From positions 1 through 59,794 of the forward strand of contig JAKALU010000004.1 in assembly GCA_021824065.1 (NCBI GenBank): a stretch of DNA of 59,794 nucleotides. The letters run 5' to 3'. Positions 1 to 59,794 of the stretch are shown here, one piece after another; position 1 is the stretch's first letter; the number at the start of each line of letters is the position of its first letter. The translations under genes and the position numbers were made by a program. The notes under the pieces were generated by a model. The model had not been told where the DNA came from and made no database searches. It saw nothing but the letters and a program-made list of their open reading frames with translations. Source of the DNA: Nitrospirota bacterium (lineage in GTDB: Bacteria; Nitrospirota; Thermodesulfovibrionia; Thermodesulfovibrionales; UBA1546).

Positions 1-1369
1 GAAAGATAAATATGACAGAGCAACTGCTCTTTTAAAAAACCCTGAACGAACGACATTTATATTTGTCATGAGACCGGAGGAGTTGTCCCTATATGAAACT
101 CTGAGGGCATCAAAAGAGCTTGAGACTATTGGGATTAAATCGGGTCAGATAATCATAAATGGTATCCTGCCTGAAGAAGTCTGCGATGTTGAATTTTTCA
201 GAAGAAAATATGATTCGCAACAGAAGGTAATCAAAGAAACGGAAAGTGTAATAGATAAGCCCAAGCGATATATGTTTTTGAGGGATAATGAGGTGAAAGG
301 GGTTAGTGCATTAAAGGGTGTAGCAGAAGAATTATTTGCTACACATACTACACATAACAATATTAATCGTATGTCATTCCCGCAAGCAGAGCGCGTCGGG
401 AATCCTTCTGAGGAGAATGATTCCGGACAAGCCGGAATGACAAAAATAGAAGCTGTAGTCTTAAGTGCTGACCACCTTAGTAATATCCAAAAAACTGAAA
501 TAGACCGTCTTTTTCTTCCATCCGGTGAGACAAAGTCGCTCTTCTTTACCGGCAAAGGCGGAGTTGGCAAGACTACCATATCCTGTATTACTGCATTATA
601 CATAGCTCAAAAGGGTTTTAAAACACTTCTTGTCACAACAGACCCTGCTGCACATATCGGCGAAGTCCTCGACATCAAGATTGGAAGCAGGCCGCAGAAG
701 ATAACAGATAACCTGTTTGCGGTGATGGTGGACCAGCGAGAGGCATTTCAGGAGTACAAGGAAAAGGTTCTGAACGACGCACGAGGGAAATATTCAGAGG
801 ACATGCTTGCAACAATGGAAGAGGAACTTAATTCACCCTGCACTGAAGAAATGGCGGCATTTGACAAATTTATTCAATTCATAGAAAACAGTGATTACGA
901 TGTTGTTGTATTTGATACAGCACCAACAGGTCATACACTACGGCTCCTCGATCTTCCTTTCGACTATGCAAAACAGGTAGAGATGATGGTTTCGTCAGTT
1001 GAAAGCTCTGACATCAAAGAGACTACTCAGAACAGGTTCAGGGATATCATCAGTACGCTGAGAAATAAAAATAGAACTGTCTTCAGCCTCGTTCTTTATC
1101 CTGAGTCTACCCCGATAATGGAATCCTATCGTGCCATGCTCGATTTAAAAGATGCAGGAATACAAACCCAACTTGTGGTTGCAAATCTGATACTGCCAGA
1201 AGAAGTCTGCACCAACGACTTTTTCCGGAACAGGAGACGTATGCAGATAAAATATTTGGAAGAAATTAAGGAAAAATTCAACCTTCCCGTACTTCATCTC
1301 CGTATGATGCAGGATGAGATAAGAGGACTTAAAGCATTGAAAAATGCATTGGAAACATTGAACCGCTAA
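1..1369 (+). CDS. arsA: Arsenical pump-driving ATPase ArsA (5'-truncated by window edge)
   Basis: Frame is open from the window start (KDKYDRATALLKNPERTTFIFVMRPE). The second ATPase half has P-loop GKGGVGKTT, the TDPAAH motif and DTAPTGH. Confidence 0.9.
   Translation, partial: KDKYDRATALLKNPERTTFIFVMRPEELSLYETLRASKELETIGIKSGQIIINGILPEEVCDVEFFRRKYDSQQKVIKETESVIDKPKRYMFLRDNEVKGVSALKGVAEELFATHTTHNNINRMSFPQAERVGNPSEENDSGQAGMTKIEAVVLSADHLSNIQKTEIDRLFLPSGETKSLFFTGKGGVGKTTISCITALYIAQKGFKTLLVTTDPAAHIGEVLDIKIGSRPQKITDNLFAVMVDQREAFQEYKEKVLNDARGKYSEDMLATMEEELNSPCTEEMAAFDKFIQFIENSDYDVVVFDTAPTGHTLRLLDLPFDYAKQVEMMVSSVESSDIKETTQNRFRDIISTLRNKNRTVFSLVLYPESTPIMESYRAMLDLKDAGIQTQLVVANLILPEEVCTNDFFRNRRRMQIKYLEEIKEKFNLPVLHLRMMQDEIRGLKALKNALETLNR
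372..442. repeat. TGTC-tagged REP-like double-hairpin element inside the arsA linker
   Basis: Termini tgtcattcc...ggaatgaca are a 9-bp perfect IR. Internal hairpins attcccg/cgggaat and attccgg/ccggaat. Read in-frame as MSFPQAERVGNPSEENDSGQAGMT. Confidence 0.8.
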
Positions 1370-1379
1370 GAAGAAAAAA

Positions 1380-1727
1380 ATGAAGGCAAAAACCCTGTCG
1401 TTGATAGGACTTTTATTTCTTATCATTTTATCAGCAAGCTGCAGTAATGCAGCAGGCATCGATGATGTGTTGAATAAGGCAAAAAAAGAAGGCAAAATTG
1501 TTATGCTCGAACTTGGCTCGGTAGGTTGTCGCTCATGCGAGCAGATGAAGCCGGTCATGGAAAAGCTACGGACGAATTACAAGGGGAAAATAGAAGTCAT
1601 CTGTGTAGATGTTCGAAAAGACAGAGAGAACGGCAGGCGGTTTGGCGTTGCCATGATGCCGACACAGGTATTCCTGGATAGAAGTGGCAAGGAGTTTCAC
1701 CGGCACATCGGCTTCTACCCTTATTAA
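1380..1727 (+). CDS. Exported thioredoxin-family protein (CRSC), apparently truncated by a premature TAA
   Basis: Signal/lipoprotein-like N-terminus, GCRSC active site, PTQVF cis-Pro motif. The frame continues past the TAA as EIVPILKKTGL* to 1763. Confidence 0.8.
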   Translation: MKAKTLSLIGLLFLIILSASCSNAAGIDDVLNKAKKEGKIVMLELGSVGCRSCEQMKPVMEKLRTNYKGKIEVICVDVRKDRENGRRFGVAMMPTQVFLDRSGKEFHRHIGFYPY

Positions 1728-1756
1728 GAGATAGTGCCTATACTCAAAAAGACAGG

Positions 1757-1876
1757 CTTATAACAGAGAGCATTGTCGGCTCAAGAGGCGTCAGAAACTT
1801 TTCACTCTATTCAAAAAGGTTCAGCGGTGCGATACTGGTAATAGTAGGGATTTATTTCGGGATAACAAATATCTGA
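1757..1876 (+). pseudogene. Possible 3' relic of a CcdA/ArsG-like membrane protein
   Basis: Startless frame reads ...ESIVGSRGVRNFSLYSKRFSGAILVIVGIYFGITNI*, a basic stretch followed by one TM helix, resembling CcdA-family C-termini. It lies directly after a thioredoxin gene. Confidence 0.35.
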
Positions 1877-1929
1877 GGAGTAAACAGGAAAAAATTTAGA
1901 TATATAAAATCCGGCTCAAGGAGGTTGTT

Positions 1930-2388
1930 ATGAGAGTAAAAAAAGCTTTAAGTCTTTTGTTTGTAGCATCACTGGTTTTTACTGCCTCATTTGTCTTTGC
2001 CCAGCCAATGAGAGGCGTGTGGAAAGGAAGCGGCGGATGGGGCATGGGTTCGCAATATAACAAAATGTACAACCCTGCAACGGTCGAAACCGTGTCAGGC
2101 ACAGTTGAGGCAGTTAAGAAGTTTACACCCATGAAGGGAATGTATTCAGGAATCCACATTATGCTCAAGACGGATAAAGAGAGCGTGGATGTGCATCTCG
2201 GCCCTGAATGGTATATTGAACGGCTCGACACAAAGATCGAGAAAGGCGATAAGATCGAAGTCAAAGGTTCGAAGGTAACAATGATGGGCAAACCTGCCAT
2301 TATTGCAGCAGAGGTAAAGAAAGGCGACAGCACCCTTGTCCTCAGAGACAGCGCAGGAATTCCTGCATGGGCGGGTTGGAGAAGGTAG
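1930..2388 (+). CDS. Exported OB-fold protein (HLGPxWY family, MamS/MamX-like domain)
   Basis: Signal peptide, Gly-rich linker, VSGTVEAV and VHLGPEWY motifs, strong RBS ggagg. Confidence 0.65.
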   Translation: MRVKKALSLLFVASLVFTASFVFAQPMRGVWKGSGGWGMGSQYNKMYNPATVETVSGTVEAVKKFTPMKGMYSGIHIMLKTDKESVDVHLGPEWYIERLDTKIEKGDKIEVKGSKVTMMGKPAIIAAEVKKGDSTLVLRDSAGIPAWAGWRR

Positions 2389-2469
2389 ATTTAGAAATCG
2401 GTGTAAAGATAACATAAAAGGCCATGTTTTGAGCCGGAGGCAGGGCTGCTTTATTAATGAGGGTATCTT

Positions 2470-2679
2470 ATGATACTTGGAAGTATTTTATTGACAACAC
2501 TCATAGTTAGTCTCATTTCTTTGGTAGGGATATTTTTTGTTAGGATGAAGGAAGAATTCAGGGATGTTGTTGATAAAGTGATACAATATTGTAAAGAGAA
2601 GAATTATATTTCTCAGGACGTATCATACGATATTGATTCGATTGCGGAGGAGATCATCAAGGGTCAGGATACATTATGA
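2470..2679 (+). pseudogene. Short chimeric ORF; N-terminus resembles the first helix of a ZIP metal transporter
   Basis: MILGSILLTTLIVSLISLVGIFF resembles ZIP-family N-termini. The remaining 40 aa are hydrophilic and unassigned. Confidence 0.35.
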
Positions 2680-3068
2680 AGATAGAGTTTGAGCCTATAG
2701 GTTTTGTTAAAACAGAGACAGAGAATGTTCCACGGCATTGGACTATCTCTGATGCGGAAGGCACGATAGTCATTGACGAGCAGTACAAGGAAGGGCTTAA
2801 AGACATTAAGGCCGGACAGCGCATTGTCGTGCTTTTCTATTTCCATCAAAGCCCGCGGTTTACTCCTGACCTGCTTGTGCAGAAGCCCCGGCATCGTAAC
2901 GAGCAGTTGGGCGTTTTCAGCATCTGCTCTCCAGTCAGACCCAATCCTATCGGCATGTCGGCTGTAGAAGTTCTCAAGGTCGATGGTTGCACCATCCATA
3001 TTAAAGGGCTGGACATGCGGGACGGTTCGCCTGTCCTGGATATCAAACCCTATGTGGAGCGTGAATAA
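2676..3068 (+). CDS. tsaA: TrmO/TsaA-like SAM-binding protein (tRNA m6t6A37 methyltransferase family)
   Basis: PIGFV, GVFSICSPVRPNPIG and DGSPVLDIKPY motifs. Confidence 0.85.
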   Translation: MKIEFEPIGFVKTETENVPRHWTISDAEGTIVIDEQYKEGLKDIKAGQRIVVLFYFHQSPRFTPDLLVQKPRHRNEQLGVFSICSPVRPNPIGMSAVEVLKVDGCTIHIKGLDMRDGSPVLDIKPYVERE

Positions 3069-3785
3069 ATGGCTCTTCTTGAAATAACAGGTCTCACATA
3101 TATGACCCATGGGAAAGAAATACTTTCAGGACTCTCTTTTTCCATAGAGGCATCGGAAGTGCATGCCCTACTCGGCACAAACGGCACCGGAAAAAGCACC
3201 CTTGCCTATCTGATCATGGGCTGTGAAGGATACAGACCGACATCCGGGGAAATAGTATTTGACGGAAATGTGATTAATGACCTCAAGATCCATGAGAGGG
3301 CAAGGCTCGGCATTACAATGGCATGGCAGGAACCGGTGAGGTTTGAGGGTATATCGGTAAAAGATTATATTACAATAAAAAATAAAGATGCAGACCCTGC
3401 ATATTATCTTGAGATGGTTGGATTACATCCTGAACTCTATCTCCTCAGGATGGTTGACAAATCCCTAAGCGGCGGAGAGAGAAAGAGGATTGAGCTTGCA
3501 TCCATCCTTGCATTGAATCCAAAACTTGCTATCCTTGACGAGCCTGACTCCGGCATAGACATGCTTTCAACACAGGATATTATCAATGTCATCAATGCTT
3601 TTAAGAAAAACGGCTCTGCAGTTCTGCTCATAACCCATAGGGAGGAGATTGCCCTGATTGCAGATAAGGCATCTCAAATATGCAGGGGTAAAATTGTCTG
3701 TGCAGGAAGTCCCAGGGAAGTGGCTGAATATTATAAAGCAAGAAAATGTCTTGTATGTGATGGAGAGGTATGTGCCTATGTCTGA
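3069..3785 (+). CDS. sufC: Fe-S assembly ABC ATPase SufC (SmsC-like, minimal system)
   Basis: Walker A GTNGTGKST, LSGGERKR signature, ILDEPDSGID. Cys-rich C-terminus CLVCDGEVC. Confidence 0.88.
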   Translation: MALLEITGLTYMTHGKEILSGLSFSIEASEVHALLGTNGTGKSTLAYLIMGCEGYRPTSGEIVFDGNVINDLKIHERARLGITMAWQEPVRFEGISVKDYITIKNKDADPAYYLEMVGLHPELYLLRMVDKSLSGGERKRIELASILALNPKLAILDEPDSGIDMLSTQDIINVINAFKKNGSAVLLITHREEIALIADKASQICRGKIVCAGSPREVAEYYKARKCLVCDGEVCAYV

Positions 3786-4713
3786 GCTTGATGACTTGAT
3801 GAAGGCATATGGAGAGGCCGGAGGCGACAAGGCAGTCCTCGAAAATACTGAGATTGCTCACCTTGTTGCGAGCGGGCGCAAATTATTGAGCATGAAAAAC
3901 GTGAAGGGTCTTGAGGTGGATGCAAGGGAGACGCTTACCGGAATAAGCGTCAAGGTCACAATAAAAGAAGGCGTAAAGATAAAGAACCCCGTTCATCTAT
4001 GTTTCGGCATTCTGCACAACAAAGGAACTCAAAAAATAAAAATGGATGTAAAACTTGAGAAGAATGCATCTGCATATTTCATCGCCCACTGCATATTCCC
4101 AAAGGCAGAAAAGGTGAAACATATCATGGATGCGGTTGCGGAGGTCGGCGAAAATGCGGAGATGAGATATTCAGAGACCCATTATCACGGTCTTTATGGA
4201 GGCATAGAGGTCATACCCAAGGCAGTTGTGAAGGTCGGTAAAAATGGCAGATACTTTACAGACTTTAATCTTATAACCGGAAGGGTTGGATCTCTTGCAA
4301 TAGATTATGAGGTCGAGGCAGGAGAAAACGCAGTGACCGAATTGACAGCACGGGTCTTCGGCCATGCGAATGATGAGATCAAAATTAAGGAAAAGGTGGT
4401 TCTCACGGGCGAAAATTCCCGGGGACTGATAAAAACAAGGGTTGCCCTTGAAGACGAGGCAAAGGCTGAAGTTACAGGAATCACAGAAGGCAGCGCCGCG
4501 GGAGCAAGAGGGCATGTGGATTGCGTGGAGATAGTTAAAGACAATGCTGTTGCAAGTGCAATTCCTGTTGTTAAAGTCACAAATCCTCTTGCAAAGGTGA
4601 CCCATGAGGCAGCAATCGGAAGTGTAGATAAAAGACAGCTTGAAACTCTCATGGCACATGGCCTCACATTCGAAGAGGCAGTGGATATTATTGTGAAAGG
4701 GATACTGAAATGA
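3778..4713 (+). CDS. sufB: SufB/SufD-family Fe-S scaffold (SmsB-like)
   Basis: PVHLCFG, GHVDCVEIV, HEAAIG and LETLMAHG motifs. Start placed at ATG 3778, overlapping the sufC stop. Confidence 0.85.
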   Translation: MSELDDLMKAYGEAGGDKAVLENTEIAHLVASGRKLLSMKNVKGLEVDARETLTGISVKVTIKEGVKIKNPVHLCFGILHNKGTQKIKMDVKLEKNASAYFIAHCIFPKAEKVKHIMDAVAEVGENAEMRYSETHYHGLYGGIEVIPKAVVKVGKNGRYFTDFNLITGRVGSLAIDYEVEAGENAVTELTARVFGHANDEIKIKEKVVLTGENSRGLIKTRVALEDEAKAEVTGITEGSAAGARGHVDCVEIVKDNAVASAIPVVKVTNPLAKVTHEAAIGSVDKRQLETLMAHGLTFEEAVDIIVKGILK

Positions 4714-5150
4714 CAGAGAAAAAACTGGAAGTAATGTTTCTCTGCACAGCCAATTCCTGCCGTTCACAGATGGCTGAAGGATTTGCAAGACATTATGTAA
4801 GTGAACTCTTAGAGGTTTACAGCGCAGGACTCCTTGCTACCAGGGTTCATCCAAGGGCTATTGCTGTCATGAAAGAAATCGGCATTGATATATCAGGGCA
4901 GAGTTCAAAAGAGATGGATGAAAAACTATTGAGAAAAATGGATGTGATCATAACATTATGCGACAACGCTGAGGAATCCTGCCCCTGGACACCGCCTGAG
5001 ATAAAACGCATCCACTGGCCTATCAAAGACCCTGTAGGAACAATAGGATCAGAGGAAGAGATAATGCAAGAATTCAGAAGGGCAAGGGATGAAATAAAGA
5101 AAAATATAAAGGACTTTATCAGTGGAATAAAGAAGGATGTTACATTATAA
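4710..5150 (+). CDS. arsC: Thioredoxin-coupled arsenate reductase (LMW-PTPase fold)
   Basis: CTANSCRSQMAEG P-loop, CDNAEESCP, HWPIKDP. Confidence 0.9.
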   Translation: MTEKKLEVMFLCTANSCRSQMAEGFARHYVSELLEVYSAGLLATRVHPRAIAVMKEIGIDISGQSSKEMDEKLLRKMDVIITLCDNAEESCPWTPPEIKRIHWPIKDPVGTIGSEEEIMQEFRRARDEIKKNIKDFISGIKKDVTL

Positions 5151-5159
5151 TATAACATC

Positions 5160-5510
5160 ATGCAGGAAAAGATACTCGTTATTGATGATGAGCCTTTAAT
5201 CCTTTCATCAATAGAAAGGGCACTGGTGAAAGTGGGGTATGGAGTTGTAACTGCAACGGACATGAAAGGTTTCAAGAATGCCCTGACATCCCAGAGATTT
5301 GACCTGATAATAATGGACCTCCATATGAAAGATACTGATACCAATGAACTGGTTAGAGAAGCAAGAAGGTTTATGCCATCAGTAAAATTTCTGACTATCA
5401 GTGGTTCGGTACCAGTACAGAATTCAAAACATTTTCTCCAGAAACCGTTCAAGATAGATGTCCTGAGAGAAAAAGTAAGAGAAATCCTTGATGAGCCTTC
5501 GAGAGATTGA
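5160..5510 (+). CDS. Single-domain response regulator receiver
   Basis: ILVIDDE, DLIIMD phosphoacceptor, KPF. Confidence 0.85.
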   Translation: MQEKILVIDDEPLILSSIERALVKVGYGVVTATDMKGFKNALTSQRFDLIIMDLHMKDTDTNELVREARRFMPSVKFLTISGSVPVQNSKHFLQKPFKIDVLREKVREILDEPSRD

Positions 5511-7650
5511 CACTCTCTTATTTTCCTTTGTAAATAAAGGCCTGCAGAACAGCATTTTTGATGTATCCATGCCTGTTATCACAGAAAAGTATTATTTTAT
5601 TATATTGGTTTTAACGGGATGGCTCATAATAAAGAATAAAAAAGCAGCCATTGTTCCTATATTGCTCGCAGTTGTATCAGTAGCACTCTCAGACTGGATT
5701 TCAAATACAGTGAAACACCTTGTAGAAAGGCCAAGACCTTGCCATACATTAGAGACAGTAAGATTACTTGTTGGTTGCGGGGGTTCTTTTTCTATGCCGT
5801 CAAACCATGCTGCAAATGCATCTGCGATTATTTTTGCCCTGTCGTATCAGTCGAAAAAATGGGCGCAATGGCTGCTTCTAACAGTAGCTGCCCTTGTCGG
5901 ATTTTCGAGGATATATGTTGGGGTTCATTATCTATCTGATGTAATCGTTGGCGCACTTATCGGTGTTGTTGTCTCTATACTCGTAATCTATTCGTATAGG
6001 TGGGCATTGCTCAGATATAAGTCGAACCCTTATAGCACAGTGCTGTTAATATCTCTGCTGAGTTTAAGTCTATTCCGCATATACTACATTACACAGGGCA
6101 CTATTGATTTAAGTCCTGATGAGGCACACTACTGGGAATGGTCGAGAAGACTCGATTTGAGTTACTATTCAAAGGGTCCCATGATTGCATATCTTATAGC
6201 CTTTGGCACAGCTATTTTTGGTGACAATGTTTTTGGCATAAGAATAATGGCTGTAGTATCCTCTGTGCTGAGCAGCATCTTTATGTATCTGTTAGGCAGG
6301 CAGCTATTTGATGAACGGACAGGAGTTGCATCAGCGATTCTGATGCAAATTATTCCTCTTTATTCAGCATTCGGAGTACTCTTTACCATAGATTCTCCAT
6401 TTATATTTTTCTGGATGTTGTCGCTATATCTGTTTTATAGAGCAGTAGAGCAGCAGAGCAGCAGTTCGGCATTAAATACTTCCGAACTTCTGCCCTTCCG
6501 AACTTCTGCCCTTATATATTGGCTTCTCCTCGGTATTTCAATCGGCCTCGGTCTTCTCACAAAATATACAATGGCATTTTTTTATATCTGTGGATTTCTT
6601 TTTCTACTTGCCTCGAAACAGTACAGGTACCTTCTCCTGACAAGATGGCCATACATAAGCTTCATTTTAAGCCTCGTTGTCTTTAGCCCTGTTGTTGTGT
6701 GGAATGCAGACCATAATTGGGTTACCTTGAGGCATACAGCAGGACAGGCGCATATCAGTGAACAGTTGTCAGTTGTCAGCAGTCAGTGGTCAAAGAATTT
6801 CTTGGAATTTTTAGGGTCGCAGGTTGGAATTATTACCCCTGTAATTTTTATATTGATGATATTTGCACTATTTAAACTTAAAAATGAGGCAAAAAAGTTG
6901 CAACAAATTGCAAAGGATAGTGAAAATAATCCCCCCTCACCCCCCTTTAATAAAGGGGGGAAGGTGGGACTAACAAAAAGGTACAATGGAGATTTCCTAT
7001 TCTGGTTTTCAATTCCAATAATTGTATTTTTTATGCTGAAAAGCCTTCATGGCAAGGTTCAGGCTAACTGGGCACTCCCTGGCTATGCAACCGGATTCGT
7101 TGCGGTTTCCGCTCTATTTATTGGCAGATGGGAATCTGTGAAAAAGCGGGTAAGATGGACGATAATTGTTGGTGCTGTGCTATCCCTGAGCACTACTGTA
7201 ATTGCCCATTCCCTGCCCATCTTAAAATTACCTTCCAACTTAGACCCGAGTGCAAGGATAAGGGGATGGAAAGAACTCGGGAAAGAGGTAAGCAGGCTGT
7301 CCGATGAGCTTTCAAAGGAGGGGCCGTTTTTTATTTTTTCTGATAGATACCAGGTGTCGAGTGAGCTTGCATTTTATGTGAAAAACCACCCTGTTACCTA
7401 TTGTGTGAATCTCGGGAGGAGAATGAACCAATATGATCTGTGGCCAGGGTTTAATAACCTCATCCATTTCAATGCAGTTTTTGTTACAATAGACATTGCG
7501 CAGATGCCTGACGCCTTTATAACGGCTTTTGATAGATGCGAAAAAAAAACCTTCACTGTTTATACTGAAGGCAGAAAACTCAGAGACTATTCAATATTCA
7601 CATGCTATGATTTTAAAGGAATGCAACAGAAAGGAATAACAAGCTACTGA
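5488..7650 (+). CDS. PAP2 phosphatase fused to an ArnT/PMT-like (GT83/GT39) lipid-carrier glycosyltransferase
   Basis: N-terminal PAP2 motifs KHLVERPRP, PSNH, SRIYVGVHYLSD. Then DEAHYWEW...YYSKGP and LLTKYT motifs with many TM helices. Confidence 0.85.
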   Translation: MMSLREIDTLLFSFVNKGLQNSIFDVSMPVITEKYYFIILVLTGWLIIKNKKAAIVPILLAVVSVALSDWISNTVKHLVERPRPCHTLETVRLLVGCGGSFSMPSNHAANASAIIFALSYQSKKWAQWLLLTVAALVGFSRIYVGVHYLSDVIVGALIGVVVSILVIYSYRWALLRYKSNPYSTVLLISLLSLSLFRIYYITQGTIDLSPDEAHYWEWSRRLDLSYYSKGPMIAYLIAFGTAIFGDNVFGIRIMAVVSSVLSSIFMYLLGRQLFDERTGVASAILMQIIPLYSAFGVLFTIDSPFIFFWMLSLYLFYRAVEQQSSSSALNTSELLPFRTSALIYWLLLGISIGLGLLTKYTMAFFYICGFLFLLASKQYRYLLLTRWPYISFILSLVVFSPVVVWNADHNWVTLRHTAGQAHISEQLSVVSSQWSKNFLEFLGSQVGIITPVIFILMIFALFKLKNEAKKLQQIAKDSENNPPSPPFNKGGKVGLTKRYNGDFLFWFSIPIIVFFMLKSLHGKVQANWALPGYATGFVAVSALFIGRWESVKKRVRWTIIVGAVLSLSTTVIAHSLPILKLPSNLDPSARIRGWKELGKEVSRLSDELSKEGPFFIFSDRYQVSSELAFYVKNHPVTYCVNLGRRMNQYDLWPGFNNLIHFNAVFVTIDIAQMPDAFITAFDRCEKKTFTVYTEGRKLRDYSIFTCYDFKGMQQKGITSY
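6441..6513. repeat. In-frame tandem-unit hairpin element in the GT gene
   Basis: Octamer run agcagtag/agcagcag/agcagcag, then the 16-mer cttccgaacttctgcc twice (6479-6510). Encodes EQQSSSSALNTSELLPFRTSAL. Confidence 0.65.
6756..6790. repeat. In-frame heptamer tandem repeat (cagtNNN x5)
   Basis: cagtgaa cagttgt cagttgt cagcagt cagtggt. Encodes SEQLSVVSSQW. Confidence 0.75.
6928..6970. repeat. In-frame poly-C/poly-G palindrome (PPSPPFNKGG element)
   Basis: cccccc-ttta-a-taaa-gggggg is a perfect IR at 6940-6960. Confidence 0.75.
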
Positions 7651-8588
7651 TGACAGTCTCTATTGTAATACCGCTTTATAATGAAGAAGATAATGTAGAT
7701 ATCCTCCACCAGAGGCTGAGGGAGACCCTCGACCGGCTCGGGCTTGAATATGAAATACTCTATGTTGATGATGGGAGCAGTGACAGGACACTGGCGATAC
7801 TCGAAGAGATTCAGGCAAAAGACAAGAGAATTGTTGTGTTGAGCCTGAGAAGAAATTTTGGTCAGACAGCAGCATTTGCAGCAGGTTTTGACTTTGCGAG
7901 GGGAGACGTAGTTGTTACAATGGATGGAGACCTCCAGAATGACCCGAAGGATATTCCTAAGCTGCTGGAACTTATAAAAGACAATGACCTCGTGAGCGGG
8001 TGGAGGAGAAAAAGAAAAGATGCTTTCTTTACAAGGCGGTTGCCTTCCATCCTTGCTAATTGGATGATAAGCAGAGTGACGGGCGTCAAACTTCATGACT
8101 ATGGCTGCTCGCTCAAGGCATATAGAAGAGATGTAATCAAGAATCTTAAACTATACGGTGAGATGCACAGATTTATACCTGCGGTTGCAAGCTGGTATGG
8201 GGTTCGCATGGCAGAGGTAGAGACAACGCATTATCCGAGGGTTAGAGGGAAGTCAAAATATGGATTATCACGGACAATAAAGGTGCTCCTCGACCTGATA
8301 ACTGTTAAGTTTTTGCAGAGCTTTTCAACAAAGCCCTTGCAATTTTTTGGCCCTATTGGATTATTGAGCGGTGCATTAGGATTTCTGGTATCTCTCTATT
8401 TGAGCATAGAAAAAATATTTTTTGGAAAACCGATAGGAGGACGACCTTTGCTTCTTCTTGGCGCCCTCTTAATAATTGTCGGGATCCAGCTTATCGGCAT
8501 GGGGCTTCTCGGTGAAATGCTTGTAAGGGTATATCACGAAAGTCAGAGAAAACCAATTTACGTAATTAAGAAAGTCATTGGCCCATAA
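7650..8588 (+). CDS. GT2 polyprenol-phosphate glycosyltransferase (ArnC/DPM-synthase-like)
   Basis: SIVIPLYNEE, VDDGSSD, RNFGQTAA, MDGDLQNDP, two C-terminal TM helices. Confidence 0.9.
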   Translation: MTVSIVIPLYNEEDNVDILHQRLRETLDRLGLEYEILYVDDGSSDRTLAILEEIQAKDKRIVVLSLRRNFGQTAAFAAGFDFARGDVVVTMDGDLQNDPKDIPKLLELIKDNDLVSGWRRKRKDAFFTRRLPSILANWMISRVTGVKLHDYGCSLKAYRRDVIKNLKLYGEMHRFIPAVASWYGVRMAEVETTHYPRVRGKSKYGLSRTIKVLLDLITVKFLQSFSTKPLQFFGPIGLLSGALGFLVSLYLSIEKIFFGKPIGGRPLLLLGALLIIVGIQLIGMGLLGEMLVRVYHESQRKPIYVIKKVIGP

Positions 8589-9477
8589 AAAAGAAAAAAT
8601 AGCGCTGTTTATCATAAAGCTGCTTATAAGCGCCAGCCTTCTTTATCTTGTCCTCTCAAAGGCCGGGATAAATAATGTGTTATCTATAATTAAGACCATA
8701 ACCCCGGTTGCCTTTGCCTCCGCAATACTTATTCATATCTTCTCTCAATATGTCTCATCCATAAGATGGAGGCTATTGTTGCCAGAAGAATTCAGGGGGA
8801 AAAGGCTGTTCTCTTTTTATCTGATAGGTTCTTTTTTTAATACATTCCTCCCGGGCATTATTGGCGGAGATGCTGTGAAGACTTATTACCTCTATAAGGA
8901 AACAAACAAGGGCAGCCTTAGCCTTGCCTCTGTATTTATGGATAGATACATAGGCTTTATATCATTAATGATTATGGGGCTCGTTGCATTTATATTAGGA
9001 TTCGGATATGTCAAAGGGACAATAATTGAATGGCTTTTACCTTCGATAATCTTATTGTTCCTGCTTGCAAGCCTCGTAATCTTTGGGCTTCGTCTCGGCA
9101 AAAGGATAAAGATGCTTTTTGAGTTTTATGAATATTTTCATGCGTACAGAAATCAAGGAGATGTGATTGCAAAAACCCTTCTCCTCTCATTTATTATCCA
9201 GGTGCTGAGCACACTGTCTCTATATGTAGTCACACTGGGCCTCGGCCAGCGCATATCACCCTTGTATTTTTTTATTTTTTTCCCTATTATTACTACGATT
9301 TCAACTTTGCCGATCTCCATATCTGGGATTGGCATAAGAGAAGGCTTATTTGTCCTTTTATTTGGGCTGTTAGGCATTAAACCTGAAATGGCAACCGCAA
9401 TGGCATTTGCATGGTTCTTATCTATTGCATCCGGAGGGCTTGCTGGACTCTTTGAATACCTGAGGTTAAAAAGATGA
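8578..9477 (+). CDS. Flippase-like membrane protein (UPF0104 / lysylphosphatidylglycerol synthase TM family)
   Basis: FFNTFLPGIIGGDAVK and PISISGIGIRE motifs, multiple TM helices, TTG start. Confidence 0.8.
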   Translation: MAHKKEKIALFIIKLLISASLLYLVLSKAGINNVLSIIKTITPVAFASAILIHIFSQYVSSIRWRLLLPEEFRGKRLFSFYLIGSFFNTFLPGIIGGDAVKTYYLYKETNKGSLSLASVFMDRYIGFISLMIMGLVAFILGFGYVKGTIIEWLLPSIILLFLLASLVIFGLRLGKRIKMLFEFYEYFHAYRNQGDVIAKTLLLSFIIQVLSTLSLYVVTLGLGQRISPLYFFIFFPIITTISTLPISISGIGIREGLFVLLFGLLGIKPEMATAMAFAWFLSIASGGLAGLFEYLRLKR

Positions 9478-9911
9478 CAGGGAAGGTCATTTCAATTAAT
9501 ATAAGCGATCAAAAGGGCGTTCGCAAAAAACCGGCTAAAGAGGCAGTGGTAAAAATAAATTATGGGATTGAAGGCGATGCACACGCCTCTGAAAAATGGC
9601 ACAGGCAGATTAGCCTTCTTGCAATTGAGAGCGTTAAGAAGATGCGGGCGATGGGCTTGGATGTAAATCCGGGTGATTTCGCAGAGAACATAACTACCGA
9701 AGGCATAAACCTCCCAGAACTTCCCATTGGCACCAGGATGACCATCGGTGAGGTTGAATTAGAGGTAAGCCAAATAGGCAAGGAATGTCACACCAGGTGT
9801 AATATATACTATCAGGCAGGTGATTGTGTTATGCCGAAAGAGGGGATCTTTGTGAAGGTTATTAAAGGTGGAAAGATTAAAGAAGGAGATGAAATAGCAG
9901 TCAGTATGTAG
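9474..9911 (+). CDS. MOSC domain protein
   Basis: GIEGDAH, RQISLL, PGDFAENIT, QIGKECH and MPKEGIF motifs. Confidence 0.85.
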   Translation: MTGKVISINISDQKGVRKKPAKEAVVKINYGIEGDAHASEKWHRQISLLAIESVKKMRAMGLDVNPGDFAENITTEGINLPELPIGTRMTIGEVELEVSQIGKECHTRCNIYYQAGDCVMPKEGIFVKVIKGGKIKEGDEIAVSM

Positions 9912-9966
9912 CAGACAGTGAACAGGATAAAAATATTCCTGACCACCGGCTACTGACTGCTGACTA
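9902..9966. repeat. Heptamer-armed intergenic hairpin element
   Basis: Left arm cagtatg/tagcaga/cagtgaa/cagga; right arm ctgacca/ccggcta/ctgactg/ctgacta. Same cag-/ctg- unit type as 6756-6790. Confidence 0.55.
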
Positions 9967-9976
9967 CGGGCTACTT

Positions 9977-10459
9977 ATGATTACGGTTGCTATTTTAACA
10001 TTGAGCGATAAGGGCTCAAGGGGTGAAAGAGAAGATTTAAGCGGCATCGAGATTAAAAAGATTCTCAATAAAATAGATGCTACAGTCAAATATTATGATA
10101 TTCTGCCTGATGAAAAGATGTTGATAAAAGAAAAACTTATAGAATATTCTAAGAGTGTAGACTTGATTATCACAACTGGCGGCACAGGGCTTTCACCGAG
10201 GGATGTTACCCCTGAAGCGACTCTCGAGGTGATTGACAGGGAAGTTCCCGGTATTACAGAGGCAATGAGGAGGGAAGGGTTGAAAAAAACAAAGAGGGCC
10301 ATGCTTTCAAGGGCAGTAGCTGGTGTTAAAGGCAGGACATTAATAGTAAACCTTCCTGGAAGTCCAAAGGCTGTAAAAGAAAACCTTGAGGTTATACTGG
10401 ATGTGATACCTCATGCAATAGAGAAGATTAAGGGGGATACGACAGAATGTGGAAGATGA
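9977..10459 (+). CDS. mog: Molybdopterin adenylyltransferase MogA/MoaB family
   Basis: LTLSD, TTGGTGLSPRDVTPEAT, SRAVAG, NLPGSPKAV. Confidence 0.9.
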   Translation: MITVAILTLSDKGSRGEREDLSGIEIKKILNKIDATVKYYDILPDEKMLIKEKLIEYSKSVDLIITTGGTGLSPRDVTPEATLEVIDREVPGITEAMRREGLKKTKRAMLSRAVAGVKGRTLIVNLPGSPKAVKENLEVILDVIPHAIEKIKGDTTECGR

Positions 10460-10460
10460 A

Positions 10461-10525
10461 AGTTTATTGTGTTTATATAGTTTATGGAGTTTTGAACTCA
10501 ATAAACTCAAAGAACTCAATAAACC
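10461..10525. repeat. Nonamer-armed intergenic hairpin element (possible terminator)
   Basis: agtttattg/tgtttatat/agtttatgg facing aactcaata/aactcaaag/aactcaata/aacc. Confidence 0.55.
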
Positions 10526-10544
10526 CTAAATCTGGGTGTGCAAG

Positions 10545-11267
10545 ATGAAGGATGTTTCTTTCTCATTAGCATTCTTAGCAGGGATATTATCTTTTCTTTC
10601 ACCATGCGTCTTGCCATTGGTCCCTTCATACGTGTCATTTATAACAGGCATATCATTTGAAGACCTCACAGGCAGTACTGACAGGAAAAGGATAAGGAAT
10701 CTTACAATCACAAGCTCACTTGCATTCATATTAGGATTTTCCGCAGTATTCATTTCCCTTGGTGCCTCATCTTCTGCAGTAGGGCGGCTTCTTTTTGAAT
10801 ATCAGGACTGGATAAGGATAATTGGCGGCATTCTTATCATAATCTTCGGTCTTTTTATAGCAGGTTTTCTTAAACTCGATTTTCTTATGAAAGACAGAAA
10901 GATACATCTGAGTGGCAGGCCTGCAGGATATGCCGGGACATTTATTATCGGTATGACATTTGCTGCAGGGTGGACTCCGTGCATAGGCCCGATTCTGGGG
11001 TCTATACTCCTTTATGCAAGCACGAAAGGCTCCGCAGTTTATGGATTCAAATTGCTTGCAGTATATTCGCTTGGGCTCGCTGTCCCATTCTTTGTATCGT
11101 CGCTCGCTATAAACAGTTTTTTAAGCTACTCAAAAAAACTCCAGAGGTATATGCGGGTGATAATGATTATCAGCGGTTTGCTTCTCATTGTCTTTGGCAT
11201 TATGCTTCTTACAAATAGACTAAGAGAACTTACAGGTCTCTTCCCTGATTTCGGGATAAATTTCTGA
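10545..11267 (+). CDS. ccdA: Cytochrome c biogenesis / disulfide-transfer protein CcdA
   Basis: SFLSPCVLPLVP and GWTPCIGPIL motifs. Confidence 0.9.
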   Translation: MKDVSFSLAFLAGILSFLSPCVLPLVPSYVSFITGISFEDLTGSTDRKRIRNLTITSSLAFILGFSAVFISLGASSSAVGRLLFEYQDWIRIIGGILIIIFGLFIAGFLKLDFLMKDRKIHLSGRPAGYAGTFIIGMTFAAGWTPCIGPILGSILLYASTKGSAVYGFKLLAVYSLGLAVPFFVSSLAINSFLSYSKKLQRYMRVIMIISGLLLIVFGIMLLTNRLRELTGLFPDFGINF

Positions 11268-11281
11268 GCTGATTGTAAGAG

Positions 11282-13423
11282 ATGGGATACGAATTAAAGC
11301 ACAGGACCAATAGAAAAGTTTCATCAGGTAAATATTATCCGCTCGGCGCTGCCTTATACAAGGATGGTGTTAATTTCGCAGTCTATTCACAGAATGCATC
11401 TGAGGTATTTCTCCTTTTATTTGACAGGCCTGATGGGGAACCAACAGACATTATAAAGCTTGAAAACCGAACAAAATATATATGGTATACATTTGTCCAT
11501 GGACTGAAGGCAGGACAGCTTTATGGATATAAGGTCAAGGGCGATTTCAACCCTGCATACGGCATGAGATTTAATGAGAATAAACTTTTGATTGATCCAT
11601 ATGCAAAGGCACTGACAGGAAAATTTAAAAATACTGATAACCTTCTCCTTGCATACGATCCAAATTTATATGCTAAGGACCTCTCAATGGACAATCGGGA
11701 CAACACTCAGGTTGTTCCAAAATCAATTGTTGTAGCTGATAATTTCGAGTGGCAGGGCGATGTGCATCCTGACATACCTTTTGAGAAGTTGATTATTTAT
11801 GAAGTTCATCTCAAGGGTTTTACAGCACACAGATCGTCTGGTGTCAAAAACCCGGGGATGTATTTAGGTTTTATTGAAAAGATTCCTCATCTCAAAGACC
11901 TTGGAATAAATGCTGTCGAGTTCCTCCCTGTCCAGGAGTTTTGTGTTGAAGATTTTCTTCTGAATAAGGGGCTGACAAATTATTGGGGATATAATACCAT
12001 AGGTTTTTTTGCGCCTGAATCATCATACAGCACAAAAAGTTTCCCCGGCTGTCAGGTTAATGAATTTAAAACACTTGTGTGTGAACTCCATAAGGCTGGC
12101 ATTGAAGTAATAATGGACGTTGTTTACAACCACACAGGCGAGGGGAATGAGCTTGGAACCACAATGTGTTTTAAAGGGATAGACAACCCGACATATTACA
12201 CCCTTACAGGGACTTATAGAGAGCCCTATCGTTATTATATGAATTATACAGGTTGCGGAAACAGTCTTAATCTTGCGAATACCCATGTTATCAGGTTTGT
12301 CATGGACTCACTCAGATATTGGGTTGAGGAGATGCATGTTGATGGGTTCAGATTTGACCTTGCGTCAGTATTGGGCCGCGAGGAAGGGTGGTTTCAAAAA
12401 TCAGCATCCTTTTTCGATGCAATCTCTCAGGACCCTGTCTTAAACAGGATAAAATTGATTGCTGAGCCATGGGACCTCGGTACATATCAGGATCAGGTCG
12501 GAAATTTCCCGGTTGACTGGTCTGAGTGGAACGGCAGGTTCAGGGATGTAATGAGGAGATTCGGCAAGGGCGACAGCGGACAGGTGAGAGACATTGGCTG
12601 GCGGTTGACCGGTTCTGCTGACCTGTATGGAGATGATGGAAGGTCTGCATATAACAGCATAAATTTCATTACCTGTCATGATGGTTTTACCTTGAATGAC
12701 CTTGTCTCATACAATTACAAGCATAACGAGGCTAACCTTGAAAACAATAATGACGGCACAAATGACAATAACTCATGGAACTGTGGAGTTGAAGGAGAGA
12801 CTGATGATGAGGGTGTCATTAATCTGAGGAAACAGCTTGTAAAAAATTATGCATGTTATCTCCTGTTTTCATCGGGCACGCCTATGATTCTTGGTGGCGA
12901 TGAATTTATGAGGACGCAAGAGGGCAATAACAATGCCTACTGTCAGGACAATGATATAAGCTGGTTTGACTGGGATTACGTAAAGAAGAATTCGGATATT
13001 CTGACTTTTTTCAAAAAAACTATTGCGCTGACAAAAAGATATACAATTCTTCAGAGGAGAAAATTCTTCCTCGGCCGCGATTTGAATGCTAACCATATTC
13101 CTGACATTACATGGTTTGGAAAAAATCTTGATAAACCCTCGTGGGATGATCCAGAGCTTCGCACGCTCTGTTATCAACTCGACGGTGGCGAGGAGAGATC
13201 AGAGGTCGGTGATTACCAGCTTTTTATTATCCTGAATGCTGATTTTAATTTACAGTCTGTTAAAATCCTTCAACTTAAAGATGGGAAAAAATGGTACAGG
13301 GTTATTGACACAAGCCTTAAGAGCGGAGAAGATTTTCTTGATGTTGGCAAAGAGATATTCCTTAGTCCTTCTGATTACTACATCGCTAATCCGAGGAGCA
13401 CAGTTGTGCTGCTTGGGAAGTGA
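11282..13423 (+). CDS. glgX: Glycogen debranching enzyme (isoamylase, GH13)
   Basis: YWGYNTIGFFAP, DVVYNHT, DGFRFDLA, IAEPWD, NFITCHDGFTL. Confidence 0.95.
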   Translation: MGYELKHRTNRKVSSGKYYPLGAALYKDGVNFAVYSQNASEVFLLLFDRPDGEPTDIIKLENRTKYIWYTFVHGLKAGQLYGYKVKGDFNPAYGMRFNENKLLIDPYAKALTGKFKNTDNLLLAYDPNLYAKDLSMDNRDNTQVVPKSIVVADNFEWQGDVHPDIPFEKLIIYEVHLKGFTAHRSSGVKNPGMYLGFIEKIPHLKDLGINAVEFLPVQEFCVEDFLLNKGLTNYWGYNTIGFFAPESSYSTKSFPGCQVNEFKTLVCELHKAGIEVIMDVVYNHTGEGNELGTTMCFKGIDNPTYYTLTGTYREPYRYYMNYTGCGNSLNLANTHVIRFVMDSLRYWVEEMHVDGFRFDLASVLGREEGWFQKSASFFDAISQDPVLNRIKLIAEPWDLGTYQDQVGNFPVDWSEWNGRFRDVMRRFGKGDSGQVRDIGWRLTGSADLYGDDGRSAYNSINFITCHDGFTLNDLVSYNYKHNEANLENNNDGTNDNNSWNCGVEGETDDEGVINLRKQLVKNYACYLLFSSGTPMILGGDEFMRTQEGNNNAYCQDNDISWFDWDYVKKNSDILTFFKKTIALTKRYTILQRRKFFLGRDLNANHIPDITWFGKNLDKPSWDDPELRTLCYQLDGGEERSEVGDYQLFIILNADFNLQSVKILQLKDGKKWYRVIDTSLKSGEDFLDVGKEIFLSPSDYYIANPRSTVVLLGK

Positions 13424-13489
13424 ATTAGACCTTATTCTGCAAAAGACTTTTCAGTTATTCATGTCTCCTGTTTATTTATATAACTGTAT

Positions 13490-14104
13490 TTATTGAGTTA
13501 ATGTGAGGGATGATATTGCTCCCTCGCGGAGTATTTTTATCTTCCCACCAGTGACATCCACAATTGTTGACGGCAGACCACCTGGAGTTTTGCCTCCATC
13601 TATTATCAAGTCTATCTTATCTTCAAAATATGTTATAACTGCCTTTGCACTATCTGCAGGAAGCATCCCTGAAATATTAGCGCTCGTTGCTGTTATAGGA
13701 AATCCTGCTTCTTTTGCAAGATGAAGAGCGATTGATTCACCGGGAATCCTCACTGCAACCTTGCCTGTATTTGCTGTCAGATAATTTGATAAGCCTTCTT
13801 TTGCATTCAATAGCAGAGTCAATGGCCCTGGCCAGAACTTATCCATGAGCGCTGATGCGCTGGTGTTTACCGATGCAGCAATCATCGGGAGTATTTCCCC
13901 TGTGCCAATGATAAGTGGCATTGGTTTTTCTTCAGGTCTTTTTTTAAGTTCATAAAGTTTTTTTAGAGAGTCCTCATTATCATATTTAGCACCAAGACCA
14001 TAGAAGGTTTCAGTAGGGTAGGCAATAATGCCTCCTTTTTTGAGTATCTCAACTGCTTTTTGCAGAACCTCGTTGAGATTATTCTCTGTGATTTTCACGA
14101 GCAT
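13490..14104 (-). CDS. tsaC: L-threonylcarbamoyladenylate synthase (Sua5/YrdC)
   Basis: AYPTETFYGLGA, KKRP, FWPGPLT, TATSANISG. Start placed at the internal ATG 14104. Confidence 0.92.
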   Translation of the reverse strand: MLVKITENNLNEVLQKAVEILKKGGIIAYPTETFYGLGAKYDNEDSLKKLYELKKRPEEKPMPLIIGTGEILPMIAASVNTSASALMDKFWPGPLTLLLNAKEGLSNYLTANTGKVAVRIPGESIALHLAKEAGFPITATSANISGMLPADSAKAVITYFEDKIDLIIDGGKTPGGLPSTIVDVTGGKIKILREGAISSLTLTQ

Positions 14105-14134
14105 GATCAATTTAGAGATGATTGATATTGTGGA

Positions 14135-14285
14135 GGGAGAACAGGCAGAGGAAAAATTTTTATACGACACCGCAAAGTGAAACCCTTAGGGCCGAAAACG
14201 GAAAAACATTTATCTTTTAAGCCAAATACGACTGCCATATATTTATCATGTCGATTATAAAAATTTTTCCTCTGCCTGTTCTCCC
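14135..14285. mobile_element. MITE-like element with perfect 30-bp terminal inverted repeats
   Basis: gggagaacaggcagaggaaaaatttttata (14135-14164) is the exact reverse complement of 14256-14285. There is no ORF inside. Confidence 0.65.
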
Positions 14286-14301
14286 AGCACTATCCGAACT
14301 A

Positions 14302-15657
14302 TCAATACTTCTCCATGCGTATCCTTATTGTATTCCCATGCGCCTCAAGTCCTTCGATATCTGCGATGGTTTCGACTGTTTTTGCAAGCTTCAGAAACCC
14401 ATGCTTCATGAATGAAAGAATGCTTGAGCGTTTAATAAAATCATAAACACCAAGTGGCGATGAAAACCTTGCAGTCCCCCCGGTTGGCAGAGTGTGATTC
14501 GGGCCTGCTGAATAATCCCCCAGCGGCTCTGGAGTCCATGGGCCCAAGAATATTGCACCGGCATTCCTGATCATCGGCAGGATAGAAGCAGGTTTTTTAG
14601 TGACTATCTCAAGATGTTCAGGCGCAATTTTATTTGAAAGTTCAATGGCCTGGGTTATATCTTTCACGATAATAATTGCTCCATAACTTGAAATAGATTT
14701 TTTTGCAATATCTTTTCTCTTGAGATCTTTGAGTTGTTTTCCAAGTTCCTTGTTGACCTTTTCTGCAAGGGCAATGGAGTTCGTAATTAATATTGCTGAT
14801 GCAAGTTCATCATGCTCTGCCTGGCTTAACATATCCGCTGCAATGAAAGCAGGATTTGCTGAATCGTCTGCGATTATCAGAATCTCGCTTGGCCCTGCGA
14901 TCATGTCAATGTCCACCACTCCAAAGACCATCCTCTTTGCTGTTGCTACATAGATATTCCCAGGTCCCACAATCTTATCAACCTTTCTTATCGTCTCAGT
15001 GCCGTAAGCCATTGCCCCTATTGCCTGTGCTCCGCCGATTCTATACACCTCTTTAATATCAAGCAATTTTATTGCTGCCATCACGTAGGGGTTTATCTCT
15101 CCTTTAGGCGTAGGGACACAAAGGGCGATTTCTTTAACGCCGGCAACCTGTGCGGGTATTACATTCATCAAAACAGTAGATGGATATGATGCCTTGCCGC
15201 CAGGTACATACACACCTGTTCTTTCAACCGGCTGTATAATCTGGCCGAGGAGAGCGTGGGGGGAACGTTGTTTTCCCCACGTGCCCCCCTTAAAGATTTC
15301 AACATAATTACCCACAGGAAATTTCCTGTAGTTTTTATCCTCAACTAACCATGACCCTTCTTTCTGCACCTCATGAAATTTACGTATCCTCTTTGCAGAA
15401 ATCTCAAGGGCTTTAACAACCTTTTTATCAGCCCTGTTTGCAAATTTCGATATCTCAGCAGGTTTTAATATCAATGTCTTTGCATCCGGATAGTCAAATC
15501 TCTTTGTGTATTTGAGGACAGCGGTATTGCCATTCTTCCTCACATTATTGAGGATTGAGCTTACTTTTTTTTCTATTACAGGATTACTGCCCTGGGCGCG
15601 CTTTCTTAAAACACTGAGAAATAGCTGAATATCTTTTATTTTTCTTATAATTCTCAT
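14302..15657 (-). CDS. hisD: Histidinol dehydrogenase with an in-frame palindromic insertion
   Basis: YVPGGKASYPS, GGAQAI, GPGNIYV, IDMIAGPSE, QAEHD, APEHLE, GPNHTLPT. Start placed at ATG 15657. Confidence 0.95.
   Translation of the reverse strand: MRIIRKIKDIQLFLSVLRKRAQGSNPVIEKKVSSILNNVRKNGNTAVLKYTKRFDYPDAKTLILKPAEISKFANRADKKVVKALEISAKRIRKFHEVQKEGSWLVEDKNYRKFPVGNYVEIFKGGTWGKQRSPHALLGQIIQPVERTGVYVPGGKASYPSTVLMNVIPAQVAGVKEIALCVPTPKGEINPYVMAAIKLLDIKEVYRIGGAQAIGAMAYGTETIRKVDKIVGPGNIYVATAKRMVFGVVDIDMIAGPSEILIIADDSANPAFIAADMLSQAEHDELASAILITNSIALAEKVNKELGKQLKDLKRKDIAKKSISSYGAIIIVKDITQAIELSNKIAPEHLEIVTKKPASILPMIRNAGAIFLGPWTPEPLGDYSAGPNHTLPTGGTARFSSPLGVYDFIKRSSILSFMKHGFLKLAKTVETIADIEGLEAHGNTIRIRMEKY
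15256..15330. repeat. In-frame palindromic insertion in hisD
   Basis: Hairpin gtggggggaa...ttccccac (15256-15280) plus the perfect 16-bp palindrome acaggaaatttcctgt (15314-15329). Confidence 0.65.
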
Positions 15658-15789
15658 AACGCTAATTTTAGCCTTTAGTTTGTGATTATTCAAGGATTTT
15701 CAGGCAATAAGGCCAAAATTTTTTATTAAATGGCGCAAAAGATATTGACATTAATTTTTAATTTGAGATAATTATTACGGGAGCAGCCT

Positions 15790-17124
15790 ATGCCGAATAA
15801 AACAGAGTACAAAAAAACTGCTGTAGAATCCATTAAATACCAGTTAAGAATCCTCAATGGGATTGTTCTGCTTATTGTTTGTTCCCTTCTGGTTTTGATT
15901 GTAAGATTTTTATATGAGTTCATTGATTATGTCTCTACGCCTTTCCTGGTTGCCATTCTGTCGATTGTTGCAGGACTTGTGGTTATAGGTATGTATTTGG
16001 CCAATACAGTATCCAGAAATGCCATCAGAAAAATAGAAGAATACATCAAGAAATTAAATGCCCTCCTGACCACTACTAAAGACATACGAGAGATAGTTCA
16101 TGGTGATGTGCTTCTGGAGAATATTATGGACGGGTCATTAAAGATTGCAGGAGCAGACGCAGGTTCGCTTTTGCTTACCGAAGGGGATAGTCTCGTATTC
16201 AAGGTGGTGAAGGGCAGTGAGAGCAGTAAACTTGTAGGACTTTCAATTCCAAAATCTCGTGGTATCGCTGCATGGGTTGTGAATAATGGGAGCGCTGTCA
16301 TGATTGACAATGTTAAAAATGACAGCAGGTTTGATCCAGCGATAGATAAGATGACAGGCTACGACACAAAATCAGTTCTATGCATACCTTTAAAAATAAG
16401 CTCCGGGATAATAGGGGCATTGGAAATTGTTAATAAAAAGAATGGTGCGTTTAGTCGTGAGGATGAAGAACTGGTATCGTATTTTGCTGACCAGGCTGCT
16501 ATAAATATTGCCAGGTCAAAGTTCTATGAAGATCAGAAAAATTATGAGATCCATCTCACAGATATACTGCTCGATGCCATGGACAGTCATATTCATGAAA
16601 AGCGCGGGCATTCAAAGAGGGTTGCAAAATACAGTCTCCTGATGGCGCGCGCAATAAATATGTCTGAGGATGAGAAGAAAAAATTATATCGTGCCTGTCT
16701 GCTACATGACATTGGATTTCTGAAGATACGGTTGAAGGATGTATCCTCGAAGGAGGAATATCAGGCGCATTCCCGGCTTGCCCATGAGATGCTGCGGCAG
16801 ATAAATTTTTATGCTGATATTGCTCCATTTGTTTTATACCATCATGAGCGTTACGACGGCAATGGATACCCCGCAGGCCTGAAGGGAGAGGCTATCCCGC
16901 TGGAATCGAGGATAATTGCTATTGCAGAGGCATTCGATGCGATGGTTAGCAGAGATTCGTATAAGTATATCGGAAAGGTGATTAGCAGGGATGTGATGCC
17001 TTCTGCCCAAGGGTTTCGTGATGCGATCGAAGAACTTAAGAATAATGCCGGAACCCAATTTGACCCTGAACTTGTAGAAATCTTTGTGAGCAACGTTAGT
17101 GAGAGTTTCTTAGAAGAGGTGTGA
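15790..17124 (+). CDS. Membrane-anchored GAF + HD-GYP domain protein
   Basis: Two N-terminal TM helices, GAF domain, GHSKRV, LLHDIG, HHERYDGNGYP. Confidence 0.85.
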   Translation: MPNKTEYKKTAVESIKYQLRILNGIVLLIVCSLLVLIVRFLYEFIDYVSTPFLVAILSIVAGLVVIGMYLANTVSRNAIRKIEEYIKKLNALLTTTKDIREIVHGDVLLENIMDGSLKIAGADAGSLLLTEGDSLVFKVVKGSESSKLVGLSIPKSRGIAAWVVNNGSAVMIDNVKNDSRFDPAIDKMTGYDTKSVLCIPLKISSGIIGALEIVNKKNGAFSREDEELVSYFADQAAINIARSKFYEDQKNYEIHLTDILLDAMDSHIHEKRGHSKRVAKYSLLMARAINMSEDEKKKLYRACLLHDIGFLKIRLKDVSSKEEYQAHSRLAHEMLRQINFYADIAPFVLYHHERYDGNGYPAGLKGEAIPLESRIIAIAEAFDAMVSRDSYKYIGKVISRDVMPSAQGFRDAIEELKNNAGTQFDPELVEIFVSNVSESFLEEV

Positions 17125-18177
17125 GAATTCCCTTTCTATATGCTCTATAAGTCTTGTTCTCACTGTCTCTTCCCTGTATAAATCAAGCAGCATCCCGGCA
17201 TAGAGTGTTACCCTCTTATAACAGCTTACCCTTGCCGCCTCTATTTCATCCCAATTTCCTGCTTCAACAAGTTTCTCGAAGGCTTCGGGTATTTCTTTGA
17301 ATATCGATTTTCTGTAGCCGCGCAGTGATGAGACATAAAAGGCGAGGGAGCCGGCATTTTTCAAGTCCATCAGGCGCCTGAGCATCCCGTTTTCCGATGT
17401 ATCTGCAAGGAGGTCTTTTATCCCGCGTGCTAATAGTTCAGCCCTGCTGTTTGATATAGAAAACAGGAGGTTTTTCCATTCCTCACCCAGCCTCTCTCCT
17501 TCGAGCGCCTCACCGACTTCATGATAAATATAGGATTCTATCTCGGATTCTGCAATCCCCATGAGTTTAATGTTCAGGGTTTCGGTTGGTTCTTCATCAG
17601 GTGAAACCGCATAAGAATCAAAGGCAAAGGCAAGGGCTCCCTTAGATCTATTTAACCTTAGTTCAATGAACCTGTCCCACAGCAAAAGCAGAATTGCATT
17701 CCTTCGCACAATAATATTTTTATTCTGTAACATTGCAGGATAGACTGCCATATCTCTCACATACTCTTTGCCAGCGATGTGCACAGTATATCCTTTGATG
17801 ACATCCATCTTATGGAGTTCAGCAATAAAGAATGACGGCTTCATATGCCGGCCATAACCAGCACCATAAAGAATGCCGAGAGGTACGAGTATTGCATTTA
17901 CAGAATCGTTATCAAGCGCATCATATTCTTTATTGTTTATCTTTATTGGAATATAATCCTGATGTTCGAGTTCAGACCACAGTTTTTCCCTGACAGGAAT
18001 CCAGTCAAGGATGGCTTCTTTTTCAACGTCTTCCCATGGTTTAATCCCGTTTTCAAATCTGTATAATTCTCGTAGCGAGAGCAGAAGGCCGCATATAGTG
18101 TAGTTGCCCCAGTACTTTGCGTCTGAGATATCGCAGTTTCTCTTTACCTGCTTGATCAGATAATTAAGGTCGGCCAT
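17110..18177 (-). CDS. Conserved hypothetical protein (Sfum_1244-like)
   Basis: QVKRNCDISDA..WGNYTICGLLL N-terminus and YHEVGE motif. 355-aa ORF with RBS. Confidence 0.6.
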   Translation of the reverse strand: MADLNYLIKQVKRNCDISDAKYWGNYTICGLLLSLRELYRFENGIKPWEDVEKEAILDWIPVREKLWSELEHQDYIPIKINNKEYDALDNDSVNAILVPLGILYGAGYGRHMKPSFFIAELHKMDVIKGYTVHIAGKEYVRDMAVYPAMLQNKNIIVRRNAILLLLWDRFIELRLNRSKGALAFAFDSYAVSPDEEPTETLNIKLMGIAESEIESYIYHEVGEALEGERLGEEWKNLLFSISNSRAELLARGIKDLLADTSENGMLRRLMDLKNAGSLAFYVSSLRGYRKSIFKEIPEAFEKLVEAGNWDEIEAARVSCYKRVTLYAGMLLDLYREETVRTRLIEHIEREFSHLF

Positions 18178-18241
18178 TTTATCCTTATTAATATTTTATC
18201 AGAAATAGAAGTGACAGATGCGATCGAAAGATATTAATGCG

Positions 18242-19438
18242 TTATTTTTTCTCGACTTTGACATTTATAATAAAAAACGGGACTGAAAGAGTAAGTGCTG
18301 TTGACATTATCAAGAATGAATAAAGGTAGCCGAACCTTGCTATCAGAAATCCTGCAAGGATAGGACCTGACGCGTGACCGATATCAAAGATTGTCCCGAA
18401 TGTCCCCATAGCTGTTCCAAAGTGTTTTTCTTTGCATATATCTGCAATGAGGGCAGCAGATGATGATGTCACGAATGCCTCTCCAAGGCCAAAGAATATC
18501 GCTGCAAATATAAGTGAATAAAAATCTTTTAATAAGGGGATTAATCCAAAAGATGTTGCACACAATATCATCCCGATTGCTATCAAAGGTTTCCGTCCAT
18601 ATCTGTCAGAAGTCTTTCCCATAACAGGTTTTGATAGTATTGTTATAACCACCTGTATCCCCCAGAGAATTCCTGCCTGAAATTCATTAAGCCCTGCAAC
18701 TGTTACAGCATAAATGGGAAGAAATGCTTCTAATGCGCCTACCGTCAAATTCTGAAGACCTTCCATGCTTGATGTAAGAACAACCCGCTTGTCGCTCATA
18801 ACCTCTTTTATCCCTGATATGAATCTCTGGAAGGACTCTTTAAGTTCCCTGTCTTTTTCGGTAGTCTTTCCTCCCCTTAATATTCCTAACGCAAGAAGAA
18901 GCGAGATTATGCCTGCAACACCGCTAACAAGATATGCATTATGAAAATCACCGAGTGAAGGACTGGGTGCGCCTGCTTTGCTGTGAAGTATAAAACCTCC
19001 AAGTGGCGCACCAAGAAGATTGCCTATTATTGTTACAGATGAAAACCATGAGAGCATCTCCCCCTTTCTAATGCCTGAAATATCAGCGACAACAGCCATT
19101 GACACGGGCCCGTAAACTGCTGTGGCAAGACCGTGGATGAAGCGTACCACGATAAGTAGCTGGTAATCTTTGACGAAAAGATAGGTGAAGGGCATGACTG
19201 CAAATACGGCCAACCCTATCAGCATTGTCCTTTTCCTTCCGATCACGTCTGACAGCGCACCTGACGGCAGCTTGAAGAAGATCCCAGTTACCGTCGAGAT
19301 GCCGACAGCAAATCCTATGGCCTCAGGTCCTGCCCCGAGATAAAGCGCAAAAAGAGGAAGCACCGGGCTTCTTGCGAGGGCATAGGAGAGCCTTGCAAAG
19401 AAGCCCACTGTGCAGAGTGCAGTAAAGGGGGAGAGCAT
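18242..19438 (-). CDS. MFS transporter
   Basis: GALSDVIGRK and GKTSDRYGRK MFS motif A twice, about 12 TM helices. Confidence 0.9.
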   Translation of the reverse strand: MLSPFTALCTVGFFARLSYALARSPVLPLFALYLGAGPEAIGFAVGISTVTGIFFKLPSGALSDVIGRKRTMLIGLAVFAVMPFTYLFVKDYQLLIVVRFIHGLATAVYGPVSMAVVADISGIRKGEMLSWFSSVTIIGNLLGAPLGGFILHSKAGAPSPSLGDFHNAYLVSGVAGIISLLLALGILRGGKTTEKDRELKESFQRFISGIKEVMSDKRVVLTSSMEGLQNLTVGALEAFLPIYAVTVAGLNEFQAGILWGIQVVITILSKPVMGKTSDRYGRKPLIAIGMILCATSFGLIPLLKDFYSLIFAAIFFGLGEAFVTSSSAALIADICKEKHFGTAMGTFGTIFDIGHASGPILAGFLIARFGYLYSFLIMSTALTLSVPFFIINVKVEKK

Positions 19439-19444
19439 GTTCTT

Positions 19445-19918
19445 TCACTGCATGAGTTGTGTATGGTTAAAACCGTTGACCGGGTACTCCTCTGATACTA
19501 TTTGTTTAATTGTCATTAAAGAAGAGTTGTCCAGTTTTTTCAGTTTTCTGAAAGAATAGATAGATGCAAATAGGAGTGAGCTAAAACCTGTAATCACTTC
19601 AAATGACGGGATCGAAAATTCTTTGCTTATGGTGTATCCGAGTATCGAACCACCAATAAAGCAGATAAGCGGGATAATATACGCAAAGAGAAAACCTCTC
19701 ATCTGAGTACCCTTATCCAACCCGACCCTTACTGAATCTCCAACAACTGCATCAACTGTATTTCTGACATTGAGTATAGACACGTTGCCCGAGGGCTTAC
19801 AGAGACCGATTTTTGCTGCACCACAACCCTTACATGATTTTCCGGCGTTTAGCAAAACCATAGCCATGTCTTTGTCCACCTTTATTACCGTACCTGTCTC
19901 AGGGATCATCGGTTTCAT
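19445..19918 (-). CDS. RseC/MucC (SoxR-reducing system) family membrane protein
   Basis: ETGTVIKV, CKGCGAAKIGLC, GDSV, then two TM helices. Confidence 0.8.
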   Translation of the reverse strand: MKPMIPETGTVIKVDKDMAMVLLNAGKSCKGCGAAKIGLCKPSGNVSILNVRNTVDAVVGDSVRVGLDKGTQMRGFLFAYIIPLICFIGGSILGYTISKEFSIPSFEVITGFSSLLFASIYSFRKLKKLDNSSLMTIKQIVSEEYPVNGFNHTQLMQ

Positions 19919-20137
19919 AATAATACTTTAAATAAAAAATAAAGGTCAGAGTATGTTTTAAATCATATATCTGAGTAAAGGCATTGTACGGAGACTTTTA
20001 AATAGCTTTATATCTCACTTTGAAAATGCACAGAGAGCGCATCCCCGCAGTTTGTCGAGGAGCTACAGTTTTTATGGGTTGAAAATATGCTGAAAATAAA
20101 CATGTCTCAATAATCCCTTTTCTGGTAGAATGAGTTT

Positions 20138-20341
20138 ATGAGAAGAAGTATTCTTAATGAGGTAATAGAAGTTGAGAAGGAGATTCAGGGGAGGGCTGCA
20201 ATAGAAAAGAGAAGGTCTGAGGAGTGGATTGATAAGGTCAGGAAAGAAGCCGATGAAGAAGCAGCGGGTGAAGAAGAAAGGTTGAAAAAGTCCTTATGCT
20301 TTTCTGAGAAAAATGTGTGCTGTACATTTATAGTAATATAG
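20138..20341 (+). pseudogene. Truncated V/A-type ATPase peripheral-stalk subunit (G/H-like) relic
   Basis: ILNEVIEVEKEIQ...WIDKVRKEADEE is a charged coiled-coil N-terminus that breaks into an unrelated tail. No other V-ATPase genes follow. Confidence 0.45.
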
Positions 20342-20362
20342 GAATTTATATGGAGGGATAAA

Positions 20363-21589
20363 ATGGCACATCCAAAGGTTCTTGCATTTGTTTTAGCCGG
20401 AGGGAAGGGCGAGAGACTATTCCCTCTGACAGCATTTCGTTCAAAACCTTCGGTTCCCTTTGGTGGGAGATACAGGATAGTGGATTTTGTCCTGAGCAAT
20501 CTCGTTAATTCGCACATATATTCTATTTATTTGCTTGTTCAATACAAATCACAGTCTCTTATTGAGCATATAAGGCAAAATTGGGTCTTATCTCCTGTCA
20601 TAAGGGATCATTTTGTGGCGGTGGTTCCCCCCCAGATGCGTATGGGACCTGAGTGGTTTCAGGGGACTGCTGATGCAGTTTTTCAGAATATCAATCTCAT
20701 TCACCAGCATAATCCAGAGCTTGTTATAGTCTTTGGGGCAGACCACATCTACAGGATGGATATCCGTCAGATGATAGATTTTCATCTTGAAAAAGATGCC
20801 TTTGTTACTGTTGCGGCAAGGCCTGTTCCCATAGGGCAGGCTTCAGCCTTCGGGGTTATTCAGACTGACAGCGAAAAACGAATTGTCGGGTTTCAGGAAA
20901 AACCAAAGAAACCAACTCCACTGCATGACAACCCTACCCATGCTTATGTCTCCATGGGTAATTATATATTTAGCAGGGATGTGCTGTTAAATGCACTTGC
21001 AAAGGCGCAGAGAAAAAAGCAGCATGATTTTGGCGCCCATGTTATACCTGATCTTGTTGGAACAGAGAAGGTATTCGCCTATGACTTTGCAACAAATGTC
21101 ATACCCGGAACCATGGCATATGAGGAAAAAGGGTACTGGCGGGATGTGGGAGCCATATCTGCTTATTTTGAAGCGCATATGGACATGCTGGGCGACTCCC
21201 CTGTATTTGAACTTGATAATAAGCTGTGGCCTATCCATCCATCAGGTTTTGAGGGTCCTGCTGCAAAGATACTGAGAGGTGACATCAGGAACAGTATAAT
21301 CGCAGACGGGACTGTTATACATAAGGCAAAGATACAAAATTCTGTTATCCGCAGCGGAGTGTTAATCGAAAATGATGTAAGTGTGGAAGACTGTATAATT
21401 ATGGATCAGTCAACTCTCAAAAAAGGTTGCAGGCTCAGGAGGGTGATTGTCGATAAGTTGAATAGAATAAATGAAGGCGAACAGATTGGTTTTGAGCCAG
21501 ATAAAGACCGTTTCCGATGTCATATAGACTCCTCTGGAATAGCAATAGTTCCAAGGGGGGGCAGGATGAGAAGGGTTTCTAAAGAATAG
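20363..21589 (+). CDS. glgC: Glucose-1-phosphate adenylyltransferase
   Basis: LAGGKGERLFPLT..RSKPSVPFGGRYR, GTADAV, DHIYRMD, FQEKP, SMGNYIF, YWRDVG. Confidence 0.95.
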   Translation: MAHPKVLAFVLAGGKGERLFPLTAFRSKPSVPFGGRYRIVDFVLSNLVNSHIYSIYLLVQYKSQSLIEHIRQNWVLSPVIRDHFVAVVPPQMRMGPEWFQGTADAVFQNINLIHQHNPELVIVFGADHIYRMDIRQMIDFHLEKDAFVTVAARPVPIGQASAFGVIQTDSEKRIVGFQEKPKKPTPLHDNPTHAYVSMGNYIFSRDVLLNALAKAQRKKQHDFGAHVIPDLVGTEKVFAYDFATNVIPGTMAYEEKGYWRDVGAISAYFEAHMDMLGDSPVFELDNKLWPIHPSGFEGPAAKILRGDIRNSIIADGTVIHKAKIQNSVIRSGVLIENDVSVEDCIIMDQSTLKKGCRLRRVIVDKLNRINEGEQIGFEPDKDRFRCHIDSSGIAIVPRGGRMRRVSKE

Positions 21590-21630
21590 GTTCATCTAAT
21601 GGCATATTTATCTAAAAGATAGGAGATTAG

Positions 21631-21870
21631 GTGGTAGCGATAATATTTGTATTGGTTATTATTGCACTGGTGGCAGTATTTTCAGTACAGAATGCAGCGC
21701 CTGTTACAATCTCTTTTTTTTTCTGGAAGTTTGAGGCATCCCTTGCAATAGTCGTATTTCTCTCTGTGCTCAGCGGCATTATAATCACAGTTGTCATTAT
21801 ATCTTCAGGCTATATAAAACGGTATATAAAAACAAGGGGCAAAAAGACAGATAATTTGAAACTGTTATAA
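21631..21870 (+). CDS. LapA/DUF1049-family small membrane protein
   Basis: AVFSVQNAAPVTISFFFWKFEASLA motif, two TM helices. Confidence 0.75.
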   Translation: MVAIIFVLVIIALVAVFSVQNAAPVTISFFFWKFEASLAIVVFLSVLSGIIITVVIISSGYIKRYIKTRGKKTDNLKLL

Positions 21871-22024
21871 ACCGAATATGCTGACCAAAATTTGCCGCCT
21901 ATGTGGTTGTCTTATAACGGTTTCCCAGTTCTATCGGCAGATTTGGGGCTGAGATAGTGCTTGACATAGGTTTCCTGTTTCAGACGGTCTTGCCGCAAGG
22001 TAATTCATTTTTAGAAAGGTAGAC

Positions 22025-24769
22025 ATGCGCTGGCATCAGAAAAAGATAGAAGACATATTCGAGCAACTACAGTCATCATTACAGGGACTTTCTTCAGAAG
22101 AATCGCAAAAGCGGCTTAAAGAATATGGCCCAAATGAGTTAAAGGAGAAGAAAAAAAGGACTACGCTCATGATGTTTCTTGACCAGTTCAAGGACTTCAT
22201 GATACTTGTACTTATTGCTGCTGCAATTATATCAGGGATTATTGGCGAGCCATCGGATACTATTGCAATAGTAGTAATCGTTGTCATTAATGCCATCATC
22301 GGATTTATTCAGGAATACAGGGCTGAGAAGGCAATGGCAGCCCTGAAAAAGATGGCAGCGCCGGTTGCCACTGTAATAAGAGATGGAAGACCTGCAAACA
22401 TCTCTGCATCTGAACTTGTACCTGGCGATATTGTAAACCTTGAGGCAGGAAAGTTTGTCCCGGCTGATATGAGACTTATAGAGGCTGCTCAGTTAAAAAT
22501 AGAAGAGGCAGCACTTACTGGCGAATCCATCCCGATAGAAAAACATACAAAGGTTTTACATGATGAAATGCTTCCATTGGGCGATAGAAAGAATACGGCA
22601 TACAGGGGCACAATGGTTTCCTATGGAAGAGGCAGTGGAATTGTTGTTGCTACTGGCATGGATACAGAACTCGGCAAGATTGCCACTATGCTTCAAGAGG
22701 AAGAAGAGGTAAAAACACCCCTGCAGAAAAGGCTTGCAAGCTTTGGTCAGAAGCTTGCCCTCTCTGTTCTTGCAATATGTGCGATCGTTTTTGGTGTTGG
22801 AATTCTCAGGGGAGAGGAACCTATTCTTATGTTTCTTACAGCTATTTCATTGGCTGTCGCGGCAATACCAGAGGCATTGCCTGCTGTAGTAACTATTTCC
22901 CTTGCAATTGGCGCCAAGAAGATGGTCAGGCAAAATGCCCTGATAAGAAAACTTCCGGCAGTAGAAACCCTTGGCTCTGTTACGTATATATGCTCTGATA
23001 AAACAGGCACTCTGACATTAAATAAGATGACAGTTGAGGAGATTTATGTAGATGGCGAAATACTTAAAGGTGAAGAGTTAAAAGTTAAAAGTGAAAAAAT
23101 AAAAAAACTTTTAACTTTTAATTCTTCCGCCCCAGGCGGACCCACCCAAGGAGGGCAACTTTCAACTCTGTTCAGGGCAATGGCTTTGAGCAACGATGCT
23201 GTAACTGATAAAGATGGCAATGTTATCGGCGACCCGACTGAGGTGGCTCTTTTTTCAATAGCAAAAGATTATGGTTTTAATAAGGAAGAGCTTGAAAAGG
23301 AATTCCCGCGTGTTGCAGAGATACCATTTGATTCTGACAGGAAATGCATGACGACATTTCACAAGGGTTCAAGGGTTCAAGGGTTCAAGGATTCAAGTGG
23401 GGGAAAAAATCTTTTGCTCGACCCCTCGACTCCTCGACCCCTCGAACCCTTTGAATTTATTTCCTTCACCAAAGGCGCAATCGAAGCATTAATAGATAAG
23501 GCAGACAATGTTTTAACCTCAGAAGGGGTTAAGGTTATAGATAAAAAAGAGATTCATCAGATAAATGAACGGATGGCTGCTGACGGGCTGAGGGTGCTCG
23601 GCATTGCAATGAGAACATGGGATGCCCTGCCAGATGATATGAGTCCTGAAAATGTTGAGACAGGACTTACGATACTCGGACTTTGCGGGATAATGGACCC
23701 TCCGAGAGAGGAGGCCAGAGAAGCGGTCTCATTATGCAAGACAGCAGGAATAAATCCTGTGATGATTACAGGCGACCATCCAATAACAGCATGGGCTATT
23801 GCAAAACGCATTGGAATAATAGAGGGATACGAGGGCGTAATCACGGGAAGGGAACTCGAAAGACTTCCTCTCGAGGAGTTTGAAAAAAGGGTAGAGCATA
23901 TAAGTGTATATGCCAGGGTTGCGCCTGAGCAGAAATTGAAGATTGTAAAGGCGCTTCAGGATAAAGGCCAGTTCATTGCAATGACAGGCGACGGCGTTAA
24001 TGATGCGCCTGCATTGAAAAGGGCAGATATCGGAGTTGCCATGGGAATTACAGGGACTGATGTGGCAAAGGAATCAGCTCACATGATACTTCTCGATGAC
24101 AATTTTGCAACCATCATAAAGGCGGTGAAGGAAGGAAGAAAGATATACGACAACATAAGAAAGTTTATAAAATACCTTCTTTCAACAAATTCAGGAGAGA
24201 TATGGACGCTGTTTCTTGCGCCGCTTATTGGTCTGCCGATTCCCCTGCTGCCAATCCATATTCTCTGGATAAATCTGATGACAGACGGACTTCCTGCGCT
24301 TGCTCTGTCTGTTGAGCCTGCAGAGGAGAATGTGATGAAAAGACCGCCGAGAGACCCAAAAGAAAGCATATTTGCCCACGGGCTTGGATTTTTTGCTATA
24401 TGGGTAGGGCTGTTGATGGCGGGTCTCTGTCTTTCAGTTCAGGCATGGTCTATTAAGACAGGACATTTCCACTGGCAGACAATGGTCTTCACGATACTCT
24501 GCCTTATGCAGCTTGGAAATGCACTTGCCGTAAGATCAGAAAGAGAGTCATTGTTTAAGATAGGATTATTTTCCAATAAGCCTTTGTTGGGCGCTGTGCT
24601 GTTGAGTTTTGGTTTACAGATGTCAACTATTTATATCCCGGCCTTAAATCCAATATTCAGGACAGAACCATTAACTCTCAACGAATTACTCCTTACACTT
24701 GCTGTATCATCTGTGGTATTCTTTGCAGTGGAAGGGGATAAGTTCTTTAAGCGCAGATTTAAAAAATAA
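22025..24769 (+). CDS. P-type (IIA, Ca2+-like) cation-transporting ATPase with two in-frame repeat insertions
   Basis: [37 protein letters not shown]. Confidence 0.95.
23069..23167. repeat. In-frame heptamer-armed element with nested mini-palindromes
   Basis: agttaaa agttaaa agtgaaa ... taacttt taatt, then tccgccccaggcgga. Same architecture as intergenic 34782-34895. Confidence 0.7.
23360..23455. repeat. In-frame octamer-armed hairpin element
   Basis: caagggtt x3 + caaggatt, spacer, then ctcgaccc/ctcgactc/ctcgaccc/ctcgaacc. Same family as intergenic 42091-42199. Confidence 0.75.
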
Positions 24770-24799
24770 GCTATGAAGAGGTTGAACCTCAATAGATCC

Positions 24800-24837
24800 T
24801 TGCCCCAAGAAACTGCTGGAGCGGGAAGGGTATTTAA
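24800..24837. repeat. Direct repeat, left copy, flanking the BrnTA module
   Basis: ttgccccaagaaactgctggagcgggaagggtatttaa; 36/38 identical to 25431-25468. Confidence 0.9.
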
Positions 24838-25091
24838 GCAGCCTTGCGTTTGTTCAAATTCTCAAGAACCCACATCCTGATTAACTCAAGATAACCTATG
24901 CCTTTGCCCTGAGCCATTTTCTTCAATTCCTTAATAGTCTTTTCATCAAGCCTGAGAGATACAAGCTTTTTTGACGGCCGTGTGAATTTTACTTTAACCT
25001 CTCTTGTTTCTGACAGATAATCAGTAGTGTCGTGCGTTGCCCAGAAATCAGCCTCTTCTTTTTCTGATTTAAATTTTGGTATCTTTTTCAT
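24834..25091 (-). CDS. CopG/BrnA-family antitoxin
   Basis: KKIPKFKSEKEEADFWATHD followed by a C-terminal RHH-like segment (VSLRLD). Confidence 0.85.
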   Translation of the reverse strand: MKKIPKFKSEKEEADFWATHDTTDYLSETREVKVKFTRPSKKLVSLRLDEKTIKELKKMAQGKGIGYLELIRMWVLENLNKRKAA

Positions 25092-25095
25092 ATTC

Positions 25096-25365
25096 TCATC
25101 TCCTCTTATAAAAAGACTTTTCCCTTTCGGTCATGTCCCTTGCAGTTATTGTCCTGAAAATACCCTTCCCTTTATTTATCCCAATGATGATCAAATGCCT
25201 TCCATCGTCTGTAATTCCGTATATAAGGTATCTATTATCAAGGGTCTTCCTAATATAGGGTTTATTCAAGCATGCTTCCTCAATCTCATCCGGAACTACA
25301 TGATGCCTAAGTATATGTTCAATATTGTTCTCATCCCACTCAAATGCCTTAAATATCAAGAACAC
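25096..25365 (-). CDS. BrnT-family toxin (ribonuclease)
   Basis: FEWDENNIEHI..H and FRTITARDMTEREK motifs; lies directly upstream of the antitoxin. Confidence 0.85.
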   Translation of the reverse strand: MFLIFKAFEWDENNIEHILRHHVVPDEIEEACLNKPYIRKTLDNRYLIYGITDDGRHLIIIGINKGKGIFRTITARDMTEREKSFYKRR

Positions 25366-25430
25366 TCCTGCTATCTATGAGATGTCTATAAGATAGCTCT
25401 AATAAATTATTTTGTCAAACTATTCTGCCA

Positions 25431-25468
25431 TTGCTCCAAGAAACTGCTGGAGCGGGAAGGGTATATAA
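25431..25468. repeat. Direct repeat, right copy, flanking the BrnTA module
   Basis: ttgctccaagaaactgctggagcgggaagggtatataa. Confidence 0.9.
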
Positions 25469-25577
25469 CAAAAAAAGTGTTACATTAAAAGCAAAAAATG
25501 GTAGCATATCCTGTGTATAAAAACACAAAGAATAAGACTTGGGCTGTTATGAAGATGATTAAGATGCGGAGGAAGAT

Positions 25578-26456
25578 ATGTCAGACATTATAGTGCAAAC
25601 AAATTTAGAAGACGTTAAGCTACTCAGGCGTGGGAAAGTGAGAGATGTCTATGAGATTGGAGATAATTTGCTAATTGTGGCCACAGACAGAATATCTGCA
25701 TTTGATGTTGTGTTGCCTGGCGGCATTCCTGATAAAGGTAAGATCTTAACCCAGATATCAGTCTATTGGTTTAATCAGGTGAAAGACATAATCGAAAACC
25801 ATATTGTGTCTACCAACGTTAAGGATTATCCGCCTGTTCTGCATAAATATAAGAATATTCTGGAGGGCAGGAGCATGCTTGTAAAAAAGGCAAGGCCAAT
25901 GCCTGTTGAATGCATTGTAAGAGGATATCTTTCTGGTTCGGGATGGAAGGAATATAAAGAAAAGGGAACTGTTTGTGGTATAAAACTCCCTAATAGTTTA
26001 GTAGAGTCGTCAAGACTTAATGAGCCAATATTCACACCGAGCACAAAGGCAGAGGAAGGTCATGACATAAACATCAGCTTCGATAAGATGAAAAATATAG
26101 TCGGAGAAGACAAGGCAACTAAGCTCAGGGATTCAAGCCTGGATGTGTATAAAACGGCAAGGGGACTTGCAGAAAAAAAAGGTATAATCATTGCTGATAC
26201 AAAAATGGAATTTGGCATCTATGAAAATAAATTAATTCTGATTGACGAGCTTCTTACTCCAGATTCATCGCGATTCTGGTCCATAAAGGATTATAAACCA
26301 GGCAAAGGACAAGACAGCTATGATAAGCAGATTGTAAGGGATTATCTTTTAACGCTTGACTGGAATCAGACATATCCTGGACCCGAACTTCCGAATGAGA
26401 TTATAGAAAAGACCGCAGCGAGATACAAAGAGATACTCGGTATACTTATAGCGTAG
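25578..26456 (+). CDS. purC: Phosphoribosylaminoimidazole-succinocarboxamide (SAICAR) synthase
   Basis: [46 protein letters not shown]. Confidence 0.97.
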
Positions 26457-26462
26457 CGAGAT

Positions 26463-27227
26463 TCATTTGCCTTTTAGCCTTGATAGTATAATGCCTATGT
26501 ATTTGTTAATAAGATTGCTCCTCCGAAGGAAGGGGATAACGGGTTTTCTTCTCGTGCCGAGTTTCCTTAATTCCCATAGCAGGTCATGGTTAGTTCTATC
26601 AATCTTTAATCCATTGTTAAATGCCTCAATAGCTAATTGCCTTTGTCCACCGGCAAGATGCGCCCTTCCCAGGTTCAGATAAAACGTGGCATAAAGAGGT
26701 TCCTCACCGGGTGTTACAACTGGGTTAAGCTTTTCTAATGCCCGTTGACATATCTTTATGCCTTCATCATACTTTTTTTCAACAATAGCCTTTAAACAAC
26801 CATAATAAGACATAATAAACGGGTCTTCAGGGAATTCTTCAAGCGCATCCCTTAATATCTTTAATGCCTGTTTATTGTTGCCTCTTCTAAGCAGTTTTTT
26901 CACTGCATCAAAATATTCTGTCTTTTTTTTGTTTTCTTCAACCCTCTTTGTAAACTCTTCTATGACACTTTTATGTTGCCTGTCCATCATATCTTTGAGT
27001 CTATCATCATAATCTTTTGCGTTCAGGATATCCGAATAATCAGTCTTTTTCGAATAAACGATCTCTCCTTTATGGTAGATATAGGTCGTAACAGATGGAT
27101 TATCTGTGCCACCGTTTTCTGTCTGGACATGGTAGGTTTTATCACCTAATGTGATATTTATATTGAATCCTGGAGGGATTTTTAATGCAAGGTGTACTCT
27201 ATCAGATTTTTTTGCCATATATCTCAT
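26463..27227 (-). CDS. TPR-containing protein
   Basis: N-terminal YHVQTE domain and C-terminal TPR-like helices (YLNLGRAHLAGG). Start uncertain. Confidence 0.7.
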   Translation of the reverse strand: MRYMAKKSDRVHLALKIPPGFNINITLGDKTYHVQTENGGTDNPSVTTYIYHKGEIVYSKKTDYSDILNAKDYDDRLKDMMDRQHKSVIEEFTKRVEENKKKTEYFDAVKKLLRRGNNKQALKILRDALEEFPEDPFIMSYYGCLKAIVEKKYDEGIKICQRALEKLNPVVTPGEEPLYATFYLNLGRAHLAGGQRQLAIEAFNNGLKIDRTNHDLLWELRKLGTRRKPVIPFLRRSNLINKYIGIILSRLKGK

Positions 27228-27256
27228 ATGTAACAGAAATTGATTATTTAATCAAG

Positions 27257-27285
27257 TTGAAACTCGAAAATACCTCTGTTATAAT
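27257..27285 (+). promoter_or_regulatory. Sigma70 promoter, likely leaderless
   Basis: TTGAAA-17 bp-TATAAT with an extended -10 TG; the GTG start is 6 nt downstream and there is no SD. Confidence 0.65.
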
Positions 27286-27291
27286 CGTTTC

Positions 27292-27861
27292 GTGGAAAGA
27301 AGGGTGGTATATTTTGAGAAGCCTGGAAGGGAAAACACGTCTGCATGTCTTGAGGTTGTCAAACAGGCAATAAAAGAAAGCGGATACAGACATCTTATCG
27401 TTGCAACAACAGGAGGGGATACCGGCCTTTTATTTTCAGAGGCATTTAAATCCTCTAAGATTAATCTGGTTGTTGTGACACACTCAGCTGGTTTTAAGGA
27501 GCCTAATACATTTGAGATGCCTGATGATATCAGAGAAAAGATAAAGGCAAATGGTGCCGGGATTTATACAGGGACAATGCTTACCCATTCTATAGAGACA
27601 GCCTTCGCAGCCAAGTTTAGCGGTTCTTATCCGACCCTTATTATTGCCCAGTCTTTGAGGAGGTTTGGTGAGGGGCCAAAGGTATGCTGTGAGATCGCTA
27701 TGATGGCTACTGATGCAGGTCTTATCCCTGAAGAGGAGGAAGTCCTTGCAGTTGCAGGCACAGGAAGGGGTGCTGATACAGTGATGGTTATTAAGTCTGC
27801 CGCATCAAAACGGTTCCTTGACCTGAGAGTCCTTGAGATATTAGCAAAACCGAGGGTGTAA
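27292..27861 (+). CDS. Pyruvate-kinase C-terminal (alpha/beta) domain-only protein
   Basis: YFEKPGRENT, VATTGGDT, VVVTHSAG, KVCCEIAMMATDAG, GRGADT. Confidence 0.8.
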   Translation: MERRVVYFEKPGRENTSACLEVVKQAIKESGYRHLIVATTGGDTGLLFSEAFKSSKINLVVVTHSAGFKEPNTFEMPDDIREKIKANGAGIYTGTMLTHSIETAFAAKFSGSYPTLIIAQSLRRFGEGPKVCCEIAMMATDAGLIPEEEEVLAVAGTGRGADTVMVIKSAASKRFLDLRVLEILAKPRV

Positions 27862-27940
27862 ACTTCCTGCATTCTTTAATACAGGTATTCATTTTACGTC
27901 CAAACAATGTGGAATCCCAAGTTAAAATATATGTATCTTA

Positions 27941-28717
27941 CTAAGATGCTAATGCTGGCACATCTTCAAGATAGTGAATGATATCTGCCACTTCTGTACC
28001 TTCCATTACAAAAAAGACCCTCCCGCCAGTTGTGTTTCCATATCGTTTGATATTTGGTATTCTTAAATATCCAAATATTCTTGATGCAATATAACCTGTT
28101 GTGTAATCAGGGTCGTCAGAGATGCATATCTCTGCAACGATATCGGGACATGATGCTACCTTTGATGCGAGGGTTAAAGCCTCTTTAACAGCCGTGGTGT
28201 TTATACGTGATTTTGAAAGCCTTTGTGCTAATCCCCTTTTAGCGGATTTTTCTATCCCCAGTCTTGATACCCTTACCCCACGCTCTCTGTCAGGCTCAAT
28301 ACGAAGGCCGGATTTTATAAGTATTAACGCAGCGCCCCGCATTGTTTTTTTTGATTTTAGAACTTTTAGTCCATTGGTGATAGCTGTCTTTGAAATACCA
28401 ACGCCTGACAGATTTCGAAATATAATCTCATCTGACTCACATGTAGAATTACATCTTAGTGTGGTTACCGGTAATAAAGGAATTTTTTCAGGTTTTTGTT
28501 TTATTTTTTCAATTGTAATCACAATCCTGTCAGGCTTGCCCCTCGAATGATTTAAAGCCCTTTTTATATATCCGTTGCTGATCTTCGATATCTCTGATTC
28601 TTTGTATATCCCCTCAGCACCCGAGATGTGAATATCTGGAACTCCTATGGCTTTGCTTCTGACTTCTGAGTTCTGAGTTCTGACCCTTTTCGATGCCCTC
28701 ATCCGTATGTTCCACAT
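27941..28717 (-). CDS. bioW: 6-carboxyhexanoate-CoA ligase (pimeloyl-CoA synthetase)
   Basis: IRMRAS..HISGAE, GVRVS, EALTLASKV, EICISDDPDYTTGY, GGRVFF. Confidence 0.9.
   Translation of the reverse strand: MWNIRMRASKRVRTQNSEVRSKAIGVPDIHISGAEGIYKESEISKISNGYIKRALNHSRGKPDRIVITIEKIKQKPEKIPLLPVTTLRCNSTCESDEIIFRNLSGVGISKTAITNGLKVLKSKKTMRGAALILIKSGLRIEPDRERGVRVSRLGIEKSAKRGLAQRLSKSRINTTAVKEALTLASKVASCPDIVAEICISDDPDYTTGYIASRIFGYLRIPNIKRYGNTTGGRVFFVMEGTEVADIIHYLEDVPALAS
28657..28684. repeat. In-frame heptamer tandem repeat in bioW
   Basis: ttctgac ttctgag ttctgag ttctgac. Encodes part of RVRTQNSEVRS between MRASK and HISGAE. Confidence 0.75.
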
Positions 28718-28889
28718 AAATGAAATTATACTTTTAATATAAACAGATTAACAAGGGAAGTGATGTCCGAAAGAATTTATTTTTACAAAAGTTTGCGCTA
28801 CCTTATAGAAGCAGTGTTAATATAAATCAAATATATTATGTTAAAATAAAATAATTAAAAATCTTTTTCAAAGTCTATATTAATTAGTT

Positions 28890-29105
28890 ATGGCGCCGAG
28901 AATATATCTAAGGGTTGGTGACAGGGTGAAACACCTGAGATACCATATATGGGGACATGGTGAAGTTGTAGAAGAAAAACATTCGACACTTGCTGGCGGA
29001 TTCTGTCTTGTCAGGATTCTGTTTGATGATGGAATAGAGAGAGCATTCATTAATGACCTCGATAACGAATGCTGCTGCTATTATGCAGGCATAAGACTTA
29101 TCTAA
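28890..29105 (+). CDS. Small hypothetical protein (DUF3553-like)
   Basis: GDRVKH..WGHGEV SH3-like start; ends CCCYYAGI. Confidence 0.55.
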   Translation: MAPRIYLRVGDRVKHLRYHIWGHGEVVEEKHSTLAGGFCLVRILFDDGIERAFINDLDNECCCYYAGIRLI

Positions 29106-29119
29106 ATCGCATTTTTACT

Positions 29120-29887
29120 ATGACAAAAAAATATCTCGGCCAGAATTTTCTTTACGACCCGTCAATACTCAATAGAATTGTGCAGGCTGCAAATATTTCG
29201 TCTGAGGATACGGTTGTTGAGATAGGCCCCGGCCCTGGCAGGCTTACAAGGATACTCGCTGAAAGGGCAAAAAGGGTTATAGGCATAGAGGTGGACAGGG
29301 AACTATATGAGAAGCTTAAAGTTGAGCTTGGTCATTATAAAAATGTCGAGCTTGTATGTGGAAATGCCCTCGAATATCCTTATGAAGAACTTTCTGAATT
29401 CAAGGTGGTTGCGAATATCCCATATTACATTACAACCCCGATAATCTTCAGGCTGCTCGAAAGCAGAAAAAATCTGAAATCTATGACACTTACTGTGCAG
29501 AAAGAGGTGGCTGAGAGGATTGTTGCCAGGCCTGGAGGTAAGGATTATGGTGTGCTCTCAATAATGGTTCAATATTATGCAATCCCGAGTCTTAAATTTA
29601 TAATACCCCGGGGCGCATTCAGGCCTGTTCCAAAAGTTGATTCTGCTGTTGTGTATTTCGAGATGAGAGAATCTCCCGCAGTATCAGTGAAAGATGAAAA
29701 GCTTTTTTTCAGGATAGTAAAGACAGCATTTACACAGAGGAGAAAGACACTTGCGAATTCACTTAAGCCGCTGTATGGAGATATTAAGGATAAGATTATT
29801 GCTGCAGGCATAGACCCGATGAGAAGACCGGGGACGCTTAGTATTGAAGAATTTGCAAGATTGTCTGATGTGCTCTATACTTCATAA
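29120..29887 (+). CDS. rsmA: 16S rRNA dimethyladenosine transferase KsgA/RsmA
   Basis: KYLGQNFL, VEIGPGPG, VANIPYYIT, QKEVAERI, FRPVPKVDS, RRKTL. Start placed at ATG 29120. Confidence 0.95.
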   Translation: MTKKYLGQNFLYDPSILNRIVQAANISSEDTVVEIGPGPGRLTRILAERAKRVIGIEVDRELYEKLKVELGHYKNVELVCGNALEYPYEELSEFKVVANIPYYITTPIIFRLLESRKNLKSMTLTVQKEVAERIVARPGGKDYGVLSIMVQYYAIPSLKFIIPRGAFRPVPKVDSAVVYFEMRESPAVSVKDEKLFFRIVKTAFTQRRKTLANSLKPLYGDIKDKIIAAGIDPMRRPGTLSIEEFARLSDVLYTS

Positions 29888-30023
29888 ATAAGCAGGCATG
29901 TCACTCTCAAAAGTTTTAAATGCGACAGATTTTTTCGAGCTCGATTTCAAGTCTTTATGCGTAAAACGAGGGTTGGTTGGCAATAAAGGAGGGATAAGGG
30001 GGGATGTAAAGGGGGTGTCGGAA

Positions 30024-30056
30024 TATTGGCAAAAGAATCCGCTCAAAGACAATTCC
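30024..30056 (+). repeat. Dispersed non-palindromic repeat, copy 1 of 3
   Basis: tattggcaaaagaatccgctcaaagacaattcc; 28/33 identical to the reverse complement of 33521-33553. Confidence 0.6.
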
Positions 30057-30090
30057 CTCCCGCTTTTGGAACCGCTTTTGGAAAGGTGCT

Positions 30091-30507
30091 ATGAAAAAAT
30101 TTGAAGTACTCGACATATCAGGTGATGCGGGCATTAAGGCCTATGGCAAAAGCATTGAAGAGGCTTTTGTAAATGCAGCTATTGGAATGTATAGCCTCAT
30201 CACTGACCTTAATGACATTAAAGGAAAAAATACTATTGAAGTTTCCATAGAGAGTCATTCACTCGAAGGACTATTGGTTTCGTGGCTGAACGAGCTTATA
30301 TTTCAGTTTGATACGTATGGATTTATCGGGAAGAAAATTGTAATTCAGGGCATAGAGGATAAAAAAGTAGTGGCAAATATCTCAGGAGAGGAATTTGACC
30401 CTGAACGGCATGAGAGAAAACTTCTGATAAAGGCGGCAACATATCATAGATTAAGGGTGGAAAAAGTCAGGGATGTCTGGGAGATAGATGTTATTTTTGA
30501 TATATGA
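30091..30507 (+). CDS. Archease
   Basis: DISGDAGIKAYG, LLVSWLNEL, IKAATYH, DI C-terminus; directly upstream of rtcB. Confidence 0.9.
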   Translation: MKKFEVLDISGDAGIKAYGKSIEEAFVNAAIGMYSLITDLNDIKGKNTIEVSIESHSLEGLLVSWLNELIFQFDTYGFIGKKIVIQGIEDKKVVANISGEEFDPERHERKLLIKAATYHRLRVEKVRDVWEIDVIFDI

Positions 30508-30513
30508 TAGGAT

Positions 30514-31965
30514 GTGGTTATGACACTGGAAAAACTCAGAAGAATTGATGAGACAAAGATAGAGATTCCCAGGGACTACAAGCCAGGGATGAGAGTCGCA
30601 GGGATTATTTATGTAGATGAGGTTCTTGAGAAAGAACTTGAAACCCAATCGATTGATCAGGTCGCAAATGTTGCAACTCTGCCGGGTATTGTCAAAACAT
30701 CCATGGCAATGCCTGATATTCATACTGGCTATGGATTTGCAATTGGTGGCGTAGCAGCATTTGATCTAAAAGAAGGGATTGTTTCACCAGGTGGTGTTGG
30801 CTACGATATTAATTGCGGAGTCCGCCTCTTAAGAAGTAACCTCATGAGGGAAGCTCTCCTGCCAAGACTAAAAGACCTTGTCGGTATTTTATATAATGAA
30901 ATCCCATCAGGAGTCGGCTCAAAAGGTAAGATACGGCTCATGCCAGACAGCGAAAAGCAATTATTGCTCAAAGGCGCTCGTTGGGCAGTAGAGCAAGGAT
31001 ATGGAGATGCATCAGACCTCGAAAGGATTGAATCAGGGGGCTGTATTGATGGCGCTGACCCTGACCTTATTAGCAAGAAGGCTTATGAAAGGGGAAGGGC
31101 GCAGCAGGGGACTCTCGGTTCTGGAAATCACTTCCTTGAAATCCAGTATGTGGACGAGATATACGATGAAAAAGTTGCCAATGCCTTAGGTCTGTTTAAA
31201 GACCAGATTACTGTAATGATACATACAGGCTCGCGTGGGTTTGGACATCAGGTATGCACGGATTTTCTTGAAGTGATGGAGAGGGCTGTAAGCAAATACA
31301 ATATAGAGTTGCCGGACAAGGAACTTGCCTGTGCGCCATATAACAGTTCTGAGGCTCAGGATTATCTCTCTGCAATGAGGGCTGCTGCAAATTATGCATG
31401 GGCCAACAGGCAATGCATAATGCACTGGACCAGGGAGGCATTTCTGAAGTTTTTGGGTACTACACCGGGGGAACTCGGTATGAGCCTGATATACGACGTT
31501 GCACATAATGTTGCAAAGATAGAAGATCATATCGTCAATGGCAAAAAGAAAAAACTTGTAGTTCACAGAAAAGGCGCCACGCGTGCATTCCCGCCAGGAC
31601 ATCCTGAACTTCCGGATGTTTATAAAAACATAGGCCAGCCTGTTTTAATACCAGGTGATATGGGAAGGGCATCTTTTGTTCTTATAGGCACTGAAAAGGC
31701 AATGCAGGAGACATTCGGCTCAACATGCCATGGTGCCGGGAGAGTCATGTCGAGGCATCAGGCAATAAAGAGGGCAAAAGGACGCGCTATCTGGCGGGAG
31801 ATGGAAGACAAGGGAATTATAGTCCGTTCTGCAGGCAGAGGGACACTCGCTGAGGAGATGTCAGAGGCGTATAAGGACATCTCAGATGTCGTTGATGTTG
31901 TGCACAATGCAGGTATTTCAAAAAAGATTGTTAAGCTTAGACCAATCGGTGTGATAAAAGGATAA
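30514..31965 (+). CDS. rtcB: RtcB RNA ligase
   Basis: MPDIHTGYG, GYDINCGVR, GSGNHF, HTGSRG, YDVAHN, HRKGAT, HGAGR. Confidence 0.95.
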   Translation: MVMTLEKLRRIDETKIEIPRDYKPGMRVAGIIYVDEVLEKELETQSIDQVANVATLPGIVKTSMAMPDIHTGYGFAIGGVAAFDLKEGIVSPGGVGYDINCGVRLLRSNLMREALLPRLKDLVGILYNEIPSGVGSKGKIRLMPDSEKQLLLKGARWAVEQGYGDASDLERIESGGCIDGADPDLISKKAYERGRAQQGTLGSGNHFLEIQYVDEIYDEKVANALGLFKDQITVMIHTGSRGFGHQVCTDFLEVMERAVSKYNIELPDKELACAPYNSSEAQDYLSAMRAAANYAWANRQCIMHWTREAFLKFLGTTPGELGMSLIYDVAHNVAKIEDHIVNGKKKKLVVHRKGATRAFPPGHPELPDVYKNIGQPVLIPGDMGRASFVLIGTEKAMQETFGSTCHGAGRVMSRHQAIKRAKGRAIWREMEDKGIIVRSAGRGTLAEEMSEAYKDISDVVDVVHNAGISKKIVKLRPIGVIKG

Positions 31966-32030
31966 CACGAGTCATACCATATGTCTGTAGTCCCGGAATA
32001 GACAACCTGATCAGGCTTTCTGCATTATAA

Positions 32031-32213
32031 TACACAGAGCTAATATGTCTGCTTTATATTTTCTTTTTACCCGCAGGCAATCTTAATGCTGCCGGAACAA
32101 GGATTAAGTGTGCATCCGCAACAAGCACGCAGAACTCCGGGTTGTTTGATTATCTTTTGCCTCTATTTCAGAAAAAGACCGGTATAAAGGTTGACGTCTT
32201 CTCCGGAATTTAA
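32031..32213 (+). pseudogene. tupA: 5' relic of the tungstate ABC substrate-binding protein TupA
   Basis: Startless frame: signal-like LICLLYIFFLPAGNLNA, then RIKCASATSTQNSGLFDYLLPLFQKKTGIKVDV, then stop. Missing from the ORF track. Confidence 0.7.
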
Positions 32214-32214
32214 A

Positions 32215-33252
32215 TTATAACTTCTTTCCCTCTCTCAGATGCACGGTCCTTTGCGGGAATGGAATCTCAATGCCTTCTTCTTTAAATCTCTTGAATATCC
32301 TCTTTCTTATTTCGTGCTGAACAGGGAACTGATCTGTAAATTCTCTTACATGACATACTAAGGTAAAATCAAGCGAGCTTTCGCCAAATCCGGGTATAAG
32401 TCTGACAGCAGGCTCAGGATCCCCAAGCAGTCCCGGCACTTCTTCAACGGCCTTCCTTGTTTCCTCTATCAGTATCTTCTCAATTCTATCTATATCAGAA
32501 CTGTAACTGACAGGGATGGGGATGGGCAAAGACATCTTTTTTTCCGGCAGATTATAGTTTGTAACAACACTCTGTGCAAGCTTATTATTTGGAATCACAA
32601 CTATGTTGTTAGGGAGCATCCTTATCCTTGTTGTCCTCCATGTGATGTCTTCGACATAACCTTCCTGACCTGTCTCAAGCTTTATGAAATCGCCTATTCT
32701 GATGGATTTCTCCATGAGGATATGGATGCCGGCAAACAGATTTGCGAGGGTATCCTGAAGCGCCAGGGCAACTGCAAGGCCTCCTACACCCAGCGCCGTA
32801 ATTAATGGTGTTATTGAGACTCCAAGAACAGTAAGAATTATTAACAGACCTATAATGAGTATTGTCCCCTTCAATATCCCGTATGCAAGGCCTGTTGTTG
32901 GGATGGGCAACTCAGATTTCTGTATATAATTTTTGAATATTTTCCCTGATAAGTTTGCTGTGGCAATCGTGATGGAGAGTATCACAATTATGTGAATGGT
33001 TTTGCTCAGATAAAAAACATATCTCTCCGGAAGCTCTGAGATAGCAATCCCGATATAAAGTCCGATGGCAATGCACCAGTAAATAGATGGTGTTTTAAGC
33101 GCAGCAATTATCAGGTCGTCAAGCTTTGTCTCTGTCCTTTTCGCCCATCTATGAAGAAGACCAAAACTTATTCCCCTGATTATGAATAATACAGATACAG
33201 ACACAATGGCTATGACTGCAGGAATAAACATCCTCTTAAAATTAATGTCCAT
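32215..33252 (-). CDS. mscS: Small-conductance mechanosensitive channel MscS family
   Basis: LGVGGLAVALALQDTLANLFAG, GDFIKL, TRIR, IPNNKL, IEIPFPQR. Confidence 0.9.
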   Translation of the reverse strand: MDINFKRMFIPAVIAIVSVSVLFIIRGISFGLLHRWAKRTETKLDDLIIAALKTPSIYWCIAIGLYIGIAISELPERYVFYLSKTIHIIVILSITIATANLSGKIFKNYIQKSELPIPTTGLAYGILKGTILIIGLLIILTVLGVSITPLITALGVGGLAVALALQDTLANLFAGIHILMEKSIRIGDFIKLETGQEGYVEDITWRTTRIRMLPNNIVVIPNNKLAQSVVTNYNLPEKKMSLPIPIPVSYSSDIDRIEKILIEETRKAVEEVPGLLGDPEPAVRLIPGFGESSLDFTLVCHVREFTDQFPVQHEIRKRIFKRFKEEGIEIPFPQRTVHLREGKKL

Positions 33253-33269
33253 TCAGACCTCCAATATGA

Positions 33270-33356
33270 AGTTAAGGGTGCAGAGTTAAAAATTGAAAAT
33301 TTTAAATCCCTTCTTTATTAACTTTACACTTTTCACCTTAAACTCATAACTTTTTA
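33270..33356. repeat. Heptamer-armed hairpin directly 3' of tRNA-Ser(CGA), likely terminator
   Basis: agttaag/agttaaa arm facing a taacttt/cactttt/taacttt arm. Confidence 0.55.
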
Positions 33357-33357
33357 A

Positions 33358-33447
33358 TGGCGGAGAGGGAGGGATTTGAACCCCCGGTGGAGTTACCCCC
33401 ACAACGGTTTTCGAGACCGCCCCATTCAACCACTCTGGCACCTCTCC
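33358..33447 (-). tRNA. tRNA-Ser(CGA)
   Basis: GGAGAGG acceptor, anticodon loop CT-CGA-AA, long variable arm, GTTCAAATC, CCA encoded. Confidence 0.95.
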
Positions 33448-33520
33448 ATAAAAACAGTTGTCAGTGAATAGTGATTAGTTTACAACAAGATAATAAATTA
33501 ATGAATAGAGATAAAGGTAT

Positions 33521-33553
33521 GGCATAGTGTTTGAGCGGATTTTTTTGCCGATA
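33521..33553 (-). repeat. Dispersed non-palindromic repeat, copy 2 of 3
   Basis: ggcatagtgtttgagcggatttttttgccgata; 30/33 identical to 37430-37462. Confidence 0.8.
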
Positions 33554-33561
33554 TTCCGATA

Positions 33562-34020
33562 TTATCTTCTCTCCTGAAAAAACCTTCTCAATATCTCTGC
33601 GCATTCATCTTCAAGGATTCCCGAGACAACCTCAACCTGATGGTTAAGCCTTTTATCTGAAAGCAATTTATAAAGGCTGTCAACTGCACCGCCTTTTTCG
33701 TCTTTACATCCGTAAACAAGCCTTTTGATTCTTGCATTCACCATAGCGCCTGAGCACATAATGCATGGTTCTTTTGTAACATAGAGTGAAGCCTCACTCA
33801 AACGCCAGCTGTCACCTTTTTCTGCGGCATTCCTTATTGCAATTACCTCTGCATGGGCAGTCGGGTCTTTTGATGTCTCGCGTGCGTTGTGGGCTTTTGC
33901 GAGGATTTCGCTGTCACTCACAAGAACAGCTCCGACAGGGACTTCTTTCTCAGAAAAAGCGAGGCTGGCCTCTTCGAGTGCCAGCCTCATGAAATAGATG
34001 TCTTTCTCGTTTATGTCCAC
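33562..34020 (-). CDS. tadA: tRNA adenosine(34) deaminase
   Basis: EVPVGAV, DPTAHAE, EPCIMC, RLNHQ. Confidence 0.93.
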   Translation of the reverse strand: MDINEKDIYFMRLALEEASLAFSEKEVPVGAVLVSDSEILAKAHNARETSKDPTAHAEVIAIRNAAEKGDSWRLSEASLYVTKEPCIMCSGAMVNARIKRLVYGCKDEKGGAVDSLYKLLSDKRLNHQVEVVSGILEDECAEILRRFFQERR

Positions 34021-34056
34021 TGCCCGATAGCGTCCTGTCTTAATACTTCTTTATAA

Positions 34057-34130
34057 TGTCATTGCGGAGTCGTTTCGACAGAAGCAATCCCGAATCAAGT
34101 TCTGGATTCCTCGCTCCGCCCTGGATGACA
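34057..34130. repeat. Degenerate TGTC-tagged REP element
   Basis: tgtcattgcg...gaagcaatc...ggattcctcgct...atgaca. Confidence 0.65.
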
Positions 34131-34161
34131 ATATAGCAGCTGTTTAGAAAGCAGGACTATA

Positions 34162-34235
34162 CGCGCCCAGGAGGATTCGAACCCCCGACCTACGGATTCG
34201 TAGTCCGACGCTCTATCCAGCTGAGCTATGGGCGC
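34162..34235 (-). tRNA. tRNA-Arg(ACG)
   Basis: GCGCCCA acceptor, anticodon loop CT-ACG-AA, GGTTCGAATCC. CCA not encoded. Confidence 0.95.
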
Positions 34236-34236
34236 G

Positions 34237-34761
34237 CTATCCTTTCTTTATTCCTTCTTTAAGAGCTAAACCGACCTTAGGGTGTTCGAATGGATGAATA
34301 GCTGGAAACTTTGCGTATAGCCATCCTTTAAATATCTCTTTCCCACCCTCGAATACTTTAATATTCACTGCCGGGTTATTAGGATCATTCGATGCTGAGG
34401 TTATTGTGCCGACATCCATTCTGAAATCGGGGAGAAATTCTCCTACAGCCACCTTCAGATTAGAATTTGGTATCTGAAAATCGCTATTAAGTTTAACTGT
34501 GTATTCCTGAGCTTTTCTTGTTGCTTTGTCCTCAACAACAATTTTCACAGCGCTCCATTTGCCTTTCACATTAGCAGGGACCACAATCTGAAGCTCTCCT
34601 TTGGGCATTGTTATCCCCCCGGGTGCCGGCGGCATCCCAGGTGCTCCCATTCCCGGTCCAGGCATAGGGGCCTGTGGAACAGGCTGTTGCTCTTTCTTTT
34701 TGCAGGCAAAAAACCCCACAAGTATGACACTAAGTGCCACTGCAATAATCTTTTTGTTCAT
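34237..34761 (-). CDS. Lipoprotein (DUF2155-like)
   Basis: Lipobox FFAC, Pro-rich linker, FKGWLY..FP..HPFEHP. Confidence 0.65.
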   Translation of the reverse strand: MNKKIIAVALSVILVGFFACKKKEQQPVPQAPMPGPGMGAPGMPPAPGGITMPKGELQIVVPANVKGKWSAVKIVVEDKATRKAQEYTVKLNSDFQIPNSNLKVAVGEFLPDFRMDVGTITSASNDPNNPAVNIKVFEGGKEIFKGWLYAKFPAIHPFEHPKVGLALKEGIKKG

Positions 34762-34781
34762 ATAGAACCTCCTTTAAAAAT

Positions 34782-34895
34782 AGTTATTAGTTATAAAGTT
34801 ATAAGTTAAAAGTTTAAAATTTAGAATCCCTTAACTTTTCACTCTTAACTTTTTCGCCTCAGGCGAACCCGCCGAGGCGGGCAACTTTTCACTTC
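34782..34895. repeat. Heptamer-armed hairpin with nested mini-palindromes, 3' of tRNA-Ser(GCT)
   Basis: agttata/agttaaa arm, taacttt arm, tcgcctcaggcga + cccgccgaggcggg, then caactttt. Confidence 0.7.
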
Positions 34896-34903
34896 AATTC
34901 TAC

Positions 34904-34996
34904 TGGCGGAGAGGCAGGGATTCGAACCCTGGGTGAAGTTTTACCCCCACAACCGCTTAGCAGGCGGCTGCCTTCGACCAGCTCGGCCACCTCTCC
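34904..34996 (-). tRNA. tRNA-Ser(GCT)
   Basis: GGAGAGG acceptor, anticodon loop CT-GCT-AA, long variable arm, GGTTCGAATCC, CCA encoded. Confidence 0.95.
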
Positions 34997-35080
34997 TAAA
35001 ACTCTGATATATTAACAGTCTAAAATTAAATTTGTAAACCCCGTTAGAAAGCCCGGCTGGAACTTTCTAAGGGTATAGGT

Positions 35081-35569
35081 TCACCAATTCTCAAAACCTT
35101 TTTTCCGGGACCAGACTTTACCAGTCAAAGAGTTGTAAGCAAATGGCATATCAAAGGGGTCGAGTATATTCATATCCTTATCAACAGAATAAGGTTCAAG
35201 ATATTTAGCCCTGACTAAGGTATCTTTGTATGGCACAGCAAGATGCTCTGAAATCAGTTCTTTAAGGCTTTCAGGGTATCTGCCTTTTGTCATCTTAAAA
35301 AGCAGGATAGATTGTCTCAGATTACTTAATTCCGTCTGTAATGCAGACTTTCTTGCTTCCCATACCATACTTTCATAGCGATCCATCACCACAACCACCA
35401 GAATACTGATAATTATGATGACTATAAGGGTCTCAACAATCCCAGCGCCTTTTCTGTTAAAAAATTTATTTTTGTCATCCTGAACTTGTTTCTCCGCCTC
35501 GGCGGACTCGCTGAGGCGAGAGGATCTTATAATATATTGCCTTATTAGATGCTGAATCAAGTTCAGCAT
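35081..35569 (-). CDS. Type IV pilin / T2SS pseudopilin-like protein (start codon lies within a REP)
   Basis: RKG|AGIVETLIVIIIISILVVV is a class III signal with E+5, followed by FKMTKGRYPESLKEL and DPFD. Confidence 0.7.
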   Translation of the reverse strand: MLNLIQHLIRQYIIRSSRLSESAEAEKQVQDDKNKFFNRKGAGIVETLIVIIIISILVVVVMDRYESMVWEARKSALQTELSNLRQSILLFKMTKGRYPESLKELISEHLAVPYKDTLVRAKYLEPYSVDKDMNILDPFDMPFAYNSLTGKVWSRKKGFENW

Positions 35570-35573
35570 GACA
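35473..35573. repeat. TGTC-tagged REP with a nested 28-bp palindromic element
   Basis: Left arm tgtcatcctgaacttgtttc[28-bp insert]aggatct; right arm agatgctgaatcaagttcagcatgaca. The insert is tccgcctcggcggactcgctgaggcgag. Confidence 0.85.
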
Positions 35574-35602
35574 CATTGTATTGTTTCATGAATTCTATAG
35601 TT

Positions 35603-35971
35603 CTATTTATTTTTGCTCTTATAGTCTTCAATGGCTTTTTTAAGTGCATCTGCGCCAAGATTAGAGCAGTGCATCTTCTGAGCAGGCAGCCCACCCAATT
35701 CATTCGCAACAGCCTCTTTTGATATGGCTAATGCCTCTTCAAGCGTCTTGCCCTTGATCATCTCAGTAACCATACTGCTCACGGCAATAGCAGCGCCGCA
35801 CCCGAAAGTCTTAAACTTGGCGTCAATTATAATCCCATCCTTAACCTTTATAAATATCTGCATCACGTCGCCGCATGTAGGGTTACCCTCTGTTCCGACA
35901 CCGTCGGCATCTGGTATCTCACCTACATTTCTCGGATTTGTAAAATGGTCCATTACCTTTGCACTGTACAT
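35603..35971 (-). CDS. iscU: Fe-S scaffold IscU/NifU-N (MisU-like)
   Basis: DHFTNPRNVG, GNPTCGD, GCGAAIA, KMHCSNL. Confidence 0.93.
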   Translation of the reverse strand: MYSAKVMDHFTNPRNVGEIPDADGVGTEGNPTCGDVMQIFIKVKDGIIIDAKFKTFGCGAAIAVSSMVTEMIKGKTLEEALAISKEAVANELGGLPAQKMHCSNLGADALKKAIEDYKSKNK

Positions 35972-37152
35972 TCTCCACCTTCTCCTTTTATCCCCCAGCC
36001 CTTTGCATAGGGGGAGATTTCTCTTAATCTTTTTATTACCTGCGGGAACTCGGTGAGCATGTATTCTATGTCTTCGTCAGTGTTATCTTTGCCGAGTGTA
36101 AAGACTATTGAGCCCTGCGCAAGGCTTGCAGATATCCCCATTGACAGTAAGACAGGCGATGCCTTCAAAGCCTTTGAAGAGCATGCAGAACCACTTGCAG
36201 CATATATGCCTTTTGCTGCGAGCAATAGCAGCATTGCTTCACCTTCTATAAACTCAACGCAGAAACTTGCATGAGCAGGAAGCCTGTTATCTGGATGGCC
36301 TGTAAGATAAACATTTTCAACATTTGATACACCCTTAAAAAGCTTATCCCTTAATTTTTTTACATGCTCTGTCCTTGCTTTCATCTCATCCCTTGCAAGT
36401 TCAGCTGCTTTCCCCATCCCTGCAATTGCTGGCACATTCTCTGTCCCAGCCCTTCTTCCATTTTCCTGTATTCCGCCATATATGAGAGGAACTATTCTCA
36501 ACCCTTCTCTTACATAAAGAGCACCAGCGCCCTTTGGTCCATAAAACTGATGTGCTGCCATGCTCAGGAGGTCAACCCCGAGTTCTTTAACATTTACAGG
36601 TATATTCCCTGTTGTTGCCACCGCATCTGTATGAAGGATTATGCCTTTCTCTTTAGCAACCGCTGCTATCTCTTTTAAAGGCTCTATCGTTCCAACCTCA
36701 CTGCTCGCATGGATTACAGATATCAGTGTTGTCTCTTTTGTTATGGATTTTTTTACAGTCTCAGGGTCAACAAACCCGTGTTTGTCAACAGGAAGGTATG
36801 TTACCGCAAATCCCATTTTTTCGAGAAACCTTGCGGAATTCAAGATTGAGTGGTGTTCCATCCTGGATACTATTATGTGCTTCCCTTCGTTCTGTCTTGA
36901 CAGGGCAATCCCCCGCAGTGCAAAGTTATTTGCCTCTGCCCCGCTCGATGTAAAGATTATCTCGGACGCCTTTGAATTGACGAGTGATGCAACCTGTGCC
37001 CTTGCATTTTCTATTGCTTCCTTTGCCCTAGCACCTGGTTCATAGATACTGAGAGGATTACCAAATTCTTCTTTGAAAAAAGGCATCATTGCATCAAAAA
37101 CACGTGTGTCCAGCGGATTTGTTGCAACATGGTCAAAATAGCATTTTCTCAT
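35953..37152 (-). CDS. iscS: Cysteine desulfurase IscS/NifS
   Basis: YFDHVATNP, FTSSGAEANN, HTDAV, AHQFYGPKG, RAGTEN, SGSACSS. Confidence 0.93.
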   Translation of the reverse strand: MRKCYFDHVATNPLDTRVFDAMMPFFKEEFGNPLSIYEPGARAKEAIENARAQVASLVNSKASEIIFTSSGAEANNFALRGIALSRQNEGKHIIVSRMEHHSILNSARFLEKMGFAVTYLPVDKHGFVDPETVKKSITKETTLISVIHASSEVGTIEPLKEIAAVAKEKGIILHTDAVATTGNIPVNVKELGVDLLSMAAHQFYGPKGAGALYVREGLRIVPLIYGGIQENGRRAGTENVPAIAGMGKAAELARDEMKARTEHVKKLRDKLFKGVSNVENVYLTGHPDNRLPAHASFCVEFIEGEAMLLLLAAKGIYAASGSACSSKALKASPVLLSMGISASLAQGSIVFTLGKDNTDEDIEYMLTEFPQVIKRLREISPYAKGWGIKGEGGECTVQR

Positions 37153-37406
37153 TGCTGCCTCACCTTCTTTCTGATATAAAATTTATAATAATCTCCAGAG
37201 TCTTTAATCCCCAGAAACTCATTGCCTGTTTTTTCGCACCAGCCTGGAATATCTTCCAGTGCCCCGTCATAGTCTGTCATAATCTCCAATATCTGTCCAT
37301 TGTCAAGCTCCTTGATTTTTTCTTCAAGCTTAAGCAGATGCATAGGGCACATCATATAAACAATATCTGTCGTTACATCTGGCTTTACATTTTCTACGAA
37401 TTTCAT
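37149..37406 (-). CDS. tusA: TusA-family sulfurtransferase
   Basis: MMCPMH, GQILEIMTD, DIPGWC..TGN. Confidence 0.8.
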   Translation of the reverse strand: MKFVENVKPDVTTDIVYMMCPMHLLKLEEKIKELDNGQILEIMTDYDGALEDIPGWCEKTGNEFLGIKDSGDYYKFYIRKKVRQQ

Positions 37407-37429
37407 ATTTCAAATTAAATATATGCAAG

Positions 37430-37462
37430 GGCATAGTATTTGAGCGGCTTATTTTGCCGATA
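37430..37462 (-). repeat. Dispersed non-palindromic repeat, copy 3 of 3
   Basis: ggcatagtatttgagcggcttattttgccgata. Confidence 0.8.
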
Positions 37463-37475
37463 GTCAGACATACCC

Positions 37476-37928
37476 CTATCTGTTTTCACTTTTTTTAACT
37501 CCCTTGCTTACCTTTTTTAAAAGCGTCCCATCAACCAAATCTTTTAAGGTAACTGTGCCCAGAAATGCCTCTATCTTTTCACCGAGGGATTTCCAGAGCA
37601 GATACGTAACACACCCGTCTACTCTTACACATCCCTCCTCAGGGTCAAGGCACGATGTGATGGCAACAGGCCCTTCAAGTTCTTTTAGGATTGAGCTGAT
37701 GCTAATATCCTCTGGTTTTTTACTCAGCAAATAGCCGCCACCTGGTCCTTTGATACTCTTTATCAGTCCTCCATTCCTGAGTCTATTAAGGATCTGCTCA
37801 AGATAGGCACCAGAGACAGCCTGCTTATCCGATATCTCCTTTATAGGGACAGGCTTCTCGGGATAGCCTCTTGCTATCTCAAACATCGCCCTTACTCCAT
37901 ACTGCCCTTTTGTTGATAACTTGAGCAT
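37476..37928 (-). CDS. Rrf2-family regulator (IscR-like, 3 Cys)
   Basis: LSTKGQYGVRAM, YLEQIL, KGPGGGY, CLDPEEGCVRVDGC. Confidence 0.9.
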   Translation of the reverse strand: MLKLSTKGQYGVRAMFEIARGYPEKPVPIKEISDKQAVSGAYLEQILNRLRNGGLIKSIKGPGGGYLLSKKPEDISISSILKELEGPVAITSCLDPEEGCVRVDGCVTYLLWKSLGEKIEAFLGTVTLKDLVDGTLLKKVSKGVKKSENR

Positions 37929-37934
37929 AACGTA

Positions 37935-37972
37935 AGTGTAAAATACTTTACTAAACTTGTCAAGTATTTAGT
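37935..37972 (-). promoter_or_regulatory. Sigma70 promoter with an overlapping palindromic operator (candidate Rrf2 autoregulation), leaderless
   Basis: TTGACA (37963-37958), 17 bp, TACACT (37940-37935), 6 nt, ATG. Imperfect IR actaaa-cttgtcaag-ta-tttagt at 37950-37972. Confidence 0.65.
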
Positions 37973-38187
37973 TGAGTGAATTGGTAAGGTTTATTTGGGT
38001 TGTGAGAGCTGCTGATTACACCTACAAGGTCACACAATTAAGAAGGGACGAATGCTGAAGATTTACGATAGAAATGCATATAACAATTAATATACGAAGT
38101 TTGCTTTTCCCGAAATTTTAATACAATATAGCACAAAACAAAACATTAAGGAAGTTGAGAAAATCAATAAAATCAACGGGCCGGGGT

Positions 38188-39435
38188 TTACCCCGCTATT
38201 CCCTTAATATCCCCCTCACTCACAGGGCCTAAGACCGTTAGGGCAAAGGTGTTTTGTCTTAGCAGCTTTTCTGAGAGTTCTTTAACCTGTTTGAGAGTTA
38301 TCGCATTTATCTCCTTTATGAGCTCGTTCGGTGAATAATATCTTCCGTAATATATCTCCTGGCGCGCTATGTTCTGCATCCTGCTGCTTGTTGATTCAAG
38401 GCCGAGGATAAGATTTCCCTTAAGCTGATCTTTTGCCCTCTGGAGTTCAGCATCTGTAAGTGTATCTGCTAAACCATTTACTTCTTTGAGGATAAGCTCT
38501 ATCACCTCTGTTATTTTTTTCTTCCCTGTACCTGCATAGATAGCCCACACGCCGGTATCAAGGTACGATGTTATATAAGAATAAATAGAGTATGCCAGGC
38601 CTCTTTTCTCCCTTATTTCCTGAAATAGTCTCGAACTAACACCCGCGCCGAGGATTGTATTCAGAAGAAATAATATATACCTGTCGTTGCTTGACTGCGG
38701 GATGCCTTTAACCCCGATGCACAGATGAACCTCGGAGAGATCTTTACTATGGATTGAGATTTTCCCGTTAAATACGGGTTGCGGGCCTTTTTCGGGCTCA
38801 GAACCTCTCCTCAGAGAGCCAAAGCTATGGTTAAGCTTATCAAGAAGTTTATCTACTTCAAAATTTCCTGCACATGATATAACCGTGTCTTTTGTTCCAT
38901 AGTATTTCTTTATGTGGCTTGTGAGGTCTTCTCTTTTAAATGATTTAATTGTCTCTCTTCTGCCCAGGACGGGTTGTCCTATGCCTTCATTGCCCCAAAT
39001 TGTCTGGTTAAAAAGGTCATGTATATAATCATCAGGTGTATCCTCGACCAGCTTTATCTCTTCTTTTATAATCCCCTTTTCCTTCTCTATATCGTTTTCC
39101 GGAAATGTAGAATGCAGAAAGATATCTGAGAGAAGTTCTGTCCCTCTATCCAGATACTCATCAAGAACCTTTATATAGAACGTTGTACTCTCTCGAGATG
39201 TAAATGCATTGAGGTCACCCCCAAGAGAATCTGTATCAACTGCAATGTCTCTTGCAGAGCGTTTTTGTGTCCCTTTGAAGAACATGTGTTCGAGGAAATG
39301 TGATATACCGTTCTTTTCAGGTAGTTCATTCCTTGAGCCAACCTTGACCCATATACCCAGAGCAACTGAATGAACATTCTTTATCTGTTCCATAACTACA
39401 GGTATGCCGTTTTCAAGATGTGCCTTTTTGAACAT
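38188..39435 (-). CDS. M16 family (pitrilysin-like) zinc peptidase
   Basis: GSRNE, HFLEHMFFKGT, NAFTSRE, SSRLFQEIREKRGLAYS. Confidence 0.92.
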   Translation of the reverse strand: MFKKAHLENGIPVVMEQIKNVHSVALGIWVKVGSRNELPEKNGISHFLEHMFFKGTQKRSARDIAVDTDSLGGDLNAFTSRESTTFYIKVLDEYLDRGTELLSDIFLHSTFPENDIEKEKGIIKEEIKLVEDTPDDYIHDLFNQTIWGNEGIGQPVLGRRETIKSFKREDLTSHIKKYYGTKDTVISCAGNFEVDKLLDKLNHSFGSLRRGSEPEKGPQPVFNGKISIHSKDLSEVHLCIGVKGIPQSSNDRYILFLLNTILGAGVSSRLFQEIREKRGLAYSIYSYITSYLDTGVWAIYAGTGKKKITEVIELILKEVNGLADTLTDAELQRAKDQLKGNLILGLESTSSRMQNIARQEIYYGRYYSPNELIKEINAITLKQVKELSEKLLRQNTFALTVLGPVSEGDIKGIAG

Positions 39436-39465
39436 ATCAGCAACTCAAAATAAAACTACATAAGA

Positions 39466-39613
39466 TAAATACAGATGTTGTGATCCGCCTCGGCGGACGA
39501 TACCTTTGCTGCCTTTCACTGATGGTTATCGAAAAATCTATCAGGATTTAACAAATCAAGATAATCTCAATATCTCTCGAGTTAAATAAATTTTTAAGCA
39601 ATATCTGTATTTA
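39466..39613. repeat. 148-bp intergenic element bounded by a 15-bp IR and containing a mini-palindrome
   Basis: taaatacagatgttg / caatatctgtattta (14/15 match), with tccgcctcggcgga inside. Confidence 0.45.
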
Positions 39614-39654
39614 CTGGCTTGGATAGAAATGTTTTAAAATCCGAAAATCAACCC

Positions 39655-41745
39655 TTAAGCCTTTGCTGCCTTCTCTCTCATTGCATCTTTTCTGCTTAAA
39701 CGAATCCTGCCCATCTTATCTATCTCTATTACCTTCACCAATACCTCGTCTCCTTCTTTCAGTTCATCGGTAACCTTGGCGATTCTTCTATCAGCTATCT
39801 GAGAGATATGAAGAAGACCTTCAACACCGGGAATTATCTCTACAAAGGCTCCGAAGTCAACAATCCGTTTAACTTTTCCGAGATATATCCTGCCGAGTTC
39901 TGCCTCTGCGATAATACCATTGATTATCTCTATTGCTTTCTGGGCTGATGTCTCGTCAGAAGATGCAATATTTATCACACCTGCATCATTGATATCTATC
40001 TTAACACCTGTCTGCTCTATTATCCCCCTTATTACCTTTCCCCCTGTGCCTATAACATCTCTTATCTTTTCCTGTTTTATCTGCATCGTATAAATCCTGG
40101 GCGCATGGGGAGCAAGTTTTTCCCTTGGGGACGATATAACTTCTTTTATCTTATCGAGGATAAAAAGCCTCCCCTGCCTCGCCTGCTCAAGCGCCTTATC
40201 CATAATAGAGATGTTTATTCCTCCTGTCTTCACATCGAGCTGGAATGCTGTTACACCATTCTCTGTTCCGGTCACCTTAAAATCCATATCACCAAGGTGA
40301 TCCTCTAACCCTAAGATATCTGTAAGGACAATATTTTTCTCACCTTCCTGTATTAGCCCCATTGCAATACCTGCTACAGGCGCCTTAATCGGAACACCTG
40401 CATCCATCAATGCAAGAGTGCCACCGCATACTGTTGCCATTGAAGACGAGCCGTTCGATTCAAGGATATCCGAAACAACCCTTATGGTGTACGGGAATGA
40501 CTCTTTTGATGGAATTACATACTTTAGCGCCTTTTCGGCGAGTGCACCATGTCCTATCTCGCGCCTGCCCGGAGAGCGCAATGGTTTGACTTCTCCAACG
40601 CTGAACGGAGGAAAATTATAATGAAGCATAAATGTTTTGTAACTCTCTCCCTCCAATGAATCAATTTTCTGTTCGTCATCAGCAGTGCCGAGAGTTGTTG
40701 CAACAAGTGCCTGTGTTTCACCTCTAACAAAAAGAGCTGAACCATGGGCCCTTGGAAGCAACCCTACCTTTGCATATATATGTCTTATCTCTTCTGGTCT
40801 TCTTCCGTCAGTCCTGATTCCCTCTTCTATAATCATCCTCCTTACGAGGTCTTTTTCAAGTTTAAAGAACGCATCTGCTATGTCTTTGGTCATGTCCTTT
40901 TCAGGTGTATTAAAATGCCTAATCGTTTCGTCCAGGATCAGGTCAAGTGTCTCCTGCCTTCTCTGTTTGCCTGGTATTTTGACTGCGTCTTTCATCCTTT
41001 CAAGCACATGAGCCTTCACTTTTTCCCTGAGCTCTTCATCAACAACAACAGGGGTCAGCAGACGTTTTTCTCTTCCAGCAGTTTTTCTGAGATCTTTCTG
41101 TATGGCAGTAATGCGCTTTATCTCTGTGTGAGCATAATCTATTGCCTTGAGAAGTATTTCCTCTGGGACTTCGAGCGCCTCGCCTTCAACCATCAGAACC
41201 GAATCCTCAGTCCCTGCAACAACAAGGTTCATGTCAAGTTTCTCTGATTCTGACAAATCAGGATTGATAATAAAATCTCCATTAGCTCTTCCTACCTTAA
41301 CAGCGGCAACAGGTCCGGCAAAAGGGATATCGGAGAGCATAAGCGCTGCAGATATGCCAATTATTCCAAGGGTATCAGATATATTCTCATCGCCGTATGA
41401 TAAAACAGATACTATCCCCTGGGTTTCACAATAAAATCCTTTTGGAAACAATGGACGAATCGGACGGTCTATAAGACGGGATGTAAGAACTTCCTTTTCG
41501 CTGGGCTTCCCTTCTCTCTTAAAAAAACCCCCTGGAATTTTTCCTGCAGCATATGCCTTCTCCTGATAATCGATAGTCAGGGGGAAAAAATCAAGTCCTT
41601 CTTTTACATTTTTCGCTGCAACAGCAGTAGCAAGAACAACAGTATCGCCATACCTGACAACAACTGCTCCATCTGACTGTTTTGCTATCTCGCCTGTCTC
41701 AATAAACAGCCTCTTGCCTTTAATATCAACTTCTACTTTAGTCAT
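39655..41745 (-). CDS. pnp: Polyribonucleotide nucleotidyltransferase (PNPase)
   Basis: FFPLTIDY, RLIDRPIRP, RREIGHG, ESNGSSSMA, DFKVTGT, KH and S1 domains. Confidence 0.97.
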   Translation of the reverse strand: MTKVEVDIKGKRLFIETGEIAKQSDGAVVVRYGDTVVLATAVAAKNVKEGLDFFPLTIDYQEKAYAAGKIPGGFFKREGKPSEKEVLTSRLIDRPIRPLFPKGFYCETQGIVSVLSYGDENISDTLGIIGISAALMLSDIPFAGPVAAVKVGRANGDFIINPDLSESEKLDMNLVVAGTEDSVLMVEGEALEVPEEILLKAIDYAHTEIKRITAIQKDLRKTAGREKRLLTPVVVDEELREKVKAHVLERMKDAVKIPGKQRRQETLDLILDETIRHFNTPEKDMTKDIADAFFKLEKDLVRRMIIEEGIRTDGRRPEEIRHIYAKVGLLPRAHGSALFVRGETQALVATTLGTADDEQKIDSLEGESYKTFMLHYNFPPFSVGEVKPLRSPGRREIGHGALAEKALKYVIPSKESFPYTIRVVSDILESNGSSSMATVCGGTLALMDAGVPIKAPVAGIAMGLIQEGEKNIVLTDILGLEDHLGDMDFKVTGTENGVTAFQLDVKTGGINISIMDKALEQARQGRLFILDKIKEVISSPREKLAPHAPRIYTMQIKQEKIRDVIGTGGKVIRGIIEQTGVKIDINDAGVINIASSDETSAQKAIEIINGIIAEAELGRIYLGKVKRIVDFGAFVEIIPGVEGLLHISQIADRRIAKVTDELKEGDEVLVKVIEIDKMGRIRLSRKDAMREKAAKA

Positions 41746-41755
41746 TTAATAGTCT

Positions 41756-42025
41756 CTACTTTCTAAGTCCTAACCGCTCAATCACCTTTGAGTAGCGTTC
41801 CTTGCTTGAGGCCTTGAGATAGTCAAGTAATTTTCTTCTCTGTCCAACAAGTTTCAGTAGCCCACGGCGTGAGTGGTGGTCATTTTTATGGGTTCTAAAA
41901 TGCTCTGTAAGATAATTTATCCTCTCACTCAGAATAGCCAGCTGAACCTCTGGGGAGCCGGTATCCTTTTCGTGAACTTTATAGTCATCTATAATGGTAT
42001 GTTTTTTTTCCTTACTGAGAGGCAT
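41756..42025 (-). CDS. rpsO: 30S ribosomal protein S15
   Basis: [33 protein letters not shown]. Start placed at ATG 42025. Confidence 0.97.
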
Positions 42026-42090
42026 TAAATCACCACCTTCCATCTTTAGAATTTAAATGCTTTTATCCCGGGTTGTTGCTAAAGAGGGCT

Positions 42091-42199
42091 CAAGGATTCG
42101 AGGATTCAGGGGTTCATATTTGTGTCAGTTTTTAGTGTCAGTTTATCCTTACTGACACTGGCACTCTGACCTCTTAAATCCTTGACCCCTTGAACCCTT
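42091..42199. repeat. Octamer-armed hairpin element with a nested second repeat pair
   Basis: caaggatt/cgaggatt/caggggtt ... aatccttg/accccttg/aaccctt enclosing gtgtcagt x2 / actgacac. Confidence 0.7.
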
Positions 42200-42331
42200 C
42201 TTTTCAAACACAACCTTTTAAAGATAACTAAATATGTTAAAGGATAACATACTGACTTGTATTCTGTAAAGAATCTAATAGCTGCCCTGTAAAATCAGAT
42301 GTTAATTTGCTACATTTTTGCTGCACTGAAT

Positions 42332-42438
42332 TTAATATTCGCTTGCTGCTGTCTTAATACCCATTTCCTTTAAAAATGTCTTCGGTGTGATGTATTTTAG
42401 ATAAAGACATTTGTATCGAGAAAGACCCTAAGTCTCAT
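42332..42438 (-). pseudogene. Internally deleted PIN-domain toxin
   Basis: ATG 42438 gives MRLRVFLDTNVFI* (PIN N-terminal motif); a shifted frame gives KYITPKTFLKEMGIKTAASEY*. Overlaps the antitoxin stop. Confidence 0.7.
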
Positions 42439-42670
42439 TCTCAATGGCCTCAATATCTTTCTTCAACTGCTCCGGTGTAACCTTTCTTCTTTTATACCCT
42501 GTAATCTTGCTCCATAACATTTGAGGGCTGAAGATTCCCATGTCTGAGGCATACTTGATGATTGCTGCCCTTGCAGCCTCATCCTTGCTCGGGGAAAGGC
42601 CGACCTTTACCATTTTTTCTAAAGCAGCTTCCTCAGCTTTATCTAACTTAATTGCCGTGCCTGTTTTCAT
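42428..42670 (-). CDS. Ribbon-helix-helix antitoxin-like protein (orphaned)
   Basis: LEKMVKVGLSPSKDEAARAAI. SD aggagg before ATG 42670. Lies upstream of the PIN relic. Confidence 0.65.
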   Translation of the reverse strand: MKTGTAIKLDKAEEAALEKMVKVGLSPSKDEAARAAIIKYASDMGIFSPQMLWSKITGYKRRKVTPEQLKKDIEAIENET

Positions 42671-42874
42671 CTCAATCACCTCCTGCCTAAAGTTTACCTG
42701 ATTGCCCTCGATAATCTCAATCGCTGATTAAAATCGGATGCCTTCTGCTACAATTGTGCTATGGATATTTTGTATTGGATATTTTGTATTTAAATTGACT
42801 TTTATGCTCTTATCGGCTTATGATTTTTGTGAAAATGCAGAAGCGGTATAAAAAATAATGTTGTATTTAAGAAT

Positions 42875-43435
42875 ATGAAAAATGAAAATATAATGTCAGT
42901 CATAGGTGTTATTTGGCTTCTATTATGGTCATCCTACATTCCTCATCTCGTCTACTATTATCCTTTCAAGGAGCTTAAAGGAGTTAAGTCATTAAGCGAA
43001 GAAGTTGCCAAGACTCCTGATTTCATAAAAGAAGAAGCAGGGATAGGCAATAAGAATCAAAAGGAATTAGAAGAATCCGTAATGAGAGAACTCCGTATCA
43101 TATGGGTTAAATCTGTATCAATTGTTATAGTGGGGTTACTTGCGGCTTTTTTGATGCTGAAAAAGAAAAAGGGTGGTCGCATAATTGCTCTGTATTTTGC
43201 CAGTGGCATGTTGCTCCTGAAAATTATTTCTTTTCTTAAATATTGGCGTTATCAGACCTCACCTAAATTTTGGGCAGTGTCTTTCAAGCAGTTTCCTGTG
43301 CAGACAATTCAAGGCATAATATCCGTAATCATCCTAACAATGACTATAATTTTGCTTATCCGTCCCTCGGCAGATGCGCATTTAAGACAGAAAAAAAATG
43401 AACATAACAACGCCTTCAACCCAGACGCGGATTAA
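42875..43435 (+). CDS. Hypothetical membrane protein, integron-cassette-like
   Basis: About 4 hydrophobic segments, no SD. The C-terminus HNNAFNPDAD is encoded by an attC-like left arm. Confidence 0.6.
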   Translation: MKNENIMSVIGVIWLLLWSSYIPHLVYYYPFKELKGVKSLSEEVAKTPDFIKEEAGIGNKNQKELEESVMRELRIIWVKSVSIVIVGLLAAFLMLKKKKGGRIIALYFASGMLLLKIISFLKYWRYQTSPKFWAVSFKQFPVQTIQGIISVIILTMTIILLIRPSADAHLRQKKNEHNNAFNPDAD

Positions 43436-43485
43436 ACCTTGCTTGGTTTTTGCGCTACTGGTTGCCCCTACGGGTCAGCCGCACC
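43402..43485 (+). mobile_element. Partial attC-like site (left arm only)
   Basis: ACATAAC-AACGCCTTCAAC resembles attC R''/L''; gcgg...ccgc stem. The expected GTTRRRY right end is absent. Confidence 0.45.
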
Positions 43486-43581
43486 ATCTTCAAAATTCAC
43501 AACATAAATCGGATAATAGTGCAGACTAAAAACCTACTACGTTTGACCAATTAGAATAAAATCATTTAAAATTTAGGGCAT

Positions 43582-43666
43582 GCCGGAGTGGCGGAATTGG
43601 TAGACGCAAGGGACTTAAAATCCCTCGTCCCCAAAGGGCGTGCCGGTTCGAGTCCGGCCTCCGGCA
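43582..43666 (+). tRNA. tRNA-Leu(TAA)
   Basis: GCCGGAG acceptor, GGCGGAATTGGTAGACGC D-arm, loop CT-TAA-AA, variable arm, GGTTCGAGTCC. CCA not encoded. Confidence 0.95.
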
Positions 43667-43667
43667 C

Positions 43668-44036
43668 TTATCCACCTATAAAACTGTTGACGAGTTTTAT
43701 GAGCTCCTGCGTCTGGATAGGTTTTGGAAGATATGCATTGGCTCCGATGGCAATGGCCTTTTTTTTGTCCTCTTCTGCTCCCTCTGTCGTTATTATTATT
43801 ATCGGTATATTTTTATAAGCGGGATTCCCTCTTACAAGACTGACAAGTTTCAAGCCATCCATAACAGGCATATTTATATCTGCGAGTATGAGATCTATTT
43901 TTTCCGAGGATAGTTTTTTTAAGGCATCAACTCCATCCGTTGCCTCAACCACCTTTGAGTTGGATATCCTCTTCATTGCGAAACTGATAAGTTGTCTCAT
44001 CGTCGGCGAATCTTCTACTACAAGGATATTTGGCAT
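43668..44036 (-). CDS. cheY: CheY-like response regulator
   Basis: LVVEDS, ILADINMP, ITTEG, KPI. Confidence 0.9.
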   Translation of the reverse strand: MPNILVVEDSPTMRQLISFAMKRISNSKVVEATDGVDALKKLSSEKIDLILADINMPVMDGLKLVSLVRGNPAYKNIPIIIITTEGAEEDKKKAIAIGANAYLPKPIQTQELIKLVNSFIGG

Positions 44037-44044
44037 CTTATCTC

Positions 44045-44866
44045 CTACCTCCTCGGCTTTTCTTTCAGCAGATCAAGGAAACTCTGTATCGTAGTCAATT
44101 TCCTCTCTGATTGGGTATATAGTCTTGAGGAAAAAATAGCAGTGGCAGCATGTCCAGCGAGAAGATTAAAAAGCTCATAGTCAACATTTGAAAATTTTTC
44201 TTTCTGTATCAGCAATGAATATATAGAGATAACACCTATTACGTGCTCCTTGATCTTTAGAGGTATGCAGACTATAGGCCGGTCATCAGGGGCACTGCCT
44301 TCTCTGTGTGTATTCTCTGAAAAATAACTCTCGCCTTCTTTTGCAACAGTTCCTATGATGCCTTCACCAAATCTGACTTTCGGGACATCTGCTATAGACA
44401 TGCCTTCTGTTGCAACAGGCACGAGCTCGTTCGTCTTATCTTCCATGAGGAGTACTGCAAATTTTTCGGCGCCTATGAGATTTATAATTATCTCGAGAAC
44501 TATCTTCAGGACCTCATTGAAATCCAGGGTTGAATGTAGCTGGTAGCTCGCCACATATAGATTGGCAAGGTTGTTGTTTTCTTCCTCCACCTCTATATAT
44601 TTTACTGCAAAATCCTTATTCTCCTCTTCAACCTGTTTATATCTCTCCTTGAGTGAATTCAGTTCGTCTTCTACCGTCTTTATTCTATCTTCATAAAGTT
44701 TTATTCTTGCTTCATCTCCGGAACGCTCTATGGTCTCCTCGAGCTGGGCAATTCTGAACCGCAATTTCTCATTCTCTTTGAGTAGTTCCTGTGTAAACTC
44801 TTCTCCCTTTTTAAATATCTGGAGAAATTCATCAGCCTTTTTTGTAATGTTTTTCTCTCTTTCCAT
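44045..44866 (-). CDS. Coiled-coil + GAF domain protein
   Basis: About 100-aa coiled coil, then GAF (LHSTLDF, GEGIIGTV, LFNLLAGHAA). No output domain. Confidence 0.8.
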   Translation of the reverse strand: MEREKNITKKADEFLQIFKKGEEFTQELLKENEKLRFRIAQLEETIERSGDEARIKLYEDRIKTVEDELNSLKERYKQVEEENKDFAVKYIEVEEENNNLANLYVASYQLHSTLDFNEVLKIVLEIIINLIGAEKFAVLLMEDKTNELVPVATEGMSIADVPKVRFGEGIIGTVAKEGESYFSENTHREGSAPDDRPIVCIPLKIKEHVIGVISIYSLLIQKEKFSNVDYELFNLLAGHAATAIFSSRLYTQSERKLTTIQSFLDLLKEKPRR

Positions 44867-45930
44867 TAATCCTGTCCTCTTTTAACAATTTTTATCAATT
44901 CCATAGGTATCTCAGGGAGTGGAAGCACCCTGTCCACTACCCCTGTATTTATAACCTCAGCAGGCATACCAAAAACCACAGCGGTCTCTTCCGACTCAGC
45001 TATAGTATAACCACCTCTTGATTTAATTTCCAGTATCCCCTTTTTGCCGTCATTGCCCATACCTGTAAGAACAACACCCATAGTTTTACTGCCATAATGC
45101 TCGGCAGCAGAAGTCATCATAGTATCAACCGAAGGCACATATTTATCTTCAATGGTTGCCTCTTTAAGCAGAACATGACATTTCTGCCCCTTTTTCCTGA
45201 GCGCTATGTGATAACCGCCTGGACATATCAATACCTTACCTTCCTCAACGATATCGCCATTCTCTGCCTCTTTTATCTTTACCTCTGAAAGCTTGTCAAG
45301 CCTTTCAGCCAGAGGGCCTGTAAAGCCTTTCGGCATGTGCTGACTTATAAGAACTGCAGCAGAAAAATCAGACGGGAGCCGTGTGAGGATTATCTGGAGC
45401 GCTGCAGGTCCCCCGGTTGATGCGCCTATGGCCACGACATCTATATCGCCTATCGACGGTTCCATTGCAGGTGTGCCCTCATGGCCGGCGCTTAGGAGCT
45501 GAAGGTTCTTACTTAATCTGTCCATCCTGAGGTTCTTTGTCCCTCTTACCTTCCTGAGCAGGTCTTTTTCTATGCCCTGAAGCTCAGCAGATGCCCTTTT
45601 TGTCGGCTTTGCAATAAAATCAACAGCACCTAATTCGAGGGCTTTAAATACTGTTTTTGTGTCGGAGTAAGAGCTGACCATTATTACCGGCGTAGGCCTC
45701 TCTTTCATGAGCCATCTCAAGAAACTAAACCCGTCCATCTGGGGCATCTCAAAGTCAAGCGTAATCAGGTCAGGTTTAAGTCTCAATGTCTTTGCCATTG
45801 CATCTATGCCGTCAGATGCTATGCCTATAACTATAATATTCGGATCTGTCTCGAGCATCTTCTTTATTGTCTGTCTGCTATAGGCAGAATCATCAACGAC
45901 AAGGACTTTTATCTTTGAATCAGTCATCAT
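44866..45930 (-). CDS. cheB: Chemotaxis methylesterase CheB (REC + esterase)
   Basis: VVDDS, IGASTGGP, QHMP, PSVD, LTGMGNDG. Confidence 0.95.
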   Translation of the reverse strand: MMTDSKIKVLVVDDSAYSRQTIKKMLETDPNIIVIGIASDGIDAMAKTLRLKPDLITLDFEMPQMDGFSFLRWLMKERPTPVIMVSSYSDTKTVFKALELGAVDFIAKPTKRASAELQGIEKDLLRKVRGTKNLRMDRLSKNLQLLSAGHEGTPAMEPSIGDIDVVAIGASTGGPAALQIILTRLPSDFSAAVLISQHMPKGFTGPLAERLDKLSEVKIKEAENGDIVEEGKVLICPGGYHIALRKKGQKCHVLLKEATIEDKYVPSVDTMMTSAAEHYGSKTMGVVLTGMGNDGKKGILEIKSRGGYTIAESEETAVVFGMPAEVINTGVVDRVLPLPEIPMELIKIVKRGQD

Positions 45931-45932
45931 AA

Positions 45933-46838
45933 TTATGTTTTATTTCCCCATACCATCTTAACGAGACTGTCAGACGACATTGACATCGTAAGCTTCGGAG
46001 GTTTCTGATAAACCATATCATTTTTAAAATGCTTCAGTGTAAAGTCGGTAGAGACATTCATGAGGGATTCCGCATGACCGAGCAGCAGGTACCCTCCATT
46101 TACAAGCCTCTCATAAAAATTCCTGATTACTTTTTTCCTTGCCTCCTGGTTAAAATAGATTAATACATTTCTGCATAATACTACATCCATATTCCCGACA
46201 AATTTAATCTTGAAGGGATCGAGAAGATTGAGGCAGCTGAAATTTACAAGCTGTTTCACATTGTCGTTTATCCTGTATAAATTGTTTTCGTGTGAGAAAT
46301 ATTTCTCGATAAAATGTTCCTCCGTAGTCCTGAACGAATTCTTTCTGTATATGCCCCGTCTGGCATGCTGCAGCACTCTCTGATTTATATCGCTTCCGAG
46401 TATCTCGATATCCCAGCCGAAAAAATAGCCCTGCTCCAGGATTAACATTGCGATCGTATAAGGTTCTTCTCCTGTGGAACATCCTGCAGACCATATCCTT
46501 ATTTTTCTCGTGTCTCTATTTGTATTTTTAAGCTCGGGCAGTATCTCTTCGCTTAATGTCTTTAGCTGACTCATTTCCCTGAAAAAATAAGTCTCATTGA
46601 CGGTGAGAACATCTATAATAAATGAGAGTTCTTCGTCTTTTCGCTTATCATATAACAAGAGCCTGTAGTAATCTCTGAAATCGTTCAAATGATGACTCTT
46701 TACTCTTTTGGACAGTCTTCTCTCTATAAGGTATTTTGAGTTATCATCAAAATAGAGGCCGCAGTAATCTTTTATGAGGTCTCTCAGGAGTCTGAATACA
46801 TCATCTGATAACGGGACTGTTTCTTCTCTCTCAATCAT
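45933..46838 (-). CDS. cheR: Chemotaxis methyltransferase CheR
   Basis: NETYFFRE, WSAGCSTGEEPYT, CRNVLIYF, LLGHAES. Start placed at ATG 46838. Confidence 0.95.
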   Translation of the reverse strand: MIEREETVPLSDDVFRLLRDLIKDYCGLYFDDNSKYLIERRLSKRVKSHHLNDFRDYYRLLLYDKRKDEELSFIIDVLTVNETYFFREMSQLKTLSEEILPELKNTNRDTRKIRIWSAGCSTGEEPYTIAMLILEQGYFFGWDIEILGSDINQRVLQHARRGIYRKNSFRTTEEHFIEKYFSHENNLYRINDNVKQLVNFSCLNLLDPFKIKFVGNMDVVLCRNVLIYFNQEARKKVIRNFYERLVNGGYLLLGHAESLMNVSTDFTLKHFKNDMVYQKPPKLTMSMSSDSLVKMVWGNKT

Positions 46839-48804
46839 TGAGACTCTCCTCAATAGCCTTTCTTACGATAGGGTCGTCCTCTTTATCGAGCAGCCTTTCA
46901 AGCTCCACCTTCACGTTGCCCGCTGCCCTTGTACCGAGAACTTCAACAGCTGCAATCCTTGTAGCCCAGTCATCATCGTTCAGATACGGCAGAAGTTTAT
47001 CCTCTATACCCTCAAATGGCGCAAGGGCTTTTATGGAAGTTCTTTTTATCTCTTTATCTTCTGAGAAAAGCATATTTATCAATGCATCCCTTGCACTTTC
47101 ACCGCCTATCTTGCTCAGGGACTCTATAGCAGCAGTCACAACAAACCCGTTCGGGTCTGAAAGCACCCTGATAAGATTCCCTGCTGTATTTTTTTCGCCT
47201 AATTCACCGAGTGCCTTTACCGCAGCGACTCTGACCGCATCATCGGGATCGGTAAGCAGAAGGACCAGCGATTCTGATACCCCTTTCCCTTTAATCGAAC
47301 CGAGGCTTAATGCTGCGGAAGCCCTTATATCAGGGTTCTCATCTGTGAGTGCAAGCGTGAGATATTTTATAGAATCGTCTGTCTTTATCATGGACAGTGC
47401 TCTAACAACTGCATGTCTTACATTGATATCATCATCTTTTAGTGCAAACCCGATTGCGTGCACAGCCTCAACAGCGCCTATCTCACCAAGCAGTAACACG
47501 AAGTTTTTTCTGAGAACAGGGTTTCTATCGCTGAGTGTTCTGACAAACTCATCAACCGCAAGACCTGCCTTAAGATTAGATAGTGCAATAACTGCAGCCT
47601 CCTGCACATCTTCGTATATATCGGACAGGAGGTTTTTTATTGGAGTTATTGCCCTCATATCTCCTATCCTGGAGAGGCTGAGAGCCGCGAGTCTTCTCAC
47701 ATGGCCGTCATCATCTGTTAGCTGCTTTTCGAACATGTCGTAAAAAGCAGGTGATGCTAATTCGCCGGCAACGCTGCATATGAACCGTTTCTGGTAAGGG
47801 CTTACTGTATCAAAGAGAGGCAGAATAACCTCGGGTTTGTCCTTTCCTATGAAAACAAGCGCCCTCTTCACATCTTCTGCAAGATCCTCCTCGAGCGAGA
47901 GTTCAAGCAAGGGGGCAAGTGCCCGTTCATCTTTCATAAGACCGAGTAAGAGTATAGCGGAAATCCTTACATCGGGTTTATTGCTCCACGCATGTGATAC
48001 AAGTATATCAATGATGCGGTTACCAAAGAATTTTCTCATTTCCTCTGCAATAAGTTCTTCTCTCACACCGCTGTGATAAAAACTTTTTATTGTCTTTACT
48101 GCCTCTTCCTGTATTGTCTTTGACGAATCTTCGAGAAGGGGAACTATATGCTTAAGTGTTTCAGGCGCGGAAAATCTGCCGAGTGCTTTAAGCACAGGTT
48201 CTCTGAGGGTCTTTATAGAAAGTGTTTTGATGAGTGAAGGGATGGCCCTTCTGTCACCAATTCTTCCGAGTGCGTCAGCAGCAGGGTATGCTGTCCACAA
48301 ATCGCCGCTCTCGAGTATCTCTATAAGTGCATTTACTACTGCCGGCTCGCCTATCTTTCCAAGGTGTTCAACAGCAGATGCCCTGACATTATCGTCCTCG
48401 TCCTTGAGGGCATCGAGCATTAATGGCAGAGACCTTTTATCCTTGAACTCTCCAAGCACATCTATTATGAATTTCCTTACGTCGCGGTTTTGTGTATTAA
48501 ATGCCTCGATTAAAAAAGATGTGGCCTTTTTGTCTAATTTTATAAGTGTTTCTATAGCTGAGTTCCTTGCACCTGCATTGTCATCGAGATAAAGGAGAGC
48601 GATTAATCCTCCGATATATGCCTCAACCGGATATTCTCCGAGCAGGATGTCAACTGCAGTTTTTCTAACCCTCCAGCTAACATCTTTCATTGCCTTAAGA
48701 AGTAATCCAATAGATGTATCTGAAGGGTTGCCCCTTAATCTCTCAACTGCCTCTCTTCTGACTTCTACATCTTCATTATCAAGTAGTTTTTCCAGTTCCT
48801 GCAT
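46831..48804 (-). CDS. HEAT-repeat (PBS lyase-like) protein
   Basis: More than 15 repeats of the L.D.D..VR..A..ALG type. Confidence 0.9.
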   Translation of the reverse strand: MQELEKLLDNEDVEVRREAVERLRGNPSDTSIGLLLKAMKDVSWRVRKTAVDILLGEYPVEAYIGGLIALLYLDDNAGARNSAIETLIKLDKKATSFLIEAFNTQNRDVRKFIIDVLGEFKDKRSLPLMLDALKDEDDNVRASAVEHLGKIGEPAVVNALIEILESGDLWTAYPAADALGRIGDRRAIPSLIKTLSIKTLREPVLKALGRFSAPETLKHIVPLLEDSSKTIQEEAVKTIKSFYHSGVREELIAEEMRKFFGNRIIDILVSHAWSNKPDVRISAILLLGLMKDERALAPLLELSLEEDLAEDVKRALVFIGKDKPEVILPLFDTVSPYQKRFICSVAGELASPAFYDMFEKQLTDDDGHVRRLAALSLSRIGDMRAITPIKNLLSDIYEDVQEAAVIALSNLKAGLAVDEFVRTLSDRNPVLRKNFVLLLGEIGAVEAVHAIGFALKDDDINVRHAVVRALSMIKTDDSIKYLTLALTDENPDIRASAALSLGSIKGKGVSESLVLLLTDPDDAVRVAAVKALGELGEKNTAGNLIRVLSDPNGFVVTAAIESLSKIGGESARDALINMLFSEDKEIKRTSIKALAPFEGIEDKLLPYLNDDDWATRIAAVEVLGTRAAGNVKVELERLLDKEDDPIVRKAIEESLND

Positions 48805-49261
48805 CTTTCTCCTCTATAAGTCCAGCGGATTCCTTGAGTATTATCTTTTCTTCTGATGTAAGAAGCCTGTCAATGTCCAGGAGTATTATTATCCTGTCCT
48901 CTTTCTTACCGAGACCTGTGAGATACTCTGTTTTTAAGCCTTTGAATATGGACGGCGGGGCGATCATCTCTTCAGGGGCAAAGGAGATTATCTCATCTAT
49001 CTCATCTGCAAAAAGACCGATCTTCTCTTTTTCAAGGCGTACTACTATTATACGTCCCTTTTTTGAAGAAGACTGGATACCAAAGCGCAATCTGAGATCA
49101 AGCAGCGGTATCACATCGCCCCTGACATTTATGACACCTGATATGAAATCAGGGAGTTCAGGAAGGGAATGAATCTTCTGTGATTTGAGTATCTCAACAA
49201 CCCTGTTAATGCTAACGCCAAAATCTTCGTTCCCTATCCTGAAGACTGCAAATTTTTCCAT
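48779..49261 (-). CDS. cheW: CheW
   Basis: GVINVRGDVIPLLDLR. Confidence 0.92.
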   Translation of the reverse strand: MEKFAVFRIGNEDFGVSINRVVEILKSQKIHSLPELPDFISGVINVRGDVIPLLDLRLRFGIQSSSKKGRIIVVRLEKEKIGLFADEIDEIISFAPEEMIAPPSIFKGLKTEYLTGLGKKEDRIIILLDIDRLLTSEEKIILKESAGLIEEKDAGTGKTT

Positions 49262-49331
49262 CTCTAATCCCCTGCCTTCGAAGTCAAGATTTAAAATCCA
49301 AAGATAAACCTCTTTCTGGAATTTTAATCTT

Positions 49332-51356
49332 TTAACTTTTTGTTTTAAATGTCTTTATCTCTTTTTTCAGCAGCTCAATTTCATCACGAAGTGTTGTTAA
49401 TGAGAGAGAGACTGCTTCGACATCTCTTATAGAAGCTGCGCCTATAATCTTTATCTGCTCCATGGCAGTCACGATGCTTTCATTAACCTTCTGTTGATTT
49501 GATGATGACTGTCCTATTTGTTTTATCCGGTCATCTGCAAGTTCAAGATTCTTAGATATCATCTTAATGCTCGTAGCTTCTTCTTCTGTGCCCTGTTTAA
49601 CTATGTCAGAAGCATCTTTGACATCGCTGACGCTTTCAAGAAGATAAGATGTTCCCTTCCCATGTTCTTGTGTTGCTTTTGCAATCTGACCCATCATTTT
49701 GCGAATACTCTCTATTGAAAGAGAAATCTGTTTAAGTCCCTTTACCTGCTCCTCTGTTGCCCTCTCAATTGACCGCGCCATATCAGCAGACTGCTCCGAT
49801 GCGTGGAGGGTTTCTCGCAATGCACTCCCGACGTTGTAGACCATTGTACTGCCTTCATTGACCCTGTTCATGCCAGAGTCAATAGCCCTTACTGCCTCTG
49901 CTATCTCTGTCTGTATTGTCTTGACAATAGTGGAGATGTCCCTTGTGGATGACGCTGTCCTGTCACTGAGGGCTCTTATCTCGTCAGCAACAACAGAGAA
50001 GCTTTTCCCGTATTCTCCTGCCTGTGCAGCGAGTATGGCGGCATTCAGACTAAGCAGATTTGTCTGCTCAGTAACATCTTTTATAACAGAAAGGATTTTT
50101 TCGATATCCGCTGACCTTGCACCAAGACGGGTTATTATCTCCGATGAGTGCTTTACCTCATCTGAGATCTTCTCCATACCCTCAACTGCGTCCATAACAG
50201 CCATCATGCCTACCTCAGATGCAATCTCGGTGACCTTTGAGGCAAGCGATGCTGACTCTTTTGCACTATGCTCAACTTCCTTCACCGATGCATTTATCTC
50301 TTCGATAGAAGCTGAGGTATCATCTATTGCAGCAGATGTCTCTTCTGTATTCCCTGCAATTGTTTTAGCAGTCTGGGACATCTCGGCAACTATAGAATAG
50401 GCATCCTCTGCGGCCTTGAATAGCTTGCCTGTGCTTGAAACAATCTCATCTGCTGTTGCCTTCATCTCAAGCAAAGATGTAACATTCTCATTAGAAAAAT
50501 CTATAAGTTTTCCTGTGTCCTCGGTTATCTGTTTCTGTGATGCATTTGCCTGTTTGGTGGAGGCTATTGCAGCATGGGTCGACTCAGCCTGTTTCTGAGT
50601 CCCCTCTATTACATTCTTAAAGGTAAGGTTTAACTGGTCAATAGCCATTGAGACATTTTCTGATGTGGACCTCAGTTTACTGAGAGTGGAAACTAATCCG
50701 TCAATAAGAAATCTGAACCCCCTTGCAATACTCCCGATCTCATTATCCCCGAATTCCTGGATCTCTACAGTCAGGTCCCCTGCTGTTGCCTTTTTTATCT
50801 CTTCATTAAGCATTTCAATGGGCTTTCCAACCTTTTTCTGGAAAAAGAAATATATGGCATATATAACAAAAATGAAAACAAGGATCTGCCCCAGAGGAGA
50901 AATGGTAAGAAGCTTTTTTATGTCCTTGTTAGCCTTCTGACCGCAGTAAACAATCTCGATAATGCCGATGGTCTCTCCGGAAGATTTTATAGGCACGGAG
51001 TAAACATTGATCAAAGGGATATAAAATGGATTAATGCTCTTATGCCTTGTCTCAATCTTAAGTACCCTCTCCCTTAAGACGTTTCCATTCTTATCCGTCA
51101 CCTTAATGGAGAGTATATCTTCATCCTTTGAGAGCACATCAATATATTGGTCAAGATAACTATAGTTATAGCTCAGGATGGCAGTGGTGGTGACATTTGT
51201 AAGCAGGTTGGCGGTTGTTCTTATTTTATCTTTGAGCGACTCTGCGTAATACGCGCTCTGACCATTGACAAACCAAAACCAGAGAGCGCTCTGCCCGAGC
51301 ACAAGGATGAGAAGCACCACAAGTATGAATCTGACTGCAATAGATTTCTTTTTCAC
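49332..51356 (-). CDS. Methyl-accepting chemotaxis protein, long (about 64 heptad) class
   Basis: TM-periplasmic-TM-HAMP; tip [20 protein letters not shown]; about 230 aa from HAMP to tip. Confidence 0.92.
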   Translation of the reverse strand: MKKKSIAVRFILVVLLILVLGQSALWFWFVNGQSAYYAESLKDKIRTTANLLTNVTTTAILSYNYSYLDQYIDVLSKDEDILSIKVTDKNGNVLRERVLKIETRHKSINPFYIPLINVYSVPIKSSGETIGIIEIVYCGQKANKDIKKLLTISPLGQILVFIFVIYAIYFFFQKKVGKPIEMLNEEIKKATAGDLTVEIQEFGDNEIGSIARGFRFLIDGLVSTLSKLRSTSENVSMAIDQLNLTFKNVIEGTQKQAESTHAAIASTKQANASQKQITEDTGKLIDFSNENVTSLLEMKATADEIVSSTGKLFKAAEDAYSIVAEMSQTAKTIAGNTEETSAAIDDTSASIEEINASVKEVEHSAKESASLASKVTEIASEVGMMAVMDAVEGMEKISDEVKHSSEIITRLGARSADIEKILSVIKDVTEQTNLLSLNAAILAAQAGEYGKSFSVVADEIRALSDRTASSTRDISTIVKTIQTEIAEAVRAIDSGMNRVNEGSTMVYNVGSALRETLHASEQSADMARSIERATEEQVKGLKQISLSIESIRKMMGQIAKATQEHGKGTSYLLESVSDVKDASDIVKQGTEEEATSIKMISKNLELADDRIKQIGQSSSNQQKVNESIVTAMEQIKIIGAASIRDVEAVSLSLTTLRDEIELLKKEIKTFKTKS

Positions 51357-51420
51357 TTTACAGTCACCGCCTTGTCCTGAATCATCTTGTAACTCCTTTC
51401 ATGGATGGTGTGTATAAATC

Positions 51421-54273
51421 TCATATCATCCCCAATTTTGACATCATTAATTTTATGTTATCATAATCTTCATCTCTTGCCTCAGCGAAACCAGTATAAC
51501 TTTTAGTTATAGATTTAAGTGCCAGGCTGCCATCTGTTGTTAAATCAGTCAGGGCGGTTAACGCAGACTTTAAGAGAGATACGTCTTCTTTACTCAAAAA
51601 TTTGTTAACACATATATTGAATTCGGGTATGTTCTCCGAGACCTTTAAAAACTTTAACCCCTCGTCTTTGAATTTGTGAGCAGTAGCCTCCATTACAGCG
51701 CCTGCATCGAATTCTCCTTTAAGCACTGCCTTTGCAACGTCATCATGATGCCCGAGGTAGTTATAGTAATTGAGGTCTTTCAGGTCTATACCCGCATCTA
51801 AGAGCATAGCCCTTGGAACAATATGACTTGATGTTGAGTGGAAATCCCCGAATGCAAATGTCTTGCCCTTTAGGTCTCCTAATGAATTAATATTTTTGTC
51901 CTGCCTTGTGATTATCACAGAGTGTTGATAGGGTTTGCCATCCCTCAGCGCCTTTGCAATTACAGCAGTATCATACTTGTTGTGGGCCTCGATGTACGTG
52001 GATGGTGTCATGTAACATAATTGAGTGATGTTCTTCCCTATATCATTTATTGCCTCTTCAAAATCGATTGCCACTTTCAGTTCAACTTTCATTGCAAGCT
52101 TTTTGCTAAGATAATCTGCAAGTGGTGTAAACTTTCTGAACATCTCTGCAGGGGATTCCAGAGGCACAACCCCGAATCTTAATACGCCTTTGGCTTTCTC
52201 TTCGGAAAATTTAAATCTCCCTATCTCTGTATCGATCAACTCTGCATCTTTAAAAAGACCCCTCAATGCATTATTTACATTAAAAGCGAGGTCGCGATTT
52301 CCTTTTGGAATCTCCTTAATTTTTTCTATGGAATTCCATATCTGGTTTGAACCTATCTTCTGTTCGTAAATTGCCCTTGAAATCTGCTGGCTCTTGTCAG
52401 AGACTACCTCGATTGCCTGTGATATATGTTTGCTGTTAACTGCCTGTTCTCCTGTCGCTGTCTTGACCTGCTGGGATATGTCCCTCATCTTTTCTGTTGC
52501 ACTCATGATCAAGGTTATGCCTTTTGATTGCTCTGACGTTGCTTTGGCAATCAGTCCCGTCATATTTTTGATGCGTTCCATTGCCTCTGAGACAAGCCTT
52601 ATTGCCTTTGCCTGTTCTCCTGTAGAGCGTTCTATAGAGAATGCCATCTCGGAGGATTTTTTAGAACTGTCCAGAATCTTTTTTAACGCATCAGATGCCT
52701 CTTTTGAAAGTTTTAATCCTTCCTCGACAGACCTCAGCCCGTCCCCCATCGCATGAACAGCTCCTTTTACCTCCTGTTGAACGGACTGTATAAGAGAGCC
52801 TATCTCCTGAGTTGAGAATGCTGTTCTCTCTGCAAGGTCCTTAATTTCATCGGCGACAACCGAAAATCCTTTGCCATGCTCTCCTGCCTGTGCTGCAAGT
52901 ATGGCTGCATTCAGGGCAAGAAGGGTTGTCTGATCTGTAATCTCATCTATTACATTAAGTATCTTCCCTATCTCCTCTGACCTGCCGCCGAGTTTCTTTA
53001 TAAAGTCATTTGTCTTCTCAACGGAAGACTTTATATTCTTCATCCCATCCATGGTTTTTTCTATGGAGGTCATGCCAAATGTTGATGCATCATTCATAAC
53101 CTTTTCAGATAGCTTTGCTGATTCCTTTGCATTCAGTTCAACCTCTTTTACAGAGGATGTTATCTCCTCTACAGCAGACAACGTTTCTTCCGTAGCTATT
53201 GAAAGGTTATCAGCATTTTTTGCAACCTCTTTTATCGTAGCAGAAAGCTCTTCAATAGAGGATGATGTTGCCTCAACAGATGAGGAGAGGTCATGGGTGC
53301 TGTTTGTTACCTGTCCTATGCTTGTAGCAATCTGATCCATCGAGGCTGCTGTCTCCTCTGCCGATGCAGCGAGTCCCTCTGTGCTTTCAGTAATCTCTGA
53401 AATGGCAGCATTCAGTTCCTCAACCGAACTCGAGATATCCGCTACAGCCTCTGCCTCAAGCTGGGTGCCGTCCACCACCTTTTTTGAGTCCTTCTCGACA
53501 TTTCCAACAACACGTGAGATTCTTATCGAGACATCTTTAATCCTCTGGAGTATTCTTCCTAAGGAACCGATAGAATCTTTTATAGACTGGCTGAGCCGGG
53601 CGATCTCATCCCTGCTTTTTACAGTTATGTCAAATGACAGGTCACCCTCTGCCAGTTTCGATGCCGCTGATTCTATTGTCTTGATAGGCAATATAACCAT
53701 CTTCCTGAGCATGAACCACAGCACAAAACTGAAACCGAAAGAACCGATAATAGTCACCATGATTACAGTTATTATTGATTTCTGAGCCTTATTGTATTCC
53801 TTCTCAATGGATAGGGAGACTTTAACAGCGCCGAGAATGGCTCCCTCCTGGACATGACAGCCCTTGCATAAAGAGGCATTTTCAAGGGGTTTGTAAAGAA
53901 CGAACCTCTTTGCATCCTTTATTGTAATAGGCATGTTTGTGCTTATTATCTTTTTTATCGAAGCAGCTTCATCTTTTGGTGCATCCTTTTTGAACGCCTC
54001 CCTGCCCTCAAAGTTTATTACACGAACATCCTCTATCCCGCCAGTTCCCCGCATGCCTTCTATAAGTGTTTTTGTGAGGTCGGGTCTATTTTCGATCATC
54101 GTACGCTCAATATTCTTTGTGACAATTGTCGCTGTGGTACTTGAATTTTCTTCAGTGATGCCATATAGAGTCGATTTTTCTATAAGCATAGTCATAACGC
54201 CTGCTAAAACAACGCCGATAAGGAGCATGGTTAAAACAGTAATAATTATCTTAAACTCAAGCTTTTCTCTCAT
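51421..54273 (-). CDS. MCP with a periplasmic haem-c motif, about 64H signalling domain and C-terminal PhnD-like binding domain
   Basis: CKGCH between TM1 and TM2; HAMP; tip [15 protein letters not shown]; then [29 protein letters not shown]. Start placed at ATG 54273. Confidence 0.9.
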
Positions 54274-54338
54274 AGAGCCTCCCTCCAATAAATTCAAACT
54301 GCAAAATTAAAGATTCAAAATAAAGGAATTCCATATTT

Positions 54339-55064
54339 TTATTCTTTTAATTTTAGATTTATATTTGATACCTCCTCTATTCGAATGACGGAGATAAATC
54401 TGCTGTTATGAAGAACAACTCCTTCAATAAATATTAACTCAGCTTCTGAAAGGTGGGCAGGTGGCTCAACAATCTCTGATGGCGAGATGCGGATAACGCT
54501 ATTTACCTTATCTATTACAGCTCCGAAAGGTCCTTTTGAACCTTTTAGAATCAGTATCTTTTTGCGAGATTCGTCTATCTCCTCCCTGCTTTTAATCGAT
54601 AATCTCTTTTTCAGGTCTGTCACAGGTATTATCTTACCTCTCAAGGAGGTGATTCCGAGGATATAATCAGGCACCTTTGGAACCACCGTGATTCGCTGGA
54701 ATCTCAGTATCTCTTCAATATCATTAACCCTGAAGGCAAACTCTTCGGTAGACAGGCGGAATGTTAAAAGTTCAATTATATCAGTGAATATCTCTTCGGG
54801 TTTTGCAGCCTTTGCAGCGGTATCCGGAATACTCTCTTTTTTGACAGTCGGAGCACCGAAAGTTTCCTGAGAAACTATCTCAGGTCTGTCTTCTGATTTC
54901 TCGCCTGTGATTTCTGCACTCTGTGTTCTGACACCTGTCTCTTCTACGGGTTTCTCTTCGCCTTTACGAGACTCTGATTCTTGAGGAGTTGTAGCTTCAG
55001 GCGTTCCTTCCGCAGTCTTCTCCTTCTCCTCCTTAATCTTTTTCCTAATTTTCGCTATATCCAT
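54339..55064 (-). CDS. cheW: CheW with an N-terminal acidic low-complexity extension
   Basis: About 95-aa E/K/T-rich N-terminus, then GITSLRGKIIPVTDL. Confidence 0.88.
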   Translation of the reverse strand: MDIAKIRKKIKEEKEKTAEGTPEATTPQESESRKGEEKPVEETGVRTQSAEITGEKSEDRPEIVSQETFGAPTVKKESIPDTAAKAAKPEEIFTDIIELLTFRLSTEEFAFRVNDIEEILRFQRITVVPKVPDYILGITSLRGKIIPVTDLKKRLSIKSREEIDESRKKILILKGSKGPFGAVIDKVNSVIRISPSEIVEPPAHLSEAELIFIEGVVLHNSRFISVIRIEEVSNINLKLKE

Positions 55065-55863
55065 TCAGTCCAAGCTCCTGGGCAGCTTCGCCAATCAACT
55101 GCCTTTCAATAATTCTGTACTCATGACCAAGCCCGCTTAAAAGGGCTGACGTTGCAAGGCTGTTTATCAATCTCGGGATGCCTCCGGAATACATATGAAG
55201 CGCCTTCAGTGCCTCATCTGTAAAAAGCATATCCTCACGGCCACCTACCTTCAGTCTGTGTTCCACATAGCCCCTGATTTCATCTTCCTTAATCGGACTG
55301 AGATGATAGAAGAGCCCGATCCTTTGTTTCAGGGGCAGGTATGCCTTATGGTTTAACCTGCGTCTGAGGTCAGACTGTCCTACAAGTATCAGACATAAAA
55401 GATTTGTGTCATCAAGCTGGAAATTAGTAAGCAGTCTTATCTCTTCGAATGTCTCCTTGTTCGGGATAAGCTGCGCCTCATCTATTATTATGACGGGTGT
55501 TATCCCTGTTTGATAATCTTCGTAGACCTTTGAATAGATTGCTTCAAGAATGTCATCTTTGAAATTAGACGGGATATCTATATCGAAGCGTTTAGCGACT
55601 GTTCTGAGGAATTGGGCTGGTGTAAGCCTGGGATTGATAATAAGTATAATCCTGTATTTTTCTCCAAGCAGATCTATCAAAGCTCGTGTAAGTGTGGTCT
55701 TCCCGCAGCCGATATCTCCTGTCAGGAGAATCAGTTCTTTTTCCTCGACGGCATATTGCAGCCTCGCGAGCGCCTCTTCGTGTGCCCTGCTCATGAAAAG
55801 AAATTTCGGGTCAGGTGTTTTGTTGAATGGTCGGAGTTTTAGTCCATAAAATTCCTCATACAT
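55045..55863 (-). CDS. ExeA/GspA-like AAA ATPase (no peptidoglycan-binding tail)
   Basis: YEEFYGL..RPF..TPDPKFLF, GDIGCGKTT, IIDEAQ, LVGQ, GGIPRLIN. Confidence 0.88.
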   Translation of the reverse strand: MYEEFYGLKLRPFNKTPDPKFLFMSRAHEEALARLQYAVEEKELILLTGDIGCGKTTLTRALIDLLGEKYRIILIINPRLTPAQFLRTVAKRFDIDIPSNFKDDILEAIYSKVYEDYQTGITPVIIIDEAQLIPNKETFEEIRLLTNFQLDDTNLLCLILVGQSDLRRRLNHKAYLPLKQRIGLFYHLSPIKEDEIRGYVEHRLKVGGREDMLFTDEALKALHMYSGGIPRLINSLATSALLSGLGHEYRIIERQLIGEAAQELGLNGYSEN

Positions 55864-57831
55864 TTATAACACCCCCTTTGTTTTTTGTTTGATGACAGAC
55901 TCTTCTATAAGGGCATCAATATCTATGACGAGTATAACCTCATGTTTACCTATCTCCGCGGCCCCGGCGAAACCGCGAAACCCTGCAAAATATTCTCCGA
56001 GTGATTTGATAACTATCTCATGCTGCCCGAAGAGTTCATCAACTATTAAACCATGTTTCCTGTTTCCGCTCCCCACAACGACTGCAAAAGACTTTTCGGA
56101 TTCACTCTCTGCCAGAGCGAAAACCCTTCCGATATTTGTCATCGGGAGCATCTCTCCTCTCAGGTTATAGACCTCTTTCCCCTCTACTGTCTGGAGTTCG
56201 TTTCGTGAGATGACAACTGTTTCAGAGATAGAGGTCAGAGGTATTGCAAACTTCATAGCGCCTACTCTGATGAGCAGGGCTTTGACAATGGCAAGGGTAA
56301 TAGGGATGGTCAGGGTAGCTGTGGTCCCTCTGTCTTTCTCTGTATCAATCTCGGCAAAACCTCCAATAGTTGAGAGTTTTTCCTTCACAACATCCATGCC
56401 AACGCCCCGACCTGAAACCTCGCTTACTACTTCTTTTGTACTGAATCCAGGGGTAAAAATAAAATCTATAATCTCTTTTTCATCAAATTCTGCATCCTTC
56501 TCTAAAAGACCCTTTTCGATTGCTTTCTCTTTCACCCTTTGGATATCAATTCCTCTGCCGTCATCCTTTGCCTCAATGATAACGTGGTTGCCGCGTTGAG
56601 ATGCCTTCAGGATAATGGTTCCTGCCTCCCTTTTCCCCTTTCTTTTCCTTTCTTCTGCAGGCTCTATTCCGTGGTCAATCGCATTTCTTACAAGATGCAT
56701 GAGGGGGTCAATGACCTCTTCCGCGATATATTTATCAATCTCTGTATCTTCACCATACATGATGAGTTCTATCTGTTTCCCAACCTCCCTCGAATATTTT
56801 CTGATGACCTGTGCAAGCCTTGAGAATATCTGTCCTATGGGAACCATTCTTATTTCAAGAACCTGGTTTTGAAGTTCTGCCAGCCGTTTCTCAAGGGTCT
56901 GAGAAATTTTATGGACATCAATAACGAGTGGAGAATGGCCATAAGTCTCGATCAGTTCTTCGCCTATCCTTCTTACAGCACCCTTTGCGAGTGTGAGTTC
57001 ACCTATGGTATTAAGAATCCTGTCTAACTTCTCTATATCAACCCTTACCGTTGTGGTTGTACTCTTAAGTGTAGCATCCTGAGTTTTTTGTGGTTGAGGG
57101 ACAACCCCGACATCCTTTGTCTTGATTAGATTCTCGATGTCAAACTTTATTACCTCTTTAAGTGTTTCTACTGGTTGATTACTTCCAAACATGAGGTTGA
57201 AACCTATGGAATCAGGGGGAACATTCGCTGAGATTGGCAGCGTTGATATAAGCTCACCTTTTGATTTTATTATCTTTGTAATATCTTCAAGTGATTTGTC
57301 AAAGTCTGCAAGCTGGAAGATAGCCTTTGCAAGATAAATCCCTTTGCCTTCCTGAATATTCGCCCTTAATCTGTGTTCCTCGTACTCTGATAGAACCATA
57401 AGCAGAGATTCATCAATAATGCCTTTGAGTTCAGGACCTTTTGCCTTTCCCGCGAGTGAATTTCTGAATATCTCTATATTCTTCAGATGTCCTGATACGT
57501 CTTGTTCTTTATCTTTGCCGAGACCCTCGACAAGCGATCTCAATATATCAATATTATTGAACAGGAATCTTATGACCTCATCGGATATGTCAACCTTGCC
57601 GAGTCTTATCTCATCAAGCAAGGATTCAAGCGCGTGGCTGAGGTCTGCAATGCCCTGATGGCCAAAGAGCCCCGAAAGTCCCTTTAGCGTATGTATGGAG
57701 CGGAATAGGGCATTGATGGTATCGGGATTAAGCCCTGTCTGGAATGTATCCTGTATCTCGAGAATTAGTCGGCCCGACTCTTCGAGTAGGTCTTCTGCTT
57801 CAGCTATAAACTCTTTTTTAGATGAACTCAT
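55864..57831 (-). CDS. cheA: Chemotaxis histidine kinase CheA
   Basis: Hpt FRSIHTLKG, HLVRNAIDHG, DDGRG, PGFST, SGRGVGMD, C-terminal CheW-like P5. Confidence 0.96.
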   Translation of the reverse strand: MSSSKKEFIAEAEDLLEESGRLILEIQDTFQTGLNPDTINALFRSIHTLKGLSGLFGHQGIADLSHALESLLDEIRLGKVDISDEVIRFLFNNIDILRSLVEGLGKDKEQDVSGHLKNIEIFRNSLAGKAKGPELKGIIDESLLMVLSEYEEHRLRANIQEGKGIYLAKAIFQLADFDKSLEDITKIIKSKGELISTLPISANVPPDSIGFNLMFGSNQPVETLKEVIKFDIENLIKTKDVGVVPQPQKTQDATLKSTTTTVRVDIEKLDRILNTIGELTLAKGAVRRIGEELIETYGHSPLVIDVHKISQTLEKRLAELQNQVLEIRMVPIGQIFSRLAQVIRKYSREVGKQIELIMYGEDTEIDKYIAEEVIDPLMHLVRNAIDHGIEPAEERKRKGKREAGTIILKASQRGNHVIIEAKDDGRGIDIQRVKEKAIEKGLLEKDAEFDEKEIIDFIFTPGFSTKEVVSEVSGRGVGMDVVKEKLSTIGGFAEIDTEKDRGTTATLTIPITLAIVKALLIRVGAMKFAIPLTSISETVVISRNELQTVEGKEVYNLRGEMLPMTNIGRVFALAESESEKSFAVVVGSGNRKHGLIVDELFGQHEIVIKSLGEYFAGFRGFAGAAEIGKHEVILVIDIDALIEESVIKQKTKGVL

Positions 57832-58196
57832 AGGTTCAGGATCTTTCTTATAATATCCTGGAGTTCGGGTGCCTTAAAGGGTTTTGTGACATAAGCAGTT
57901 GCACCAAGCGCCATACCTCTTTTTTTATCCTCTTCGCTTCTTTCAGTAGTGACTATTATGAGGGGGATATTACTGTATCTCGGGTTATTTTTGATAAAAT
58001 TTATCAGTTCAAGGCCGTTTATGTCAGGCATGTTGATATCAGTTGCTATTAGATCAAAATCCTGTGAAGGGAGTAGTTTTAAGGCATCAAAGCCTGTGGG
58101 TGCCTCAACAATGTTAAAATCTCCGATTTCTTCGATAACGGCCCTCATCAGAGAGCGTGTAGTTGCTGAATCCTCAACAATAAGAATGGATTTCAC
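57828..58196 (-). CDS. cheY: CheY-like response regulator
   Basis: LIVEDS, ATDINMP, VTTE, KPF. Confidence 0.9.
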   Translation of the reverse strand: MKSILIVEDSATTRSLMRAVIEEIGDFNIVEAPTGFDALKLLPSQDFDLIATDINMPDINGLELINFIKNNPRYSNIPLIIVTTERSEEDKKRGMALGATAYVTKPFKAPELQDIIRKILNL

Positions 58197-58272
58197 ATAA
58201 CCCCCTCAGGAAATTTAAATCTAAAAAGGGCATAGACACCATGAATTTTAACAAATACCAATAAAAAAAGCA

Positions 58273-59406
58273 TCACGTCTTGTGTTTATCCCCCATCTTT
58301 TTTTCCATTTCCTGAAGTCTGCGCTGGAGCAATGATTTTTCGAGAGCAAGACCTGCCTGGCTGACAAATATCTCAAGTCCTTCTGTCTCTTCAATAGCCT
58401 CGTCTGTTGGGAGATTATCGCAATAAAGCATTGCAGCAACCTTCCCTTCCGCAATTATGGGGAATATCGCAACATCTGTCGGCCAACCTCCGCCGAGTTC
58501 GTTCATCATGGATTCAGTGACTTTATCTCTTTCCATTGCCCCTCTGTATGACTGCGCCTCACCCGCAATCTTTGTCAGGAAAGGGCTGTTTTTTAAAAAG
58601 AGCTTTGTCTCTCTTATTTTTTCATCGGCCCTCTCTATCTCGAGCCCGAACTGACCTAGGCCTACAATCTCATTTTCTCCAACCATAAACAGAACACCCC
58701 TCTGGAAGATATCGCTTGCAAATCTGAGTATAAGCAGCGTTATTTCTGAGGTTGAGTTGGGAAATCTCAGTTCCTGCGTAAGTGACTTCAGGGCAGAAAT
58801 ATCTTTCCTTTCAGCGGCTGGTTGGCCTGTCCAATCCTCTTCCCATCCGCTCTCTTCGGCCTCTTCTGTCAGTTCTGTATTTGGAACAAACTCTTGCTGG
58901 ACAGATTCATCATATGCCCTTGCGCCCTCCATGAGAAGGTATTCAGGGCTGATTCCTTTCGAGACCTCCCACCCAAAATCTTCAACTTCTATCTTATTTT
59001 TTATATCAAGGTCATCAAGCTCAAACTGAAAATCACCATCCTGCCAGAGCAGGAGTTGATAGACGACCTTTTCTATCCTCTTTTTTGAGGCCTTCTCCAT
59101 GACGTCTTTATTTACAGCGCCAAAATCAAAAAGTATTTCTGCAATTGATTTGGTGGGCAGCTTTTTTTTTACTTCCAGAGCCATCTTCAAAGCAGATTCT
59201 TTTATCACTCCGCTGTGCAGAAGGTCATGGCCGAGGGTCCCGTCAAGTGCGCTGGTCGCTGCTCTGACAACGAGACCATTTTTAAACACGATTAGGGCAG
59301 AACCTGCTCCTCCCTTGATTACGAGAGTCCCTGTTTTCTTACCGATGCTCAGTATCTGGAATATATCAGCGAGGGCAAGGTCTTCGAGCCTTCCAACCAG
59401 ACTCAT
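58273..59406 (-). CDS. DUF4388 (PATAN-like) + GAF-like domain protein
   Basis: GRLEDLALADIFQIL..KKTGTL..IVFKNG, WQDGDFQF; C-terminal GAF-like segment (FPIIAEGKVAAMLYCD). Confidence 0.8.
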   Translation of the reverse strand: MSLVGRLEDLALADIFQILSIGKKTGTLVIKGGAGSALIVFKNGLVVRAATSALDGTLGHDLLHSGVIKESALKMALEVKKKLPTKSIAEILFDFGAVNKDVMEKASKKRIEKVVYQLLLWQDGDFQFELDDLDIKNKIEVEDFGWEVSKGISPEYLLMEGARAYDESVQQEFVPNTELTEEAEESGWEEDWTGQPAAERKDISALKSLTQELRFPNSTSEITLLILRFASDIFQRGVLFMVGENEIVGLGQFGLEIERADEKIRETKLFLKNSPFLTKIAGEAQSYRGAMERDKVTESMMNELGGGWPTDVAIFPIIAEGKVAAMLYCDNLPTDEAIEETEGLEIFVSQAGLALEKSLLQRRLQEMEKKMGDKHKT

Positions 59407-59794
59407 TTTATCTCAACACCCTTTGGAATCACTACTATGCCATTAGGGCTGACATGAAATCTTTTACTATCTTCTTCAAGATTATATCCGATTACAGTCC
59501 CTTCAGGCACATAGACATCCTTGTCTATTATTGCCTTTTTTATTCTGCAGTGCCTCCCTATCTCAACATTTTCCATAAGCACAGAGTCCCTCACATCTGC
59601 CCAGCTATTAATCCTTACATTAGGAGAGAGCACAGAGTTCTGCACCCTTCCGCCGCTTATAATACATCCGTCAGATACGGTCGAGTCCAATGCAATACCA
59701 AGTCTTCCACCTTTGTACTCCTGAGCAAAAACAAATTTTGCAGGCGGGGACTGACACTGGTATGTCCTTATCGGCCATTCACTATCAGATCGGA
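59403..59794 (-). CDS. glgC: Second glucose-1-phosphate adenylyltransferase (3' part only)
   Basis: Frame is open to the window edge: WPIRTYQCQSPPAKFV..ALDSTVSDGCIISG..NSVLSP..KAIIDK..GIVVIPKG. ATGA overlap with the DUF4388 gene. Confidence 0.9.
   Translation of the reverse strand, partial: RSDSEWPIRTYQCQSPPAKFVFAQEYKGGRLGIALDSTVSDGCIISGGRVQNSVLSPNVRINSWADVRDSVLMENVEIGRHCRIKKAIIDKDVYVPEGTVIGYNLEEDSKRFHVSPNGIVVIPKGVEIK

Follow-up and report, generated by a model that had tools for sequence, protein, structure and literature searches.

The window analysed here is a stretch of 59,794 nt, contig JAKALU010000004.1 of assembly GCA_021824065.1, from a Nitrospirota bacterium of the order Thermodesulfovibrionales. 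Eight repeat-derived segments lie in frame in five proteins, all encoded by intact ORFs: ArsA (Pfam ArsA_ATPase), a PAP2/GT39 protein (ArnT-like; PAP2 and PMT_2), HisD (Histidinol_dh), a Ca-type P-type ATPase (P-type cation ATPase) and BioW (BioW). The first-pass annotation had located these eight segments correctly, and the intergenic relatives that it listed at about 9900, 33270, 34782 and 42100, with a half-copy near 29990, are real (Table 1). It ascribed them all to one repeat system, a view that has to be abandoned: the segments fall into at least four structurally different, unrelated repeat classes and are not relatives of one element. Class I consists of arrays of 7- or 8-nt words, often paired as fold-backs; class II is a 44–45-nt C6/G6 palindrome with two arms (C6-N3-C6, loop, G6-N2-3-G6); class III is a 60–120-nt REP-like double hairpin with GTCATT..AATGAC ends, and class IV is a GC-rich mini-hairpin of about 30 nt that nests in the other classes.

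Table 1. Repeat-derived features of the window.
Feature	Position	Strand	Class and description	DNA fold z
ArsA insert	373..441	+	REP-like double hairpin of class III, 69 nt; its 23 codons give SFPQAERVGNPSEENDSGQAGM	-3.7
ArnT-like site 1	6439..6513	+	Class I fold-back of 8-nt words	-2.6
ArnT-like site 2	6756..6792	+	Hairpin-free class I array of the heptamer CAGTNNT (x5), translated as SEQLSVVSSQWS	
ArnT-like site 3	6889..6914	+	11-nt tandem repeat, GCAAAAAAGTT x2.5, immediately before the class II element and inside the enlarged loop	
ArnT-like site 3	6925..6972	+	Class II C6/G6 palindrome, read as NPPSPPFNKGGKVG	-2.9
Fold-back	9895..9975		Class I; overlaps the stop of gene 9474-9911	-4.3
HisD insert	15258..15332	-	25 aa, two hairpins	-3.7
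ATPase site 1	23072..23127	+	Class I fold-back (GTTAAAA)n / (TTTTAAC)n, 21-bp stem	-5.6
ATPase site 1, nested	23126..23155	+	Class IV mini-hairpins within the fold-back's right arm; 10 codons (30 nt)	
ATPase site 2	23362..23450	+	Imperfect class I fold-back of 8-nt words, (CAAGGGTT)x4 ... (CTCGACCC)x4, between two N-domain strands	
BioW insert	28656..28684	-	Class I heptamer array, GTCAGAA x4, no hairpin; read as RTQNSEVRS; loop between RMRAS and HISG	
Half-element	29986..30060		G-block; followed by a single GGAATATYGGCAAAAGAATCCGCTCAAA motif, which is abundant in intergenic DNA	
Intergenic fold-back	33262..33357		Class I, words of GTTAAAA type; immediately 3' of the minus-strand tRNA-Ser gene (33358-33447)	
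Intergenic composite	34780..34903		GTTAAAA-type fold-back and class IV hairpins; immediately 3' of tRNA-Ser(gct)	-5.1
Intergenic nested fold-back	42105..42205		Outer words of AGGGTTCA type, inner words GTGTCAGT	-3.7

The ArsA insert occupies the linker that joins the two halves of the protein. Its best other copy is intergenic (C11:3560-3627, 87.5% identity over 72 nt), and the two other ArsA genes of this genome (paralogues on contigs C61 and C86) lack it, as do the orthologues in the relative genomes G024 and G027. The HisD insert comprises an older layer of about 45 nt, which carries the palindrome ACAGGAAATTTCCTGT, and an inner layer of 27 nt (15266-15292) present only in the window. Judged by eye only, this inner layer looks like the G-block half of a class II palindrome. 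When aligned to solved HisD, LMCA1 and BioW structures, the inserts appear as gaps.

The ArnT-like protein carries inserts at three sites. Site 1 is built from (GAGCAGCA)x3, a GTTCGG/CCGAAC hairpin and TTCTGCCC-type units; in 118 orthologues this loop is hypervariable, from 5 to 71 aa, and its cassettes are unrelated within the pairs P0165/P0166 and P0167/P0169, which are 98.9% identical outside the loops. At site 2, SGQWSVVSDQWL is common to the subclade of the window and replaces the ancestral 8-aa AEGFNISI, and is an old insert rather than a recent addition. Site 3 is 37 aa long in the window, against a median of 6 aa in the 118 orthologues; relatives have class III-type elements there (VIARS..RYARNDR, VIPAEAGIQ..HGNDR) or nothing.

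In the P-type ATPase, the GTTAAAA word of site 1 is found at the same site in several genera, and the composite that it forms with class IV has the same junctions at its closest relative, the intergenic composite 34780-34903, and on contig C96. The array stops after two perfect units, and from the sequence a third unit would give a TAA stop. The nested class IV insert corresponds to a 30-column gap in 15 of 15 relatives, and its peptide was seen in no other orthologue among 120 listed loops, read by eye. Site 2, whose words are also the outer words of the intergenic fold-back 42105-42205, lies between the flanks TGCATGACGACATTTCA and TTCACCAAAGG, which are conserved across families. The first-pass annotation expected the segments to map to surface loops on AlphaFold models; in the AF2 model of the ATPase, residues 448-477 form a coil between two strands, residues 450-475 have a pLDDT below 50, and 354-376 and 450-475 are the only low-confidence stretches of the N domain, within limits (residues 334-655) that are our own delimitation.

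The 120 ATPase orthologues show how these two sites are used: site 1 is 16-46 aa long and site 2 is 7-44 aa long, each can hold the same types of cassette, and site 2 is empty in about eight proteins. The ATPase genes P0025, P0038 and P0044 are 98.9–99.5% identical at the DNA level outside the cassette, and their cassettes are unrelated; the orthologue database is clustered, so that the share of close pairs with differing cassettes is not a population frequency. More generally, close relatives carry quite different repeats in the same enzyme loops.

As the first-pass annotation proposed, the segments derive from repeats and extend conserved enzymes by loop peptides; in distant orthologues and solved structures they are absent or different. 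The idea that all are lineage-specific insertions is right for most of them. It fails for ArnT-like site 2 and for the outer layers of the inserts in HisD and at ATPase site 1, which are old and occur in several genera or families.

All four classes are dispersed in the genome, and their coding or intergenic behaviour differs strongly between classes. By BLAST, the HisD insert has no second full copy in the genome. Strict class II copies number 35, of which 30 (86%) are intragenic in a genome that is 89% coding; with a long-ORF criterion, 38 of 45 lie in ORFs versus 77% of random positions. The share of class II copies in genes matches that of random positions, with no depletion, and nearly all of the 30 intragenic copies are in the two stop-free phases that read PPxPP..GGxGG. 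The class II pattern read backwards has no match in 31 genomes. Class III (38 pattern matches, about 36 judged genuine by reading) is mostly intergenic. Regarding class I, tandem arrays found by TRF with a score of at least 40 number 189 for period 7 and 68 for period 8, versus none in an order-5 Markov genome. About 613 arrays contain 294 different canonical words; an inverted partner lies within 90 nt in 134 of 396 arrays (about a third) versus 9 in the reversed-sequence control, and 171 of the 396 are deep inside genes and translated.

The elements also nest in one another: class II within a fold-back loop in the relative genome G002, class IV within arrays in the window and in the relative genome G007, and class IV within class III on contigs C126 and C133. 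Within one family, class II pattern matches range from 0 to 165 per genome and GTTAAAA dimer matches from 2 to 146, whereas in most sister families both counts are close to 0. Genomes of one genus differ in copy number by up to 50-fold, and this range, together with the unrelated cassettes in ATPase genes that are about 99% identical, makes the system look active in this lineage, as had been suggested. Copies within the genome are 88–97% alike and none are identical, therefore a very recent burst is not visible in this genome.

We consider it probable that the segments are copies or remnants of several small hairpin-forming repeat families that multiply in this family of Thermodesulfovibrionales. 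Copies would be made without target-site duplication and without a linked transposase gene, probably on single-stranded hairpins and with a preference for existing repeats. An intragenic copy would survive only if it is in frame, free of stops and at a spot that tolerates an extra disordered loop; the stop-free phases of nearly all intragenic class II copies and the halt of the ATPase array at two units agree with such a filter. Few positions would qualify, which would be why the same linkers and loops are used repeatedly and become hot spots with nesting and quick replacement. The peptides, such as PPxPP..KGGxGG from the C6/G6 palindrome or ELKVKS..LLTFNS from GTTAAAA fold-backs, would then be passengers rather than adaptations. 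The frequency of class II in genes counts against this explanation, since purely selfish DNA subject to purifying selection would be expected to be depleted there. So do the failure to find a mobiliser, a target-site duplication or defined insertion boundaries, and the degree of divergence among copies within the genome.

Another mechanism, which we regard as rather unlikely, is that the diversity of cassettes is mostly old, and that rare loop alleles are shuffled among strains and species by short-patch homologous recombination through the very conserved codons that flank the loops, with little or no ongoing ectopic insertion. The conserved flanks of ATPase site 2 would lend themselves to such exchange. 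The same cassette allele is found on more than one backbone and combined with various site 1 alleles, and the site 2 cassette of the window is common to P0004 (80% identical) and absent from the closest orthologue, P0002 (85%). In the near-identical genes the swapped tract extends into the conserved F-I/V-S codons, with synonymous differences, which fits allelic exchange as well as local insertion. However, the flanks of the P0025, P0038 and P0044 cassettes match over at least 95 nt on each side except for one base, so that imported substitutions are not seen. Members of the same cassette families are also present at other sites of the gene, in unrelated genes and between genes, which requires ectopic copying, and the variation in copy number within a genus also speaks against shuffling. 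Short-patch allelic recombination could nevertheless explain part of the cassette swapping.

It is improbable, in our opinion, that the elements are kept for an action at the level of nucleic acids or translation, for example as hairpins or triplex-like structures that affect replication, transcription or mRNA decay, or as PPxPP motifs that pause ribosomes at domain borders. Such a role would agree with the frequency of class II in genes and the conservation of its 30-nt core across phyla and in viral contigs, with the fold-backs directly downstream of two tRNA genes, and with the finding that divergent spacers, 21% of the total spacer length, contain only 3 of 61 intergenic fold-backs. Against this, unrelated cassettes and empty sites can stand in for one another at one loop of near-identical genes, the arm mismatches are not enriched in G-U on the sense strand (51 A-C versus 31 G-T), and outside Nitrospirota and Nitrospinota class II is mostly intergenic (in long ORFs, 3 of 15 in Delta and 2 of 9 in Pseudomonadota). 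Last, local replication slippage in low-complexity, unconstrained loops, with no copying between loci, could produce 7- and 8-nt tandem arrays (its classic product), the many different words and the hairpin-free arrays of ArnT-like site 2 and BioW, and could still add to copy-number change within arrays, but it is very improbable as the general origin of the segments, being already contradicted for classes II–IV and the composites: classes II and III have at least 30 copies each, 88–97% identical, at unrelated loci and in other phyla, the composite has identical junctions at three loci, and swaps of cassettes with different words in 99%-identical genes are beyond point mutation and slippage.

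If the segments are copies of multiplying hairpin repeats, they may be non-autonomous elements served by a mobiliser, as the first-pass annotation proposed; we identified neither a mobiliser nor a parent IS, and found no defined insertion boundaries. The suggestion that RAYT genes flanked by the same repeats might be involved is not borne out. The genome encodes two RAYT-like Y1 transposases, as in REP/BIME systems, but their genes are flanked by a motif of their own, with only 4 copies in the genome, and not by repeats of classes I–IV; around 15 RAYT-like loci in relatives, there is no class II element within about 1.5 kb on each side. Like REP elements, class III is mostly intergenic, an imperfect palindrome, and without target-site duplication, but its ends differ from the GTAG or CGTC tag (PMC3733652). 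Intragenic bacterial MITEs (ERIC, BOX, Nezha, Anabaena) are likewise small non-autonomous inverted-repeat elements that can form in-frame fusions with host ORFs, but their definition includes target-site duplications and terminal inverted repeats that match a parent IS (PMC10969869), and here neither duplication nor parent IS was found. The E. coli BoxC, PIT and TMECO triplex repeats are also short and highly conserved, with interrupted C-blocks and G-blocks, tied to local genome variability and with no transposase nearby; however, TMECO comprises one C-block and then two G-blocks over 36 nt, and its E. coli copies are all intergenic (PMC4666352), whereas class II is a two-arm palindrome that is mainly intragenic in this genome.

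The closest known systems are the Rickettsia palindromic elements and the cyanobacterial heptamer repeats. Heptanucleotide repeats (the STRR of heterocystous cyanobacteria, long simple sequence repeats, the TAACTGA arrays of Beggiatoaceae) share with class I the short tandem arrays, the strong excess of the 7-nt period, the many related words per genome, the patchy phylogenetic distribution and the lack of a known mechanism of spread; they are mainly intergenic, often upstream of start codons (PMC4679880), unlike the translated arrays and fold-backs described here. According to the available passages of PMC10969869 (citing Ogata et al. 2000, 2002), the Rickettsia elements are of about 100–150 bp, occur in reduced intracellular genomes and are thought to insert in a manner compatible with protein folding. 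As here, they are small, palindromic, dispersed repeats found in frame in unrelated housekeeping genes, with a recognisable peptide per family and no known mobiliser. The present elements are of 30–120 nt, form at least four classes including tandem-word fold-backs, and belong to a lineage of free-living anaerobes; neither repeated use of one loop nor quick turnover among near-identical strains figures in those passages. The main new result is that the same loops are hot spots across 120 ATPase and 118 ArnT-like orthologues: in this lineage, loops of ordinary enzymes are fast-changing landing sites for several kinds of hairpin-forming repeat DNA.

The main new result is that a few loops of conserved proteins are hot spots, at which one repeat is rapidly replaced by another. 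The orthologues compared were 120 P-type ATPases, 73–85% identical to that of the window, and 118 ArnT-like proteins. In the ATPase, the first insert loop (site 1) measures 16–46 residues and the second (site 2) 7–44, site 2 being empty in about eight orthologues. Either site is filled from a limited set of cassettes (the repeats occupying a loop) in many combinations: GTTAAAA fold-backs, GGGTTCAA-type fold-backs, a C6/G6 palindrome (class II below) and several others. Three ATPase genes, each from a different assembly (P0025, P0038 and P0044), differ, cassette excluded, at 14–29 of approximately 2,560 nt; the 1.2 kb upstream of them are 96.6–97.8% identical, and their cassettes are flanked on each side by at least 95 matching nucleotides, one base excepted. 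The cassettes themselves, of 87–99 nt, are unrelated fold-backs, built from the words (GGGGTTAG)n/(CCCCAATC)n, (GCAGGAT)n/(ATCATGC)n and (GTGAAAA)n/(CTTTTAA)n. A fourth gene, 97% identical, has a direct CCATTCAC/CGATTCAC array instead.

Site 1 of the ArnT-like protein varies from 5 to 71 residues among the orthologues, and there are pairs, 98.9% identical outside the loops, in which a class II cassette is opposed to a 71-residue composite or to a 14-residue array; at sites 2 and 3, close pairs are stable. Cassettes differ in 59% of the close pairs at ATPase site 2 and in 42% at ArnT-like site 1; since the database is clustered, these shares are not a population frequency, and the weight of the evidence lies in the existence of differing pairs rather than in their share.

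The first-pass annotation had ascribed the eight in-frame segments of the window to a single repeat system. This is not borne out: they are several things, which we sort into classes I to IV, and four of the intergenic relatives that had been pointed out in the window are indeed repeats, of class I.

Repeat classes and related features in the window (contig C163) and on other contigs of the same genome (C-numbers)
Feature	Location	Description	Copies or context
Class I, in genes	ArnT-like sites 1 and 2; ATPase sites 1 and 2; BioW	arrays and fold-backs of 7-/8-nt words	
Class I, intergenic	near 9900, 33270, 34782 and 42100	arrays and fold-backs of 7-/8-nt words	
Class II	ArnT-like site 3, among others	44–45-nt palindrome AATCCCCCC-TCA-CCCCCC-TTTAGTAAA-GGGGGG-ATG-GGGGGGATT	35 strict copies
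Class III		REP-like double hairpin, 60–120 nt, ends GTCATT..AATGAC	38 pattern hits, about 36 genuine by our reading
Class IV		about 30 nt of GC-rich mini-hairpins (CGCCTCAGGCGAACCCGCCGAGGCGGG)	nested in other classes
Class IV in ATPase	23126-23155	30 nt, 10 residues	
Fold-back plus class IV composite	34780-34903; contig C96		recurs with the same junctions as in the ATPase
Class I fold-backs	33262-33447; 34780-34996 (fold-back and tRNA gene together)		directly downstream of two minus-strand tRNA-Ser genes
Tandem in ArsA	339-356	(CTACACATA)x2, read TTHTTH	just upstream of the class III element
Abundant intergenic motifs, window copy	about 30018-30060		
Fusion protein, judged from sequence to be of BadF/BcrA/HgdC ATPase type	C113:11260-15735	1,492 aa	two class II copies and several heptamer-derived peptides
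LeuRS, as recognised	C73:21579-24323		one class II copy and array-derived peptides
RAYT-like Y1 transposase (Y1_Tnp) genes	C80:3352-4059; C13:3530-4024	two genes, both bounded by TTCGGGGGACACCATACT (inverted on C13)	four copies of TTCGGGGGACACCATACT genome-wide

Class I arrays scoring at least 40 number 189 at period 7 and 68 at period 8, compared with none in an order-5 Markov genome; at periods 6 and 9, there are 5 and 29. A third of the class I arrays (134/396) have an inverted partner at most 90 nt away, against 9 in the control, and about 100 fold-backs are counted. The ArsA segment is a class III element of 69 nt, with 87.5% identity to an intergenic copy on contig C11. The DNA fold z-scores of the repeats range from −2.9 to −5.6. 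The HisD segment is the weakest case of the eight: the genome has no second full copy of it, its outer 45 nt hold a 16-nt palindrome, and its inner 27 nt resemble, by eye, the G-block half of class II. The length of class II follows no simple multiple-of-three rule, being 44 or 45 nt from one fixed landmark to the other, and no mod-3 bias was found in the spans of the fold-backs, whose boundaries are imprecise.

Other repeats were met in the same genome. Its most abundant 12-mers belong to two strongly intergenic motifs, AGAGGCAAAAGCCCTCGGAGGTCG-[hairpin]-CGACCGAGAATGAGCGAAAATACTATGCC (45/47 copies intergenic) and GGAATATCGGCAAAAGAATCCGCTCAAATACTATGCC (30/35), often opposed across one spacer; both resemble promoter-region or small-RNA modules, and have no match in an Rfam scan of the window, which returned tRNAs only. 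The fold-backs next to the tRNA-Ser genes occupy the spot expected for a terminator hairpin. A 29-nt unit, GTTTCATCTGAACCATGTGGGATATAAAG, with approximately 19 occurrences genome-wide, is likely to be the repeat of a CRISPR elsewhere in the assembly.

The proteins of the window find their best named matches in Thermodesulfovibrionales/Nitrospirota MAGs. The assembly (2.73 Mb, 211 contigs) was annotated with a crude codon-usage gene finder of our own, which gives 2,741 genes and 89% coding sequence. Counting coding against intergenic copies shows that the classes differ. Class II is not depleted in genes: 30 of the 35 copies are intragenic (p = 0.58 against the coding fraction), and by an independent long-ORF criterion 38/45, compared with 77% of random positions. 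Class III lies mostly outside, with 8 of the 38 hits in genes, only two of them convincingly deep (Fisher p = 3e-8 versus class II). Of the class I arrays (score of at least 34), 171 of 396 are deep in genes, a second count giving 163 of 405; 120 of the 2,741 genes (approximately 4%) translate such arrays, and about 34% of the fold-backs are in genes. The intragenic class II copies are nearly all in two stop-free phases, read PPxPP[LF]xKGGxGG; the third phase holds a stop, by our reading of the consensus. Two of the hosts, as recognised from their motifs, are the essential enzymes LeuRS and PurL, the latter with three copies. In some relatives, ArnT-like site 3 holds class III elements read in frame, as VIPAEAGIQ..HGNDR or VIARS..RYARNDR.

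All eight segments of the window lie inside intact ORFs, as had been claimed; the Pfam assignments of the hosts are ArsA_ATPase, PAP2+PMT_2 (a GT39/ArnT-like fusion), Histidinol_dh, a Ca-type P-type ATPase and BioW. The HisD and ATPase segments are gaps in alignments with solved structures: residues 118-146 of HisD stand opposite just 5 residues of PDB 8xsq, and both ATPase segments are extra with respect to Listeria LMCA1, the Pfam N-domain match having its 79 profile positions stretched over 103 residues. In our own comparison, the RMRAS-HISG loop of BioW exceeds that of the B. subtilis protein by approximately 10 residues, the structure alignment beginning at residue 29, past the loop. The ArsA element sits between the two ArsA halves; two paralogues in the genome lack it, as do orthologues of two other families. 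Since the TTHTTH tandem adjoins it, the ArsA linker holds two repeat-derived pieces. The genome has three ArsA paralogues, two of them on contigs C61 and C86, and the C61 copy appears with one in-frame TAG in the search output.

The inserts had been expected to form surface loops in AlphaFold models. An AF2 model of the ATPase with the 120 orthologues as input is moderate overall (pLDDT 63); the N-domain blocks outside both inserts are mostly at 64–87, and the sole low-confidence stretches within residues 334-655, namely 354-376 and 450-475, coincide with the two inserts. Residues 448-477, at site 2, are predicted as coil between strands 441-447 and 478-484. The HisD model, from a 15-sequence alignment, is too poor to judge the loop (mean pLDDT 56). 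In one relative whose genome is 100% complete, hisD (locus L017) is matched in two halves that lie in different frames, with 43 nt between them, precisely where the insertion sits; a repeat-indel frameshift or a sequencing error in the repeat could account for it.

Comparison with 30 related genomes shows that the inserts are layered in age, so that the claim of lineage-specific insertion holds for some layers and not for others. ArnT-like site 2 (SGQWSVVSDQWL) is common to the subclade of the window, where it stands in place of AEGFNISI, the ancestral 8-residue stretch. Several genera have the outer GTTAAAA fold-back of ATPase site 1 in common, and a version built of the GTTACGA word is found at the same place in other genomes, two of them from other families. 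The outer 15 residues of the HisD insert occur in most genera of the family; within one genus, two genomes lack them and the third member carries them. The rest is lineage-specific: the ArsA element, the class IV nest, the inner HisD layer, ArnT-like sites 1 and 3, and the exact cassette of ATPase site 2. The class IV nest is missing from 15/15 relatives and, by our reading, has no other carrier among 120 listed loops.

The first-pass annotation had also supposed a mobiliser, and had proposed looking for RAYT/TnpA-REP or GIY-YIG genes flanked by the same repeats. The search for RAYT-like genes so flanked was negative in the genome itself and at 15 RAYT-like loci of relatives, where class II is absent within the approximately 1.5 kb fetched on each side. 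The TTCGGGGGACACCATACT repeat also flanks a RAYT-like homologue in another relative genome (G015). Counts of Y1_Tnp and class II correlate across 31 genomes (rho 0.49, p 0.005), kinship being ignored and with clear exceptions, a weak correlation that we take as a lead only. Around class III, the matching flank that would indicate a target-site duplication is 0 nt long in 35/38 hits and 1 nt in the other three.

Within the family of the window, genomes have 0–165 class II pattern hits and 2–146 GTTAAAA dimer hits. Most sister families have neither, the exceptions being f13 (both), f6 and one f2 genome (class II only), and f12 (GTTAAAA only). The 30-nt core of class II is present, letter for letter, in at least 120 stretches of the species-genome collection, mostly from Nitrospirota; the others are from Thermodesulfobacteriota/"Deltaproteobacteria" (including the isolate Geomesophilobacter sediminis), Pseudomonadota, Nitrospinota and, further afield, Chloroflexota, Planctomycetota, Atribacterota and CPR bacteria, some of these labels resting on MAG binning. 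It is also found in 18 viral contigs, and one of them (IMGVR_UViG_3300035670_001258, loci L221/L233) has six copies. The share in long ORFs is 22/33 in Nitrospirota and 4/4 in Nitrospinota, but 3/15 in the deltaproteobacterial group, 2/9 in Pseudomonadota and 7/17 in viral contigs, versus 81% in the control; the seven viral copies within ORFs read PPxPPLxKGGxGG.

Among known systems, Rickettsia palindromic elements (RPE) are the closest in behaviour, and the heptamer repeats of cyanobacteria and Beggiatoa the closest to the arrays. Like RPE, these are dispersed palindromic families with many copies in one genome (35 for class II, 38 for class III), and class II is found in frame in unrelated conserved genes, with a family-specific peptide; homology to described RPE families is not expected because length and taxon differ. 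As with the short tandemly repeated repetitive (STRR) sequences, the 7-nt tandem arrays are far above chance (189 versus 0 simulated); STRR are predominantly intergenic, and the arrays here are enriched between genes (35% versus 11% of the genome), yet many are deep in genes. Class III has the terminal inverted repeats of a MITE (GTCATT[CG]C ... G[CG]AATGAC) but no target-site duplication. REP palindromes have a GTAG or CGTC tetranucleotide tag at one end (PMC3733652), while class III ends in (T)GTCATT...AATGAC(A) and class II in AATCCCCCC...GGGGGGATT, and the RAYT-like genes here lack cognate flanking class II or III repeats. TMECO has one C-block followed by two G-blocks, can form an intrastrand triplex and is always intergenic (PMC4666352); the likeness of class II to BoxC/TMECO is in block composition only, class II having a bipartite C arm and a bipartite G arm, and being mostly intragenic here as in other Nitrospirota. 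No description of such in-frame cassettes in Nitrospirota was found in open-access papers.

The best reading is that the segments belong to several families of selfish or neutral hairpin repeats, which leaves the non-depletion of class II in genes unaccounted for. Copying would leave no duplication and would probably depend on the hairpin; copies within genes would then be filtered by frame, stop codons and structural tolerance, and because of this filter inserts would be concentrated in a few loops, which thus become landing pads where elements nest and quickly replace one another. Part of the shuffling of cassettes probably comes from short-patch allelic recombination, acting across the very conserved flanks of the loops; the tract swapped in the ATPase extends into the conserved F-I/V-S codons. 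The interchangeability of unrelated cassettes and empty sites makes a functional role of the elements less likely; moreover, the mismatches in fold-back arms are mostly of transition type (A-C 51, G-T 31), with no sense-strand G-U excess and therefore no sign of selection for mRNA hairpins. An assembly artefact was rejected: the ORFs are intact, each cassette junction is unique, and independent assemblies contain the same alleles.

With selfish or neutral repeats as the preferred reading, a bolder proposal is tentative and, in our opinion, rather improbable: Thermodesulfovibrionales, and probably other Nitrospirota and Nitrospinota, would have an undescribed form of DNA movement, in which hairpin or fold-back cassettes of 30–120 nt are exchanged precisely at fixed positions, essential genes included, with neither target-site duplication nor linked transposase, and in which phages carry the C6/G6 palindrome, the cassette with the highest conservation, across phyla. 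Such precise exchange might run through a template switch directed by hairpins, or through an enzyme that acts in trans on single strands.

On the practical side, these loops make proteins look more divergent than they are, split domain hits and seed spurious ORFs in MAG annotation; they also mark permissive sites for protein engineering. To our knowledge, in-frame repeat insertions are textbook matter only for Rickettsia, and for the heptamer repeats of bacteria no mechanism or function has gained acceptance since the 1990s; the two meet here in one lineage. If the proposal is true, the same machinery would also have made the cyanobacterial heptamer repeats, which have been known for decades, and the polymorphic loops would be the first case in nature where single events are readable. 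Since the same landing-pad loops recur and near-identical strains differ by whole cassettes, they form a natural before-and-after series that could offer a direct view of insertion boundaries, donors and rates.

Follow-up and report, generated by a model that had tools for sequence, protein, structure and literature searches.

The locus examined here raises the question of whether a chemoreceptor (MCP) can read two signals, i.e., one in the periplasm and a second one through a binding-protein fold placed in the cytoplasm, behind its signalling hairpin, and what this second module may bind. The gene lies within a 59,794-nucleotide stretch of a Nitrospirota contig (the whole stretch is hereafter called the window), and a preliminary description presented it as a dual-input receptor combining a periplasmic haem-c sensor with a PhnD-type domain for phosphate or phosphonate. 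The coordinates, the architecture, and both family assignments of that description were confirmed by the open reading frame, Pfam, hydropathy, and profile and structure matches. The protein consists of the following parts:

51421..54273, minus strand: whole gene encoding the 950-aa chemoreceptor (stop codon at 51421–51423)
54181..54252, minus strand: first transmembrane segment (TM1), residues 8–31 (hydropathy scan; model helix 4–60)
53779..54180, minus strand: putative periplasmic haem-c PAS-like sensor, residues 32–165 (PF21563 and PDB 3b47/3b42)
53854..53868, minus strand: CKGCH haem-c attachment motif (C136, C139, H140), residues 136–140 (aligned to 3b47/3b42)
53704..53778, minus strand: second transmembrane segment (TM2), residues 166–190 (hydropathy scan)
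53563..53709, minus strand: HAMP, residues 189–237 (Pfam PF00672, E 6.7e-10)
52213..53562, minus strand: signalling hairpin, residues 238–687 (MCPsignal, E 3e-45; arm lengths; model helices)
52183..52212, minus strand: ten-residue linker, residues 688–697, from the last hairpin helix to flytrap strand 1
51424..52182, minus strand: cytoplasmic PtxB/PhnD-type Venus-flytrap, residues 698–950 (PF12974, TIGR01098, 5o2j, model)

All of these parts are encoded in a single 950-aa frame (54273..51424, minus strand), in the order TM1, haem-c sensor, TM2, HAMP, hairpin, linker, and flytrap. The open reading frame itself spans 51421..54297 (minus strand), where the TTG at 54297 is merely an in-frame upstream extension; the ATG at 54273 is the true start, as a GGAGG Shine-Dalgarno sequence is located immediately upstream of it and the homologues start with MREKLE. 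The Pfam scan of this receptor (MCP-PBP) matched Mcp40H-20_sensor (residues 49–157), HAMP (189–237), MCPsignal (400–571), and Phosphonate-bd (700–937), so both of the families that had been proposed for checking, MCPsignal and Phosphonate-bd, were found (E 3e-45 and 2e-62, respectively).

Basic residues (R2, K4, and K8) precede TM1, which places the N-terminus inside. The CKGCH motif is situated exactly where it had been reported, at nt 53854–53868 between the two hydrophobic segments (residues ~8–31 and 166–190), and it aligns with the haem-attachment motif of the sensor domains of Geobacter GSU0935 and GSU0582. The match to PF21563 (Mcp40H-20_sensor) is marginal (27.3 bits against a cut-off of 27), while the comparison with the Geobacter structures gave E values of 3.6e-8 (3b47) and 3.1e-5 (3b42). 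The CxxCH was kept in all 38 of the aligned haem-type homologues, which is far above chance, and the same 38 homologues share Met59 (54097–54099), a candidate distal haem ligand. Six Cytochrom_C_asm genes are present in the source genome. The motif and the homology suggest that the periplasmic sensor carries a c-type haem, and the domain presumably responds to redox conditions or to a small ligand of the haem.

The cytoplasmic part begins with HAMP, followed by an MCP signalling domain (PF00015, E 3.1e-45) with a conserved tip, AGEHGKG (residues 463–469, nt 52867–52887); a longer tip sequence, residues 452–470, was invariant in 40 homologues. In the structural model, the hairpin helices comprise residues 223–312, 323–607, and 616–685. 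There are 228 residues (32.6 heptads) from the end of HAMP to the tip and 233, including the 10-aa linker, from the tip to the start of the binding domain, i.e., about 32–33 heptads per arm, and this arm length led to a provisional label of ~64H in the classification of Alexander and Zhulin. Hydropathy analysis revealed no hydrophobic segment past the hairpin tip, either in this protein or in 182 related fusions. The flytrap is therefore placed in the cytoplasm, and its export, considered as a candidate, was rejected; the earlier claim that no transmembrane segment exports the PhnD-type domain thus held for the whole set.

An artefactual fusion, arising from mis-assembly, from a frameshift, or from the merging of two genes into one, had also to be considered, together with the possibility that the domain is exported after all. 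The source genome is fragmented (211 contigs), and nothing else in favour of such an artefact was found. Against it, the fusion forms a single stop-free frame in 76 of the 401 sampled genomes of the phylum (52 of 163 genera) and is uninterrupted in at least 80 genomes of named species, originating from many independent studies; its length is roughly 950 aa across genomes, with shorter entries at contig ends. The architecture recurs in more than 100 protein clusters, the sequence of the hairpin-flytrap junction is conserved, and F687 within it is invariant, whereas export is contradicted by the lack of a hydrophobic segment after the hairpin in all 182 members. Since the frame is open and conserved across many independent assemblies, an artefactual fusion was rejected, and this explanation as a whole, export included, can be discounted with near certainty. 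The two checks suggested previously, for a stop or frameshift at the MCP-PhnD junction and for the same architecture in other genomes, therefore both spoke for the fusion. Judging from these sequences, the fusion is genuine and the receptor is widely conserved in uncultured Nitrospirota.

The fused domains do not form a single lineage. The 64H clade of fusions is sister to the 40H one, and fusions whose C-terminal arm has 28 heptads nest apart from them, among standalone domains, which indicates that Phosphonate-bd was fused to MCP C-termini at least two times independently. The closest non-fused relatives of the flytrap carry signal peptides, i.e., they are exported. "Single" binding proteins nested within the fused clades were considered as products of gene fission, but they proved to be gene fragments. 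The same tail is also paired with Cache sensors, and a periplasmic domain is lacking from every one of the 16 receptors in the 40H class and from five in the 64H class, which leaves the binding domain as the sole recognisable sensor of these receptors.

As modelled (pLDDT 96), the flytrap is a complete bilobal class II periplasmic-binding-protein fold, with a TM-score of 0.87–0.89 to liganded PtxB and ArrX. The PF12974 (Phosphonate-bd) match covers profile positions 1–242 of 242 (E 2.3e-62), TIGR01098 scored 144.7 bits against a cut-off of 112, and the PtxB structure 5o2j was matched with an E value of 8e-30. Mapping of the ligand contacts of PtxB and PhnD (PMC5700983), as well as those of HtxB and ArrX, pointed to the following positions:

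51829..51837, minus strand: S813-T814-S815 anion-binding motif, corresponding to PtxB S124-T125-S126 (alignment, ligand contacts)
51742..51747, minus strand: H843-D844, completing the STS-H core (H843 corresponds to PtxB H155)
52159..52161, minus strand: L705, counterpart of the lid latch D16 in PtxB (alignment)
51619..51621, minus strand: F885, counterpart of the capping Tyr in PtxB (alignment)

The flytrap contains both GDFHSTSSH and GHHDD, so the STS and GH.D motifs are retained, as described before, and its binding residues are not degenerate. Within the 64H class, the core is nearly invariant (S 158/159, T 148/159, S 144/159, H 159/159, and D 155/159), which argues against a degenerate, non-binding pocket for the family overall, although rare members deviate from it (STA in P0124, and AAA in P0139, which has lost the motif). 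The module as a whole is better conserved than the haem sensor (mean identity 70% vs. 54%); conservation reaches 90% or more in 39% of the module's columns.

The identity of the ligand is a separate matter. Although its core resembles that of PtxB, the flytrap departs from PtxB at the lid and at one Tyr, and the family accommodates a broad range of ligands. A phosphite-specific, PtxB-type identity was rejected, as the capping Tyr is replaced by Phe885 and the latch Asp by Leu705; a PhnD equivalog was rejected as well, since TIGR03431 scored 127.7 bits, below its cut-off of 261. The Leu/Phe lid (L705/F885) is common to all MCP-fused lineages and mostly absent from the exported relatives. Among characterized PF12974 proteins, AioX and ArrX bind arsenite and arsenate, XAC2383 (5ub7) binds ATP, and GpxB (9lf9) binds glycerol-1-phosphate, and a domain of this family constitutes the sensor module of the tetrathionate and thiosulfate kinases TtrS/ThsS. 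The ligand is most likely a small oxyanion; it need not contain phosphorus, as the family also binds arsenic oxyanions and serves these kinases as a sensor. The dual input postulated in the preliminary description thus remains the best-supported reading, but phosphate/phosphonate is only one candidate ligand class, given the broad family and the altered lid.

The relatives that bind ATP and glycerol-1-phosphate also bring in another explanation, according to which the species sensed by the flytrap is not a free metabolic oxyanion but a phosphorylated signalling one, e.g., a nucleotide, acetyl phosphate, or a phosphorylated receiver; the pathway would then adjust itself to the cellular energy charge or to the flux of its own phosphorylation. 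The pocket of the 64H class is rich in histidines (H784, H812, H817, H842, and H843), and two CheY genes and one CheB gene are present in the operon, which is consistent with such a role. The best superposition, however, was obtained between the model and the closed, small-ligand forms of PtxB and ArrX, and a pocket with a Leu/Phe lid is likely to be small and enclosed; we consider a phosphorylated signalling species improbable as the ligand, and retain the small oxyanion.

The genomic neighbourhood of the receptor was as follows:

43668..59406, minus strand: conserved 13-gene chemosensory operon (Pfam; same order in loci of related species)
49332..51356, minus strand: MCP674, a paralogous 64H receptor of 674 aa lacking the binding domain (Pfam, alignment)

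The operon consists of genes encoding DUF4388, CheY, CheA, an AAA_22 ATPase, CheW (241 aa), MCP-PBP, and the second MCP, followed by CheW, HEAT, CheR, CheB, GAF, and CheY; thus, CheA, CheW, CheR, and CheB are all encoded together with the receptor, in an order kept in related species. Wherever the fusion was located in the sampled genomes, it belonged to this operon. No ABC transporter genes were found near MCP-PBP, whose neighbours are che genes. The cytoplasmic position and these neighbours indicate that the flytrap does not belong to a transporter, although public annotation says otherwise, and in contrast to the usual PF12974 protein it is neither exported nor ABC-partnered. Some exported paralogs were also examined in this genome; most of them are located beside large unannotated ORFs, and one adjoins an MCP in a che cluster. 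The flagellar protein FliG was not found in the source genome, which points to a non-flagellar output, and the receptor is a core part of a non-flagellar chemosensory pathway of Thermodesulfovibrionia and other Nitrospirota. The link to glgC, and to glucose-1-phosphate or ADP-glucose, two of the ligands previously suggested for screening, turned out to be weak: glgC is located upstream in just 16 of the 46 related loci reaching the DUF4388 gene, so a general functional connection is unsupported.

The operon is also pertinent to the view that the flytrap is a protein-interaction or scaffold module and not a small-molecule sensor. It might recruit CheR/CheB in lieu of the absent C-terminal pentapeptide tether, dock the HEAT, AAA_22, or extended CheW proteins of the operon, or help to pack unusually tall arrays, with its pocket empty or filled by a structural anion. 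Indeed, the receptor has no pentapeptide tether, yet CheR and CheB are encoded in its operon, together with conserved accessory proteins that have no assigned role, and periplasmic PF12974 proteins (e.g., AioX) act via protein-protein contacts with kinases. The linker of the 64H class is weakly conserved and modelled with low confidence, which suits a tethered module as much as a rigid transmitter. On the other hand, near-invariant anion-contact residues would be unexpected in a pure docking module, although what occupies the conserved pocket might be a structural anion and not a signal. Moreover, MCP674, which belongs to the same array, does without the domain: it is 36% identical to MCP-PBP over 532 residues, stops at the start of the linker, and a paralogue of this type adjoins MCP-PBP in 70 of 80 related loci. 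In the 40H class, finally, where no candidate sensor other than the flytrap is present, the helix enters strand 1 of this domain within ~4–6 residues. A purely scaffolding role is thus, in our opinion, rather unlikely.

We consider it moderately probable that the protein is a two-module transmembrane chemoreceptor, in which a periplasmic haem sensor is accompanied by a second, cytoplasmic ligand input. As the last hairpin helix runs via the ten-residue linker into the flytrap, the latter would sit in a membrane-proximal position, beside HAMP. A small cytoplasmic oxyanion would bind to the Ser-Thr-Ser/His/Asp pocket, the two lobes would close beneath the hydrophobic Leu/Phe lid, and this closure might alter how the C-terminal helix of the bundle packs or moves, so that the control of CheA would integrate the internal anion signal with the periplasmic haem signal. 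A broader proposal, which we put forward tentatively and regard as a little too uncertain to be called probable, is that an exported, signalling-type oxyanion-binding protein was moved into the cytoplasm at least twice independently and its lid re-tuned, giving rise to an undescribed class of chemoreceptor input, by which the array of these anaerobes, which lack flagella, reads an internal metabolic anion and combines it with periplasmic redox sensing. Examples of such an anion would be phosphate and pyrophosphate or, among respiratory oxyanions, those of sulfur or arsenic.

Within the searchable literature (subscription journals lie outside it), the MCP-PBP fusion is undescribed, and papers naming the Pfam family are silent on it. 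Chemoreceptor input is usually thought to enter at the membrane-distal sensor, inputs located past the hairpin are few, and binding-protein folds on signal transducers are normally extracellular. A flytrap on the cytoplasmic end of the hairpin would therefore, if confirmed, represent a new route for metabolic state into the chemosensory array and a tractable system for the merging of C-terminal-helix signals with HAMP input. It should also be stressed that hundreds of entries in the databases currently bear the wrong name of ABC-transporter binding proteins, which overstates the potential for phosphonate/phosphite uptake in Nitrospirota MAGs.

Among chemoreceptors, C-terminal cytoplasmic sensors are carried by DcrH (hemerythrin), by CZB receptors (e.g., TlpD), and by the PilZ-bearing Tlp1. 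In each of them, an input domain added past the hairpin provides a cytoplasmic input, so the position of the flytrap, emphasized as an oddity in the preliminary description, is unusual but not unique. Those modules are small helical bundles or beta-barrels binding metals, O2, or c-di-GMP, and to our knowledge none of them has a periplasmic-binding-protein fold.

The front half of the receptor resembles Geobacter sulfurreducens GSU0582 and GSU0935 (3B42 and 3B47; PF21563), with a periplasmic domain of ~130 aa between two transmembrane segments and a single CxxCH near the C-terminal end of the sensor, followed by HAMP and an MCP signalling domain. The similarity is, however, low (E 1e-5 to 1e-8, with a Pfam score at the cut-off), and the Geobacter receptors belong, by the name of their Pfam family, to class 40H, as compared with ~64H for the flytrap-bearing one.

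The flytrap is comparable to PtxB, PhnD, and HtxB (5O2J, 5JVB, 3P7I, and 5ME4; PF12974), i.e., the phosphite, phosphonate, and hypophosphite binding proteins of ABC transporters. It shares with PtxB the class II fold, 32% identity (P. stutzeri PtxB), the STS-His core, and a Tyr contact (Y754). Unlike these proteins, it has no signal peptide, is fused to a receptor tail, and has no ABC genes nearby. The lid responsible for the phosphite selectivity of PtxB (Asp16/Tyr203, with a P-H...pi contact) is Leu/Phe in the flytrap, PtxB Y94 is Gln or His in the fused domains, and the 64H class has additional conserved residues (four His, one Cys, and one Glu). Regarding its putative function, the flytrap is comparable to AioX, ArrX, and TtrS/ThsS, PF12974 oxyanion sensors feeding two-component kinases, and ArrX was among its best structural matches, although ArrX has S-F-S in place of S-T-S. 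Those sensors are periplasmic and either separate or N-terminal, whereas the flytrap described here is cytoplasmic and C-terminal to the MCP hairpin.

The minus-strand interval 51421..54297 is a single long open frame, in which the 950-aa chemoreceptor (54273..51424) starts at the ATG at 54273, with GGAGG immediately upstream and an N-terminus (MREKLE) common to 40 of its homologues. Its modules, all on the minus strand, are as follows:

Residues 49-157: Mcp40H-20_sensor (Pfam, 27.3 bits; cut-off 27)
Residues 136-140 (nt 53854-53868): CKGCH, a CxxCH motif
Residues 189-237: HAMP (Pfam)
Residues 400-571: MCPsignal (Pfam, 3e-45)
Residues 463-469: AGEHGKG, the hairpin tip
Residues 700-937: Phosphonate-bd (Pfam, all 242 profile positions matched, 2e-62)

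Among the NCBIfam models, TIGR01098 was matched with 144.7 bits (cut-off 112), and the score for the PhnD equivalog was 127.7 bits, below its cut-off of 261. Hydropathy indicated two membrane segments (~8-31 and ~166-190) and none after residue ~190. The preliminary description, which had placed CKGCH at nt 53854-53868 between two transmembrane helices, followed by HAMP, a signalling hairpin and a full PhnD-type domain lacking an exporting helix, is thus fully confirmed.

In its periplasmic domain, the receptor matches the haem-c PAS-like sensors of Geobacter sulfurreducens chemoreceptors (3b47, 3.6e-8; 3b42, 3.1e-5), with the CxxCH motifs lining up in the alignment. CxxCH and the candidate distal Met59 are kept in 38/38 aligned haem-type homologues, and the source genome (G000) carries six cytochrome c assembly-type genes.

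The fusion of a receptor with a C-terminal flytrap domain (the tail) is real and conserved, since it was recovered by three surveys. A word-indexed protein search with the tail as the query yielded 525 proteins; the architecture was read from the best 120 of them, nearly all of which combine MCPsignal with Phosphonate-bd, most being 949-955 aa long (the shorter ones resemble partial genes) and almost all labelled Nitrospirota or Thermodesulfovibrionales. When one genome was scanned for each species, 158 loci were confirmed; in the 80 best, the junction and the tail share a single frame (53-84% identity), and these loci come from Nitrospirota MAGs, except for one Burkholderiaceae bin and one record named 'Bacterium BMS3Bbin08'. 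Finally, an even sample of the phylum contained the fusion in 76/401 genomes and 52/163 genera, nearly always as an uninterrupted frame of ~930-1000 aa (a few rows were shorter or longer), and several families of the same order were without it. As far as sequence data allow, an artefactual fusion is ruled out by the open single frame across these independent surveys, and an exported tail by the lack of any hydrophobic segment after the tip (0/182 fusions). It is also worth mentioning that L016 (CAZFET010000256.1), an orthologous locus with 83% identity binned as 'uncultured Burkholderiaceae', is most likely a mis-binned contig. Public proteins of this family (e.g., P0004, P0006, P0150, and P0160) bear the name 'phosphate/phosphite/phosphonate ABC transporter substrate-binding protein', which is wrong for a receptor; such automatic misnaming could inflate predicted phosphonate/phosphite uptake in Nitrospirota and some Bacillota MAGs.

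The receptor gene lies in an operon that begins with a gene for a DUF4388 protein and continues with CheY, CheA, AAA_22 ATPase, CheW (241 aa), receptor, paralogous receptor, CheW, HEAT-repeat protein, CheR, CheB, GAF, and CheY, an order repeated in related species wherever contigs extend far enough. The CheW adjoining the receptor (54339-55064, minus strand) carries ~95 extra N-terminal residues of acidic, low-complexity sequence and is preceded by the AAA_22 (ExeA-like) ATPase gene (55045-55863, minus strand), whose stop overlaps the CheW start; the extended CheW and the ATPase are kept in 72 and 59 of 80 loci, respectively. The upstream glgC-like gene was not counted as a part of the system, being present in only 16/46 related loci reaching DUF4388. 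The source genome (2.7 Mb, 96% complete) encodes three CheA and six MCPs, and no FliG match was found in it; therefore, the receptor's pathway steers no flagellum, and all three chemosensory systems must have non-flagellar outputs.

The HAMP end is separated from the tip by 228 residues and the tip from the first strand of the tail by 233, i.e., ~32-33 heptads per arm, which is consistent with class 64H as read from arm length. The full-length model (pLDDT 76) comprises helices 223-312, 323-607, and 616-685, then ~12 linker residues modelled with low confidence, and then the tail (pLDDT 84-91). The adjoining 674-aa receptor is a paralog (36% identity over 532 residues) terminating exactly at the linker start, so that the receptor gene is in effect the 674-aa paralog type plus linker plus flytrap. 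Furthermore, the model contains low-confidence, non-helical breaks in both arms (residues 308-326, nt 53296-53352; residues 603-621, nt 52411-52467), which lie symmetrically on either side of the tip, ~147 residues (21 heptads) away. They point to a possible hinge, by which the 64H bundle may be split into ~42 tip-proximal and ~22 membrane-proximal heptads.

The tail shows 32% identity (8e-30) to PtxB of Pseudomonas stutzeri and also matches ArrX, PhnD, HtxB, and AioX. Its separate model (residues 696-950, built on 26 orthologues; pLDDT 96, pTM 0.90) superimposes on liganded PtxB and ArrX with TM 0.87-0.89 and rmsd 2.0-2.5 A, versus TM ~0.65 for apo PtxB; as modelled, the tail is a complete flytrap in the closed form. 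Pocket residues were mapped by pairwise alignment from the ligand contacts of PtxB and PhnD, which have been defined crystallographically (PMC5700983). The STS anion-binding motif noticed earlier in the tail is indeed retained and nearly invariant in the 64H class (S813 in 158, T814 in 148, and S815 in 144 of 159), together with H843 (159/159) and D844 (155/159), the latter two being invariant also in the 40H and 28-heptad classes. The lid differs from that of PtxB, as the capping Tyr is replaced by Phe885 and the latching Asp by Leu705. Leu and Phe stand at these two sites in 151 and 156 of 159 receptors of class 64H, 12 and 15 of 16 of class 40H, and 7/7 of the independently fused 28-heptad class; in exported relatives these positions are variable (Tyr, His, Trp, and others), with Leu or Phe only in a minority. 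Additional conserved residues of the 64H class are C753, H784, H817, H842, E884, and N886. The mean alignment identity of the tail (70%) is second only to that of the kinase-control tip (82%) and exceeds those of HAMP (57%) and the haem sensor (54%). This pattern indicates a putative functional binding site under selection, with a specificity other than that of PtxB. A docking or scaffold role of the tail, e.g., as a substitute for the missing CheR/CheB tether or a binder of the operon's HEAT or AAA_22 proteins, would fit the variable, low-confidence linker of the 64H class but not the invariant anion contacts, and we regard it, the main rival to a ligand-sensing role, as rather unlikely.

When the tail by itself was used as the query of an exhaustive search, 6651 relatives were found, the closest being nearly all receptor fusions. 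According to Pfam scans, the tail is joined to haem sensors, Cache_3-Cache_2, sCache_3_2, or no periplasmic domain, and receptors of 610-640 aa carry it on a shorter hairpin. The tip-to-tail distance among 189 fusions was 33-34 heptads in 159, 20 in 16, and 28 in seven. In the tree of 314 domains, the 64H-type (support 0.98) and 40H-type (0.94) clades are sisters (0.89) and the 28-heptad group is nested elsewhere, among standalone domains; therefore, the architecture arose at least twice. 'Single' entries within the fused clades were rejected as unfused proteins, being fragments retaining hairpin residues, and signal peptides are present in the nearest relatives that are truly unfused.

The source genome has 12 PF12974 matches in its 2.7 Mb. 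Its closest paralog of the tail is the second domain of two exported proteins of 580 and 567 aa (G000:C29:18952-20694 (-) and G000:C93:2854-4557 (-); loci L003/L005 and L002/L007), each composed of two tandem Phosphonate-bd domains with CxxCH at the end (..TCGKGCHPKIRL, ..TCGMGCHPRIRF) and followed downstream by ORFs of ~500 and 447 aa; both are candidate periplasmic oxyanion sensors tagged with haem. In another che cluster (G000:C3:3398-9058), a standalone Phosphonate-bd protein with a signal peptide (C3:5783-6640) is encoded directly upstream of an 802-aa MCP, which is the classical arrangement of exported binding protein and receptor, coexisting with the fused cytoplasmic version.

The tail is probably a second, cytoplasmic ligand input, because its pocket is conserved, the fusion recurs independently with a common lid change, and in some receptors the tail is the sole candidate sensor. 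Suspended from the last helix of the bundle, the flytrap would sit beside HAMP at the membrane-proximal end, where lobe closure on an anion could alter the packing of this helix and, in turn, kinase control. Known ligands across PF12974 members include phosphonates, phosphite, hypophosphite, arsenite, arsenate, ATP, and glycerol-1-phosphate, and in the tetrathionate and thiosulfate kinases TtrS and ThsS the domain serves as the sensor module; the safest statement on the candidate ligand class is a small tetrahedral or pyramidal oxyanion. Feedback sensing of a phospho-species or nucleotide, a sub-variant of the ligand model, seems quite improbable.

No MCP carrying Phosphonate-bd at its C-terminus was found described in full-text literature searches. 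Compared with known systems, the haem sensor resembles those of GSU0582 and GSU0935, and in its fold and core the tail is similar to PtxB and ArrX, but it differs from transporter binding proteins in lacking an export signal and ABC partner genes and in scoring below the PhnD equivalog cut-off. The closest functional analogues are receptors with other C-terminal sensor domains, i.e., hemerythrin (in DcrH), CZB, and PilZ.
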